This document shows, piece after piece, positions 1-64,000 of a DNA stretch of 64,000 nt. The notes beneath the pieces were generated by a model, which worked only from the letters and a program-made list of their open reading frames with translations, ran no database searches and was not told the DNA's origin. Every line of letters starts with the position of its first letter. The stretch's first letter is position 1. The DNA is from Leucoraja erinacea (Eukaryota): the NCBI RefSeq assembly GCF_028641065.1, contig NC_073396.1, forward strand, positions 16,306,001-16,370,000. The letters are read 5' to 3'. Position numbers and translations under genes: made by a program.

Positions 1-362
1 GTTGAGGTGCAAGTTCTCAGCAAATGACGCTTCTTCAGGGCAGAAAGGCTTGCAAGTAATCACAAGCTACAAGAGGAAACCCCCCACTCCTTGGACAATC
101 ATCAGCTGACCAACGACCTGAACGAGTTCTACTGCAGTTTCAATAAACAGAAACTTAACCCTGGTACCCCCACACCCCATCCCCAACCAACATTTCACAC
201 TTACTCACAGCCTGACTTCAGTTAGAAAAGACTAGATCATTCCCCACCTACACTTCCCCAATCACCACTTCACACCTACATAAAGCATGACTCTAGTCCG
301 CAAAGATTGGACCTTTTCCCACGCACCCCTTTCCAATCGCCACTTAACACCCACTTACAGCC
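1..362 (+). mobile_element. Rex1/Babar-type LINE fragment (region between endonuclease and RT), degenerate
   Basis: Translates, with frameshifts, to LRCKFSANDASS..KGLQVITSYKRK..LDNHQLTNDLNEFYCSF, typical of Rex1/Babar ORFs; cut by the window start. Confidence 0.7.
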
Positions 363-369
363 GGGTTTC

Positions 370-521
370 GCCCCGGTAGTGTAAATTTTCTTGTAAGTTA
401 CGTTAAAATGGCAAAAAAAAGGCTGATTTAGGTACTCAATCGTGAAAAAGACATTATCTTTCTGAAATCAACAAAAAAGGCATGAAAAGGCACATGGCAT
501 TCATGGCAAAATCCTGGCTCT
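370..521. mobile_element. Possible DNA transposon (hAT-like) terminal fragment
   Basis: Reverse complement of the right end reads TAGAGCCAGGATTTTGCC, resembling hAT-type termini; no partner end seen. Confidence 0.25.
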
Positions 522-551
522 AGTAATGTGGTAAGAAGCTCTGTGGTTAGC

Positions 552-956
552 AGATTTAGAAGATTGAGGGGGGATCTTATAGAAACTTACAAAATTCTTA
601 TGGGGTTGGACAGGCTAGATGCAGGAAGATTGTTCCCGATGTTGGGGAAGTCCAGAACAAGGGGTCACAGTTTAAGGATAAAGGGGAAATATTTTAGGAC
701 TGAGATGAGAAAAACATTTTTTACACACAGGGTGGTGAATCTCTGGAATTCTCTGCCACAGAATGTAGTTGAGGCCAGTTCATTGGCTATATTTAAGAGG
801 GAGTTAGATGTGGCCCTTGTGGCTAAAGGGATCAGGGGTATGGAGAGAAAGCAGGTGGAGTTGGATGATCAGCCATGATCATATTGAATGGCGGTGCAGG
901 CTCGAAGGGCCGAATGGCCTACTCCTGCACCTATTTTCTATGTTTCTATGTTTCTA
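552..956 (+). mobile_element. CR1 LINE 3' end (5'-truncated)
   Basis: RRLRGDLIETYKIL..RTRGHSLRI..FFTHRVVNLWNSLP C-terminal motifs; (TTTCTATG)n tail; nearly identical to the copy at 19730-20842. Confidence 0.93.
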
Positions 957-1004
957 AACTCATGAGGAGAATGTACTGAAGCAGAGGGCAAAATGGCTTG
1001 TTAT

Positions 1005-1245
1005 AGTGAGACGTAAGACTGGTGGAAGCTGGAGCAAAAAATAAACAGATGGAAGAACAGACTGAGTGATGCAGCTCCGTGGAAACAGAGAGATGGTTGA
1101 CAATTCCAGTTGGGACCCTTGTCGGTACTAAGGTATCGGAAGAGAGGAGGGTGAAGAGGTGAGATAAATATTAGATATTGGTAGGTGATTGGGGGGGGGG
1201 GGGGGGGGGGGGGGGGGCTGGTGAGGGTTGAGTGGGAGCCATGTT
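1005..1245 (-). mobile_element. Degenerate Penelope-like 3' region / terminal repeat
   Basis: Minus strand reads ..CCGACAAGGGTCCCAACTGGAATTGTC.., a decayed version of the motif at 27245; preceded by a pyrimidine-rich tract. Confidence 0.45.
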
Positions 1246-1360
1246 TCCTGAACAGTGTAGACTCCTGAAACAGAAGCCTCATAGAAATTATAGAAACCTT
1301 TGCGGAACCAGGCAAGTAAATAACATTAAGATACAGATTGCACATTATCAAACTGATTGG

Positions 1361-1603
1361 CGGGTGCTATCTGTATGTCTACGGGTGCTATCTGTATGTT
1401 CTCTCTCTGTGACTCCCTGGAGCTTCCCCGGGTGCTCTGGTTTCCTCCCACATCCCAAAGACATACAGGTTTGTAGGTTAATTGGCTTTGGTAAATTGTC
1501 CCCATTGTGTAGGATACGGCTAGTGTATGGGGATTGCTGGTCGGCGCGGACTTGGTGGGCGGAAGGTCCCGTTTCCACACTGTATCTCTACACTAAACTA
1601 AAT
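1361..1603 (+). mobile_element. HE1-like V-SINE (5'-truncated) with CR1-type tail
   Basis: V-domain CCGGGTGCTCTGGTTTCCTCCCACATCCCAAAGAC; 3' GAAGGTCCCGTTTCCACACTGTATCTCTA and (ACTAA)n tail; local 18-nt duplication at 1361/1382. Confidence 0.85.
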
Positions 1604-2267
1604 TAAAAAATTAAGGACATGTGAATGTCTCCAAAACCAAGCCAATTTCTTCTTGTACATGCCCTGACCCTGATGGAGTGGTAGAAGGAGAGTTCACTGA
1701 GATGCTCCATGTGTTTACAGGTTGTTGCAGGCAGCAGCTCATTAAGGCATCGGTGTGCTGGGCGCCAGAATCTGAGGAGGACGGCACATCTGATCATGGT
1801 CTGCCGTTCCAGGAAGTGTCCCCTAAGGGTATAATGGGAGTTTTACTACAAAGGTTCTTCTGATGTTATTTGAGTCAGAAGATGAAGAGAGATTAAAAAA
1901 AATCAATAGGACCCAATGCCAATGAGATGAAACACTTTTCATGCTTTCATTATTTCTTTTCCGCGAAATGTGCATGGATAAAGACAAAAGTGGCTTCATA
2001 ATTTAAGAGGACTGTAACACAGACAACCATGTTCTTTCCCTTTAGTCTAAAATCTTTTTGAAAACGTAAGGTGAATTTTTTACATTAACCTTAATGAATA
2101 AGCTACATACAAAGTAAAATTATTTCCTTTTTAGGTGTAGCAATTACCAATAGACCATACATAGACAGTGTACTTAGGATCTTGCGGCCATTTTGAAGAA
2201 TAAATGAGCAGCAGCACGTGGTGGACTATGGCCAAATACGCAGATTTAAAGAAGGCAAATTCATATT

Positions 2268-2894
2268 CATTGAGTATAGAAGCTGGGATGTAATGTTAAA
2301 ATTGTATAAGGCATTGGTGAGACCAAATCTGGAGTATGGTGTACAATTTTGGTCGCCCAATTATAGGAAGGATGTCAACAAAATAGAGAGAGTACAGAGG
2401 AGATTTACTAGAATGTTACCTGAGTTTCAACAACTAAGTTACAGAGATAGGTTGAATAAGTTAGGTCTTTTTTCTCCGGAGCGCAGAAGGTTAAGGGGGG
2501 ACTATCAAGTCTATCGAGGTCTTTAAAATGATGAGAGGGATAGACAGAGTTGATGTGGACAAGCTTTTCCCTTTGAGAATAGGGAAGATTCAAACAAGAG
2601 GACATGACTTCAGAATTAAGGGACAGAAGTTTAGGTGTAATATGAGGGGGAACTTCTTTACTCAGAGCGTGGTAGCGGTGTGGAATGAACTTCCAGTGGA
2701 AGTGGTGGAGGCAGGTTCATTGGTATAATTGAAAAATAAATTGGATAGGCATATGGATGAGAAGGGAATGGAGGGTTATGGTATGAGTGCAGGCAGGTGG
2801 GACTAAGGGGAAAAAAAGTTGTTCGACACGGACTTGTAGGGCCGAGATGGCCTGTTTCCGTGCTGTAATTGTTATATGGTTATATGGTTATATG
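2268..2894 (+). mobile_element. CR1 LINE 3' end, second subfamily
   Basis: LYKALVRPNLEYGVQFWSP, ERVQRRFTRM, TRGHDFRI, NFFTQSVVAVWNELP; (ATATGGTT)n tail. Confidence 0.93.
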
Positions 2895-2899
2895 TGGGT

Positions 2900-3678
2900 T
2901 GGCAGTGGGGAAAGCGAGAAGCGTCAAATACCTGGGCGTTAACATCTCAAATGACCTGTCCCGGGCCTAGCACATGGTTGTTAAGACGAAGAAGGTTTGC
3001 CAGCGCCTCTCCATTCTTTGAAGTTTAAAGGGATTTGGCATGTCATCACTAACACATGTCTACACATGCACAGTCATATAAGAGTCTGCAGAGAGGCGTG
3101 GATTCAGCCCAGTCCACCATGGGGACTGTCTTCCACATCAAAAGCACCAATATGAGGCTCCGCCTCAAGAAGGCAGCATCAATCACCAAGAATCATCACT
3201 GTCTGGGCCGTGTCCTCTTCTCGCAGGGGGTGCAGAAGTCCAACACCATCAGGTTCGGGAACAACTAATTTCCGACAACCATCAGGTTCTTGAACTGACT
3301 TGCAAACACTAATATCTCTTGCACTATAATGGTCTTGTTTTCTAATTGTAATTTTGCACGTCTTGTTTTTTGCAGTATGTTTCTTTTCACTGTCTTGCAG
3401 AATTTATGTGTAATTTATGAATAATTTATTATGTGAGTCTGTATACCAGTGATGCTACTGAAAGCAAGATTTTCAATATACTTGTACCTTATTGTACTTG
3501 TGCATTCCTTGGACGGGCACGTGGATAGGAAAGGTTTACAGGATATGGGCCAAATGTGGGCAGATGGGATGAGAGTAGATGGGGCATCTGGGTCGGCAAT
3601 GCTCAATCAAGGCCCTGTTTCTGTGTTGTAAGACACTATGACTCTCTGACTACATGACAATAAACTTAACTTGACTTA
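2900..3678 (+). mobile_element. Old Rex1/Babar LINE 3' portion, interrupted by a CR1 3' fragment (~3508-3648)
   Basis: VKYLGVNISNDLS and LKKAASII-like motifs; ends ATGACAATAAACTTAACTTGACTT; inserted piece GGATAGGAAAGGTTTAC..GGATATGGGCCAAAT is CR1 3'UTR. Confidence 0.75.
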
Positions 3679-3929
3679 TTAAAAATGCAAAAGAAGACAA
3701 TTATTGCTTCAGCTGTAGTGAGATAAAGTTGAACAGAGGCAAAATGTCTTCCCCGGCTTTGTGAATATTCCAGCCAGCCGCTCCCTGACATTCTGCTGCC
3801 TTCCATCAGTCACCTGGGTCCTCCCGTATAAATGAGATCTGCTGTCTTGTCTTTGTTGATGCATTCGTTCCACCCTGCCACTCCTCCATCCACCTGTCTA
3901 TGATCACAATCATGTATGTCAAGTATCTT

Positions 3930-4275
3930 TCAGGATTTAAACGGAAGGCCCATCTCCATTTGTTCCACATAAACCTAAAGATCCCATGGCTCAATTTCAT
4001 AGAAGAATAAATGAATCTTTTCTAGTGTCACCTTCAATATATTTTTTCCAAACAGTTTCAAAGACATACTGATTCTCTTTTCCAAGATTCTGTGTGATCT
4101 GTAATGTTCTGACATTTTCTGTTTTCTGTCTTTGTGCGGTGTTTGACCCGTGTAAATTGGCTGCTGTTTAGCTACAGTACAGAAGCTACAAAGCAAAAAG
4201 GGCCTTGATTAGTTGCAAGGCATTTAGAGATGTCGTGAACGCAGCATGAAAAATGCCACAGCAATACGTATTCCT
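3930..4275 (+). mobile_element. Ancient Deu-domain SINE (SacSINE1/AmnSINE1-like) relic
   Basis: TTAAACGGAAGGCCCATCTC..AAAGATCCCATGGCTCAATTTCATAGAAGA..GTGTCACCTTCAATAT resembles the Deu core as I recall it; followed by an L2-like tail. Confidence 0.55.
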
Positions 4276-5112
4276 CTTTATATCTGACAGAATGCAGACA
4301 TGTGAGCTGCTCCCTTCCATGACTCCTCTTACTCTTTGCAAGGGGATCTATATATCAAATGAATCTATGAGAATTTTACAGCAAAGCACAGTGTGCAAGA
4401 CTTTTTAAACCTCAACGCAACATATTCACTGCCTAACCCATCAAGTTCCCAATGACTGCCAGGCACGTATGAGTTGCAGCTTTCTACCAGCCAACAAACA
4501 AGTGTCCATTTTCAATCCCTGTTATAATACACTAGGGTGCATGCCTTTGAAACACCAACACATGCCATGACACACTAGTGCATTGTACCCCATTGCCTCT
4601 GGTGATTAAAGAACTCATGCAGGAACAATTTCTCAATTACACCGAGTAACCAAAGGCACACCAATATTATACAAAATGATGTATTTTGATCTTCGGGCTG
4701 AATTGCAAATACACAGCAGCATGCTTTACAGCTGTCATGTAAACGCAAACCTGCTTTCATAGAAACGGAAGGCTTTCATTAACCCCACTCACTCAACAAT
4801 TTCTCCTGCACACCATTCCCAAATACATGTTAAAGATTTTTTTACATTCTATTCCTTCTTCTTGAGTCAGTGGTTGATTGGCGAGATTCCAGTGGGTAAG
4901 TTGAGGATATCATCCGTCTCTGGCTGCCTTTGGCAGCGCGATTAAAAATTAATGTGATATTCTTTAGGCAATGCTGTGATAATTAGAGGCACCTTCTGAA
5001 GAGAAGCACAGTGCTAGCGGGCAAGCTTTATTGATGATTTTGCTGCTAATCCATCCATGACAACACCGGGAGAGAGTGACAGCAACTCCATATATATAGC
5101 ATCTTTAACATA

Positions 5113-7377
5113 CAGTGCCATCCATAATGTTTGGAACAAAGACCCATCATTTACTTATTTGCCTCTGTACTCCACAATTTGTAATATGTAATAGATAAAA
5201 ATCACAGGTGGATAAAGTGCACATTGTCAGATTTTATTAAAGGCCATTTTTATACATTTTGGTTTCACCATGTAGAAATTATTTATACATAGTCCCCCCC
5301 CCCATATCAAGGCACCATAATGTTTGGGACACATGGATTCACAAGTGTTTGTACTTGTTCAGGTGTGTTTAATTGCCTCCTTAATGCAGGCATAAGAGAG
5401 CTCTCAGCTTCAGTCTTTCCATCAACTTTGGAAACTTTTATTGTTGTTTATCAACACGAGGACCAAAGTTGTGCCAATGAAAGTAAAATAAGCCATTATG
5501 AGACTGAGAGACAAGAATAAAACTGTTAGAGACATCAGCCAAACTTTAGGCTTACCAAAATAAACTGTTTGGAACATCATTAAGAAGAAAGAGAGCACCA
5601 GTGAGCTTACTAATCGCAAAGGGACTGGCAGTCCAAGGAAGACATCCACAGCTGATGACAAGAATTCTCTCTATAATAAAGAAAAATCCCCAAACTCCTG
5701 TCTGACAGATCAGAAACACTCTTCAGGAGTCAGGTGTTGATTTGTCAATGATCACTGTCTGCAGAAGACTTCATGAACAAAAATACAGAGGCTACACTGG
5801 AAGATGCAAACCACCGGTTAGCCGCAAAAATAGGATGGCCAGGTTACAGTTTGCCACAAAGTACTTAAAAGAGCAACCACAGTTCTGGAAAAGATCTTGT
5901 GGACAGATGAGACGAAGATCAACTTATATCCGAGTGATGGCAAGAGCAAAGTATTGAGAAGATAAGGAACTGCCCAAGATCCAAAGCATACCACCTCATC
6001 TGTGAAACACGGTGGTGGGGGTGTTATGGCCTGGGCATGTATGGGTGCTGAAGGTACTGGCTCACTTATCTTCATTGATGATACAACTGCTGATAGTAGT
6101 AGCATAATGAATTCTGAAGTGTATAGACGCATCCTATCTGCTCAAGTTCAAACAAATGCCTCAAAACTCATTGGCCGGTGGTTCATTCTGCAGCAAGACA
6201 ATGATCCTAAACATAAAGCAACAAAGGAGTTTTTCAAACCTAAAAAATGATCAAGTCAATCACCTATCTGAACCCAATTGAGCATGCCTTTTATATGCTG
6301 AAGAGAAAACTGAAGGGGACTAGCATAAGCTAAAGATGGCAGCAATACAGGCCTGGCAGAGCATCACCAGAGAAGACACCAGATGGTGCCAGCGCAATAA
6401 CCTGGCCCTCAACACCAGCAAAACCAAGGAACTGATTGTGGACTTTGCAAGGAGTAGGAGGGGGACCCACAGCCCAATTTTTATCAACGGGTCGATAGTT
6501 GAAAGGGTCAAGAGCTTCAAATTTCTGGGCGTGCACATCTCTGAAGATCTTTCCTGGTTCGAGAACACTAATGCAATAATCAAGAAAGCTCATCAGCGCC
6601 TCTATTTCCTGAGAAGATTACGGAGAGTTGGATTGTCAAGGAAGACTCTCTCTAACTTCTACAGGTGCACAGTAGAGAGCATGTTGACTGGTTGCATCGT
6701 GGCTTGGTTCGGCAATTTGAGCGCCCTGGAGAGGAAAAGACTACAAAAAGTAGTAAACACTGCCCAGTCCATCATCGGCTCTGACCTTCCTTCCATCGAG
6801 CAAATTTATCGCAGTCGCTGCCTCAAAAAGGCTGGCAGTATCATCAAAGACCCACACCATCCAGGCCACACACTCATCTCCTTGCTACCTTCAGGTAGAA
6901 GGTACATGAGCCTGAAGATTGCAACAACCAGGTTCAGGAATAGCTACTTCCCCACAGCCATTAGGCTATTAAACCTGGCTCGGACAAAACTCTGATTATT
7001 AATAACCAATTTTCTGTTATTTGCACTTCATCAGTTTTTTTATTCATGTGTGTATATATTTTTAAATCATGGTATATGGACACACTTATCTGTTCTGTAG
7101 TAAATGCCTACTATGTTCTGTGTGCTGAAGCAAAGCAAGAATTTCATTGTCCTATACAGGGACAACTGGTGATGTCCATGAATCGCAGACTTCAAGTAGT
7201 CATTGCATGCAAAGGATATGCAACAAAATACTAAATGTGACTACTTTCATTTACATGACTTTGCTATGTCCCAAACATTATGGTGCCCTGAAATGGGGGG
7301 ACTATGTATAAACACTGCTGTACAGAGGCAAATAAATAAATGATGGGTCTTTGCCCCAAACATTATGGAGGGCACTG
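5113..7377 (+). mobile_element. Tc1/mariner DNA transposon, IR/DR type, with transposase pseudogene
   Basis: TA|CAGTGCC..GGCACTG|TA termini; direct repeat CCATAATGTTTGG(G/A)ACA twice per TIR; remnants LWTDETKINLY, KHGGGGVMAWACM, FILQQDNDPKH, LNPIEH (DDE) with stops and frameshifts. Confidence 0.95.
6381..7163 (+). mobile_element. Rex1/Babar LINE 3' portion inserted in the Tc1 transposase
   Basis: WCQRNNLALNTSKTKELIVDF, SFKFLGVHISEDLSW, KKAHQRLYFLRRL, LLPSGRRY, RFRNSYFPTAIRLLN; Tc1 sequence resumes at CAACTGGTGATGTCCATGAATCGC. Confidence 0.93.
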
Positions 7378-7867
7378 TAGCTGGACAACTCCAAGGCCCT
7401 CCACAGTAATCGTATGGAACAAAATGTGATATTAAGCAATAAAAGCACATATTAGAACAGAGACCAAAAGTTTAATGAAAGATCCAGGTTTTAAGGGGAG
7501 CCCTGACAAGTTTATTTATAGGATTGGCTCAGCCACTGTGGGAGACCAGGTAGATTTGGGACTAATCAAATGCCCAGAACAAGAAAATCTTGGAGGGCTG
7601 TAAGGGATTATGAATAGTCGGACAAGCTGATATGATAGAAACATTTTAAGATGAAGACATTGGTTACACAGGAGGACAAAGTAAATCAACCACCTAATTT
7701 ATATGTCTGGCCAACTTGGTAACACATAAGAATCACAAAATCGTACAGCATGGAAACAGGCCCATCAAGTCTACGACGATCGTCAAGCTTCCCCTTACAC
7801 CAATCCTACATTAATCCCATTTCCTTTCTTCCTCATATTCCTATCCCAATCCTCCCTTGGCCCCACC

Positions 7868-7869
<2 letters not shown>

Positions 7870-7907
<38 letters not shown>
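7870..7907. repeat. Poly-C tract
   Basis: Uninterrupted C homopolymer of about 38 nt; similar G runs at 1191-1217 and ~63818-63832. Confidence 0.9.
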
Positions 7908-7909
<2 letters not shown>

Positions 7910-8595
7910 TGGTGGCCAGCCGGCAGCGGCCCTGCTCTCTACACCACTGTGCCGTTCCATCAGAGGAGAACTTCAGCATCGTTAATATTGATAGCTCCAC
8001 TCAGTTCCTATTTGAAACATTTTCTTCACCAGAAAAATCACTACTTTCCTTTTTTTTTTTTAAACAAAACGAGTTCATTCCAAGGATGATTTATTTATCA
8101 GCTGCATATACACTATGGGATAAGAAATGCAAGAATTGCATTAAAACAGCTTTGAAAATAGCATGCCATTAAATTCTAGCCAAAAGCCAATCTGATGTTC
8201 AGGGGCATTTGGAGGATGAGGAAAAGTTGGTACAGAGCACATTTTTCCCTCTATTTCCAAATGTAAACATAGTGTTCACTAGCTGTCAAGGTAAAACATC
8301 ATGTATCTGTTACATGGGAAATAATGTTAAAAATAGAAAATATTGGAAAATACGCGGCAGGCAGACAGCATTTGTGGCGAGAGAAACAGAGTTAATGCTT
8401 CAGGTTGACCCCAGCAGATTGCAGATCCTCAGATATTGCTCAACTTGCTGAGTATTTCAACCATTTATAGATTTATATATTAGATTTCTAGCTTTTGGCT
8501 AGTAGATTAAAGAAAGGCCTCGGTCTGTTTGTTTCGGAAACTAAAACAATGTATCCCTACTCTTACTTAAATTGAAAACAAAACACCAATTTAAT

Positions 8596-8871
8596 TGTTT
8601 AAGAAGGAACTGCAGATGCTGGAAAATCGAAGGTACACAAAAATGCTGGAGAAACTCAGCGGGTGCAGCAGCATCTATGGAGCGAAGGAAATAGGCAACG
8701 TTTCAGGCCGAAACGTTGCCTATTTCCTTCGCTCCATAGATGCTGCTGCACCCGCTGAATTTTTTCCGCATTTTTGTGTACCTTCTAGGGTTTCGGCCCG
8801 AAACGTTGCCTATTTCCTTCGCTCCATAGATGCTGCTGCACCCGCTGAGTTTCTCCAGCATTTTTGTGTAC
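8596..8871. mobile_element. Penelope pLTR-derived non-autonomous element: inverted plus tandem arrangement
   Basis: 76-nt arms 8629-8704 and 8710-8785 are reverse complements around AGGCC; third direct copy from 8787; flanked by CACCAATTTAAT / CAACAATTTAAT. Confidence 0.85.
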
Positions 8872-9404
8872 CAACAATTTAATCGTCCATTTTACTCATA
8901 GACCGTGCCTTCCCCAGAGTTGTTTTGGCAGGTTTTAAACCTTGAACATAGATTCTGTGAAAGAAAAGAGTAAGTTCTGCACTACCACATATCTTCACAA
9001 GGGAGGCATTTAAACAAGGCTCCATCCCTCAGGAATACATCAAATATCATCAAATATCCTATGGCTCCATTTCAGGAGAAACCCTATCTCTAGCGTCTCA
9101 ACCAACATTCCCCTCTTTGTCAACATCACCAAGAACAGATTTTTTTGGTTATCATGTTCCCTTCTGTGGGACCTTGTTATCCACAAATTATTTGTTGTTT
9201 TCCACCATTACAACATAACTCCAGCTGCAGACCGACTGCTCCCAACTATCGGCAGGTCGTGGTCACCCGGTTGATGTCTCCCAGTGCACCTTCTGCCACG
9301 GATTTTTCCCTGTGTTAGCAGGAATATCTCACTTAGCTCGTTCCCTGTTTGCCTGAAGCCATCCCTTCAGATTGGAACGGTTATCCAAATTAATAAGGGC
9401 CCAA

Positions 9405-10157
9405 AGGGCCTGTCCCACTTAGGCGATTTTTCAGCGGACTGCCAGCAAACTGGTACGGTGAGTGTCAGAGTGGAATACACACACACACACACAAACACAT
9501 CGCAAAGGCGGGTGCCAGGGAAAGCGGGGGAGCGCTGTCTGAAATTCACATGGTGCAAAGCCAAGGTGATACAGACACACACTGCGATGAACAGGAAGGT
9601 TAAGACGGCTAGCACAGTGTATGGTAAGTCCTTTAAAAGAGGGGGGGAGGGGAGAGAGGGGGGAAGGGGGAGAAGGAGTGGAGACACTTTTAAGAAGCCA
9701 GACAACTTATAATAAGCCATAGATACACAGTTGTGAAGTTCAGCGGGCATTCAACATTACCAGTCGGTTATCGTTGGTTCTGAAAACTCATGCTTACGTT
9801 TTTTTCCCCCAATGAGCCAATGAAAATGCCCGGACAGCAAAGGCGATTAACTAAAACTACCTACGACTACCCTTAACTATATGGCAGCCTCACCACAACT
9901 GCACCTACGACTACAGGATTCTCGATTTTCTCCCTGGTGACCAATTTTTGGTCGCAGAAAATTTTTCAACATGTTGAAAAATATGCGGTGACCATACTGA
10001 GGCCGTGACTAGTTCCCAGAATGCGGGAACACCTCGCAACCATGAAGGAGACTCACCAGAGGCCACCAGCAAACATGTGGCGACCATGTGGCGATCATGA
10101 GGCGAGCGCAGAGTCTCCTGCACTCGCCTGAAAAGTTGCCAAAGTGGGACAGGCCCT
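9405..10157. mobile_element. PIF/Harbinger-type non-autonomous element (~750-bp MITE family), copy 1
   Basis: TIR AGGGCCTGTCCCACTT..AAGTGGGACAGGCCCT, TTA on the right; internal sequence homologous to 24583-25357 and 59480-60232. Confidence 0.85.
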
Positions 10158-10164
10158 TTAAGCA

Positions 10165-10330
10165 GATAAAATCTTCGCTGATGTACTAAAATGGCAAATG
10201 TTCGTGGTGTCTCTTCCATCTGTGAAGAGATCGCTTTTCAAGAAAGGAAACAAGTCTGACAGTGGTCATTACAGAGAGGACCGCTCTGTACCTTGCCACA
10301 GGGAAAATCAACATCAGGGTTCCACAAATC
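10165..10330 (+). mobile_element. Ancient RTE-clade LINE RT fragment
   Basis: SLFKKGNKSDSGHYR.. resembles the RTE motif IFKKGDRSDCGNYRGISLL..GK. Confidence 0.5.
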
Positions 10331-10579
10331 TATGTCACTTTTGGTGCAGATGAAATCAAAAAGACCAGCATCAAATCAAAGGCCAGATATAAATGGTTGG
10401 AAGACAAGTTAAATCATAACTGGTGATAATGGGACGAATGGAAGATGGAGAAAGGCAAACATTTTAATAAATGATGGTATTCAAAGGATAATCTTTAGCT
10501 GGTATAGTTCTAAAGATCTTGATTTCAATGCTTATAAGGTAGGGATGCGAAGATGTTCTGGGACTGTGTCTGTAACTTA

Positions 10580-10817
10580 TGCCCCTGTCCCACTTAGGAA
10601 ACCTGAACGGAAGCCTCAGGAGACTTTACGCCCCACCCAAGGTTTCCGTGCAGTTCCCGGAGGTTGCAGGTGGTTGCCGGAGGTTGCAGGTAGTGGAAGC
10701 AATAAGGGAGACTGACAAAAACCTCCGGGAACCGCACGGAAACCTTGGGTGGGGCACAAAGTCTCCACAGGTTTCCGTTCAGGCTTCCGTTCAGATTTCC
10801 TAAGTGGGACAGGGGCA
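10580..10817. mobile_element. Short, nearly palindromic PIF/Harbinger-type MITE
   Basis: TTA|TGCCCCTGTCCCACTTAGGAAACCTGAACGGAA..TTCCGTTCAGATTTCCTAAGTGGGACAGGGGCA|TTA; long internal inverted symmetry; 3-bp TTA TSD. Confidence 0.9.
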
Positions 10818-11687
10818 TTAGGATAAATAAGAAAAGGGTTCAGAGGATGACGAACAAAGCTCGTTACACATGGGCAAGTGAATTTGAATGTGCATTAAAG
10901 CCATCGTGATATCTGTTTTTGAGAGACCTATGCTCTTCACTGCATTGCAACCAGATAAAGTCAGTATCAAAATTCAATATCCTGAACTAACTGGAAAGAA
11001 ATGCAAGAGTGTAGCCTTTAGGCAGAGACAATATTACAAATTAATCCAATCTGAACATTAACAATCTGAAAACATATTTTTAATTACCATCTATTAATGG
11101 GCAAAGTTGGCGAAAGCCCTTTGGCTCATCAACAAAATGAGAGGGGCAGGGTGGAAAGTGTGGCACTGCTGAAAGAGGAACCCAACAGATTAAAGTTACA
11201 AATCAAAATAATAAAAAAGGATTGAAGCAATGCCTACTTAATGCAGAGCGTAAATCTTTTTGAGCAATGTAGGTTGCTACAGCAAAAAAAAAATCAAAGG
11301 GAAATGTGTGACAACTAAGAAGGCAAGGTTTAAATTAAAACACATGGGATTTCATCAGTTCTCTTTGATTATGCACTGCAAGGAAAGGCAGATCAAACTG
11401 AACCATGAGAATAAGTCAGTTAACCCCTTCAACCATCGGATGGGAGTGATGACAGATATTTTATCACCTATCTGTTAAACATGGACTAGCTTCATATTTT
11501 TTCTTGTTAGCACAGAAGGTGCTGGTAAGGCTTAAATCTAGTCTTGAAACAACTTGCATTAATACACTGAAAAATAGTCTTGTTTCTGTTAGACACAACT
11601 ATATTGATTTCTGGGCGGTGTTAAAGTGAAGAGTGCAGGCCCAGAACATAAAACTGCCCTAAATTAGGGGCACAGTAGCAATAAAGG

Positions 11688-11960
11688 GATTGCATTTATA
11701 CAGCATCTTTCATTACCTCCGAAAGACATAAAGTGATTTGCAGCCAATTACTTTTGTTTTAAAGTAGCCACTGTTGCAGTTGTGATGGATTGTAATTTAT
11801 ACTCAGTATGATATCAAAAGAGTGATGTGATACTATTTAATGTATTTCTTATGATGTGAACCCATGTACTCCACTTTGAAAGTGTACCACAAGATGTTTT
11901 CTATCCATCTGATAGGGTAAGACTTAGTCTCAAATTAACATCTTGTCTGAAGCACTGTTC
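11688..11960 (-). mobile_element. Ancient Deu-domain SINE relic
   Basis: TTGCATTTATACAGCATC (reverse of an L2-like tail) and a decayed Deu core (..CCATCTGATAGGGTAAGAC..TTAACATCTTGTCTGAAG). Confidence 0.45.
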
Positions 11961-12220
11961 AGAGATAGAAAATGCCCCAAGGAGATATTGGCTGGACACT
12001 CCACAAACATCCCAAGATTGAAATAAAGACAACAGGAATGAGAGATTCTGAAAAGATTTACAGGATTCGTATCAGGAGTTGAACATGAGATAGTGCATTT
12101 GAGATACTTAAAATTAAAGTACTTCATCTTAGGCAATGCTTATTGATTAGGTTCTATATGTTGTGAAGATTATTCCCTTTATATAGCTGCTGGGTGCATA
12201 AATGTCTGAATAAGGACATT

Positions 12221-12496
12221 CACCGAGTCCGCGTCGTCCAGTAATCCCCGCACATTAACACTATCCTACACACACTAGGGACAATGTGTATTTTTACACA
12301 TACACCAACCCAATTAACCTACAAATCTGTATGTCTTTGGAGTGTGGGAGGAAGCAGAGGAACTCGGAGAAAAGCCACGCGGTCACGGGGAGAACTTACA
12401 AACTCCGTTCAGACAGCAACCGTAGTCAGGATCGAACCCGTGTCTCCAGCGCTGCAAGTGCTGTAAGGCAACTACTCTACCACTGCGCCACCATGC
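12221..12496 (-). mobile_element. HE1-like tRNA-derived V-SINE
   Basis: Pol III box A TGGCGCAGTGG (12480-12490) and box B GGTTCGATCC (12429-12438) on the minus strand, then V-domain CTCCCACACTCCAAAGAC. Confidence 0.9.
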
Positions 12497-12540
12497 TATC
12501 TATAGTGGGGTAGAGTCGGAAAAGTAAGTTTTAAGTGATG

Positions 12541-12785
12541 ACAGATAGAAAAACTGGAATCGCTCAGTAAGATAAGCAGCATGCAAGGAGAAAGGAATAG
12601 CCAGTCTTTCCAGTTCACGACCCCATGTCAGAAATGAGAAAAGCAAGTTTAAAGGAATGGAGACACAATGAACTACAGATGCTAGTTTACAATAAAAGCA
12701 CAGTGCCGGAGTAGATCAGTGGGTCAGGCAGCATCTCTGGAGGAGATGGAATATTGACGGATGGGACCACTCTTCAGACTTTAGG
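12541..12785 (-). mobile_element. Two decayed Penelope pLTR copies
   Basis: GGGTCAGGCAGCATCTCTGGAG.. and TCTTCAG (12771-12777) match the repeat at 27245-27367. Confidence 0.65.
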
Positions 12786-12789
12786 GAAT

Positions 12790-13300
12790 ATTGCAATGAA
12801 GGAAAGAGGGGTGAAACATGCAGATTTTTAGGACAGAAAATTTTGAGAAACATTTGGCAGCTGAAAGTTGTGGCAACCAATAGTGCAATTGTCCTCCAGA
12901 GAACCAAATTGGTGTGAGTCAAGTACCTCAGAGGATTGAAGGAAATAGATTTCAGACATAAGAAAAGTGAGTGATGGAGGGATCTAAAAAGAAAGATAGG
13001 AATTTTAAATGCTAGGTGCTGCTTAACCATGTGTCAAAGTAGGGCAGCAACAACAAATGAACACAATTGGTAGCAGAGATTTGGATGATCTGAACTCTAG
13101 GGTTTGTGTACCTGCCCAGGACCTCAGTCAAATTGAGTCATAAAAGCATGGCCAAAGGTTTTGTTTGCAGATGAAGTGAGACATGGGTGGAGTCCAGCAC
13201 AGTTTTGTTCCTGGAAATAAACCATCTTAATAATGTTGTCCCAAGCTCAGCTCAAGGCAAACTACGGCACCAAGGTTGCGAACAGTGCAGTCAGTAATTG
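12790..13300 (-). mobile_element. Highly degenerate L2-like LINE
   Basis: Purine-rich plus strand with ATGGAGGGATCTAAAAAGAAAGATAGGAATTTTAAAT, the reverse of an L2 ORF2 C-terminal region; similar relics at ~7400-7700 and ~14350-14650. Confidence 0.4.
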
Positions 13301-15109
13301 TGATTATACCACAAAACAATTTGGAATATTCTGAACTGTGAAAGGTGCTGTATACATCAAGATTATTTCTTGCTTCTTTCATCACATCACAGTGGAATTC
13401 AAGGTGAGACTGATACAACGGAGAAACCAATACACTTCTAATTACATTGAAATCAATTTACAGGGAAAGTGATAACTCTTTGGTAAAACTCTCATAAACC
13501 TTGTTGTTTATCTCCCCAATGACTTAATCATTGAGGAGAGGTCTACTTTTCTTGATTATTATTCATCCATCACAGTTCATCCAGTGCTGGTCTCCAGTTT
13601 CCCACTTTTGGCTGTGACTCCTCATTAGTTAATATCTCAAACACAAACACTAGACCACAAAGCTCCCCTTAAAGGCACATCTGTCCTAACACTTAAAAGC
13701 ACATATACGAGCAGGAAAACACAATTTGCTACTTCAATTTCAAAATGCATTTCTTTCCTTTCCCTCTACAATTATCATGAGACAATTATGTAACTTCCAA
13801 TCCAATTATAGCATGCTAAATTCATTCAAATATGCAATCGGCATTAACATCAACCTAGTTAAATCATGATGAAACACAAGAAGTCTTGTTTTTATCCAGG
13901 CTGGGTTAAAACATCTCAAATAGATGGATGTTCTGAATAAAAGAACAGATGTAAGCAATCGGTTGTCTTATAAAGGCATTTAACTTAAGATAGAAATAGT
14001 TTATTTGACATAGATATGTATAAATGCTGTGCAGAAGGAATCACTGTTGCTATTATTGATGCAGGTAAAAACAAAAGTGCCACTCAGAAATGGACAGTAC
14101 AACCAGGTGAAATTAAAGGGGATAACTCCATGGCTGGGGCATCATGAGCAGACACTTCTCTCTGCTGCCATATCCTCTTCCAATAGGCTTACCATGGATC
14201 GCAGTTTAACTGAATGCAATAGATTGTAATTGAAAAATTCACTCTTAATCTTTTAATTCAAAGTTTGTTAATGATTTTTCACTGGAGGCTCATTATTTCT
14301 GACTGAAGCAGAATCCACATCCACTCATCTAAAGAACGACACAGACGTATACAACAATTTGCATTTAAATAGCATCAGCAGTGGTGAAATATCCCAGGGC
14401 CATTGCAGGAGTCTTATCAGATAACATGACACCAAACTATATGAGGTATTGAATCAGCGGGCAAAGTTTTGCTGAAAGAAATATCTTAAAGAAAGAAAGG
14501 CTGAAATAGGATTTCCAGACCTTGAATGACATGAATGTCTAAAAACAGCCAACTCAAACATACAGATAAAGCCAAATCAGAGGAAGGCAAGGATCGTGAA
14601 TGAGTGGCTGAGAGAGGGAGGGCAAAGATCACTATGAGACTTGAACACAATCTCATAGTTGGTTAGTCCTGGATACATTTCCGGAGGAGCTTTCAAAACA
14701 ACGATAGACTATTTGGTCAGTTAAGCTCTGTGGGCAAAAGATTTGCCAGACATCTGTCTTCAAAACAGATGCGAATCTAGACATTCCACCGTGGCTCAGT
14801 AAATCCATAGATATAGAGTTTAATTTACACTCTTTGTTTCTTGTTTGTCATTTTTAGGGAGCTTCATGTTACTTTTATCGAGGTGGCTGCAAAAATTCTG
14901 CAGCCCAATTCAGACCAATTTAATTGTGCCTGTTTGACCTTCACAGTTAGTAAATGTAATCCATAATTTAAAGCTTCAGCCCAGCAGTCTGATGAGTATT
15001 TATTCTTCCATTATCCAATGCATCAATTTTGTGAGCAATTACAGCACTACCTTTCTCTTCATGCAGAAAATGAGGAATCACTTAAACAGATAAATCCTTT
15101 CTCGCACAA

Positions 15110-15575
15110 CTTTTTTTTCCCACTCCCCTGACCTCCGTTCCCCACTTCTATCCGTCTGCTCCACCTGCCTATCGCCCATCTTTGTCTGCTCTGGGTCCCC
15201 CATTTTCCTTTCCCTTCCACCAACATCCTCCCCTCTGGTGTAACATTTAATTCCTCGCCTACCTCTCTTATCAAATTCCCCCATTTGCCACTCTTTTGTC
15301 CTCCTCTCTTATCACATCCAACCTGTATTACTGTCTCTACCCATCTCTTCCCCCACCTGACTCATCTGCTGATTAACCCCACCTTATTTGGATCATTTGC
15401 CAGCTCTTGCCCCACTCCTTCCCTCATCCCTCTCCATCCACTTTCTCCCCTCTACTCCACCAGAAAGATTCCGACCCAAAATGGTGTCAGTCATTATGCC
15501 TCCATAGATCCGCTGATTCCTCCAGCAGTTTGTGTTTTGCTCAAGATTCTAGCATCTGTAGTCTCTTGTGTCAAT
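15110..15575 (+). mobile_element. Old Penelope-like 3' region with decayed pLTR
   Basis: Pyrimidine-rich 3' region, then GATTCCGACCCAAAATG..CCTCCATAGAT..CTCCAGCAGTTTGTG..GCATCTGTAGTCTCTTGTGTC. Confidence 0.55.
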
Positions 15576-15773
15576 AGATCATATGTTCACGGTTTAAGTG
15601 AGAAGTTATAATTAGTCATGTTATGCTGCCACAGACACTGTGACCATGGGAACTGATTGGTAACATTGTGGCTGCTAAGACAACGTTTATTATTTAGTAA
15701 AACCTATTTTGAAGTCCTTGCAGAGGCTCAAGCACTTTGTATCTTCTACTGAGGCCTGTACAGGAGTCAGTCA

Positions 15774-15985
15774 TAGACAATAGACAATAGGTGCAGGAGT
15801 AGGCCATTCGGCCCTTCAAGCCAGCACCATCATTCTATATGATCATGACTGATCATCCCCAATCAGTACCCCGTTCCTGCCTTCTCCCCATATCCCCTGA
15901 CTCCGCTATTTTTAAGAGCCCTATCTAGCTCTCTCTTGAAAGCATCCAGAGAACCTGCCTCTGCCGCCCTCTGAGGCAGAGAATT
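15774..15985 (-). mobile_element. CR1 3' end
   Basis: NSLPQRAAEAGSLDAFKRELDRAL..GYGEKAGTGY; (CTATTGT)n tail. Confidence 0.9.
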
Positions 15986-17213
15986 TTGGAGAATCTTGAT
16001 CAGGCCCTTAAATTGAGCACTAGACAATAGCGAAAATATTTCTTCTTTCATGGAGCCTAATTTTTGTATTTATTGAGATGCTCGATAAAGAGACAATTTA
16101 TTCTGTTCCATTCTTACACTCTGGAACTGCCTCAACCAATACTTCCAAGAGAGAACATTTTAATAATCTGCCAAACTGTCAGTGTAAATACCTACCTTCG
16201 AGACTCACTGACACTGTAAATATATATTTTTAATTGGCAGGTCAAGAAAGATGAAGCAGAAGTGTCTCCGTCACTGATGGTTAGCAGTCTGCTGCATGCT
16301 GGCACAGATAACATTGATTCATATTCATGTTAATATTCAGAGTGCCAAAAGTCAAGAGAGCCAGAAATCGAAGTGAGCTCTCTGACAACTTTTAAAAATA
16401 TGTAACCAAAAGAAATAGGCCAACTCACAAACTCAGCTTTAACTCCTGCTGAATCGACTTATGATATGTTACAATCGATTAGAAATATCAGAAGTCTCTT
16501 CACTTAAAATATGTAATTAGGTACTTTTCTTGTTAGATTGGCTCATGTTAAAATATAATTATAATAAGAGAACTATTCACTTAATGGACTTTACTATAAC
16601 TTAGTGGCAAATTTTGTTAGAATCTTTGTTTCCTCCTTAGTGTGAAGGTACCCAGTGGGTAGAAAGTAATGATAATTATATATGTTTTCTAATGGGTCAG
16701 AAACTCAAAGCACTGGCAGAATAGCAACTTTTAGATTCAGTCTTAAACCATGCAGATTATCTGCCCGTTTGATTATCCATTCACCAAATGTGGATGGCAT
16801 GGTCAGCATTTAAAGTCTACTGCGAGAAGCATTGGACTTGACTCACTTGCCAAGTCATTTCAACCATATTGCTGGGGATTGCAGTCACAAGTAGACTGGG
16901 CCAGGGCAGCAGATTTCCTTCCCAGCAGGAAATTGTGATGAAATCAATGGTGTATTTGACAACAATTCACAAGCTTCTTAGTCACCATTTTTGATAACAG
17001 TTTTCTACATTTCTGAATTTATTTAACTAAGCTGTATTTAAATACCCAAACTGCCAAGGTGCCATTGAACCCATCTCCGGATTAGGCTTCTGATTGGGAT
17101 AAGCCAATACCATTCCTATGGCACCATGCACAGTCTCTGAATGTCCTAGAGTGGCTAAGACCAGGCAGTGGTGTCTTTTTTGAACACTCTCAATTTTGCA
17201 ATAGAAGAAACAC

Positions 17214-18056
17214 AGTAGCCAACAACTGCACCTCCACTGACTCCTCTGTCAAGCTTCTGAAGTTTGCAGATGACACAACCCTGATTGGACTGACCCAGGA
17301 TGGGGAGCAATCTGGCTACAGACAAAAAGTGACACAGCTGGCATCCTGATGCCTTCGTAACAACCTGGAACTCAATGCTCTTAAGACAGTGGAATTGATA
17401 GGAGACTTTAGGACCTATCATCTCCAAGGACCTTAAATGGGGGGCCACCATCGACTCCACAGTCAAAAAGGCGCAACAGAGGATGTACTTCCTGCGGCAG
17501 CTGAGAAAACACAATCTGCCACAGGCAATGATGGTCCAATTCTATACTGCCATTGTAGAGTCTGTCCTCACCATCTCCATCATGGTCTGGTTTGGCTCAG
17601 CCACCAAGCACAACGACCGGAGGCTGCAGCGAATCGGTTGATCAGATGAGAAGGTTGTTGGCTGCAACCTTTCCCCCATTGACAAACTGTACCCTGCAAG
17701 GGCCAGGAAGCGAGCGGGTAAGATCATCTCTGACCCTTCCCACCCTGGCCACAAACTCTTTGAAGCACATCCCACCGGAAGGCGACTCCGGACCGTTAAA
17801 GCCGCCACAGCCAGATATAAAAACAGCTTTTATTCCACGACCAGTAGCTCTACTCAATAACCAAAAGTCTGTAGCCTCCTTTTGCTCTGGTATTTTATTT
17901 AATTCACATGTTTAAACTATAATGTTTTATTCTTAATGTTTTATGTTTTATTCTTAATGGTTTACTGTATATCGTGTTGTTATTTGCGAGCGGAGCACCA
18001 AGTCAAATTCCTTGTATGTGTACATACTTGGCCAATAAATTTATTCATTCATTCAA
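17214..18056 (+). mobile_element. Rex1/Babar LINE 3' portion with internal deletion
   Basis: KLLKFADDTTLIGL, NNLELNALKTVEL, KKAQQRMYFLRQL, DPSHPGHKLF; ends GGCCAATAAATTT(ATTC)n. Confidence 0.92.
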
Positions 18057-19092
18057 TTAATACATTCAAGATCCCACAAACAACAATGAGGTGCGTGACT
18101 GGGTAATGATCGAGAAGATTGAACATATTAATATCAATTGGTTTTAATATTGATAGGGGTGTTAGATGAGATAAATTCTGTTCTCTATGGGTCATAAGGT
18201 ACCCAAATCTGGCGGTAGTTTATCTCAGTTAAGAAGGGAATAGAATTCCTTCAACTAGTTTCAGCTATTCCATTCATTTCCATGGCCAACTAGGGGATCT
18301 TCACTGTCTCTACCCATAAAAAAAGAATAGGCACTTCCATGAAACATACATTCGTGCTTGCAGAACCGTATACCACTAAATGCCATCACCTTTGGCAGAA
18401 GGGGTTTAGGGCAAGAAAATAGAGGGGGAAACAAATATATGCAGTAGGATGCCAAGATGTGCTCAAAATTGTAGACCAAAGGTCTCTTCACCATGCTATC
18501 TGATTTTTTTTCTTTTCATTTTATCTCACATTATAGGCTTTAGCAGGATAAAGAATAAGGCCAAGACTGAGGAGAAACTCAGAAACTCACAACCAAGGTT
18601 ATCCAATTAAAAATATATCTATGTTCACAGTCTCCTGGAACTTCACCTGCCAATGTCATGTCAGGGGAAAAAACATCATACACAATGTGTGCTTCTTTCC
18701 TTCCAGCCTGACTGGTTCAGCTTTTCCTGAATTTTCTCTTTTGATTTCTGCTATATCGCACATGCTTCCCTCTTTCTTATTCATGTGAAACCAGGCAATG
18801 AAACTGGCATTGCATTTGAACAATGAGAATATAAAAATAAATGAATCCGGAACAGTCACTTCTATGCACACCGAGACTCTACCCCTACTGTAATCCAAGA
18901 GAAAGGAATTCTGTAATCAGGCAACCTTTAGTTCTTCACAGCCAATTACTCAGTGGACTGGACCCAGTAGTAAATCAGAGGATCTGAAAAACTAACGTTC
19001 CAAAGATAAATGTACGCATGATCCACTGGAATCACCACCCGTGCATATCAAACCAACCAACCACTGCAGCAAGCAGTTCAGACAAGAACAGA

Positions 19093-19226
19093 CAGTCTGA
19101 AGAAGGGTTTCGGCCCGAAACGTTGCCTATCTCCTTCGCTCCATAGATGCTGCTGCACCAGCTGAGTTTCTCCAGCATTTTTGTGTACCTTCGATTTTCC
19201 AGCATCTGCAGTTCCTTCTTAAACAC
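19093..19226 (+). mobile_element. Solo Penelope pLTR-derived repeat, young subfamily
   Basis: Nearly identical to the arms at 8596-8871; begins at the CTGAAGA motif. Confidence 0.85.
19097..19124 (+). ncRNA. Putative minimal hammerhead ribozyme core
   Basis: CTGAAGA-A-GGGT TTCG GCCC-GAAAC-GTT: CUGANGA and GAAA boxes, 4-bp stem II with UUCG loop, palindromic ACGU stem III, NUH triplet. Confidence 0.55.
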
Positions 19227-19574
19227 TTTATCTACCATATCAGACTGCTAACTACCATTAACCTGCCACATGAGAAAATGCCATTTTTTAAAGTGAGGCA
19301 AGATTTTTGTTTGACTTGTTTGAATAGGGTAAAGTGAAACAAGTCGGTAAAAAAAACTGTTACTTAATTCTGTTTATTTTTCAGTTCAACAACCGGATGC
19401 ATCCTTTACCAAAGCAGTAGTGTAATTTATTCATGTCTAACTGGCAAAGCAATGATAGCACTACTTTACACATAAAGAAACCTATATCAACCCCTATTAA
19501 AAAAATAACTGATATTTATGTAAAATTCTATTGTCTATTTTCCAGGATAAAGCATTTTAAAGCATTTTTTTTTA

Positions 19575-21035
19575 AAACAACAACTTAAAGCAAATTACAT
19601 TGTGGCTGATGTAATGTACCAAAAGCACCAGTCATTCACCAAGCACCCAGCAATGTGATAATGATTAAATCATCTGTTTTAATAATGTGCAGTGAGAAAC
19701 GGGCAGGATACCAAGGTCATTTCTCATTATAGAAACATAGAAACATAGAAATTAGGTGCAGGAGTAGGCCATTCGGCCCTTTGAGCCTGCACCGCCATTC
19801 AATATGATCATGGCTGATCATCCAACTCAGTATCCCGTACCTGCCTTCTCTCCATACCCCCTGATCCCCTTAGCCACAAGGGCCACATCTAACTCCCTCT
19901 TAAATATAGCCAATGAACTGGCCTCAACTACCCTCTGTGGCAGAGAGTTCCAGAGATTCACCACTCTCTGTGTGAAAAAAAGTTCTTCTTATCTCGGTTT
20001 TAAAGGATTTCCCCCTTATCCTTAAGCTGTGACCCCTTGTCCTGGACTTCTCCAACATCGGGAACAATCTTCCTGCGTCTAGCCTGTCCAACCCCTTAAG
20101 AATTTTGTAAGTTTCTATAAGATCCCCTCTCAATTTCCTAAATTCTAGAGAGTATAAACCAAGTCTATCCAGTCTTTCTTCATAAGACAGTCCTGACATC
20201 CCAGGAATCAGTCTGGTGAACCTTCTCTGCACTCCCTCTATGGCAATAATGTCCTTCCTCAGATTTGGAGACCAAAACTGTACGCAATACTCCAGGTGTG
20301 GTCTCACCAAGACCCTGTACAACTGCAGTAGAACCTCCCTGCTCCTATACTCAAATCCTTTTGCAATGAAAGCTAACATACCATTCGCTTTCTTTACTGC
20401 CTGCTGCACCTGCATGCCTACCTTCAATGACTGGTGTACCATGACACCTAGGTCTCGCTGCATCTCCCCCTTTCCCTATCGGCCACCATTTAGATAATAG
20501 TCTGCTTTCCCGTTTTTGCCACCAAAATGGATAACCTCACATTTATCCACATTATACTGCATCTGCCAAACATTTGCCCACTCACCCAGCCTATCCAAGT
20601 CACCTTGCAGTCTCCTAGCATCCTCCTCACAGCAAACACTGCCCCCCAGCTTAGTGTCATCCGCAAACTTGGAGATATTGCCTTCAATTCCCTCATCCAG
20701 ATCATTAATATATATTGTAAATAGCTGGGGTCCCAGCACTGAGCCTTGCGGTACCCCACTAGTCACTGCCTGCCATTGTGAAAAGGACCCGTTTACTCCT
20801 ACTCTTTGCTTCCTGTTTGCCAGCCAGTTCTCTATCCACATTATCGTCTTCAAAAGTGTGCATTAAATCTTTTGCCTCCATCAAAGAGAGCAGACAGGGG
20901 CTTGCTTTAATGTCTTGCACAAAAGATAATATCCCCATCAGTTAGCACTGGAATGAAGCCTAGATCTTTGTGCTAAAGTTGTTGGAGTGGGAAAATTACA
21001 AACTTTTCATTCAAAGGCATGAGCTCTTCCCAATA
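19575..21035 (-). mobile_element. Ancient Deu-domain SINE relic split by the CR1 at 19730-20842
   Basis: Right part GAGAGCAGACAGGGGCTTGCTTTAATGTCTTGC..GCACTGGAATGAAGCCTAGATCTTTGTGCTAAAG..GGAGTGGGA matches the reverse Deu core and head; left part matches the SINE 3' half. Confidence 0.55.
19730..20842 (-). mobile_element. Young CR1 LINE, 5'-truncated, RT C-terminal half
   Basis: [46 protein letters not shown]; (TTTCTATG)n tail at the left end. Confidence 0.96.
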
Positions 21036-23085
21036 TGATTACTTTATGTGAGTTGATTGCACATTTGTAATAGCCACCACTGTTTTTAGCAGGCTAGCTT
21101 CTGTGAGCTTAATTTGGGCCATATAAAATAGCACAATATGCCTGAGGAACCTCGTTTATGCCGACTCAAACTTGCCAAATGAGTCAATCTTCCCAATACC
21201 AATTCTTACTTAATTGACTAGGTAACACTGTACCAGTAGCTGAAATGTTTCCCCCACCCTGACCTGGGGTCCATGGCAACACTTAAAGCCAATTCATTGT
21301 TCACTCCTCTCTGTATGAAGGATAGCAAAAGAGGTGTCAAAAAAAGGCAAACCATCTGTTGTGCTTCTTTTTAAGAGATAATTTTAGCATCTTTCATTTC
21401 TCTGTTAAGCAATAGCATATGTGGAAAAACAATTTCAAAATTGTTGATTCCGATATTGGCATCACAATTACTGTATCTTGTGGAAGTTTTCAAATATAAA
21501 GGGTGTTGTACCAAGTTTTATCGATGGGTTTTCACAGGAATGCAACAATGACATGGTCCATGTCAAATTTTGCCAAATGTACCTTGGAGTTTTTACTCTC
21601 ATATACATTGGAAACAAGTCATTGTCTTAAAATTATAGTGCACACATTGTTGCAACCAACCAAGATTAAGGTTTGGATATTCCTATGTTCTTTGAGCTTC
21701 TAGCAAGTAGCTATATCTGGACATGCACCAACTGGTCTTGATGACAGTGAGAAAGGTGCTTCTGAAGCCAGGGCTGTGGCGTGAAATTCAGGGAGTGCAG
21801 AAAACAGAAAGAGGCAATATAAGAAAACTTCAGATCAATTTTAGAAAAAAGAAAACACCTGGGCATTTTGAAAAGCATATTCAGCAGTGAAAATGTAAAA
21901 CATTTCTACTGACTGCTGAAGTCCTGTGATATCTTTCAAACTGTAGATTGGAGCCATCACTGTACAAGCTGTACTGTCATCTAGGCTGACATGAAAGAAA
22001 CCCACACAATGTCTGTGCTGAATCTCATTTCTATTACCCAGCACAGCCCACAGTGCTAACAGCAGACTCTTGTCCACATTCACGATACGGGAAAGACAGT
22101 GTTATTGTATTTTAACTGAATTTAAATTACATGTAATAACCTTTTGCACACATCTTCTTGCATGCATGCAAGAAAGCACATCATCGCCAAATATTTAAAA
22201 ATTTAATTTCAATTTTTAGGGACTTTTATGTACTGAAGGAACTTATCTGTGCATGAGGCTGACTAAGCCAGAGACTGGAACATTTTTTTTCACATCACAG
22301 CCATTGACAATATCAAATAACTCGCAAGTCAGACAAATGTGTTGTTCCTCGTGTCTAATAACAATTTAGCATCGATTGCAAAGATCATCCCTCTTGAACC
22401 TATATTGCTTATCCCATTTCTTATTTGCACTATCCTTAATCATCTTTAAAGGTAGATTAATTAATTCTTAACCCACAAATGTGCTGCTGCCTGTAGTCAC
22501 CGCTCCTCTCATCAATATCATTATTGAATAGTTGACGATAAACAAAATTAAATCCTTGCGTTATTAACAACCAAGTCTTGTCTATGTTACAATGAGAGCA
22601 TTGATTGTTGGAGGACTCTACAACAGCACTCGGCTGGAAAGACTTTACCAGTTGGCCGTTGTTATAATTTCCAAGGCAGCATATGTCATCTACAGTTGCC
22701 AGCAAATCTGGCACATTAACAGTATCTATATCTAGAATGAGTTTAATGTGAAGCAGGGAAGAATAGTAAAAGAATCTAAGAGTAACAATATAGTTATGGC
22801 TAAACAGTTTTAATGAAGTATTTAATATGATGTATATGGTTATAACTCACACCTCCAATTCAGTAAACTGTGAAATCTCATCCTGTTCTAGAAACCCAGC
22901 ACATGGTTCTAGGCCAGCACAGCCAGACAGGGCTGGGGAACTACTGCACAGCCAGATGCATCATCTTTCTAATGAGGTAGTTAACAGTTTTCCCTCTCGG
23001 GAAATGGTCTGGGCACCATTTCGCAGAAAAGATGACAAGTTCCCTCCAGTATATTTATTGTGCAGGTAATGTAGCTGTAACAGTG

Positions 23086-23957
23086 GGTCGCCGTTGTGTA
23101 TGGCTGCTCTGCCTGCAGTCCGTCCTTTCACCCTTTTTAAATTTTATTTTTAGTCCTGTTAAAAAGAAAATGTTAGTTGGAGGTCTTCTTTTATGTGGTG
23201 GGTGGGGGGAGGGGAAGGGGGAAACTTTATTTCCTAGTCCTACCTGGTCGGAGAGGCGGCTTCCCTCCGAGCTGCTTCTTCGGCCCTTCCTCGCGGCCTA
23301 CCATCGGACTGGAGCGGCGTCTCTTGTCGGGACCGGCCAGAACCCCAGCTTCGGCGGCGGCGCAGCACTGAAACACCGTCATGGAGCGGGCGATGCCTTA
23401 CCGGGTCGCCGTGCGGTAAGCTCCGGAGTGCTGTGACCGCCGACTCCAACATCAAGGAGCTGCGGTCTGCGGAACATCCAGCGGTGCTGGATTTAAAACA
23501 CCGTGGAGCCTGGGATCTCTCGCCGAGATCGTCAGAGTCCGAGCTCCAACCAGCGCGGCCTGTGGACATCGGGAGCCGCGGTCTCTGGCGAGGTACTGGC
23601 TCTTCCAGACACTCCAAGCCGCTGAGGAGTGTTTCTCCCGACGCCGGAGCTCCATCATCTGGCAAGAGGGCCTGAAAGCATCAGACTGGCTGCGGAGGCC
23701 ACAAATAGGCCCCAACCTCGGTGATCACAGAGGAAGAGGACTTAACTTTCTAGTGCCTTTCCCCACAGTGGAACATTTTGATTCTGCTGTGGGGGACGTT
23801 CATGTTAAATCCTATAATGTGTTGTGTCATTTTTCTTTTGTTAATTTTTCTATGGATGTACGGAAACCTAATTATTTCTTCTATGTAAAGCACTTTGGTT
23901 TCAACGCAAGTTGATTTAAACGTGCTATATAAATAAAATGTACTTACTTACTTACTT
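23086..23957 (+). mobile_element. CpG-rich non-autonomous retroelement with L2-type 3' tail
   Basis: GC/CpG-rich body with no credible ORF; ends TGTAAAGCACTTTGG..GTGCTATATAAATAAAATG(TACT)n; 5' boundary approximate. Confidence 0.7.
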
Positions 23958-24582
23958 GTTTGAGACAACTAGTTGTATCCAATGTTAATTTCACCCCTCC
24001 CTTATTTTAAAAACTATTCCTTGGGTTCAGAGTGAATTGAACCTCTTGGCTATATGAAAAAGAAATACAACAACAACAACAACTCTATACTAAAATCATA
24101 TCAGCACATTTTATGAAGCTCAGTAGGATGAAACAGCCAGGAGAGGAAACTAACTTTGTGAGTTTACAGCATTGGCAAACTCAACATTGTGTGTGAAAAC
24201 ACCTTTATTGAATGGTCAATACATTTTTGTCTAAATAGTCATCCTAAAAGCTCAATTTATTTCAAATCAATGAGTAATCTTCCAAAGGAAGGCAATCCAC
24301 TACCTGAAATCCTAGCTTTAATTGAATCTTACATGGTTAAGCACCCTCACTGATAATCACACACTCTCCTGCATTGATTTTATCCTCTCCACCTTTAATT
24401 TCTGATGCTCTCTGTAAATTTGCAGTCTTGACATCAGAACAGATGCTGCTTAACACCCACTAGCCTACCAATTTTTTTCTGACTTATCTTTAGATTGCAT
24501 GAATTAAATCAAAACTCGTATCTAAAAACTTTTATCAGCTCATTGCTAGGCACTTAAATGAACCTTAGTACTGCAGTACTAA

Positions 24583-25357
24583 TGGGCCTGTCCCACTTAG
24601 GCGATATTTTCAGGCCACTGCCGGCGATTGCCAAGTTGCTGGCAGTCGACTGAAAAACCAGCAACTGGAACGGCGACTGTCAAGAGTCACATCGCTTCCT
24701 TCACCAGCCTGTTATGCAGGCGGAGGACAGGGCAAGCGGGGGGAACGCTGTCTGAGTGAAAAGCCAAAGTGATACAGACACGATGAACAGGAAGGTTGGT
24801 GCTGTAATTAAGACGGCTAAAGCACACAATACGATAAGCCCTTTAAAAGAGGGGGAGAGATGGGAAGGAGAGGGGGGTGAGAGGGTAAGTAGAGGGTGGG
24901 GAAGGGAGGAGAAGGAGTGGAGACAACTTTTAAGAAGCCAGAGATACACGGCTGTGAAGTTGGGCAGACATTTAACATTACTGGTTGGTTATCCTTGGTT
25001 CTGAAAAATATTGCTTACGTTTTTTTTCCCCAATGAGTCAATGAAATTCGTCGGTCAGCACCAGCTAGAATCTACGAGAACCTTCGACCTCCTGGCAACC
25101 CACTAGGACCAGCTGGCGACCCACCCACGGCACGAGGAATCTCGCTGCTCTTCATGGCGGCTTCATTCCAGTCGCCGTTAATTTTTTAAAACATGTTGAA
25201 AAATTTGCGGCGACCATAATGAGGCCGCAACTGGTTCCCAGAATGTGGGAACTCTTCACGACCATGAAGGCGACTCCCCGGCAACAATCCGCGAATATGT
25301 GGCGACTGCATAGTCTGCTGCAGTCGCCTAAAAAGTTGCCTAGGTGGGACAGGCCCA
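24583..25357. mobile_element. PIF/Harbinger-type MITE, copy 2
   Basis: TAA|TGGGCCTGTCCCACTT..GGTGGGACAGGCCCA|TGA; internal homology to copies 1 and 3. Confidence 0.88.
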
Positions 25358-26179
25358 TGAAGCTACTAGTATCAACAGGCAAGGCATTATAATGGATTTT
25401 GCTTGATACATTTTACTTCTTTGGTGCAACTTTTGGCTCTACAATAACTAGCACCTTAAATGTATGTTACGTGATACTTTAGAGGTAGTTGTTAAAATAC
25501 AAAGTCACCTTCACGAGCCACCACAAACTCTAGAAGCTAGTTAGATATCTCTCTCGTGGGTCACTGTCTTGGCTGTTTGCAATCTCAGCCAGGCTGGAGC
25601 TGATTCCACTCTCTTGAACACTGAGACCAGCTACTTTAATCTCTATAACATTGCACATACCTGGCCCTAACTCAAGCTTTCTACAATTGAAACGCTCTTT
25701 AGTATCTTTGCCACCTCTTGTTTCATTGTCATCCTACCCAACCATCCACATTTCTGAGTTTTAAACTCAGCCAAAACACAGAAAAACATAACGTATCTCA
25801 TTCATAACCCATTTCATTATTACTCTTGGTCCACAGTAGCTCTTGGTTACATTAGCTCTTGGTTACAAAATCCTTAAACTTACCAATTCCTTTCTTGCAG
25901 TTATAACTGTTCATCACCTCTCCCTGTTTCCATAACCCAAAGAACACAGAACAGTACAGCGCAGGAACAGACTCTTCGGATCACAATGTCTGTGCTGAAC
26001 TTGATGCCAAGATAAACTAATCTTTGCCAACACATGATCCATATCCCTCTAATCCCTACAAGTGCCTTTCTAAAAGCCTCTTAAATGCCATTATCGTATC
26101 TGCCACCACACCTGGCAGCATGTACCAGGCATCCACCACACTCTGTGTAAAAAACCTGTCCCACACATCTCCTTTAAAC

Positions 26180-27367
26180 CCGTGCAGAACGTTGATTTCA
26201 TTAACTTTACCACCAACTTCCATCTTACCGTCACATTTATTTTGACTATCTCTGACAGCTCTCTCCACTTTCTTGATCTCTCCTTCTCCATCACAGGGAC
26301 CGACTATTGACTAACATCTACTACAATCCACTGACTCCGATGGTTTATACTTCCTCCCGCCCTGCTCATGCAAAGACGCTATCCCCTACTCTGAATTTCT
26401 CCGTCTCTGATGCATTTGCTCCCAAGAGGACATTCTCCACCCTCCACCCCCACCACCAGACGGAACAATGATAGTTCCCCTGGCCCTTACCTTTCACCCC
26501 ACCAGCTGCTGCATCCAACACATCATTCTCTGACATTTCTGTCATCTTAAACATGATCCCACCACCAGTAACTTCCCATCTTCCCATCCCCATCCCTTTC
26601 TTCTTCCGCAGAGACCGTTCCATCCACAACTCCTTGGTTCTCTCATCCCTTCCTACCCAACTACCCCCTTACCAGGTACTTTTGCCTGCAACTGCAGGAG
26701 ATGTAACACCTGCCCTTAAACCTTCTCGTTCGCATCCATCAAAGGACCACAGCAGTCCTTCCAGGTGAGGCAAAGGTTCATGTGCACCTCCTCTTATCTC
26801 ATCTACTGCATTCAGTGTTCCCGATGTGGTGTGACCTCCTGTACGTTGGCAAGACCAAGCATAGACTGGGAAATTGTTTCGACAAATATTTATGCTCAGT
26901 CCGTCAAAGCCTGCTGGATCTCCCAGATGTTAACCCTTTTTACTCTCCTTCCCATTTTCATCCTGATCTTTCTGTTCTGGGCCTCCTCCACCGCCGGAGT
27001 GACCCACATACAAATTGGAGGAACAGGACCTCACATTCTGCCTGGGTAGCTCACAATATAGTGGTATTCACATTGATTTCTCCAGTTTAGGTAAGTAACC
27101 TATAAACAACTTTTCATCTTTGGTCTATAGCCAACCATCTACCTATCAAAAACAACCCTCACGTATCGCCAGAATTTGTCCTGCTCCTCCTCTCTTCCAG
27201 CTTTCTCGTGCCCCCCCTCCCCCCCTCCCACCCCCACCACAAGTCTGAAGAAGGGTCCCAACCCAAAACAACACCTATCCATGTTCTCCAGAGATGCTGC
27301 CTGACCTGCTGAGTTACTCCAGCACTTTGTGTCTTTTTTTTAAAACCAGTATCTGCAGGCCCTTGTG
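26180..27367 (+). mobile_element. Penelope-like element: RT C-terminus, GIY-YIG endonuclease remnant and 3' pLTR
   Basis: NFTTNFH..ISDSSLHFLDLS (RT thumb); FMCTSSYLIYCIQCSRCG and LYVGKTKHRLGNCF (GIY-YIG); 12-bp TSD TCTCCTTTAAAC at 26168-26179 and 27368-27379. Confidence 0.9.
27245..27272 (+). ncRNA. Decayed hammerhead-like core in the Penelope 3' repeat
   Basis: CTGAAGA-A-GGGT CCCA ACCC-AAAAC; GAAA has become AAAA, consistent with CpG decay. Confidence 0.4.
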
Positions 27368-27709
27368 TCTCCTTTAAACTTTGCCGCCCTTGCCTTAAAG
27401 CTATGCCCTCTAGGTTCTGGCATTTCCTGCCTTGGAGAAAGGTTCTAACTGCCTACCTTATCAATGCCGCTCAACATTTTATATGTTTCTATCAGATACC
27501 ACTAATTCTCTGTCATTCAGTTTGTCCAACCTCTCCTAGTAGCTAATGCCCTCTAATCCAGGCAGCATTCTGGATTCTCCGCCCTTCCTACAAGCAGAAG
27601 TGCACGCAGCAGCTGAATACGGCCTAACCATAGTCTTATAGATGCTGACATCATGACTTTTATACTTATTGCCCTGACCGATGAAGGCGAGAAGACCATA
27701 TGCCTTCTT

Positions 27710-27960
27710 TAGTTTAGTTCATTGATACAGCGTGAAAACCGGCCCTTCGGCCCACTGTGCCTGTGCCGTCTATTAAACACTCATTCACTCGTTCTATGTT
27801 ATCCCAGTTTCGCATCTTACACACGAGGGGCAATTTACAGAAGCCAATTAACCTACAAACCTGCGCATTTTTGGAATGTTGTAAGCACCCAGAGCAAACC
27901 CACGTGGTCACGGGGAGAATGTACAAACTCCGTACAGACAGCACCAATAATCAGGATCGT
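27710..27960 (-). mobile_element. HE1-like V-SINE nested in CR1
   Basis: TTTAGTTTAG tail, GGCCCTTCGGCCCAC, CCAATTAACCTACAAACC, GTCACGGGGAGAATGTACAAACTCCGTACAGACAGCAC. Confidence 0.85.
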
Positions 27961-28417
27961 ACCCAACTCTACACCTGTGCCACGCATGTTACTCAAGGCG
28001 TTTATGTTAGTCAGGAAGGTTTACCATTTTAACCACACTATCTCTATGTGTTGTCACTTTCAGGTAGCTATGGATCTGGACATCAAGATATTCTTCACAT
28101 CAATGCTGTTAAGGCACTTTCATCACCCAAATACTTTCAACCTAACATTTGACTTTCCAAAGCACATCACCTCATACTTGCTCAAATTAAATTCCATCTG
28201 CCAATTTTCCACCTATTTCTGAGGCTGATCTATGTTCTGCTGTATACTTTTGACAGTCATCCAACCGTCCACAACTTCAGCAATCTTGGTGTTATTTGCA
28301 AACTTACCAGCCAATCGACATTCATATCTAAAATATAGACACAAAAAGCTGGAATAACTCAGCAGGTTGGACAGCAACTCTGGAGAAATCTCTGACCCAC
28401 TCAGTTATTTCTGACTC

Positions 28418-28622
28418 CATAGCTTTAAGATGAGAGGGGCAAAGTTTAAAAGAGATGTGCTCACACAGTTGTTGCATACACGTTAATGGCATCCAGAAGA
28501 CTTTTGGATAGGCATATGGATATAGAGGGAATGGAAGAATATGGGTCATGTGCAGGTAGATAAGTGATGGTCTTGGCATCATGTTCGGCACAGACATTGT
28601 GTGCCAAGGGGCTTGTTCTTCT
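28418..28622 (+). mobile_element. CR1 3' end fragment
   Basis: CATAGCTTTAAGATGAGAGGGGCAAAGTTTAAA..GGATAGGCATATGGAT..TGTTCTATGTTC. Confidence 0.75.
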
Positions 28623-28624
28623 GC

Positions 28625-29090
28625 CGGACTGTTCTATGTTCATACGACCAATTTACTGTTAATCCCATGCTCTTAATCCTCTGGATCAGCCTAACATTGG
28701 GTACTTTATCAACCCATTCTCTTCCTATCCTCTCCAACACATTCCCCACCACTGACGTGAGACTCACCAGACTATAATTCCCTGGCTTATCTCCGCTTCC
28801 ATTCTTAAACAAAGGAACAACATTGGATTCTTTGCCATCTTCAGGGATCTCACATCTGGCTAGAGAAGTTGCAAATATCTTCGTCAAGGCTTTTGCAATA
28901 TCCTCTCTTGTTTCTCTCAATAATTTGGGATAGACCCCACCAGGCCCTGGGGATTTATACACTTGAATATTCAAGAGCCCTGCTCAACTCCACTTCCACC
29001 TTGATCTCAAACTGTTTTTGCATTTTATTATTCTTATATTGATCTCACTATCCTCTGTGAACTTCTCCTTTGTGAATGCAGTTGCAAAGT
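28625..29090 (-). mobile_element. CR1 RT N-terminal fragment
   Basis: KSPGPGGVYPKLLRETREDIAKAL..NVVPLFKNGSGDKPGNYSLVSLTSVVG. Confidence 0.85.
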
Positions 29091-30399
29091 ATCAATGTTA
29101 TCTCAAAATGTCCACTATTGGGATATTAAACTATTCTAAATCCCTCTAACCCAAAGGCAATATCTACACCCAATCAAAATTTTGTACTGTAAGACATTTT
29201 GCCTGCACATTTTGTTGGCCTTCATATTCCTCTTTAAAATTCTTGCTTTCAACATAACCTGTGGTCATGTTGCAGTTTCTCTGCTTGGATCAACATGCAC
29301 ATTCTTCTGGATTATATGTCCAGGAAGATCTTACAAATGTTATCCTGTAATATGACAATGCTGAGTCAAAGTGAGTTCTTATTTTTATTTGGATATGCTT
29401 TATATTTCAAAAGGTATAATTCGTTGTTTCCACTCTCCCACCTTTACTGAAGGTATTGACATTTTCTGGGGAGTAGTTCTGCTGTACTCTGGATGTGGCA
29501 CTTAACCACTCATTCTATGGCAGCCAAAAGCTGAGTGTTGACAATTACTTCAAGAATGAAGTGAGCACAATGTTATCTTCAGCTTGACTTTCATTGGTGC
29601 CCAAGTTAATGAAGCTTTCTATTAAAGGCATGACATGTAATCCAGATGATACTGTACCAAGGCAGATCATTTAGCCTTTTGTCCCTTGGTGAGAATCTGG
29701 ACTCCCATTCACTTCTTGCACACATAGCTCACAAAGAGTGCAGGAAGTTCCTCACATTAAATTAGATAATGTAATAAATCCCAACTGTACTGGTGCATTA
29801 TGTGACCAAAATATTGCCCTGCCTTCCCAGAAAAGAGGCTGCTTTATGTCCTAAGTATAATCCACAAGATAACTATGGAGGGAAACATTGTCTGTGATTC
29901 ATTCCTGGGCACTTTGTAACAGGAGACACAGGAAGAGAGCAGACTGCTCTTTTCCACAAAGTGCTTGAAAGTTCAGCAGTTAAAAGGTTAAACCAATTTA
30001 AATCAACTTGTAGGAAAAGACTCCCATGTTTGTTAAATTTGAAAGAAAACAAAAGTAGCTGCAAAAAATGTTGACAGGTAGTGAAGCAATCCTTTGAAAA
30101 CTATTCATTAGCTCAAACCCCCATTTTAATCCGTCCATTGTACATATTTCAAAGCCCTTACTGCAACACTAATTGCTGCTTTCCTGGATGTTAAATTGGG
30201 TCGTGTTTTGTTTATCTGAGCAAATTTTTGACAACAATTTCATTAAAATCTTGGTTCAACTGTGACTAATTTAAAAACATTTTTCATATAGATTTCCATT
30301 GCATCAGGTATACAAGGTTTCATGGACAGCCTGAGACAGAACTGACTGACGTATTTGAGTAAAACATGCAGCTTTTCTCATGCTGGTGAGGGATTATAT

Positions 30400-30990
30400 G
30401 TAAAGAACAAGCAGTGGGGAAGGTCCAATCAGGAGAGGATAGCAAAACATCTGAAGAGAAACGTGACATTCTAACAGCAGCCATGAAAGACAGTTAATGG
30501 GAAATAAGCAGAACGATCTTGGAAAGCACAGGAAAAAAGGAGGACATTTAGGGAGCATCAAGAAATACAAAATATAATTAGGCTGTCATAATGGAATTTT
30601 GTTCACATATCTATGAACTGGTGTGGTGGTGCAGAAGTAATTGCTTTGCACTCAATTCATCCATGTACAAAGCGAGGGACCTGGCAACCAACACTGGGCA
30701 GATCCAGCTCAGAGTACACAGATTTGCATTTCTGCTCAGTTCCCAACTGTCTCTGCTTGTCCTACAAACCTGTCAACTCAGATGGTATTATTCTTGCTCT
30801 CGATCTTGACTACACCACATCATCATGCACATCCCTGCCAATGGGCAGAAATCTTGCCCTGTCAGGACTGTGTGGTAGCTGACGTGCAACGGTCACCCCA
30901 TGTTAACAGGAATCACGCTCAAGGCAACTTCCACCCTTCACTGTGGTGGAAACAAATCAACCCCGACTCTGCGACTGCCTAAGAAGACAA
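30400..30990 (+). mobile_element. Old RTE-clade LINE 3' end
   Basis: Ends GGAAACAAATCAACCCCGACTCTGCGACTGCCTAAGAAGA, the RTE-type ..GACTGCCTAAGAAG tail as I recall it; 5' boundary uncertain. Confidence 0.5.
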
Positions 30991-31756
30991 AGAAATCCCC
31001 CAGTGATTCATATCAGACATACTTCATTGGTTACAAAGCTCTTGGAAGATTTGAGATTTTGAAGGACGCAACATAAATATTAGTTTAACTTTTACTGTCC
31101 TACTCATTCAAGAGCGATTACTCCACTTTGCAGCAATTGAGACCGACTGTCCTGATAGAAATCAGTTAATGAAGGAGAGGCAGGAAATTGAGCAGGCCCT
31201 TTATGACCTCCACATCAAGTTACCACATCAGAAGAAAGATATGGCCACCAAGAATACATATACTTCTATCAATAGTGTTCGTTAAATATTTAGAGGGCCT
31301 TCAAGGGACATTTTTGCCCTGGTGTTCCACAGAACATAATTAATTTGTGGTTATATATTTTAAATAAATGCCATCATTGCAACCTCAATGAAGAATCATC
31401 TCAAAATTAAAAATCACTCTACTGAATATTCATACTTCATAACTGCATCAGCCATAATTACCCAAAGGAAAATCACTTACTCTGACAGTGATTAGAAAGA
31501 TTGATAAATATATAGGAACGTGAGCTCAGAATTCGTGAGGCCATAACATTAATATTATGATTGGATCTGAAGTAGCGAAACAAACATTATGTGTCTAGAG
31601 ATTGGATCGGACATAAAATTAAAACGTGACCGGCTTATGTCAATCTGAACGTGATCTGAAACCCGTGGACACAATGTTTTTAAGTACTCAAGCCCATTGC
31701 GTCCCATATGCTCCATGCAGAGAGATAAGCTCTTTATGGAAGGGAGACACAAACTA

Positions 31757-31915
31757 ATGAATGAATGAATAAATAATAAGTTTATTGGCCAAGAATTCAC
31801 ATACAAGGAATTTGCCTTGGAGCTCCGCCCACGTGACAACATGACATACAGTAACAGTTAGGAATGACACATAAAACATTAAACATTAATAACAAAACAT
31901 TATCGATTAAACATT
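31757..31915 (-). mobile_element. Rex1/Babar 3' UTR fragment
   Basis: (GAAT)n AAATAATAAGTTTATTGGCCAAG..ACAAGGAATTTGCCTTGG is the reverse of the tail at 17990-18056. Confidence 0.8.
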
Positions 31916-31921
31916 AAAAAA

Positions 31922-32190
31922 AGACCACAGATGTTGGAGTCTGGAGTAAAAAAAACTGCTGGAAGAACTTGTGTAAGATGGAAATGCAGATGTTGGTTTA
32001 AACCGACTATTTTCTAATATTGCGTCTATCAAACTCAGCGGGACAGGCAGCATTCTCCCCAGAGATGTTGCCTGTCCCACTGAGAGACTCCAGCTTTTTG
32101 TGTCTATCTGCTGGAAGAACTCAGCAAGCTGGGCAGCATCTGTGGAGGAAAATGAACAATTTGGGTTGAGACGGTTCCTCTGGACTGAAG
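31922..32190 (-). mobile_element. Penelope pLTR copy with a second, hairpin pLTR copy inserted (31970-32107)
   Basis: CTGCTGGAAGAACT duplicated at 31956-31969 and 32108-32121; insert has inverted arms GGGACAGGCAGCAT / ATGTTGCCTGTCCC. Confidence 0.75.
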
Positions 32191-32571
32191 GGAAGGGAAA
32201 TTAGCGAAGGATTAGAGCATTTATTTATGAGGAGTTTGTCTGGTCTGATCTGTCCAAAGTGCAAGGACTTACATATTTTCTACTGCGAGTCTTCCCCAGA
32301 TTACGAACATCGAACTAATGTATGGCCTGCACAAGACCTGCAGTCATGTGCAGGGATGGATCTGCGGCCTGCTGCAGGGCTGCAGTCATCTTCTGCTATG
32401 TAGGAACTCAGTTCACGGCCGTATTTGCGAACTGTCTGGGTTACAAGCAGTTCTCAGGAATGGAACCCTAGTATAATCTTGTACCTAATCATAACTGACA
32501 CACATGCAATGGGTCTCATCAGGTTTGGGTAGGGTACCTGGACTCTGCTGAAATATACAGTTTAAGCAAAA

Positions 32572-32767
32572 AAAAACAGAATGTTAGAGGAATTCAGTGG
32601 GTAAGACAGTATTGATGGTATGGCCGGGACAGGTTTTTGTATCGGGTCCCTTCTTCAGACCAAACGTTGGCCATCCATTCCCTCTACAGATGCTGCCTGA
32701 CCCGCAGAAATCCTCCAACACTCTGTTTTGCTCAAGACTCTAGCATCTGCAGTTTCTTGTGTCTCCT
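32572..32767. mobile_element. Inverted pair of Penelope pLTR copies
   Basis: Minus copy ending GGTCCCTTCTTCAGAC abuts a plus copy starting AAACGTTGGCCATCC..GATGCTGCCTGACCCGC. Confidence 0.7.
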
Positions 32768-33007
32768 CCACACAGCTTAATCTGTTTTCAAAACGTTCGA
32801 AATTTGCACGCAATTGGAGATGTTCAATTTTATGAGATGTTCTGAACTACGATTTGGAAAACCTTATATTGTGTGCTTAGGAAAATATAACTGAACAACA
32901 TGACACTGAGATATATCAGTGTCACTTGCAAACAATGACCACAAGATGATGAAAATGACACAGAGTAGTCAAACTCTGGCTTGTTAAACTTGAGTGAATA
33001 ATGACAT

Positions 33008-33415
33008 CGGAGTCGCTGCCTCAAAAAGACAGCCAGCATCATCAGAGGCCCACACCATCCTGGACACACACTAATTTCACCCCTGCCATCAGGAAGAATG
33101 TACAGGAGCCTGAAAACTGTAACGTCCAGTTTCAGGAACAGCTTTTTCCCCACAGCCATCAGGCTATTAAACACTACTACCTCAAATAAGCTCTGAACTA
33201 CAATAGATTATTATTATTACTGTTACTATTATCGCACTACTATTGTTTGTTCTTTGAGTATGTATGTATATGTGTGCGTGTGCGTGTCTATACTTTTTTT
33301 TCTCTCTCGTTTATCATATTGTTTACAGTGTACTATGTTTACAAATTCTGTTGTGCAGCAGCAAGTAAGAAATTAATTGTTCTATCTGGGACATATGACA
33401 ATAAAACACTCTTGA
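33008..33415 (+). mobile_element. Rex1/Babar 3' end
   Basis: SRCLKKTASII..PHHPGHTLISPLPSGR..FRNSFFPTAIRLLN; ends ATGACAATAAAACACTCTTGA. Confidence 0.9.
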
Positions 33416-36400
33416 TATTTGTGTTTTTCTGTCCTCTCTGCTCTTTCAATCTTTCCGTGGTGCTGGTCACCCAATTTAGAGATATGAACGTTGGGGAAAC
33501 CATCAATGGAATGCTATGTTCAAGGCCTGAGCAGACAATAACTTAATAGTCTCTGATGTAAAACATTAACTGTTTCTCACTCCACAGATGATGCCTGATC
33601 AAATGACTACCACCAGCATTTGCTGTTTATATTTTAGATTTCCACCATCTGCAGTGTTTTGCTTTTCAATGACATGCTTATCACTGGACTCAATCTTCAT
33701 TTACTGAACTTTTCATATTTTCTTCTTTTTTACAGTCTTGCCCTGCACGCAGAGTAACTGGAGGCAAAAACTCAAACCAGACTATTTCCAACAAGAGAAT
33801 GGAAATATAAAAATTACGGTGAAGAGTTCTGCGCCAGAGGAAACTGATTCTAAAAATACATGCTCTACCCCTCCCTCTTTCTCTTGGGTATACCAGGTCC
33901 AGCTTGAGCCCTCGCCGTTAACAGGTTTGGGCAGATTAAAGAGCACTCAAACATAGAGAGTCAGGAAACAGTAAAGAACTGTTAGCCTGGCCATTTATAT
34001 GAGTGTCTCCTTTGGGCACCATTAACTGCAACAAATAAAGAGAAAGCCCAGAGCCACCTGCATGTATCTACATTTTAACCTGAAACTAGAGGAGCCAAGC
34101 GAGGATCAACGTGCTGCTGTGAAAACAAACATAAATCAGGCCCTGCAGCTTCAGTGTGCTGAGCATCTTCTTGTATAACTGAAGCTTGGAAATGAGTACA
34201 TGAGTATTCAGCACTAAGCCTCCTTGCTTGTTCATTTCAGGCTTGGAAGCTTCATACAGCAAATTCACTGATCCCCATTGGCATGCACCCACTATCTCTG
34301 AATGTCCACGGGAACAAACCTCCAGGTAAAAAAGTCTAGGATAGTCCCTCAAGCGCCAACGTAGATTTGATGAGCTTAAAATAAAATTAGAGCTATGCAC
34401 CTTTTGTTTAATTTGACAAGAAGAACAGCCACAAATTTGATAAGATCAATCAATTATTGTAACATGACTCTTAGATTAAAATGTTCAATTTATGGCACAG
34501 GAATATTACAATATTGTAGAATGTCACGAATGCTGTAATTTTCCATAAATGTAATTACATGCCTGCATTGGAAAGGCTTTGTTTTTGTTTAAAAAACACT
34601 TCTTTGTGCAGACTTTTTGATACAATGTGTTGAGAAATTGACTGTTATTAATTTATCACACTGATGAAAGGCAGAAAAGCTTATAGTGAGTATCTTCATT
34701 TCCTTTTACATTACGAATCGCTCAGACTTGGTAATGAATAGACTATCGACTCAAAGGTTTTTATTCATCCCCCAGTGATCAAAGTCAGGTTTGGCATTTA
34801 TAGCATCAATTACGTAGCAATTTCTCATGCATTTTGTTAAAAAAAATGGACTATTACTTGAGAATTCCCAGGCTCTGCGAAGTTAGTTCTACACCTGGCT
34901 GGCAATTCCAAGTTTCCTAGCAAAATGGAACGGTGAAATTATCAGCAGCAAATTTTAATGCAAACCATGTGTCTTTCTAACAAATTGCACCAGCTCCTAT
35001 CAGAGATACCTTGCTACATCTCATTTGGTTTCCGTGAAGTGAAACAAAATACGAGTCAGCCGGGTCCTTGGGACTTTTAATTTATTTTTATTAATACTGA
35101 CTAAAGGATTACTTCAGGGCCCAAGATTAGTCACAGGCTCTTCAGTAAATTGTGTCAGAACTTCATCCTCTCAATTAGCTCGGCCCTGTACAGACAGCAG
35201 TACAGCAATACTGAACTATGGTCCATCTTTTAGAATGTAAGAAAACATGGTGGCTAATGTGCATAGTAAAAAAAATGTGAAAATGGCCTGATAACCGGGA
35301 GTGGTTTAGATGTGAAGAGATATCATAGGATTATTTGAACAGTTAGCAATGAACCACATTAAAAACAAGGCTTAGGAAGGATGATATGGCCTTGGTTTCA
35401 TCTCTCACTTGAAAGGTAGCATGTCGAGCGTGTTTCTCGGAAATCATAATAGTAGGAGTGGGGCAACTGAGAGAAAGAGCTGCATTGAATAAAATATATT
35501 CTACTTAAATAGTTGGGGTTCTGGGACGAAGAGAGTGTGGTCCATTGTCATTAGACTTCAGGATGAAAAAGAACAAAAATCTCAAAGCAGTGATGATAAT
35601 AGTGTCAACAAAATTAAAACAGATAGGGAGAGTTTTTAAGGGGAGAACTCAAATGCAGCAGATGAAAAATGTCTTGGGTGTTTAACAGTAAACTGGTGTT
35701 TCTCTCTTGTTTAGATGGGGTAGATAGGTGGGAAAGAGAAACAGGAAACACCAGAGGGTTAAGAATTATACAGAGGACAAAAAACATTGACATAAAGGAG
35801 GAAACTAACCATTCTGGGAACAACTTCAAAACTAAAAGAGGGATGGAGGGATGGGAGTTTCACTTCACTTGAGGTCAAGAATATCATGGAAAAAGAAGTA
35901 GAAAGAGTGAAGTTATTAAAGCTGAGATGTGATACCCAACGGAGAGAATGAAGAAAATAAGTCTTTGAAGAATGAGTTGATGTCCTTGGATTCTTTCAGT
36001 CCTAAATGGGCATTTATTAGACTGCCAATCAGATCCAATACCGGACTTGACCTCATGAATATCATGTGAAGGGAACAAGCAGATTGAGTTTCTGTGGGGC
36101 TGTTGTCTCTAAAAATGTAATAATGTGGAGCTGCCATGTTTACTGTCCCTCCAGAGGTTTTATTTTGTCCACAACCTACTTGCCACATCACAATTAATCC
36201 TGATATTTTCATAATAGCTCAGTTCCTGAGCATCTGGAGTGTAAGGGGAATTATGGTGGAACCTTCCCCAAATCTCTGTGCTGTCTTCTCAAGTTTTCTC
36301 AGCTGTCTTTATTTACTGGGCAGATTTGTGGGAATGAGTGTATTAGCATCACAGCTATGCAGTAGATATGTAGAGGTTTACACCAAAATAAAGTATTTAA

Positions 36401-36584
36401 AAAAGATAGCGGGAGTGACCTTTTGTGCTTTCCTTTTTCATCTTACTTAAGTGATCTAGAAGCCATTCCATTCATTTTTATTCTTAAAAAGGCACGTAAC
36501 ATTTCTTTTAAGAGGAATGTTGCTTGCATGGATCTGCAGGGTTAGGGTTACAAACTGCTGGAATTAAAAAAACCCAGCAAGAAT

Positions 36585-36722
36585 GAAAAAAACAGCATTC
36601 TAAATTGCCCTTAGTATGCAAGGAGTGGTCGTGAAAGTGGGACAACATAGAACTAGTGTGAACAGCAGAGTCTCGGTGGCTGAAATGCCCGTTTCCATGA
36701 CGCATCTCTAAACTAAACTAAA
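36585..36722 (+). mobile_element. V-SINE 3' fragment
   Basis: TAAATTGCCCTTAGT..GGTGGCTGAAATGCCCGTTTCC..ATCTCT(AAACT)n. Confidence 0.65.
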
Positions 36723-39111
36723 TGATCTGACAAGCAGAACCTAAAAGAAAATTGATTGGGTCATTAAACAAAATAGTCTTTTGTCATTTTCGTATCTGTG
36801 TTATCACAAAGTTCACCTCTCTAACACTGCTCAGTCCTGACTCTCCTTCACCTCAGCTGCTGCTTATGCCCAACTTAGTTATCTCCAGAACTGATATTTT
36901 ACAGGACTCTTGGCCAGTGCCCCTCATTTTATTCTTCATAAGACCGAAATCACAGCGAACACAGCAGGAATGTTGTGGCTCATGGCAAGTCTGTGCCGCA
37001 TTGGCTCCTGGTTTCAAAGTTTTTACTATTCCAATCTCTTGATAGATTTTCTTTGTAACTTCCTCCAATCCGGTATCCCCAAAATGTCCATGCTCCTTCA
37101 TATCTGATTTCTTGCTTATCTCAGAATTTTACTCCTCCGTCTTCAGCTGCTGAGATTCCAAGCTCAGGCCCTGGTGCCAGGTTTCGACACGTGCTGCTCG
37201 AGCTGCTGTGTTTCTCTAGCAGAATGTTTTATGCTCCAGGTTTCATTCCTTTGCCTCTTTTCTCCTTGAAGATGGTCCTTCAAACCAAGCTTTTCTTCAT
37301 ATGTGCTAATACCTGGCGTCAATAAGTTGCTTGATAATTTCCCAAAGCATCATATTTTTGTTTCATTAGAGTTGCTATATAATGGAAGCTGTCACCTTCA
37401 TGATAAAACCTTTGGAAAGACACTTAACAAGTGGCATTAACTCTGGGTACATATTATGCACTGAAATACCTTTCCTTTTTGCACATCTACATTATTTTGA
37501 CTATTCCTGGAAAATTAATTGCACAAAACATATGCAGATGGCCTTCTAACCTACTAAAGCTATAGTATCGCTTACAACAACTGAATGCTACTTTGTGCAG
37601 ATAGGATAAATTTTCACAAAGTGAGGATCATGCACGATTGGAAATAATTGAACTTGATCAAGTGGGGGAGAGATGGAGGGTGTGCACAATACTGGTGAAA
37701 GGCTGTGTCAGTGTTTTGGCTAACAAATGGGTTAACTATTTGGTTAACTAATGCTGGAGATATAATGAGTTTGCTTCTGGTGTAGGATAACTCATCATAT
37801 CCGTCAGTATTCTAGTCTTTATTTTGGAAGAGTACTAATATTAAACCAGACCTAATAGTCTGAATGGTTTCATTTGGTGCTATATTTCATTCTGTGGTCA
37901 AAAGATAAAAGTATAACTTTGTATCAATCCGAACAACTTTACGAGAGTTGTAGCCATTGCACTCACACAGCTGAGCAGAGTTGCGTATGATAAGTTTTAA
38001 AATTATTTTGTTTCCAAATTATTTTGGAAAATTAGTTCTTCAACTTGAAATGTTAACTTTGTTTCTCTTTCTACAGATGCCGCCTGAGCTGCTGATATTT
38101 CCAGCACTTTCTGTTTTTACTCCAATCTATTTTGTTTCTCTCCTTAATTTCTTTCCAGCAAATATATCATCCATGTGCTCAAGGCTACTGCATCAGCATT
38201 CCGTGAAACATCACACACACACACCTCCACATGACATTAGATTTCATAAAACAATGATTGGGCAGAAAAAGGTAAATACCAACTGAGGGACAGATGCTTA
38301 ATTCAGCAGTGTTGTTTCACCTGGAGCTAATAATATGATGGAATGAAAAAGCCTCAAGTTTTTTGGGAATCTATGCGTCTCTTATCAGTATTCATTCGTT
38401 GTCCTAGCACTCAACGGAACAACGGTAATTTATTTCTGCAGATACCTGATATTTGCGCGTACTCTCTCTTTCAAAACTCATTTACAATTCAAGCTGCCTT
38501 GCATCATTTATCATTAAGTGCTGTATTGCTATTTTTATTGTTGAAATCTTCTGCAAATTATCCTTTTCGCACAACGAAATAGACTGATAATGGGAGTTTA
38601 AAAAATGTTGTAATTATGTTAGTGTCATCTCATTCCACCTTTAGGCATGATAATATGCTGCCTGTCCCATGGCAGAAATGAAAAAAGCTCATAAACGTGC
38701 ACATTATTGTTACATAAATTAGGATTAGTAAGCACTCTGTGTTGGGACTACAATACTTGAAGCTTCAGGCTGAGGGAGATCACTGTTGCAACAGCTGTGT
38801 CGTCTGTGAAAACAGAATCTATTCACCAATGCTTGCAGTTCTGGTTTACAATGCTGGAAGGCGTATTCAGAAAATGGTTAATGTTCTCATTAAAAGCTTC
38901 AGGACATCCCCACTAATAGACATGGAGAGACATTTCATGCGTGACACCACCATCTCATTTTTTTGTGTGTCCAAATCACATAGTTCTGATATGTTGGGGT
39001 TTCATGTGGTCTATATTGATACTTTCAATGTTTCTCACAAGCTTTTACATTTCAGTTGTTCATGGTCCCGAAATTTGATTAATTTGAGATTGAATCATAC
39101 AAAAATGTCTG

Positions 39112-42100
39112 CATAGTCATGCAGCATGGAAACAGGCCCTTCGGCCCAACTTGTCCACACTGACCAACATGTCCCATCTACATTAGTCCCACCTGCCTGG
39201 GTTTGGCCTAAATCCCTTTAAACCTATCCTATCCATATACTTGTCTAAATATTTCTTAAATGCTGCAACACTACTTGCCTCAAATACCTTTCATGGCAGC
39301 TCGTTCCATACATCATCTACTCTTTGAGTAAAAAAGTTACACAGGTTCAAATTAATCTTTACCCCCTCATCCCATATCTTCTGGTTCTCAATTCCCCTAC
39401 TCTTGGAAGAGACTCTAGCGTTTACCCGATCTATTCCTCTCATGATTTTGTACACCTCTATAAGATCGCCCTTCATAGACTTGAACGACTCGCAAAGAAA
39501 TCATCTCTCACAGTCCACCTTGAAGCTTACAAACTCCACCTCACTGACTACAAAGATGCCCTCATTGCTGCAAAATCTGCCTACCTCTCCTCCATATTCA
39601 CCGATCCCTGCCAAAACCACAGAACTCTCTTCTCCACAGTGGGCAACCTCCTCAAGCCTCGAGCCAACACTCTCCGTACCTCTACTCCGGATCTCTGCAA
39701 CTCATTCCTCCACTTTTTTGCTGATAAAATCAGCACCATCTATCAATCTTTATCCCCTGTACCCGACTCCCCAGCATCTACTCCACCACCTACCAAGGCC
39801 CCTCCTTTCAACATCTCCACTGACCTCCTTACCCCTCCTCCACACTGCTTCCTCTCCCAGTTTGACCTGGTCACCCCTATTGAAATCTCCAAACTCATCA
39901 GCTCTTCCAAACCCACTACCTGCTCCCTCGACCCTCTCCTCACTCCCCTGCTGAAGTCCTGCCTCCCCGTTCTCTGCCCCTACCTCACTAATCTCTTCAA
40001 CTCCTCATTGTCCCAAGGAATTGTCCCCTCCGCTTTCAAAACTGCTGCTGTTACACCAATCTTAAAGAAACCTGGTCTTGATCCCTCCTCTCTCATTAAC
40101 TACCACCCAATTTCAAACCTCCCCTTTCTTTCAAAAACCCTGGAGCGTATCGTTGCGTCGCTACTTCATTCCCGCCTCCTTGCGTATAACCTACTTGAAT
40201 CCCTCCAATCTGGCTTTCGCCCCCTCCATAGCACAGAAGCTGCTCTCCTCAAAGTCCTCAACGACCTCCTCACCTCTGCTGACACTGGTTCCCTCAACAT
40301 CCTCATCCTCCTCGACCTGAGCGCAGCCTTCGATACAGTGAAACATAACATCCTGCTCATCAGACTCAAAGACCTCGGCATTGAAGGCTCTGCACTCAGC
40401 TGGCTCCGTTCCTACCTTTCCAACAGATCCCACTTCATCTATCTCCACAACCACACCTCTGCTACAGCCACAGTCACTCAAGGCGTTCCCCAAGGCTCCG
40501 TACTCGGCCCCCTCCTCTTCATCATCTACATCCTCCCCCTTGGTCAGATACTCCGCCACTTCAACCTGGACTTCCACTGTTACGCTGATGACACCCAGAT
40601 CTAACTCGGCACCAAATCCCCCCACAACCCCCCCCCCCCCCCCCCCCCTCATATCAACCCCTGTTTGTCAGCTATAAAAACCTAGATGCAACATAATTTC
40701 CTCAAACTCAACAGTGATAAGACGGAATTCCTCCTCATAGGCTCCAAAGCCACACTCAGCAAAATCAATAACCCCACTCTCACCATCGACGGCACCACTG
40801 TCTCCCCATCTCCCCAGGCCCGCAACCTTGGTGTGATCTTTGATTCCTCCCTCTCCCTTGAGCCTCACATCCGCCATGTCATTAAAACCTCCTTTCATCT
40901 CCGCAACATCGCCAAACTCAGACCCTCTCTCACACCTCCTGCTGCTGAAAGACTCATCCATGCCTTCATCTCCTCCCGACTGGACTACTGCAACTCACTT
41001 CTCCTTGGCATCAGCTCCACCTACATCAACCAACTCCAACTCGTCCAGAACGCAGCCGCCCGACTCATCACCCACACCAAATCCTGGCATCACATCACTC
41101 CAGTCTTCAAACAACTTCACTGGCTTCCCATCTTCCACCGGATCAACTACAAAATCCTGATCCTCACCTACAAAGCCCTCCACCATCTGCCCCCCCCATA
41201 TCTCACTGACCTCCTCTCCCCCTACCAACCCTCACGGTCCCTCAGATCCACATCAGCCGGTCTCCTCTCCATCCACAAGTCCAACCTCCGCAGTTTTGGG
41301 GACAGAGCGTTCTCCAGGGCAGCTCCCAGGCTCTGGAACTCCCTCTCCCAACTGATCCGCAATTCCGTGTCCCTCACCATCTTCCAGTCCCGCCTCAAGA
41401 CCCATCTCTTCACCTCTGCCTATCTTTAGCCCCACGTCCCCCTCCCTTTTCATCTGTGCTTGAATTGCCTCATATTGTGTTTTGTATTGAATTCTGTCTT
41501 TACTTTGTGTACTAGTCATGTCTCTACTATTTATTTAATTCCCCTTACATGTTTTTCCTCTACCTGCTAAATTTTGTAAGGTGTCCTTGAGTCTCTTGAA
41601 AGGCGCCCATAAATAAAATTTATTATTATTATTATCCTCCTACGCTTCGTGGAATACTTGCTCAACCTCTCCCTATATCTCAGGCGCTCGAGTCCTGGCA
41701 ACATCCTTGTGAATCTTCTCTGCCCCCTTTCCAGTTTTACACCATCTTTCCTATAACATGGTGCCCCAATACTCTAAATGTGGCCTCACCAATATATTAT
41801 ATAACTGCAACATGACCTCCCAACTTCCATGCTCAATATTCTGACTGATGAAGGCCAACGTGCCGAAAGCCATTTTGACCATCCTATCTACTTGTGACGC
41901 AGCATTCAAGGAGCTATGTACCTGCATGCCTAGATCCCACTCTCCCTACAACACTCTCTAGAGCCCTACCATTCATTGTGTAGGTCCTGCCCATGTTAGA
42001 CTTTGCAAAATGCAACACTACACATTTCTCTGTACTAAATTCCACCAACCATTCCTCAGCCCACTTTCCCAACCGATCAAGATCTTGCAGCAATTTTTGA

Positions 42101-42200
42101 CAGCCTTCTTCTCTATCCACCATTTGTGTCATCTGCAAACTTGCTATTCATGTCAGTCTCATCCAAGTCATTGATATGAGATGACAAACACCGAATCCCG
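39112..42200 (-). mobile_element. CR1 LINE split by the L2 insertion
   Basis: KGDLIEVYKIMRGIDRV..FFTQRV..WNELP (39291-39476) continues after 41635 (LQDLDRLGKWAEEWLVEFSTEKCVVLHF). Confidence 0.88.
39478..41634 (+). mobile_element. Young L2-clade LINE, 5'-truncated, RT pseudogene
   Basis: [81 protein letters not shown]; single frame with two stops; L2 stem-loop and (TTA)n tail. Confidence 0.96.
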
Positions 42201-42468
42201 AGTCATTTCATGCCATGTTATAGCTTGATAAAATATTGTCATTGCCAACCTTTTTAGCATCCCTTTCAATGCATCTACTTTTCACTTTTCACACATCGTG
42301 GCACCAAGTTACACACTCAAACCTTCTGACACAGTAGAAAATAGTTTTTTTTTTAAATAAAGTCAGTTGATACCTGAATATATTTAGCACTCTACTGGTT
42401 GAAGAGAAGTGCTTCTTACTGAATTACCAGGACAAAGCAGATACCAGCAACATTAACAGACAAAGAAA

Positions 42469-42600
42469 CAGTCTGAAGGAGGGTCTCTACCCGAAACGTC
42501 ACCTATTCCTTCTCTCCATAGATGCTGCCTCACCCACTGATATTCTCCAGCATTTTTGTCTACCTTGGATTTTTCCAGCATTTGCAGTTCTTTCTTAAAC
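42469..42600 (+). mobile_element. Solo Penelope pLTR-derived repeat
   Basis: Same layout as 19093-19226. Confidence 0.85.
42473..42500 (+). ncRNA. Putative minimal hammerhead ribozyme core (one box variant)
   Basis: CTGAAGG-A-GGGT CTCT ACCC-GAAAC-GTC; perfect 4-bp stem II and GUC triplet; A9 position is G. Confidence 0.45.
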
Positions 42601-43164
42601 TAAACGTCTAATTCTAAATGTTACGTTTACTCTCCTGGTCTTACACTTTCAAAAATAGTCTCTCTGTTCCACCACCCCACCCCCATCTTTTCTACAACTG
42701 AAAGCTAACCTGTTTCTCTCTTTCCCAGTTCCGACAAAATGTCATCCGGCAAATCTATCCCACCGCTCTCCCAAATGCTCGATCATATCTATGGGCAGTA
42801 CTTAAATCAGGCATCATCAGCTGTGGAAGATCTGTAGAATGCTCAAGGTCAGACATCAATATAGCAAGACATCTTTAAGCCTATACTTAAACTTTTTTCA
42901 TAATAAAATCCAACATATCATTAGTCCTCCTGATTGCTTGCATCCCCTGCACAGTTCACATAGGGTCCTTTGGAAGATGTTAATCTTCAGTCTGTCATCA
43001 TTTAAATACCAAAATACAACACTTGATCCTCTCAGCCAAATTGTTGACATGAATTGTGAATAGGTGGGATTCAAGCAGCAGCGCTTGCAGAATCTGACTA
43101 GTCATGGCTGCCACGACAGGAATACCCTTTTCCCATTCTTTAACCAGTTCTCAGTCCATGCAAT

Positions 43165-43304
43165 GGAGTGGGAGATTGCAACCTTCACGTGGTCCGCCCT
43201 GTTTCAACGAATGCAATCAACCTGGCGTGCGCAATCAAATAAGATCAAATAGAACAAGTTGTCCTACAACTTTGGGCTGTGCACACAATACGCAAGAAGA
43301 AGTC
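43165..43304 (+). mobile_element. Short retroposed 3' end with (AAG)n tail and TSD
   Basis: GTCCATGCAAT at 43154-43164 and 43305-43315; ends ACGCAAGAAGAAG. Confidence 0.75.
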
Positions 43305-43457
43305 GTCCATGCAATATAACATGCTAATTCCACGAGCTCAAACCATGTCGATCAACCTGCTGTGTAGGACCTTATCAACAACCTTCTGAAATTGTAAATA
43401 CATCATGCCCACTGGTTCCCCTTATCTATTCCATTTGTCGTTTCTCAATATATTACT

Positions 43458-43627
43458 CAAATAACTTGGAGGAGCTCACTGGGTCAGGCATCTTCTGAAG
43501 AAGGATCCTGAACCAAAAAGTCCTCTGTCCATTTCCTTCCACAGATGCTGCCTGACCTGCTGAGTTCCTCACGCAATTTGTTTTTTCCCCCTCAAGGTTC
43601 CAGCATCCACAGTTTCTTGTTTCTCTA
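43458..43627. mobile_element. Penelope pLTR copy with short inverted 5' arm
   Basis: GAGCTCACTGGGTCAGGCATC, then CTGAAGAAGGATCCTGAACCAAAAAGTC..GATGCTGCCTGACCTGCTGAGTTCCTC. Confidence 0.7.
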
Positions 43628-46397
43628 GACAAACATGATGTCATTTTCATCAATCTGTGCTGACTGACCAATTCTAATGTTTTACAAGATGAAATGTTAC
43701 TACGTCGGGAGAGGGGGTCAAATTTTTCCACTTTTCAGTCTACTAGAGCCTTTCAAGAAACTATCGAATGTTGAAGCATGATAACTAGTGCATCCACTAA
43801 TTCTAGAACTACCTCTTTTATAACAGGGATGTAGATCTTCAGGCTTTTGTGATTATTTCCCTTTTAGTCTCACCAACTTCTCTTGTATTCTTTAAAAAAA
43901 ACGCAGCTCTTCTCTTCTCACAATACCTTGGGTTCTTTAGTATTTCTGGTATTTGTTTGTGTCTGGCTTCAAGGAAGGCCCCTTTAGAACAAAATAGTCG
44001 ATTTAGCCTCTTCCCTGCAATATACTAGATTGGAAACAGCCTTTTTGTCTTATCAGTTCTCCAACGTATTGACATAGAACATCTAGTGTACCTTCCAAGA
44101 GTTCATCCTACACATTAATACTAATTTGTCTTCTCCAGTATCTACACAGATTGCAATCCTCCATGGTTACTATATTAACCCTGTTACATGCCCTTTCAAT
44201 TTCCCAATTTAAGTCTTGCCCAATAATAGTACAGGTAATACAATTACTATTCTAAATGATTTTCACCAATGTTTACTGCCCATTGCTGTTTCTTAGCTGC
44301 ACTCAAACTGATTTACTTGATAGCCATGGCTAGATCACGTTTCCTGTTGGGGTTTTTTCTTGCCTTGAAGAGAAATATATTATTTGTGAACCATGTATCA
44401 ATTCGTTAAAACCTACCTGTTGCTTGCTTTCTGAAATACCCTTCAAAGTGCATCTTCTGTCACAGTTAATTTACTCTCAATTGGGGACAAATAAATCGTC
44501 AAATGAATCTGAAATACTGGATGTTAAAGGCCATGCCAAATTGTTAGGATAGCCACAGGAGTGTTTCACTGGTCAGGAATTATTAGTGCTGCACGTATGT
44601 ATGCAAGAAAGATCAATTTCTATCAGGTTTTATTGAGCATTACAGGGAAATGACAAATAATAGTATTTATACTCCTAAAGAAATTGATGATACTTGGCAT
44701 TAACTGAAACATACAGAAAGAAGTGGGAGAATCAGTAGTATTCGGAACAAAAGAACATGAATGTTTCTTCATATGGCAACCTTCCAGCCATTGTATGGGA
44801 GGACAAATGTTCACCTACTCTATGTAAAATTGTAACGTATAATAATGAAAGAATTTTTCACAGTTACCCTATTGTATGCTCTGAACAAACAACTACATCC
44901 TTATCCAATCTCCTCTACCTCATATTGTGGATCTCATCTTTAAAATAATCAAACAAATGCATAAGCACTTATGCTAAAAAAAGTCAGAAAAAAATGGCAG
45001 TGAAGACGGGACTACTATAAAAATGATTTACCTACTAAGTTTTTAATGGAGTCTGAAAATAAATTTATGAAGGATCACAAACCATCCAAATTCCATTGCA
45101 AACTAGGCAGAACTCAAACTGTGAGGTTACCAGGCAAAAAGTTTAAAGTTCTTGTTTCTTGCTGTTGTTGCTGCTCCCCGCCCTTCTGTTCCCTCTCTCA
45201 CTCCTCCAATAATAAAAGCAGTAGGTAAATGTCGATATCTGGCACTTTTAAGAGCTAATTTGATTAGATGTTTGGCACATAGATTTTTGTGGGCGGGCTG
45301 GTCTGCCTCACTGACAAGGATTCACATCAGCAGGGGTTCTTATGGGGAGGATCAATGCAATGTAAGATTGAATTCAATTTGTATGTCAGCAGTCTGCAAT
45401 CACCAAGAACTACTTATCAGGGTGAGTTTCAATACATTGTTGTATCAGCTCTTGCCGATGGTCACTACTTCTGGTCAAAGATGTTTGTTTGTTGTCTAGG
45501 ATTTGTTAACGCCTTATTGAACTTCAAGACACAAGAGTCCACAGATATTACAAGACATTACATAAGGCCAGTCCACGATACAAACTGTGTAAGTGGAGAA
45601 AAATGATATAGAAAAATATCTGGCCACAATGATATGGGGAATATGGGATTAAAATAGATGTAAAAATACTTGCTGTTCAGACTTGGTAGGACAAAGGGCA
45701 TGTTTTTTGTACTGTATGTGGCTCTATGACATTTGAGATGTTAAATTTTCACCTAAATTCAAGACATTTTGGGAGATCCTTGACCAAGGAACAATATCTC
45801 ATCAAAGGGTTAGTCAGTAAAGCAAAGGTGGCCTTGTCTGAGATATGCAATTTCATAGAAGCCTTAGCCATACAGCTGGAAGACTCCTGGTTCCTACGTG
45901 CTCAGCAGCCATTTGTAGAATTATGTAGCTATTCCTTGCAAGCTAACAGCATAAATGGTGCCAAGTACCATGTCCTTGGCTCTGTACCTGTAAACCTCTT
46001 CCAGAAAATGACTATACAACAAATCTTATTAACAGGATTGAGCTATGCCTATCTCCAACAGCTAATCTTGCTGAATAAAATGAAATTCAAGGCAAGTGTC
46101 TTAACAAAGGCACTTATTGAAGCTTTACCTTAACACTGGTGAATAGCTGAGAATGGCATAGTTGACGCCAGCTTGGCTTTTGCCAAACAATAAAGGCATT
46201 TTACTCTCATTTCATTGCATTTAGTACCAATTGTGTGCTCCTACCAGTGTCCCCTACTCCCATCAATCATGTGTTTTTATTGCATTGGGTCCTGCTCCAG
46301 CTGAACCTCACTTGTATTTGTTTACAAGTCATTCTATATCTAACTATGTAACTGCCCTCCAGTTCCACAATTCTTTGAAATCTCTGCAATGATCCAT

Positions 46398-46450
46398 TTC
46401 TGAAGAAGGTTCGCAACTCAAAACATCACCCATTCCTTCTCTCTAGAGAG
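46398..46450 (+). mobile_element. Truncated pLTR copy with decayed hammerhead-like core
   Basis: CTGAAGAAGGTTCGCAACTCAAAACATCACCCATTCCTTCTCTC. Confidence 0.6.
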
Positions 46451-46639
46451 AGAGATCATAAGATCACACGTGATAGAAGTAGAATTAGGCCAACGTGGGC
46501 TGATCTATCTCTCCCTCCAAACACCATTCTTCTGTCTTCTCCCCATAACCCCTGATACTAATCAAATCCCTTTTTATTTAATGTAGAGTGCAGTATGTTC
46601 AGATGAATTACTATGTTAAAAGGGCTATACTGTAGCATG

Positions 46640-47765
46640 TTTTATGTAAAGAGGGTAACTAACAGAGAAAAGGGTCCCTCAGAAACCAAAGCGGTCATCT
46701 ATGTGTGAAGCCATAGGAGAAGGGCAAGTTTCTCAATGAGTAATTCTCTGTTTTTACCGTGGAGAAAAACCTGAAGGCTATGGAACTTGGGACAGATAAT
46801 GGAAATGACTTGAGCCCAGTCCTTATCAAGGTTGAGGTAGTGCTGGGTGTCCTAGGGCATATGAAGATTGATAAATCTCCCAGGGCTGATCATGGCCTGA
46901 TCAAATATATCCAAGGACACTGTGCAAAGCAAGAGAAGAAATTGCAGGAACCATGGCTGAGATACATGATTCATCATTAGACAATGGTGAGATGTCGGAT
47001 GACTGGAGAGTGGCTAATGTGGTGCCTATGTTTAAGTAGGGCTGCAAGGAAATAGACCAATGAGTCTGACATCTGTAGTAGGTAAGTTACGGGAGAGGAT
47101 ACTGCGGGATACGACATATATACATTTGGATAAAAAGGGGTTGATTGGGGATAGTCAACATAGTTTTGTACATGGGTGGTCATGTCTTAAGAATTTCATT
47201 GAGTTTTTTGAAGAAATAACCAAAAAGGTTAAGCCATAGATACTGTCCAAATGAACTTCAGCAAGGCCTTTGATAAGGTTCTGCATGGTACATTGCTCTT
47301 GCAGATTAAATCGCATTTAATCCAAGGAGAGCTAGCTAATTGGATACATAATTGGCTTCATAGACAGAAGCAGAGGGTGGTGGTGGAACGGTTTTTTTTC
47401 AGACTGGAGGTCTGTGACTAGTGGTGTGCCTCAGGGATCAGTGTTGGGCCCATTGCTGTTTGTATTTATATCAACAATTTGGATGAGAATATGTGAGGCA
47501 TGATTAGTAAGTGTACAGATGTACAAGTGCACGGAAGTAAACAGTATTGTAGACAGTGAAGATGGGCTGAGGAATGGTCAATGGAGTTTAATTCAGATAA
47601 GTGCATATTGCATTTTGGGAAGTCAAACCAGTGAAGGACCTTCACAGTGATTTATTGGGCCCTGGGGAGTATTGTAGCACAGAGGGATCTATGGGTACAG
47701 GAACATAGTTCCCTGAAAGTGGTATGCGATGATCAAGAAGGCCTTTGCTGCATTGGTTTTCATCT
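46640..47765 (+). mobile_element. Old CR1 LINE RT region
   Basis: [44 protein letters not shown], with many stops. Confidence 0.85.
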
Positions 47766-48027
47766 GACAACTTGGTTATATCTGGTCACTCCCCTCAAGT
47801 TAATACAAACAGCAGACAGCGGCATGCTGTATCTGTTGATTTTCATTATAATCTGTAATTTCCTCAAAATACCAAAACCAATTGAACAGAAATATTCCAA
47901 ATCACGCGAGAAATATGACATTTCATATTTACCAAGGCTCATTTTAAATTGGGACGCAGAAATTTCAGGAAGTCCGAAGAGTGAGAAACATTGCAAATTT
48001 GTTCAGAACAAATGTTATTGTACAATT

Positions 48028-48700
48028 GTTGGGCAGATGGGCTGAAGAATGGTCGATGGAATTTAATACAAAGAAATGTGAGGTGTTGCATTTTGGGAAG
48101 TCTAACATGGACAGGATCTACACAGTGAATGGCAGGTCTCTGGGGAGTTTGCAGGGCAGAGGGATCCAGGAGTGCAGGTACATAGTTCATTGAAAATGGC
48201 ATCACAGGTAGATAGGGTGGTCAAAAAGGCTTTCAGCACATTGGCTTTCATCAGTCAGAATACTGAGTATAGAAATTGGGAGATCATGATGCAGTTATAT
48301 AAAACGTTGGTGAGGTTGCATTTAAAGCATTGTGTTCCATTCTAGACACCTTGTCATAGGAAAGATATTGTCAAGCTGGAAAGGGTGTAGAGATGTTTTA
48401 CGAGGATCTTGGGGGGAATAGATCCGGTTAATGCACAGAGTCTCTTACCCAGAGTAAGGGAATCGAGAACCAGAGGACATAGGTTTAAGGTGAGGGGGGA
48501 AGAATTAATACAAACCCAAGGCGTAACTTTTTCACACAAAGGGCGGTGGGCATATGGAATGAGCTGCCGGGGGAGGTAGTTGAGGCAGGTATTATCACAA
48601 CGTTTAAGAAACATTTAGACATGTATATGGATAGGAGAAGTTTAAAGGGATATGGGCCAAATGCACGCATGTGGAACTAGTGTAGATAGGACATGTTATT
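48028..48700 (+). mobile_element. Old CR1 LINE 3' part
   Basis: RWAEEWSMEFNTKKCEVLHFGKSN; SRTRGHRFKVRG; GGATATGGGCCAAATG 3'UTR. Confidence 0.85.
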
Positions 48701-48749
48701 ACTGAGAATCATAGAAAATGCATGAAACTATTCTTAATATGTAAACAAG

Positions 48750-48843
48750 AAACAAGCTGCTGGATAAAACTGAGCAAATCAAACAGCATCTGCGGAGGGA
48801 AATGGACAGCCAACGTTTCGGGTCAGGACCCTTCTTCAGACTT
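48750..48843 (-). mobile_element. Solo Penelope pLTR-derived repeat
   Basis: CAGCATCTGCGGAGGGAAATGGACAGCCAACGTTTCGGGTCAGGACCCTTCTTCAGAC. Confidence 0.8.
48812..48839 (-). ncRNA. Putative minimal hammerhead ribozyme core
   Basis: Minus strand CTGAAGA-A-GGGT CCTG ACCC-GAAAC-GTT; both catalytic boxes intact, perfect 4-bp stem II. Confidence 0.55.
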
Positions 48844-49582
48844 ACTATGTGAAAATCAGCTGCTGCATTTTTAAATTATAGTTGTGTTTTAAGATTGTTT
48901 TGGAGGTTATGAAAAGCACATGGACTTAATTTCCTTTCTTACCGCAAGATTAGCTACAATTGTATTGCGCTTTCACTCGTTCCGACATATTGTGCAGATA
49001 AGATCCGAGAACAGAGAGGGAGACACAGGATGCACTTCAAAAAGCCATTCCAAATCTCAGGATTTATTGTTTATTATGACAATGTCTGTATTTCGAAAAT
49101 ATTTAATTAGCTGTGAAGCACTTGGACAGAGTCCATTGTCAAATAACAATCTTACTAATTCAAATTCCTTCTCTCCATAGATGCAGGGAGCCTTGATTCA
49201 TATACTTTGTCACTAATCATAGTGGTGTGGCTTTTAGGACTGGAAAATGCCAAGTGAGTAACAAAAAGATAGAAGGATCTAGATAAGAAAGGTAATGGCT
49301 GTTTAATGTCAAGAAAGATAAGGTTGCTCTCTTTCAGTGTAGCCAGGCTTTAAGGTACAAGCCAGAGTAGCAAAGAGCTGGGAGGCACAAGGACATGTTT
49401 AGTTTGGTAATCTGAAAAAAACGATAATAATCATTCGGGCATATTGCTATGAGTCAACAGTACAAAGCCCTTCTTGACCTGCCTTCACTCATTAAAACAG
49501 TGATCATCTTCCTCAGTCGTCCAGTTTCAATTCAAAGCTATCTTATCAATGGCAGTGGTTCGTCTGCCAGGTGTTCCTCCTA

Positions 49583-49671
49583 TCGAGAGATGCTGCCTGT
49601 CCCGCTGTGTTACTCCAGCATTTTGTGTATATCTTCAGTGTAAATCAGCATCTGCAATTCCTTCCTACACA
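49583..49671 (+). mobile_element. 5'-truncated pLTR copy
   Basis: GAGATGCTGCCTGTCCCGCTGTGTTACTCCAGCATTTTGTG..CAGCATCTGCAATTCCTTCCTACAC. Confidence 0.75.
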
Positions 49672-52264
49672 AAAGTAGGCAGGTTATCCTAGAATTATAT
49701 AGCGCATTGAAGCGACTACATCTGGACTACAGTGTTCTGTGTTGGCCTCTACATTTAAAACAGCAAGTCAAGCATAGAAAGCATTTCCTAGATGTTTATT
49801 AAACTTACATCCGGATTGGGTGAGTTCTCTTTAGAGGAAGGTCTGGAAAGGTGAGGTTTCACATATTGGAGTTTGGAAGGTTGGAAAGAGAATTGATTGA
49901 GACATAAATCCTGAGGGAGATACAGACATGGAGAGGATATTTGTGGAAGTAACTAAAACATGTGATAATTGTTTATAAATAAAGGATTTTCCATTTAACC
50001 CAGCGATGAGGAGACAACTTGACCTGTCCAAGGATCGCATGTTTTTAGAACCTTTCCTCGATGCATGGTTGAAGCAGAGTGTTTGAATGTTTTAAATTTT
50101 CCTCAATTTTTTGTAGTGGATAAACATACATAATACAGGAATTAGGTTTTTAACAAAAATGAAAATTTGCATTACTTTAACGCCCTGCACTACCTTGGGT
50201 CATCCTATTTTAATTGTAGTTGATGCGTTTCTATTAAATGTTTAGACTGCAGCTGAAAAACCTTTCTACCAGATAAAGTATTCATTGACATTGAAATAAT
50301 ACTCTAAATTTAAAATTTGATCCATTTCAACCCATATGGTCTCTGTCACCACTCCTGTTTTCCTTTTGCCTCACCTTAGCTGTGTTTCCATGGCTAGTAA
50401 CAGGAGAAAGGATGCGCTGACATCAACATGCCACATGTAACAACAACATTACAGCAGAGGGAAAGCAGGTGATATAGATTAGTATTATGGTGAGATTAAT
50501 CACACACTTGGGAAAGACCATCTGGTACCGGCAGGATGTGTATAATTGAGATCTGCACCTAAGCCGTGTGTATTATTTGTAGACATTCAGAGCACAGACA
50601 GAGACACAACTTCACAAAGGCCGCCATCAGCAGAGTCCAATTCTTTGCATCCTCTCCTCCAGTGAATAGCAGGTAATTCAAGGGGACCCAATACTGTTAT
50701 GTGGATTTCTGCACAACACTAGTCTTCCAATCACTTCCATTAAAAAAAGGTCAGTCATAAACAGTCCAAAGAAAGGCAGTCAGCTTTAATTCAAGGTTTC
50801 AGTAAAAGCAGATGTTCCTTTGTAGCCACAGTGATCTAGGCCCACCAATAAAGAAGGCATCCCTCATGAACACTATCAATATAGTCCTTTTTCAATTACA
50901 CTCCACAGTCATTTTACTCATGCTGCCTCATTACACGCAGCCACTTTTTCATCTGAGGGTTGCAATTTTAATGCCAAGCCAAAATTGGAAAGAAAATTGA
51001 GCTCAACAGTAAAGTACCAATGATTGCGATTTATACAAAATTTTACAAACTCCTTGTGCCTTCTCCCAAACGAATCTACACCAACGTTTACCAAAGCTAC
51101 ACACTATACTGTTTTGTGAATTGGGATGAGTTACCTTTGTTGAATATCACAATATGTACAAATAAACATCAGCAGTCAAGCTCACATATATATATATATA
51201 ACTCCTTGCTTTAATTTTATTTTTCTCACTTTGCAGCCAAGTTCAAAAAGTGGATTTCTCCCGAGTCTGGTTTCCTCCCGTATCCCAAAGATATGTAGGG
51301 GGATGGGGTAATAGGGTAACCCCAAAAATGTTGGGGGCTATAATTATCCCCCACTGTAGTTTGCTGGTAGAAATGTGGTAAGAATAAGTCACAAGGTAAA
51401 TTAATTGGGGGGAGGGGGGTGGAGATGAGATTGCTCTGTAGACTTGCACAGATTTGATTAATTGAAAGGCCTTCAGTATCAACAAGAAACATGGACAATG
51501 AGGGAAAGTTAAAATCTATTAATGGTCTCGTTTTTGAAATGATGTGAACGGAAGTATTCATCCTCCCAGGAGGACTGATCAGGCCAATGTTTTAACTAAA
51601 CCAAGACTTTAAAGATGGTAACTCCAGCATTCCCAGAGTATAGCACAAAAGTCAAAGGAAAAAAAAAACGGCAATGCGTTCTTTGTTCTTTTTAAAGTTA
51701 ACTTTTGCTTTCCGACAAATGCATTATGGAAATGACACAGATATAATGGAAGATGATCCATTCATCAACTCAAATGTCAATTTAAAAAAAATCAGATTTT
51801 TAATTTAAATAGTTGTGTAATAAAGGTCACCTCAATTAGGTGGCATTTTAGAAATTAAATGCACCTTTCTTCCTCCAAATTGCAGCTACTTATACTGAAT
51901 GACTGTAATTAAAGTCAATATTAGGCACAGATTTTAAGCATCAATACAGCATTTAAATACCTTATGTACTTTTGCAATGCAGATCTTCTGCAGTTCAGGA
52001 CATACATCCAGGTTTTAATGGTCTTTAGTATTGACATCACGCGCCATGTTCCATATACTCTGTCACCACCTGATTACTATGGTCATTGAGTGCTACTTTC
52101 GGCTGTTTACATGAAGTGTTGATAATGCAGCGTGAATATAAAATATAACTCGTTCACTGTGGGGGTCAATGATTTTACATGAGTGAATCTCGGTACTTTT
52201 AGAAAATGTGACCTATGTCACACTATGGGCTATTAGATCAATATTTGACCACTACAAGATTCAA

Positions 52265-52457
52265 CAGTGGAGAGATACGTTTTTTTTGCCTTCCATCACA
52301 GCGAGGTGGAGATGCGCTGTGATGGATGTCTGTGTAAATTGTGTTGTGTCTTGGGTCTTTTTTTTTCTTGTATGTATGACTGCAGAAACAACATTTCACT
52401 TGAGCCTCTATGAGGTTCAAGTGACAAATAAATTGTATTGTATTGTATTGTATTGTA
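52265..52457 (+). mobile_element. SINE-like 3' fragment with two hairpins and (TATTG)n tail
   Basis: TCCATCACAGCG..CGCTGTGATGGA stem; TCACTTGAGCCTC-TAT-GAGGTTCAAGTGA stem; AATAAA then (TATTG)n. Confidence 0.75.
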
Positions 52458-53639
52458 ACATTGGTTCATATTATTCTGGACCAAGGCTTGAAATGATTCT
52501 GTGAATTATCGTCATATTACAATAAACTAAGGCAACAAAAAAGTGCAGCGAAGCAGCTTGCGAAGCCTTCTTCTGTGTTATATGTTGCACCCCTGGCATC
52601 TACTACCCAAATGTACATAGGGACAGGGAAATAGCAAAAGCTTCAACTTTACCTATAACTCCCACATCATCACGACTTGGAAATATATCCTGATTCTACA
52701 GTACTCCGTCTCTAATACCAATGTTTTCACCTTAAGGACTGCAGCAGTTATAGCTATTTCACACTCATCTCTTCATCGGTAATAGGGATGGAAAATAAAT
52801 GCTTGCCTTGGCAGTGACACTTCCTGGACCCTCCACCCCCACACCCCCCTTTCCCATATTCTCCAACTAAATAACAGGAAATAATTGCTGAAGGGAAGGC
52901 AAAAAAGACTGTTAGGCAAACCTTGTAGTTTGGAAGTTCTGAGGTAGCTAGTGGAGGCTGGCTAGTGATTCTACACACAATGGGATCCCTTAAAGGGATC
53001 CTAAATCCCCTTGTGCTGAAGGGTTATCTTCTACTCCTTCCATTTGTGTCACGTAAACCTTACAAAATCTCTCTTCTGCTGAAGATGCCACCCAGCTGTC
53101 CACTGGGAGATGGAATGCGTTTAAAATACTCCAGTGGCTTGTGATACATCCAGCAACAACAGACAATTTCAACACCCATATTGATTTTTACAACAAACAT
53201 CCTAAAAATAGCCGTTAAAAAGGACAACAAAATACTTGTTTTTTCAAAGATATCTGCAATGTTTTTAATCAACACATATAAACCACACGTGGAGCAACAA
53301 TTCAACAAGGCTCTTCGCCGCCATCCACTCAAGTGCAATTGGGGATGGACAACTATTGATAATCTTGCCAATGATGCTCATCTCCTCAAAAAATAAAATA
53401 AACTGACTGCAAACTTCTGACACACAGCAGAATAATCTAGAGTATGGGGAATAGAAAGGAGATCAGGTGTTAAGATAGGAAGGAATGGAACTGTAAATGG
53501 ATACATTTGAGTGCTTGGGCAATATCCTTAAGAATAATTCACTGGAAGCCAGAATAGCATGATTGGGCGATTTGGAGTTGTGTTCACCAGTCACCGCAAA
53601 CATAACTGGACCGGTCACATTAACATTTTGATTACAACA

Positions 53640-54555
53640 GGAGGTCAGAAACTGTGCAAAAAGTCTGGAAGATTGCTAATGTTCTCTCCTTGTTCAGTAA
53701 GGGCAGTAGGGGTAACCCTTGAAAGTTAAGGCCAGTGAGCCTTACATCAGTGGTAGAGTTGTTGTTGTTGGAGAAGATTCTGAAGGATGAGATTTATAAC
53801 CATAACCTTGAGCAAAAAATTAAATGGCCGGAATAACTCACTGGGTCAGGCAGCATCTATGCAGGGAAATGGACAGAGTTTCAGGTGAGAACCTTTATTC
53901 ATGACTCTGGGAGGACAAATTCTATGATGTCATGTAGCTTAAAGGACAGGGACCTTAGGATCATTGATGTAGAAGAAACCTTGGGGTGTAAGTCCATTGT
54001 TCTCTGAGATTGGTGACACAGGTGCATCAAGTAATGGAAAGGGCAGTTTGTATGCTTGCCTTCAAAGGGTGAGGCCTTGAATGTATGAGTTGTATAAACC
54101 ACTGGTTAGATTCCACTTATAGTGTACATTTCTGCTCACCACAGTATAGGAAGGACATGGTAGCAATAAAATGTTGCCTGGAATGGAGGTCTGTAGTTAT
54201 AATGAAAGATTAGATAGGGTGGGTTTATTTTCATTGGAGGTTTGTAAGTATGAGCGGCACAGATAAAATAGATAGTCAGAATCCTTTCCCCAGGAGAGGA
54301 AAGTCTAGAACTAGATGGCAGAGGTTTAGGGCAAAAGGGGAGACATTTAAAAGAGATCTGAGGGGCATGTTTTTCACAGAGAGGGCGATGAATATTTGGA
54401 ATAAGTTGCCAGAGGAGGAAGTTGAGGATGATATTATTGCAAAGTTTAAAAGTACAGTAATTAGTATAAGAAAAGAGGGAAAAGGGTCTGGCATGGGCAC
54501 ATGAGATTAGTGTTGGTGGACAAAGTGGGCGTGAGGGTCCATTTCTGTACTGGAC
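53640..54555 (+). mobile_element. Old CR1 fragments with a nested minus-strand pLTR (~53810-53905)
   Basis: WKIANVLSLF; KSRTRWQRFRAKGETFKRDLRGMFFTERAMNIWNKLPEE; GGGTCAGGCAGCATCTATG. Confidence 0.7.
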
Positions 54556-54799
54556 ATTTTCATGATCCACATTATGTCCCCCAACTTTCAAATAACTTTC
54601 TTCCATGCACAGTGCATTAGGTAGAATATACTCTTCCATCAACTTGGCTGAGTATAGCTCCAAAAACACTCAAGAAGTACAAGATCCAGGAGCAAGAAAA
54701 CCTGCTTGGCATTCAACCAACCGTATCATTCACTCCCAACATGACAACAAACAATGCAATAGAATAATTCACTAATGCTTCTTCAATAATACTTTCTAA

Positions 54800-54897
54800 T
54801 TCCTTCTCTCCAGAGATGCTGCCTCACCCGCTGAGTTACTCCAGCATTTTGTGTCTACCCTCGATTTAAACCAGCATCTGCAGTTCATTCTTACACA
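54800..54897 (+). mobile_element. pLTR copy starting just downstream of the hammerhead-like core
   Basis: TTCCTTCTCTCCAGAGATGCTGCCTCACCCGCTGAGTTACTCCAGCATTTTGTGTCTACC..GCATCTGCAGTTC. Confidence 0.8.
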
Positions 54898-55160
54898 TGA
54901 TTCCCGTCATGTACTGATACTGAGTATTCCTAATCAGGTTAGGATTTGTGAACAGGCTAATTACTATGTGCTTAAATATGGATTTTAGCAGTTTTTCCAG
55001 CAACAGGTCAACACATCTAAAATATAATTCTCTATTTTGTCCTTCCTGCTTTCTTCAATAGCAGTGAAAAAAAAATGTTCTTTTGAATCTGCTATAAATG
55101 TTCCAGAATTTTTAAATATCATAACTAATGCATTCACTGAATCAAGTCACATTCCCAACT

Positions 55161-55254
55161 TGTGTAGGAATGATTTAAATCGAAGGTAGACACAAAATGC
55201 TGGAGTAATCTAGAGATGCTGCCTATCCAGCTGAGTTACTCCAGCATTTTGTGT
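55161..55254. mobile_element. Short hairpin pLTR-derived element
   Basis: Inverted arms GACACAAAATGCTGGAGTAA / TTACTCCAGCATTTTGTGTC; flanks CACATTCCCAACTT / CACATTCTGATCTT. Confidence 0.75.
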
Positions 55255-56897
55255 CCACATTCTGATCTTGTTGCATTGCAGGCCATTCATTCAAGGGCAT
55301 TTGCCTGGTTTTACTTCTCTTTTCTCCAGTACTTTCCCATCAATAAAAAAATAATTTCTTTATGTTCCCCACTGTAACCTTGGTTCTTTGTTATGTTCTA
55401 TTTATTGTACCATCTGCAGCGAACACAGATACAATGTATCCCTTAACCATTTTAATATTCCCCACTACCATCTTTTCATTATTTTGTGGCCAACATTTAG
55501 GTTTGCTATTTTCTTCTTTTATTCTATTGTTATGGATACTCATGTTATTTTTTGTTCATATTTCCTGTTCACTTATTTCCATATTCTATATCCTTTCATT
55601 TCATTTAGTAATTGCTGCTTTCTGAAATTCCCCACATGATCTGGCTTTCATGGTAAGACTTTAATCCATCATATCCTTAACCTCAATTATTCACAAATGG
55701 AACATTTTATTACAGAAGGTTTTTCGTTCTCAATGGAATGTAAATGAGTAGAGAATTCTGAAATATTTCTGTAATACTTCCCTTTCAAAAAAATATTGGC
55801 AAACCATTCTCAATCTATCTATGCAAATTCACTCCCCCTATTTAAATTACTGCCGTTAAAGTTCAGGACATTATTCCAGAAAACCCTCCCAGTTGCATTT
55901 TGTAAATTAACCTTTTAAACTACCTTTGACAATTTGATTTGCACAATCTATATAATGTTTAAAGTCCCTCGTGATTATTGTATTACCTTTGCTACATGAT
56001 CTTTTTTAATCTCTCTCGCACTGAAATACCATTATTCCTTGTTCTCTCTTTCCGCCCACATTAATTATATTTCCTCCTTCTCTGGGCCACGACCATACCC
56101 CACTGCTGCTTTTATGCCATCCGTTATTAAAAGGGCAAATACTGTTACCCACTTTTTCATTTTGCCCGTTCGTTCCAAACATCCATCCTGGAATATGTAT
56201 ACTGGACACGTGCAACTGTATTTGGGTTTATAGGTTGGACCGATTTGTATTATTGGTTCACTTAATTTGTTATGTATATGATTAATTCAGCAACGTTTTT
56301 AACTTTTACTTAAATTTACTTTGTTGATGCACTATTAAACTCTGCCATTTCCTGTCTCACTGGTTATCTACTTTGTTCTATAATTTTTTTTTGATCGTTC
56401 GTCTTAAATCTATCACCTTCTGTCATCTGGCACCCCTTCCTCTTGTCTCCTGCTATCAGCTTAATGCTTTGTAGATTTCTTTAGTTACCTGATTCATCAG
56501 GATATGATGTGTCCAGCTTAAACACAGCATTCCAATGGAAGAGTTCTCCTCCCATTTCCCAGTCCCCCAGAACTGCTGCCAATGTCAAAAGAATAAAGAC
56601 CTTTCCGCTCATCTAACATCTAAGTCAACATAGAGTGACAGAAAAAGGAACAGTACAAGAGATTTAATGGCTTGGATCTTACCAATATTCAATTGAAGAA
56701 AATATTTGCTCATCCAATGATATCAGATTCAGCTGTTTGACAATATGGAGACAGAAGGGAAGAAAGTGGATTTTTCTGAATAATGTAATGTGGAAAAAAT
56801 ATGCAATGACCAGCGGTCATTGGGGAACTCCAGAGGTTGTCGTGTGAAAGTGGATAGAGAACACAAACATTATGGAGGGCATTGTATCTGCTACTCG

Positions 56898-57850
56898 ACC
56901 ATGTACCTGTACTCCTAGATCCCTCTGCACTACAACACTACCCAGAGGCCTACCATTTACTGTGTATGTCCTGCCCTTGTTCGACATCCCAAAATTCAAC
57001 ACCCCATACTTTTCTGTTAAATTCCATCAACCATTCCTCCGCCCACCTGGCCAATCGATCCAAATCCTGCTGCAATCTTTCGTAACCATCTTCAGTATCT
57101 GCAAAACCACTAACTTTTGTATCATCAGCAAACTTTCTTGTATGTATGACTGCAGAAACAACATTTCACTTGAGCCTCTATGAGGTTCAAGTGACAAATA
57201 AATTGTATTGTATTGTATTGTAATCATGCCCCCCTGTATGTTCTCATCCAAATCATTGCTGTAGATGACAAACAGTAACGGGCCCAGCACCGAACCCTGA
57301 GGCACACCACTAGTCACAGGCCTCCAGTCTGAGAAACAACCTTCCACCATCACCCTTTGCTTCCTTCCATGGAGCCAATTTACCATCCGTTCAGCTATCT
57401 CTCCTTGGATCGATCTAACCTTCCAGAGCAACCTACCATGCGGAACCTTGTCGAACGCCTAACTGAAGTCCATGTACACAACATCTGCAGCTCTGCCCGC
57501 ATCAACCTTTTTGGTCACGTCTTCAAAAACATAATTCAGATTTGTGCGACACAACCTTCCACGGACAAAACCACGCTGACTATCCCTAATTAGCCCTTAC
57601 CCATCCAAATGCCTGTTTAACCTATCCCTCAGAATACTCTCCAGTAGTTTACCAACTACAGATGTTAACCTCACCAGCCTATCGTTCCCAGCATTTTACC
57701 TGCAGCCTTTCTTGAAAAGAGGCACAACATTTGCCACCCTCCAGTCTTCCAGCGCCTCTCCTGTATTTAAGGACGACTTGTAAATTTCAACCATGGCTCC
57801 CGCAATTTCCTCTCTAGTTTCCCGTAATGTCCTTGGATATATTTGATCCA
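56898..57850 (-). mobile_element. CR1 LINE RT region
   Basis: [55 protein letters not shown]. Confidence 0.92.
57134..57222 (+). mobile_element. Tail-only retroposon insertion inside CR1
   Basis: Identical to the 3' end of 52265-52457, including the hairpin and (TATTG)n. Confidence 0.85.
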
Positions 57851-59209
57851 CCGATTTTGTCACCAACTCCTTGGAGATTATCGTAACCCTGATACTGGGC
57901 AGACTTTCATACCCCTTGTAAGAATTGAAAAAATATAGAATTTTTCCACTCCTCCAGAGAACTATATTTTTCCTGTACATTCTTTTGCAGCCCCACATTT
58001 CTGTGACAGAAATGCGAGCAATGTGATTGTTCCAGACGTAAGGCACATTCCAATTTTATTATATTTATTGATAAGACGAAGAGAGTCCCTCAGAACATAA
58101 CATCGCTGTACTGAAAACTCAAATATAATCATTAGGGTCAGCTCTCTCCAAATACTTGCTATATGTAGCACATCTAATCAGTTGTACTGAGAGGCAGCAC
58201 ATGGAAATCGTTCAAAAGAAGCAGAAAGCCATTAAAAGGAAGCTGTTTCGTAAATACATAGAAGTGCTATTTCAGGTTGTTTTTAGTTACACCCTTTGAA
58301 CATGACAATTCCTGCAAAATATCCGAGGGGAAAAGGGGAATCTTTTTATATAACAGACACTGCGGGGGAAAATTGTTCATACGGATTAAAATAAATCAGA
58401 CACTGAAGATCTGTAGTAAAAGCAGAAGCTACTGGGATTAACGAGGGGTTACATGCAAAACAGTAGCTCATGTGCTACTGAACGTGATTCACGTGTACAT
58501 TGAAACAAAAAGAAATTTATGTGGCAGAGGTGGGCTCAGCGTAGTTTGTTATCACTTAGCAACAATCTTATCACATTGGTCGACATCAGTATAAGTACTG
58601 ATACATCCTACACGCTAGGTGCAGCTGCAGGGCCAACTCGTAATATGCATTGACTGAGTGGCAGTGAGCCGATTTCATTTGCTGAAGCTCAGGATTATTG
58701 CCTTACTGTTTGTCCTACAAAAGAAGCTCAGGGATTTTCTCAGTTTACTCTCGTTCCTGATCCTTTAGGAAGATAACTCCTCATGGCACAAGGTCAATGC
58801 AAGGCTGGTGATGTTGGCAGTAACCTCACACAAGCACAAGTTTATCTCATTCACTTCAGAACAAAAGAAGAACATAGCCACATTGCCCCTGGGAGCTCAG
58901 GGGAAGAGTTTTATATGGATCAATGCTTTCTCATTGCCTTCTCTTCTCCTCACTATCAGAGAAGCATGCACAATGTGCTCATGGGATTGTGGCCCTGCCT
59001 GAAAGCTTGCACAAAATCTGAGATTTTATTATATTCTCCAGGTGGATATGTGTCTACCAGCTGAATGACAATCTGTTCGCTTCTGTGAAATGAAAGTTAC
59101 TTTCAAACATTTTGCAATTTGTTTTGAAATCTATCTCAAATTGTTAACACTGTATGACACTCGACCTACAGATAAAATTAGACATAAAGACTTGTTCTCA
59201 TTCATTGTA

Positions 59210-60312
59210 ATTTCAGGAAACTCCAAACTGCCTTGCAACCAACAAAATACTCTTCAAGTGTAACCTCTATTGTTAGTAGTAAATGAGGCTGTCAGTTAAC
59301 TGCAATGTTCCACAAACTGCAGAGAGATAACTGAACATCTAATGCTGCCTGAGGAATCAATATTGGCCAGAATTCCCCTCTATATCCCAAAAGAGGATCT
59401 AGGTTTAACATCTAATCCAAATGCAAGCACCTCAGACCAAGCTGCATTCCTCAAGTTGTGCACTGGAGTGTCAATCTAATGGGCATGTCCCACTTAGGTG
59501 ATTTTTCAGCGGACCGGTGACTGTCAAGTTGCCGGTAGTCGCCTGAAAAACCGGGAACTGGAACGGCGAATGTCAGAGTGGAAAACACAAACACATCGCA
59601 AATGGCGGGGGCCAGGGCAAGCGGGGGGAGCGCTGTCTGAAATTCACACGGTGCAAAGCCAAGGTGATACAGACACACACCGCGATGAACAGGAAGGTTG
59701 GTGCTGTAATTAAGACGGCTAGCACAGTGTACGGTGAGCCCTTTAAATGAGGGGGGAGAGGGGGGGGCGGGGGAAAGGGAGAAGGAGTGGAGACAACTTT
59801 TAAGAAGCCAGCCAACTTTTAATAAGCCAGAGATACACAGCTGTGAAGTTTGGCGGACATTTAACATATTACCGGTTGGTTATCCTTCGTTCTGAAAACT
59901 ACTGCTTACGTTTTTTTCCTACAATGAGCCAATGAAATTCAACGGTCAGCACCGGCTACAACCAACGCGAACCTTCGACCTCCTGGCAACCCACTACGAC
60001 CTCCTGGAAACCCACCTATGGCTCGAGAATTCTCGCTACTCCCCATGGCGGCTTCATTATAGTCGCCGCAAATGTTTCAACCAATTGAAATTCTCGGCGA
60101 CCATAATGAAGCCGCAACTAGTTCCAAGAATTTAGGAAATCCTCACGACCATGAAGGCGACTCCACAGCCACCATCCACAAACATGTGGCGACTGCATAG
60201 TCTCCTGCAGTCACCTAAGTGGGACAGGCCCATAATTTACAGGCTGAAATTTCTGGAGCAGGAATTGAACATGCAATTTCTGACATCAGTGAGAAAGTTA
60301 CCTCCTGATCCA
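59210..60312 (-). mobile_element. Ancient Deu-domain SINE relic split by MITE copy 3
   Basis: AATATTGGCCAG..GGTTTAACATCTAATCCAAA..GCACCTC..TGCACTGGAGTGTCAATCT[MITE]..CTGGAGCAGGAATTGAAC. Confidence 0.55.
59480..60232. mobile_element. PIF/Harbinger-type MITE, copy 3
   Basis: TAA|TGGGCATGTCCCACTTAGG..CCTAAGTGGGACAGGCCCA|TAA; perfect 3-bp TAA TSD. Confidence 0.92.
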
Positions 60313-61234
60313 AGATGCACATCAAGCATTATCACTGCCTTTGGATGCTGAGGGAATAAGAAATGCAATGGTCATCTTTTGTGCTCTGCATTTACATGGC
60401 CGGTGGACTTTCAAGATCAAGGTAGAGGCGGGTATTATCACGGCAATTAATAGACAGTTGGCAGGTACATGGATAGGAGGGATATGGGCCAGATGCAGAC
60501 AAATAGGTGAGGTCGGTCAGATCAATAGCACGCGGTGTGGTTGTAATAGGCTTTGATTGGGGTTGTAAAGGATAACATATTGCTGTAAACACATATTGAG
60601 CTTTGTTATGCTGTAATGTTGTTTACTGGGGTATTTGTTTCCTTGACTGAAATGCCCACAGATAGAACAAAAAAGATGAAAGAATTCCAATCTCTGTATT
60701 TATGAACAAATTATACATTTCAAAACCAAAATCCTTTGCCAAATATTCAGTCAATCTGATATGTTTGCACAAAAGGGAAAACTGATACAAACTAGAACTC
60801 TTTCATTGTGCATAAAATTGAGAGGTCAATTAAGGGCCATCCTATAAACATCACAACAAACCACTGGTCCCTTGACATTGACATTGACACCGTTGTGGGA
60901 CTCAGGCAGTTTAGTTTGTGGTCGCTGCATTGAAATCAATACAAAAATAACAAGATGTGCATCAAATACCACAATTACTTTATATGCTCACATTAGGCAG
61001 CCCTCTACTTTATTGTTACCAGTTTTAATCTTCATCAATGCAACACAAATTACTTGAGTAACCTAGCTGGTTAATTCAGTAAACAGCGAAGCCACAAATT
61101 CTACGAATGCGCACCCTTCATCCTCAATCTGTGGACTCTGGTTAAGGCAAGCAAAAGTAGGGGAAACTACCACTCAGAAAGGCAACTTCGTGGAGAGAAC
61201 TGGGACCATCAATGACACTAATGCTCATAATTAG

Positions 61235-62220
61235 TGTCAGAGTTGTACAGCAGAGGGGCAGGCCCTTTGGCCACTTCTTCAATGCTGACCGCCATACCTG
61301 TCTGCATTAATCCCACTCGCCTGCATTAATTTCACATCCCTTTACAACCTGCTCATTTAAGTACCAGTCCAGTGGCTTCTTAAGTGTTGTTACTACTCCT
61401 GCCTCTACCATTGTTCATTCCAGATACCAACTCCTCATTATGTGACAAATTTACTCCTCAGATTTTCTATAAACCCTCTTCCTCTTACCTCAAACCCATG
61501 CCTTCTAGAATCATGGTGTCACAGCATGAAAATAGACCCTACTTGTCCGTGCCCAACCAAGCTAGTCCCATTTGCCTGTGTTTGCTCCATATGCCTCTAA
61601 ACCTTTCCTATCCATGTACTTGCCCAAATAACCTTGCCTGCCTCAACTACTTTCTCTGGCAGCACACTCCATATATCCACTACCCTCTGTGTGAAAAGGT
61701 TGCCCATCAGTTTCCAATTCAATCTTTCCCCTCTCACCTTAAACCTATATCCTCTCATTCATGATCCCCCTGTACTGGGAAAATAACTCTTGTACATCCA
61801 CCCTATCTATTTCCCTCATGATTTAATACAAATCTGTAGGATCACCTCTCAGCCTCCTGCAATCCAAGGAATAAAGTCCTCTAGCCTGCCCAAACTCTCC
61901 CTCTAGCTCAGACAACATCCCTGTAAATCTTCTCTGCACCTCTGCAGCCCAATGGCATCCCTCCCACAGGACCAAAGCTGAACACAATAGCCCAGTCATG
62001 CACAACTGCAACACAACATCCCAACTTCTATTCTCAATCCCTCAATCAATGAAAGCCACCGTGCCAAATGTCTTCTCCACTACCCTATCCACATGCAATG
62101 TCACATAGAAGGAACTAGCTGTATTTTCCACTGTGAAGATCTTGTCCTGGTCTGACTCCCCAAAATACAATACTTCATCAGCAACTACAACACGTATCTG
62201 AACCGAACTTCATCAGCCAT
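61235..62220 (-). mobile_element. Two tandem old CR1 3' ends
   Basis: EVQRRFTGML..GLYSLDCRRLRGD; 3'UTR motifs repeated at ~61240-61500 and ~61507-61800. Confidence 0.75.
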
Positions 62221-62719
62221 CGTTGTTCATCCAGGCTTTTCTGCATGTGAGCATAGATTACTTCATTTTCTGAAGCATTGTCAATGGAGTTGAGGAGCTG
62301 TAAATCTAGGAGAATGATAGCAGAACTAAGCATGTATATTGATCATAAAAGATCGACAGGCTAGGGATCTTTTCTCGTGGGAGTGGAAGTCCAGGGTAAG
62401 CAATGACAGAAATATTTAAGATGACTAATGGGAATGACAGGGGAGATGTAGAGAAGATGACATTTATGAATGACTAAAATGTCATTAATATTTTTTTTAA
62501 AAAGCCTTCATAAATCCAGTGAGTAATTCAAGAGAACCTTCTTTCCTCAGAAAATTATAACATGTGGAACTCATTATTGTTTAGAGTTATTGAGACAAAT
62601 GGCAGAGCTTCTTTTGAATGGAACATGGATAAGTTAATGAGGGAGAAAGGAATTAGAAGGATACGCTAGAGGGTTAGTTAAAATATAATTAAGATATATG
62701 CACTAGCAGAGGCTGGCAT

Positions 62720-63700
62720 TGGGCCTACCCTATGCATCTAACCCATTGACAAATACAGAGGAAATAAATCAGAGAAATCATGAAGAAATGACTTCAGTCT
62801 CATAGACAATACAGCAGGAGTTTATGCTGATCTAAGAAACGGTAAACGTCACTATTTTCAAGAAAGGAGATCAATCTAAGTGTGGAACTTTGTGTGGCTA
62901 CTCTCTTCATTCCATTTCGGGGAAGCTCCATGCCTGAATTCACTTTGACAGACTTGTTCTCTCTGAAGAAATCATGCTGGAGTTACACTATCACCTTAAG
63001 ATTAACGAGAACGTAATCTTTGCGGCTAGGCAAATCCAAGGGAAATGTTAAGAGAGATTGTTTGTCGTTTTTATTGATGACTCAAAGACCTTTCACACTG
63101 TTAACCATGTGGCAACTGCTGCATAGGTTAGGCTGCTACCTCTTACATAATCATTTGACCACCACGGACTTCAGCAGTAGTTTAAAGATGCATTCTTTGG
63201 CCATAGGTATCAGTCAAGCAAGGCTGTGCTATTGCCCAAAACCCCTTTCTTGTATCCATCCTGTTCTTCATTGTTCCGCTAACAATTACCACTGAGTACC
63301 AAGTAGACAGGAACCATTTCTGTCAGCACGTTGTACAAAACCAAGAGAACATTGTTAAACTTGTGTATGCTGCAGTAACACACAAAGAAAGGTGCAAAGA
63401 TCATTCCAAAACTCTTTGCCAATATATACAAATGCCTAGGACTCACCATCAAAACAATAGTATCCCATCAACTAGCTTCTGGCCAACTCACACCACAACA
63501 TAAATAAAGATTTATGCACAAAAAATGAAAATGTGGCACACTTTGTTTACCGATGTAGCTTAGTTTCCCAAGAAGCACAAAGATATCCCACACAGGATGA
63601 GGAGCACAAGACATAACAATGGGAATCAACACACTATTTTTTCAACCTCACTACCCAAGCAAGCTCTATGTGTACGTATGCACGCAGTCCTGATGCAGGG
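62720..63700 (+). mobile_element. Ancient RTE-clade LINE RT remnant
   Basis: VTIFKKGDQSKCG..SISGKL..FDRLV..EEIMLE; later LGLTI and ENVAHFVY, resembling RTE GLTIN and ENVDHFPYLGS. Confidence 0.6.
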
Positions 63701-63859
63701 GTGCTGCCTGAAATGTCCTCCAGCAGATTGTTGCTCCAGATTTCAGTATTGCAATCTCTTGCCTCCGTGTACAATGCTGCAGTCATACCAACCCTGCGTT
63801 CTACCTTACTTTGAGGAAGGGGGGGGGGGGGGGAGGGCGGGAGGTTTGAAGGTGTATAT

Positions 63860-64000
63860 AGTAGCAATGTTACAAAATTTTGAGATTTAAAAAATCAAGT
63901 CTGCAATTTATCCCATCAGATAAAGCATAACAATAAGTTTAATTTGACACCAAATTCACTTTCATATCTCAAGTATTAAAAAAGTTATGACCATTTTCAT
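63860..64000. repeat. Probable start of an interspersed repeat, cut by the window end
   Basis: TAGTAGCAATGTTACAAAATTTTGAG.. after a TATA run; I recall it as a repeated sequence, but this cannot be verified within the window. Confidence 0.3.

Follow-up and report, generated by a model that had tools for sequence, protein, structure and literature searches.

The dispersed repeat analysed here is, by sequence comparison, the 3' end (pseudo-LTR, or pLTR, plus tail) of an autonomous Penelope-like element (PLE) that encodes a reverse transcriptase (RT) and a GIY-YIG domain and has young, near-intact copies. With a probability of roughly 0.8, its short copies are by-products of the element's own copying, in which RT would start internally and stop near the front of a hammerhead ribozyme. 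In the window, meaning the whole stretch of 64,000 nucleotides of Leucoraja erinacea DNA that was analysed, the repeat was present, as described, at all eight positions named in the initial annotation. A profile of the repeat gave 33 matches at E<1 and 26 at E<1e-3, and none in the reversed window. Many of the window copies lie outside 19093-48843. The very high copy number claimed at the outset was borne out by 47,215 exact genomic matches to a 29-nt core pattern (control, 0). Evenly placed genomic samples totalling 340 kb held 170 profile matches (control, 0), corresponding to repeats of ~100-135 nt, in discrete classes of ~95 and ~130 nt, at a density of about 1 per 2 kb and making up 4.7% of the sampled DNA; extrapolated to the whole genome, the short copies would number about one million. 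Our literature search found no paper on this repeat family in cartilaginous fish, and an entry in Repbase or Dfam is possible.

Profile and sequence place a short copy of the youngest subfamily, consisting of pLTR and tail and with a TTCG loop, at 19094..19224 (+). Its hammerhead core (19097-19124) is intact, with a predicted cut after 19124, and the copy is 94-96% identical to the pLTR of the long elements L106 and L073. The short copy at 48721..48842 (-) also has an intact core (48812-48839), with a CCTG loop, while the pLTR and tail copy at 42470..42601 (+) has a core broken by a G at A9. Using tblastn and blastp, we identified at 26182..27083 (+) a frameshifted 3' fragment of a Penelope-like ORF, comprising the RT end, the linker and GIY-YIG (tblastn with the L073 protein, E 9e-58; blastp, E 8e-15). 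The 3' UTR of this element (27091..27243, +) is a candidate intron, with GTAAGT at the ORF stop, a pyrimidine tract and AG just before the core, and its pLTR end (27242..27371, +) has a broken core (A at G12, GUH gone). The layout of this UTR recurs in other element copies. Thus, among the four copies initially presented as the best, those at 19097 (+) and 48839 (-) do keep the boxes, stem II and ACGT, whereas those at 42473 and 27245 are broken.

The other window copies are less complete. A complex insertion at 8596..8878 comprises an inverted copy (8714-8596, -), a copy at 8700-8785 (+) and a tandem one at 8787-8878 (+), all three missing the 5' box, with a 9-nt direct repeat at 8587 and 8875; Rfam microRNA matches at 8650-8765 stem from the fold-back pair. 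Decayed copies include a head-to-head pair at 32545..32765 (32660-32545, -, and 32657-32765, +), a copy at 43494-43626 (+) preceded by a short inverted piece (43467..43626 in all), one at 12659..12780 (-) that has lost the GAAA box, one of 51 nt at 46399..46449 (+), and a copy of an older subfamily at 33558..33663 (+), with TTAAC after the GAAA box, which the copies at 38044-38121 (+) and 8339-8408 (-) resemble. Partial copies lie at 49574-49670 (+), 53805-53901 (-) and 54800-54896 (+), in a partial fold-back pair at 55178-55288, and elsewhere at 15462-15572 (+), 28333-28386 (-), 1023-1120 (-) and in a cluster at 31971-32180. The 148 of 210 unmasked frames that were scanned revealed no host gene in the window and gave one weak DUF match below the cut-off.

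The proposed origin from a Penelope pLTR was upheld, as the short copies match the pLTRs of long elements, with 94-99% identity to those of the autonomous element over the whole copy. The locus L073 contains a 689-aa open frame that matches RVT_1 at 29.8 bits (cut-off 29.6) and GIY-YIG with E 0.005 (below the cut-off), giving the single ORF with RT and C-terminal GIY-YIG that characterizes an EN+ PLE. At 18 of 20 ORF-bearing loci an exact core lies ~120 nt past the ORF end, and at 17 of these loci the strand of the core matches that of the ORF; L073 and most of L091-L110 show a partial-tandem pLTR followed by the 5' part of the ORF. A C-x4-C-x2-C motif upstream of GIY-YIG in L073, read by eye, fits the Zn-finger-like Cys motif of the Neptune linker (PMC8557442). 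The element resembles the EN+ Neptune-type PLEs described by Craig et al. 2021 (PMC8557442) in its one ORF with RT, Cys-rich linker and C-terminal GIY-YIG, and in its partial tandems, inverted 5'-truncated copies and tail of 30-40 nt; unlike them, it shows an extreme excess of end copies of 100-135 nt and a long Pro-rich N-terminal region. It is likely Neptune-type, a label taken from motifs and not from a tree.

The sequence upstream of 149 core-bearing copies was unrelated flank in 69, inverted repeat in 36, native UTR in 41 and tandem repeat in 3. Inverted 5'-truncated copies together with the 30-40 nt tail are a hallmark of EN+ PLEs. Target-site duplications of at least 9 nt were found at 10 of 54 flank-joined copies (shuffled mean, 0.12), and 40 of the 54 had no duplication of at least 7 nt. 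The 3' ends of 196 matches gathered at two positions ~35 nt apart, 56 at model columns 101-110 and 63 at columns 131-140. At the other end, nested exact counts for the youngest subfamily fell from 45,142 at +8 to 24,385 at 0, 20,211 at -2, 13,471 at -4, 10,328 at -6 and 4,931 at -10, a loss per base of 7-18% compared to a sequence divergence of 0.9% (14 copies). Thus, ~89% of the young copies end within 18 nt (+8 to -10 around C3), and the steepest point, 3-4 nt upstream, carries a motif compatible with either an initiator or a splice acceptor. Around the cut site (columns 31-40), 8 of 196 matches start and 3 end; copy ends defined by cleavage were rejected, there being no pile-up at this site.

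These discrete lengths and target-site duplications, the abundance of the repeat in RNA reads and the extent to which it outnumbers ORF-bearing copies (4,931 of 45,142 reach -10) would also suit a separate non-autonomous family, SINE- or retrozyme-like, that makes short transcripts of its own and uses the Penelope protein in trans. A preprint proposes that pLTRs gave rise to animal retrozymes (Li et al., bioRxiv 10.64898/2026.07.22.740005), and the non-LTR retrozymes it describes, from samples that included one chondrichthyan, are likewise non-coding, related to pLTRs and equipped with a type I hammerhead. Retrozymes are, however, defined there by at least two tandem complete hammerheads, whereas the repeat occurs as dispersed monomers or inverted pairs: 3 of the 149 core copies are tandem, and in the window the tandem at 8700-8878 is without a 5' box. 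Moreover, three subfamily types are also found with native UTR upstream. Since the short copies match the autonomous pLTRs over their whole length and carry no sequence of their own, the distinct non-autonomous derivative of the initial annotation is unsupported, and we consider such a family improbable.

We return to copying by the autonomous element as the likely source of the short copies. Reverse transcription would start at one of two internal sites on uncut RNA, the two 3' end positions representing RT start sites by analogy with Poseidon of Anolis carolinensis, and would usually come to a halt close to the leading edge of the uncut hammerhead; the clustered start points of the copies likely record where copying of the element RNA stops. 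Re-copying of short copies in trans may contribute as well. For Poseidon, internal RT starts, an uncut RNA template and protein-assisted cleavage have been described (Frangieh et al. 2024, PMC11167929), and the skate element shares with it two 3' ends matching the tail, a hammerhead intact in insertions and no RNA ends at the cut site. The Poseidon ORF starts in stem II, whereas here, in the partial-tandem layout, the ATG lies ~165 nt downstream of C3, and the hot zone of 5' ends at the hammerhead that is present here is not described for Poseidon in the sections of that paper on which we draw.

The shape of this zone argues against this copying model, being broad, with a loss that stays high from -6 to -10, unlike a strict start at -3; the loss at -6 to -10 is confounded by upstream sequence variants. 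As judged from their sequence, the bases of the zone also fit a 3' splice site, and several subfamilies carry donor-like and acceptor-like sites that outline a candidate intron in the pLTR or 5' UTR. Penelope of Drosophila virilis has an intron whose end falls at helix I, with the start site located upstream of that intron (PMC2377424; PMC4209133). Spliced genomic copies were rejected as the cause of the zone, since the genome held 4 matches to a splice-junction-type pattern, not clearly precise splices. No spliced joint was seen among the RNA matches listed, which cover the youngest subfamily (stronger donor sites occur in other subfamilies), nor were RNA 5' ends seen in the zone in the 3'-type and polyA libraries. 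A +30 promoter element overlapping ACGT gained no support, as old and young subfamilies are not alike in its spacing, the difference being 2 nt.

The minimal type I hammerhead and its palindromic stem III (ACGU) both stood up to analysis. The CUGANGA, GAAA and UH boxes are the majority letters in all subfamilies, and the extra base after A9, the G10.1-C11.1 pair and the palindromic 15.2-16.2 are all present. An Rfam scan of the window returned no hammerhead family at E<=10. Minimal type I hammerheads were described in the pLTRs of metazoan PLEs by Cervera and de la Pena 2014 (PMC4209133), and the extra A before stem II, previously raised as a caveat, is listed there as a conserved feature. The skate repeat agrees with these ribozymes in its pLTR site, extra base 9/10.1, G10.1-C11.1 pair and palindromic 15.2-16.2, and in its mostly solitary copies, some of them nearby on opposite strands. 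Stem I has 4 bp in the old subfamily and 2 bp in the young ones, like D. virilis (the usual PLE helix I has 4-5 bp); stem II has 4-5 bp, unlike the 6-8 bp of Schistosoma and Drosophila, and the repeat is far more numerous than the 4,000-9,000 copies reported for coelacanth and Xenopus (PMC4209133). Cartilaginous fish are not named among the hosts in the sections of that article on which we draw, and its supplements may list them.

The loop had been described as variable; in an unbiased set, 96 of 115 loops were CTCG, TTCG, CCCG or their CpG transitions. CCTG and CCCA are decay products of CCCG, and CTCT is one change from CTCG, so that most loop variation is CpG decay of three parent loops and not a free loop. 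Neither does the combination of conserved stem II and variable loop provide evidence of selection among these copies, as the core is no better kept than control columns: 606/646 (93.8%) versus 1973/2126 (92.8%), P=0.43, counted over the 65 rows, out of 196, that cover the region. On this test, the idea that inserted copies conserve the core in excess was rejected. Intact copies were 15 of the 196 sampled, the decay of G12 proceeds at the rate usual for CpG sites (74% versus 75-83%), and decay after insertion is neutral.

In the older subfamily the boxes are kept and the change in stem I is paired, a pattern suggestive of selection acting on source elements, and it is likely in these only that the ribozyme is maintained. 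At the stem I pair 2.2-1.2, 7 hand-picked rows have G-C and 6 have U-A, a difference that amounts to one evolutionary event. A search for N7=U gave 2,190 matches, mostly point mutants of young families. The shrinkage of stem I from 4 to 2 bp, a predicted fold in which the 5' box region pairs with downstream pyrimidines, and boxes no more constant than downstream repeat blocks would be compatible with a non-cleaving vestige, kept in the young subfamilies as a promoter, splice acceptor or protein-binding site. We find this possible but rather doubtful: the majority sequence of every subfamily keeps CUGANGA, GAAA, ACGU and an H17 while N7, the loop, its length and the identity of H17 vary, and a helix I of 2 bp is likewise known from D. 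virilis Penelope (PMC4209133).

One RNA run placed 22,814 of 17.6 million reads on a 1-kb element end. RNA reads revealed no pile-up of ends at the cut site, a weak test in 3'-type and polyA libraries possibly from other species. Of the 6 contexts that were folded, 3 gave stem II a predicted probability of ~0, the two intact window copies among them. Alternative dimers were predicted to be 8-13 kcal/mol more stable than a model with stem II and ACGU (stem I omitted). The hammerhead likely cuts slowly, as a dimer or helped by the element protein. The earlier suggestion that intact dispersed copies cut host pre-mRNA, considered here for intermolecular ACGU-paired or protein-assisted dimers, could draw on the ~47,000 copies with exact boxes and ACGT palindrome, on the RNA reads and on the low-level cleavage of PLE hammerheads as dimers (PMC4209133). 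It found no support here, given copies that are mostly solitary and predicted to misfold, and the RNA ends just described; intact copies are few, G12 is not spared, short copies combine a 2-bp stem I with random flank and no outer stem I strand, and the frames scanned in the window revealed no host gene. We regard such cutting as very improbable, and lone copies likely leave host RNA uncut. The evidence leans against a process that would matter much more if true. With tens of thousands of intact hammerheads constantly transcribed within host RNAs, the ribozyme load would then be denser than any known from vertebrate genomes, and it would act on gene structure as a real force.

The ribozyme itself is of a known kind, the minimal type I hammerhead published in 2014. 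The value of the family lies in its scale, about 5% of the sampled DNA, and in what it preserves of a transposition cycle that is still poorly understood. Young insertions in their tens of thousands converge on two 3' ends and, on the 5' side, on a single narrow zone. Four features overlap within that zone: stem I of the hammerhead, a motif resembling an initiator, one resembling a splice acceptor, and a fold-back repeat. Because near-intact ORFs exist, the start and stop of RT and the switching of the ribozyme by protein are directly testable.

The repeat was present at all eight positions named in the initial annotation, and a profile made from seven of these eight copies gave 33 matches in the window, of which 26 had E<1e-3; the reversed window gave 0. 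The 29-nt core pattern matched exactly 47,215 times in the species' own genome (2.19 Gb; control, 0), and a second profile, run on a sample of 34 stretches of 10 kb at fixed positions on the 17 largest contigs, gave 170 matches that made up 4.7% of the DNA (control, 0). This extrapolates to about a million pieces genome-wide, a figure in which inverted pairs are counted twice and for which the sample may be unrepresentative. The copy at 27245(+) is adjoined on its upstream side by the end of a broken Penelope-like ORF. Searching with this ORF piece gave 20 loci, with an exact core about 120 nt past the ORF end in 18, at 17 of which the core was on the ORF-matched strand. Young copies of the element share 97-99% identity and have open frames of up to 689 aa, encoding RT and GIY-YIG. 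In genomic locus L073 and most of L091-L110 they form a partial tandem (3' fragment, UTR, repeat, tail and ATG), in which the ATG lies about 165 nt downstream of C3, the first core base, and the 19097(+) copy shares 94-96% identity with the pLTR of these partial tandems. Taken together, the ORF-linked cores, the partial tandem and this identity indicate that the repeat forms the terminus of an autonomous element; the Penelope origin proposed in the initial annotation is thus supported, and a separate non-autonomous derivative is not. The Cys-rich linker, a Neptune-type criterion in the excerpts of PMC8557442, points to a putative Neptune-type element.

The hammerhead-like core fits the minimal type I hammerhead of Penelope-like elements (PLEs), as described in excerpts of PMC4209133: both have an extra base after A9, G10.1-C11.1 and a palindromic 15.2-16.2, and a D. 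virilis variant in the same excerpts likewise has a helix I of 2 bp. An Rfam scan for the hammerhead gave no match. Fully intact cores were found in 15 of 196 copies of an unbiased genome set, and in the window only at 19097 and 48839. Variable loops with a conserved stem II had been put forward as support for the ribozyme, an argument that fails, since three parent loops and their CpG transitions account for 96 of the 115 loops. G12 decays as other CpG sites do. Nor was there any excess conservation of the boxes over the rest of the repeat among inserted copies: on 65 rows spanning the region, the majority base was kept in 93.8% of cells in ten non-CpG core columns vs 92.8% in control columns (P=0.43). 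The inserted copies are thus decaying neutrally.

The boxes are retained in an old subfamily, which was detected through 35 exact matches to its pattern (in register at 17 of the 29 distinct loci) and has U or C at N7, a stem-loop II of 13 nt and a stem I of 4 bp. Among 17 hand-picked rows, 9 of them from this subfamily, 7 have G-C at pair 2.2-1.2 and 6 have U-A. Paired cells reached 81%, a value attained by 0 of 500 shuffles and compared with 18-48% in slid controls, the 3' side of the old-subfamily rows being preset by the search pattern; the number of covarying pairs was no better than in shuffles (454 of 500). The stem I change is a single evolutionary event, and as a paired change it is only suggestive of selection on the hammerhead in the source elements.

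Copy 3' ends form two clusters about 35 nt apart, a spacing that is the known tail. For Anolis Poseidon, the excerpts of PMC11167929 describe two 3' sites as internal RT starts, with uncut RNA as template. Near the cut site, 8 of 196 copies start and 3 of 196 end. The upstream joins of 149 core-bearing copies (30 chosen by pattern) were to unrelated DNA in 69, within about 6 nt of C3, to UTR in 41, to an inverted copy in 36 and to a tandem copy in 3; duplications of at least 9 nt flanked 10 of 54 testable copies vs 0.12 in shuffles. Nested genome-wide counts for the youngest subfamily, at offsets from C3, fell from 45,142 (+8) to 24,385 (0), 20,211 (-2), 13,471 (-4), 10,328 (-6) and 4,931 (-10), a loss of 7-18% per base that is greatest from -2 to -4, compared with a sequence divergence of only 0.9%. 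The 5' end zone is real but broad.

TCAGT matches the initiator consensus, and a role as initiator, with the short copies as run-off products from the upstream pLTR, fits this zone. So does a stop or fold-back for which the trigger is either the TCAG/CTGA repeat or folding of the hammerhead, and several inverted pairs are centred exactly at the TCAG/CTGA site. The pyrimidine tract and CAG could also act as a splice acceptor, the layout described for D. virilis Penelope, whose intron terminates at helix I (excerpts of PMC4209133 and PMC2377424); donor-like sites are located at the ORF stop, but junction-type copies in the genome number just 4, and no such joint was seen among the RNA joints listed, 83 more lying outside them. 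The acceptor-like motif is common to old and young subfamilies, because the tract and CAG lie immediately 5' of stem I in old-subfamily loci L149, L150, L158 and L165; L158 also has a branch-point-like CTAAC. We favour a reading in which the zone would arise from the template end plus fold-back. Young Penelope copies occur in loci L074 (2.2 kb, 98.5% identity), L071 and L072 as long inverted duplications, the large-scale counterpart of fold-back pairs.

In one RNA run, 22,814 of 17.6 million reads fell on the element end, with depth greatest on the repeat and at least 100-fold less on the 5' ORF, in agreement with the read-through expected of dispersed copies. There was no pile-up of read starts or ends anywhere in these libraries, which are ill-suited to cleavage mapping and possibly from a related species. 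At locus L106 (1000-1300), ORF-end reads were strongly strand-biased in three raw-read runs, and one run was balanced on the repeat. Folding predictions pair the 5' box region with downstream pyrimidines and barely form stem II in either intact window copy. Lone copies would be unlikely to cleave.

The search for host genes, over 148 of 210 unmasked frames of the window, found none; a frame at 6324-6992 (+) matches Pfam ALKBH8_N (E 1e-11), resembles a LINE end and is presumably not a host gene. The window also carries a LINE fragment with an RT domain at 39249-41429 (+) (RVT_1, E 7e-27), which we take to be L2/CR1-like, three copies of another dispersed repeat (9487-10109, 24810-25331 and 59585-60218; 61-86% identity), and an 89-nt stretch in duplicate (52364-52452 and 57134-57222; 100% identity) ending in (TTGTA)n, likely two very recent short insertions. 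On the reverse strand of L074, at 8080-9998 of the reversed locus, are two long retroelement frames, the second RT-like, of what we assume to be a DIRS-like element.

Published work already covers PLE pLTR hammerheads, solitary copies, tails and inverted ends; among the papers listed by our literature searches, none dealt with the present repeat family. The additions made here are a genome-wide curve of copy ends, the tracing of the loops to CpG decay, and the old subfamily whose stem I is longer.
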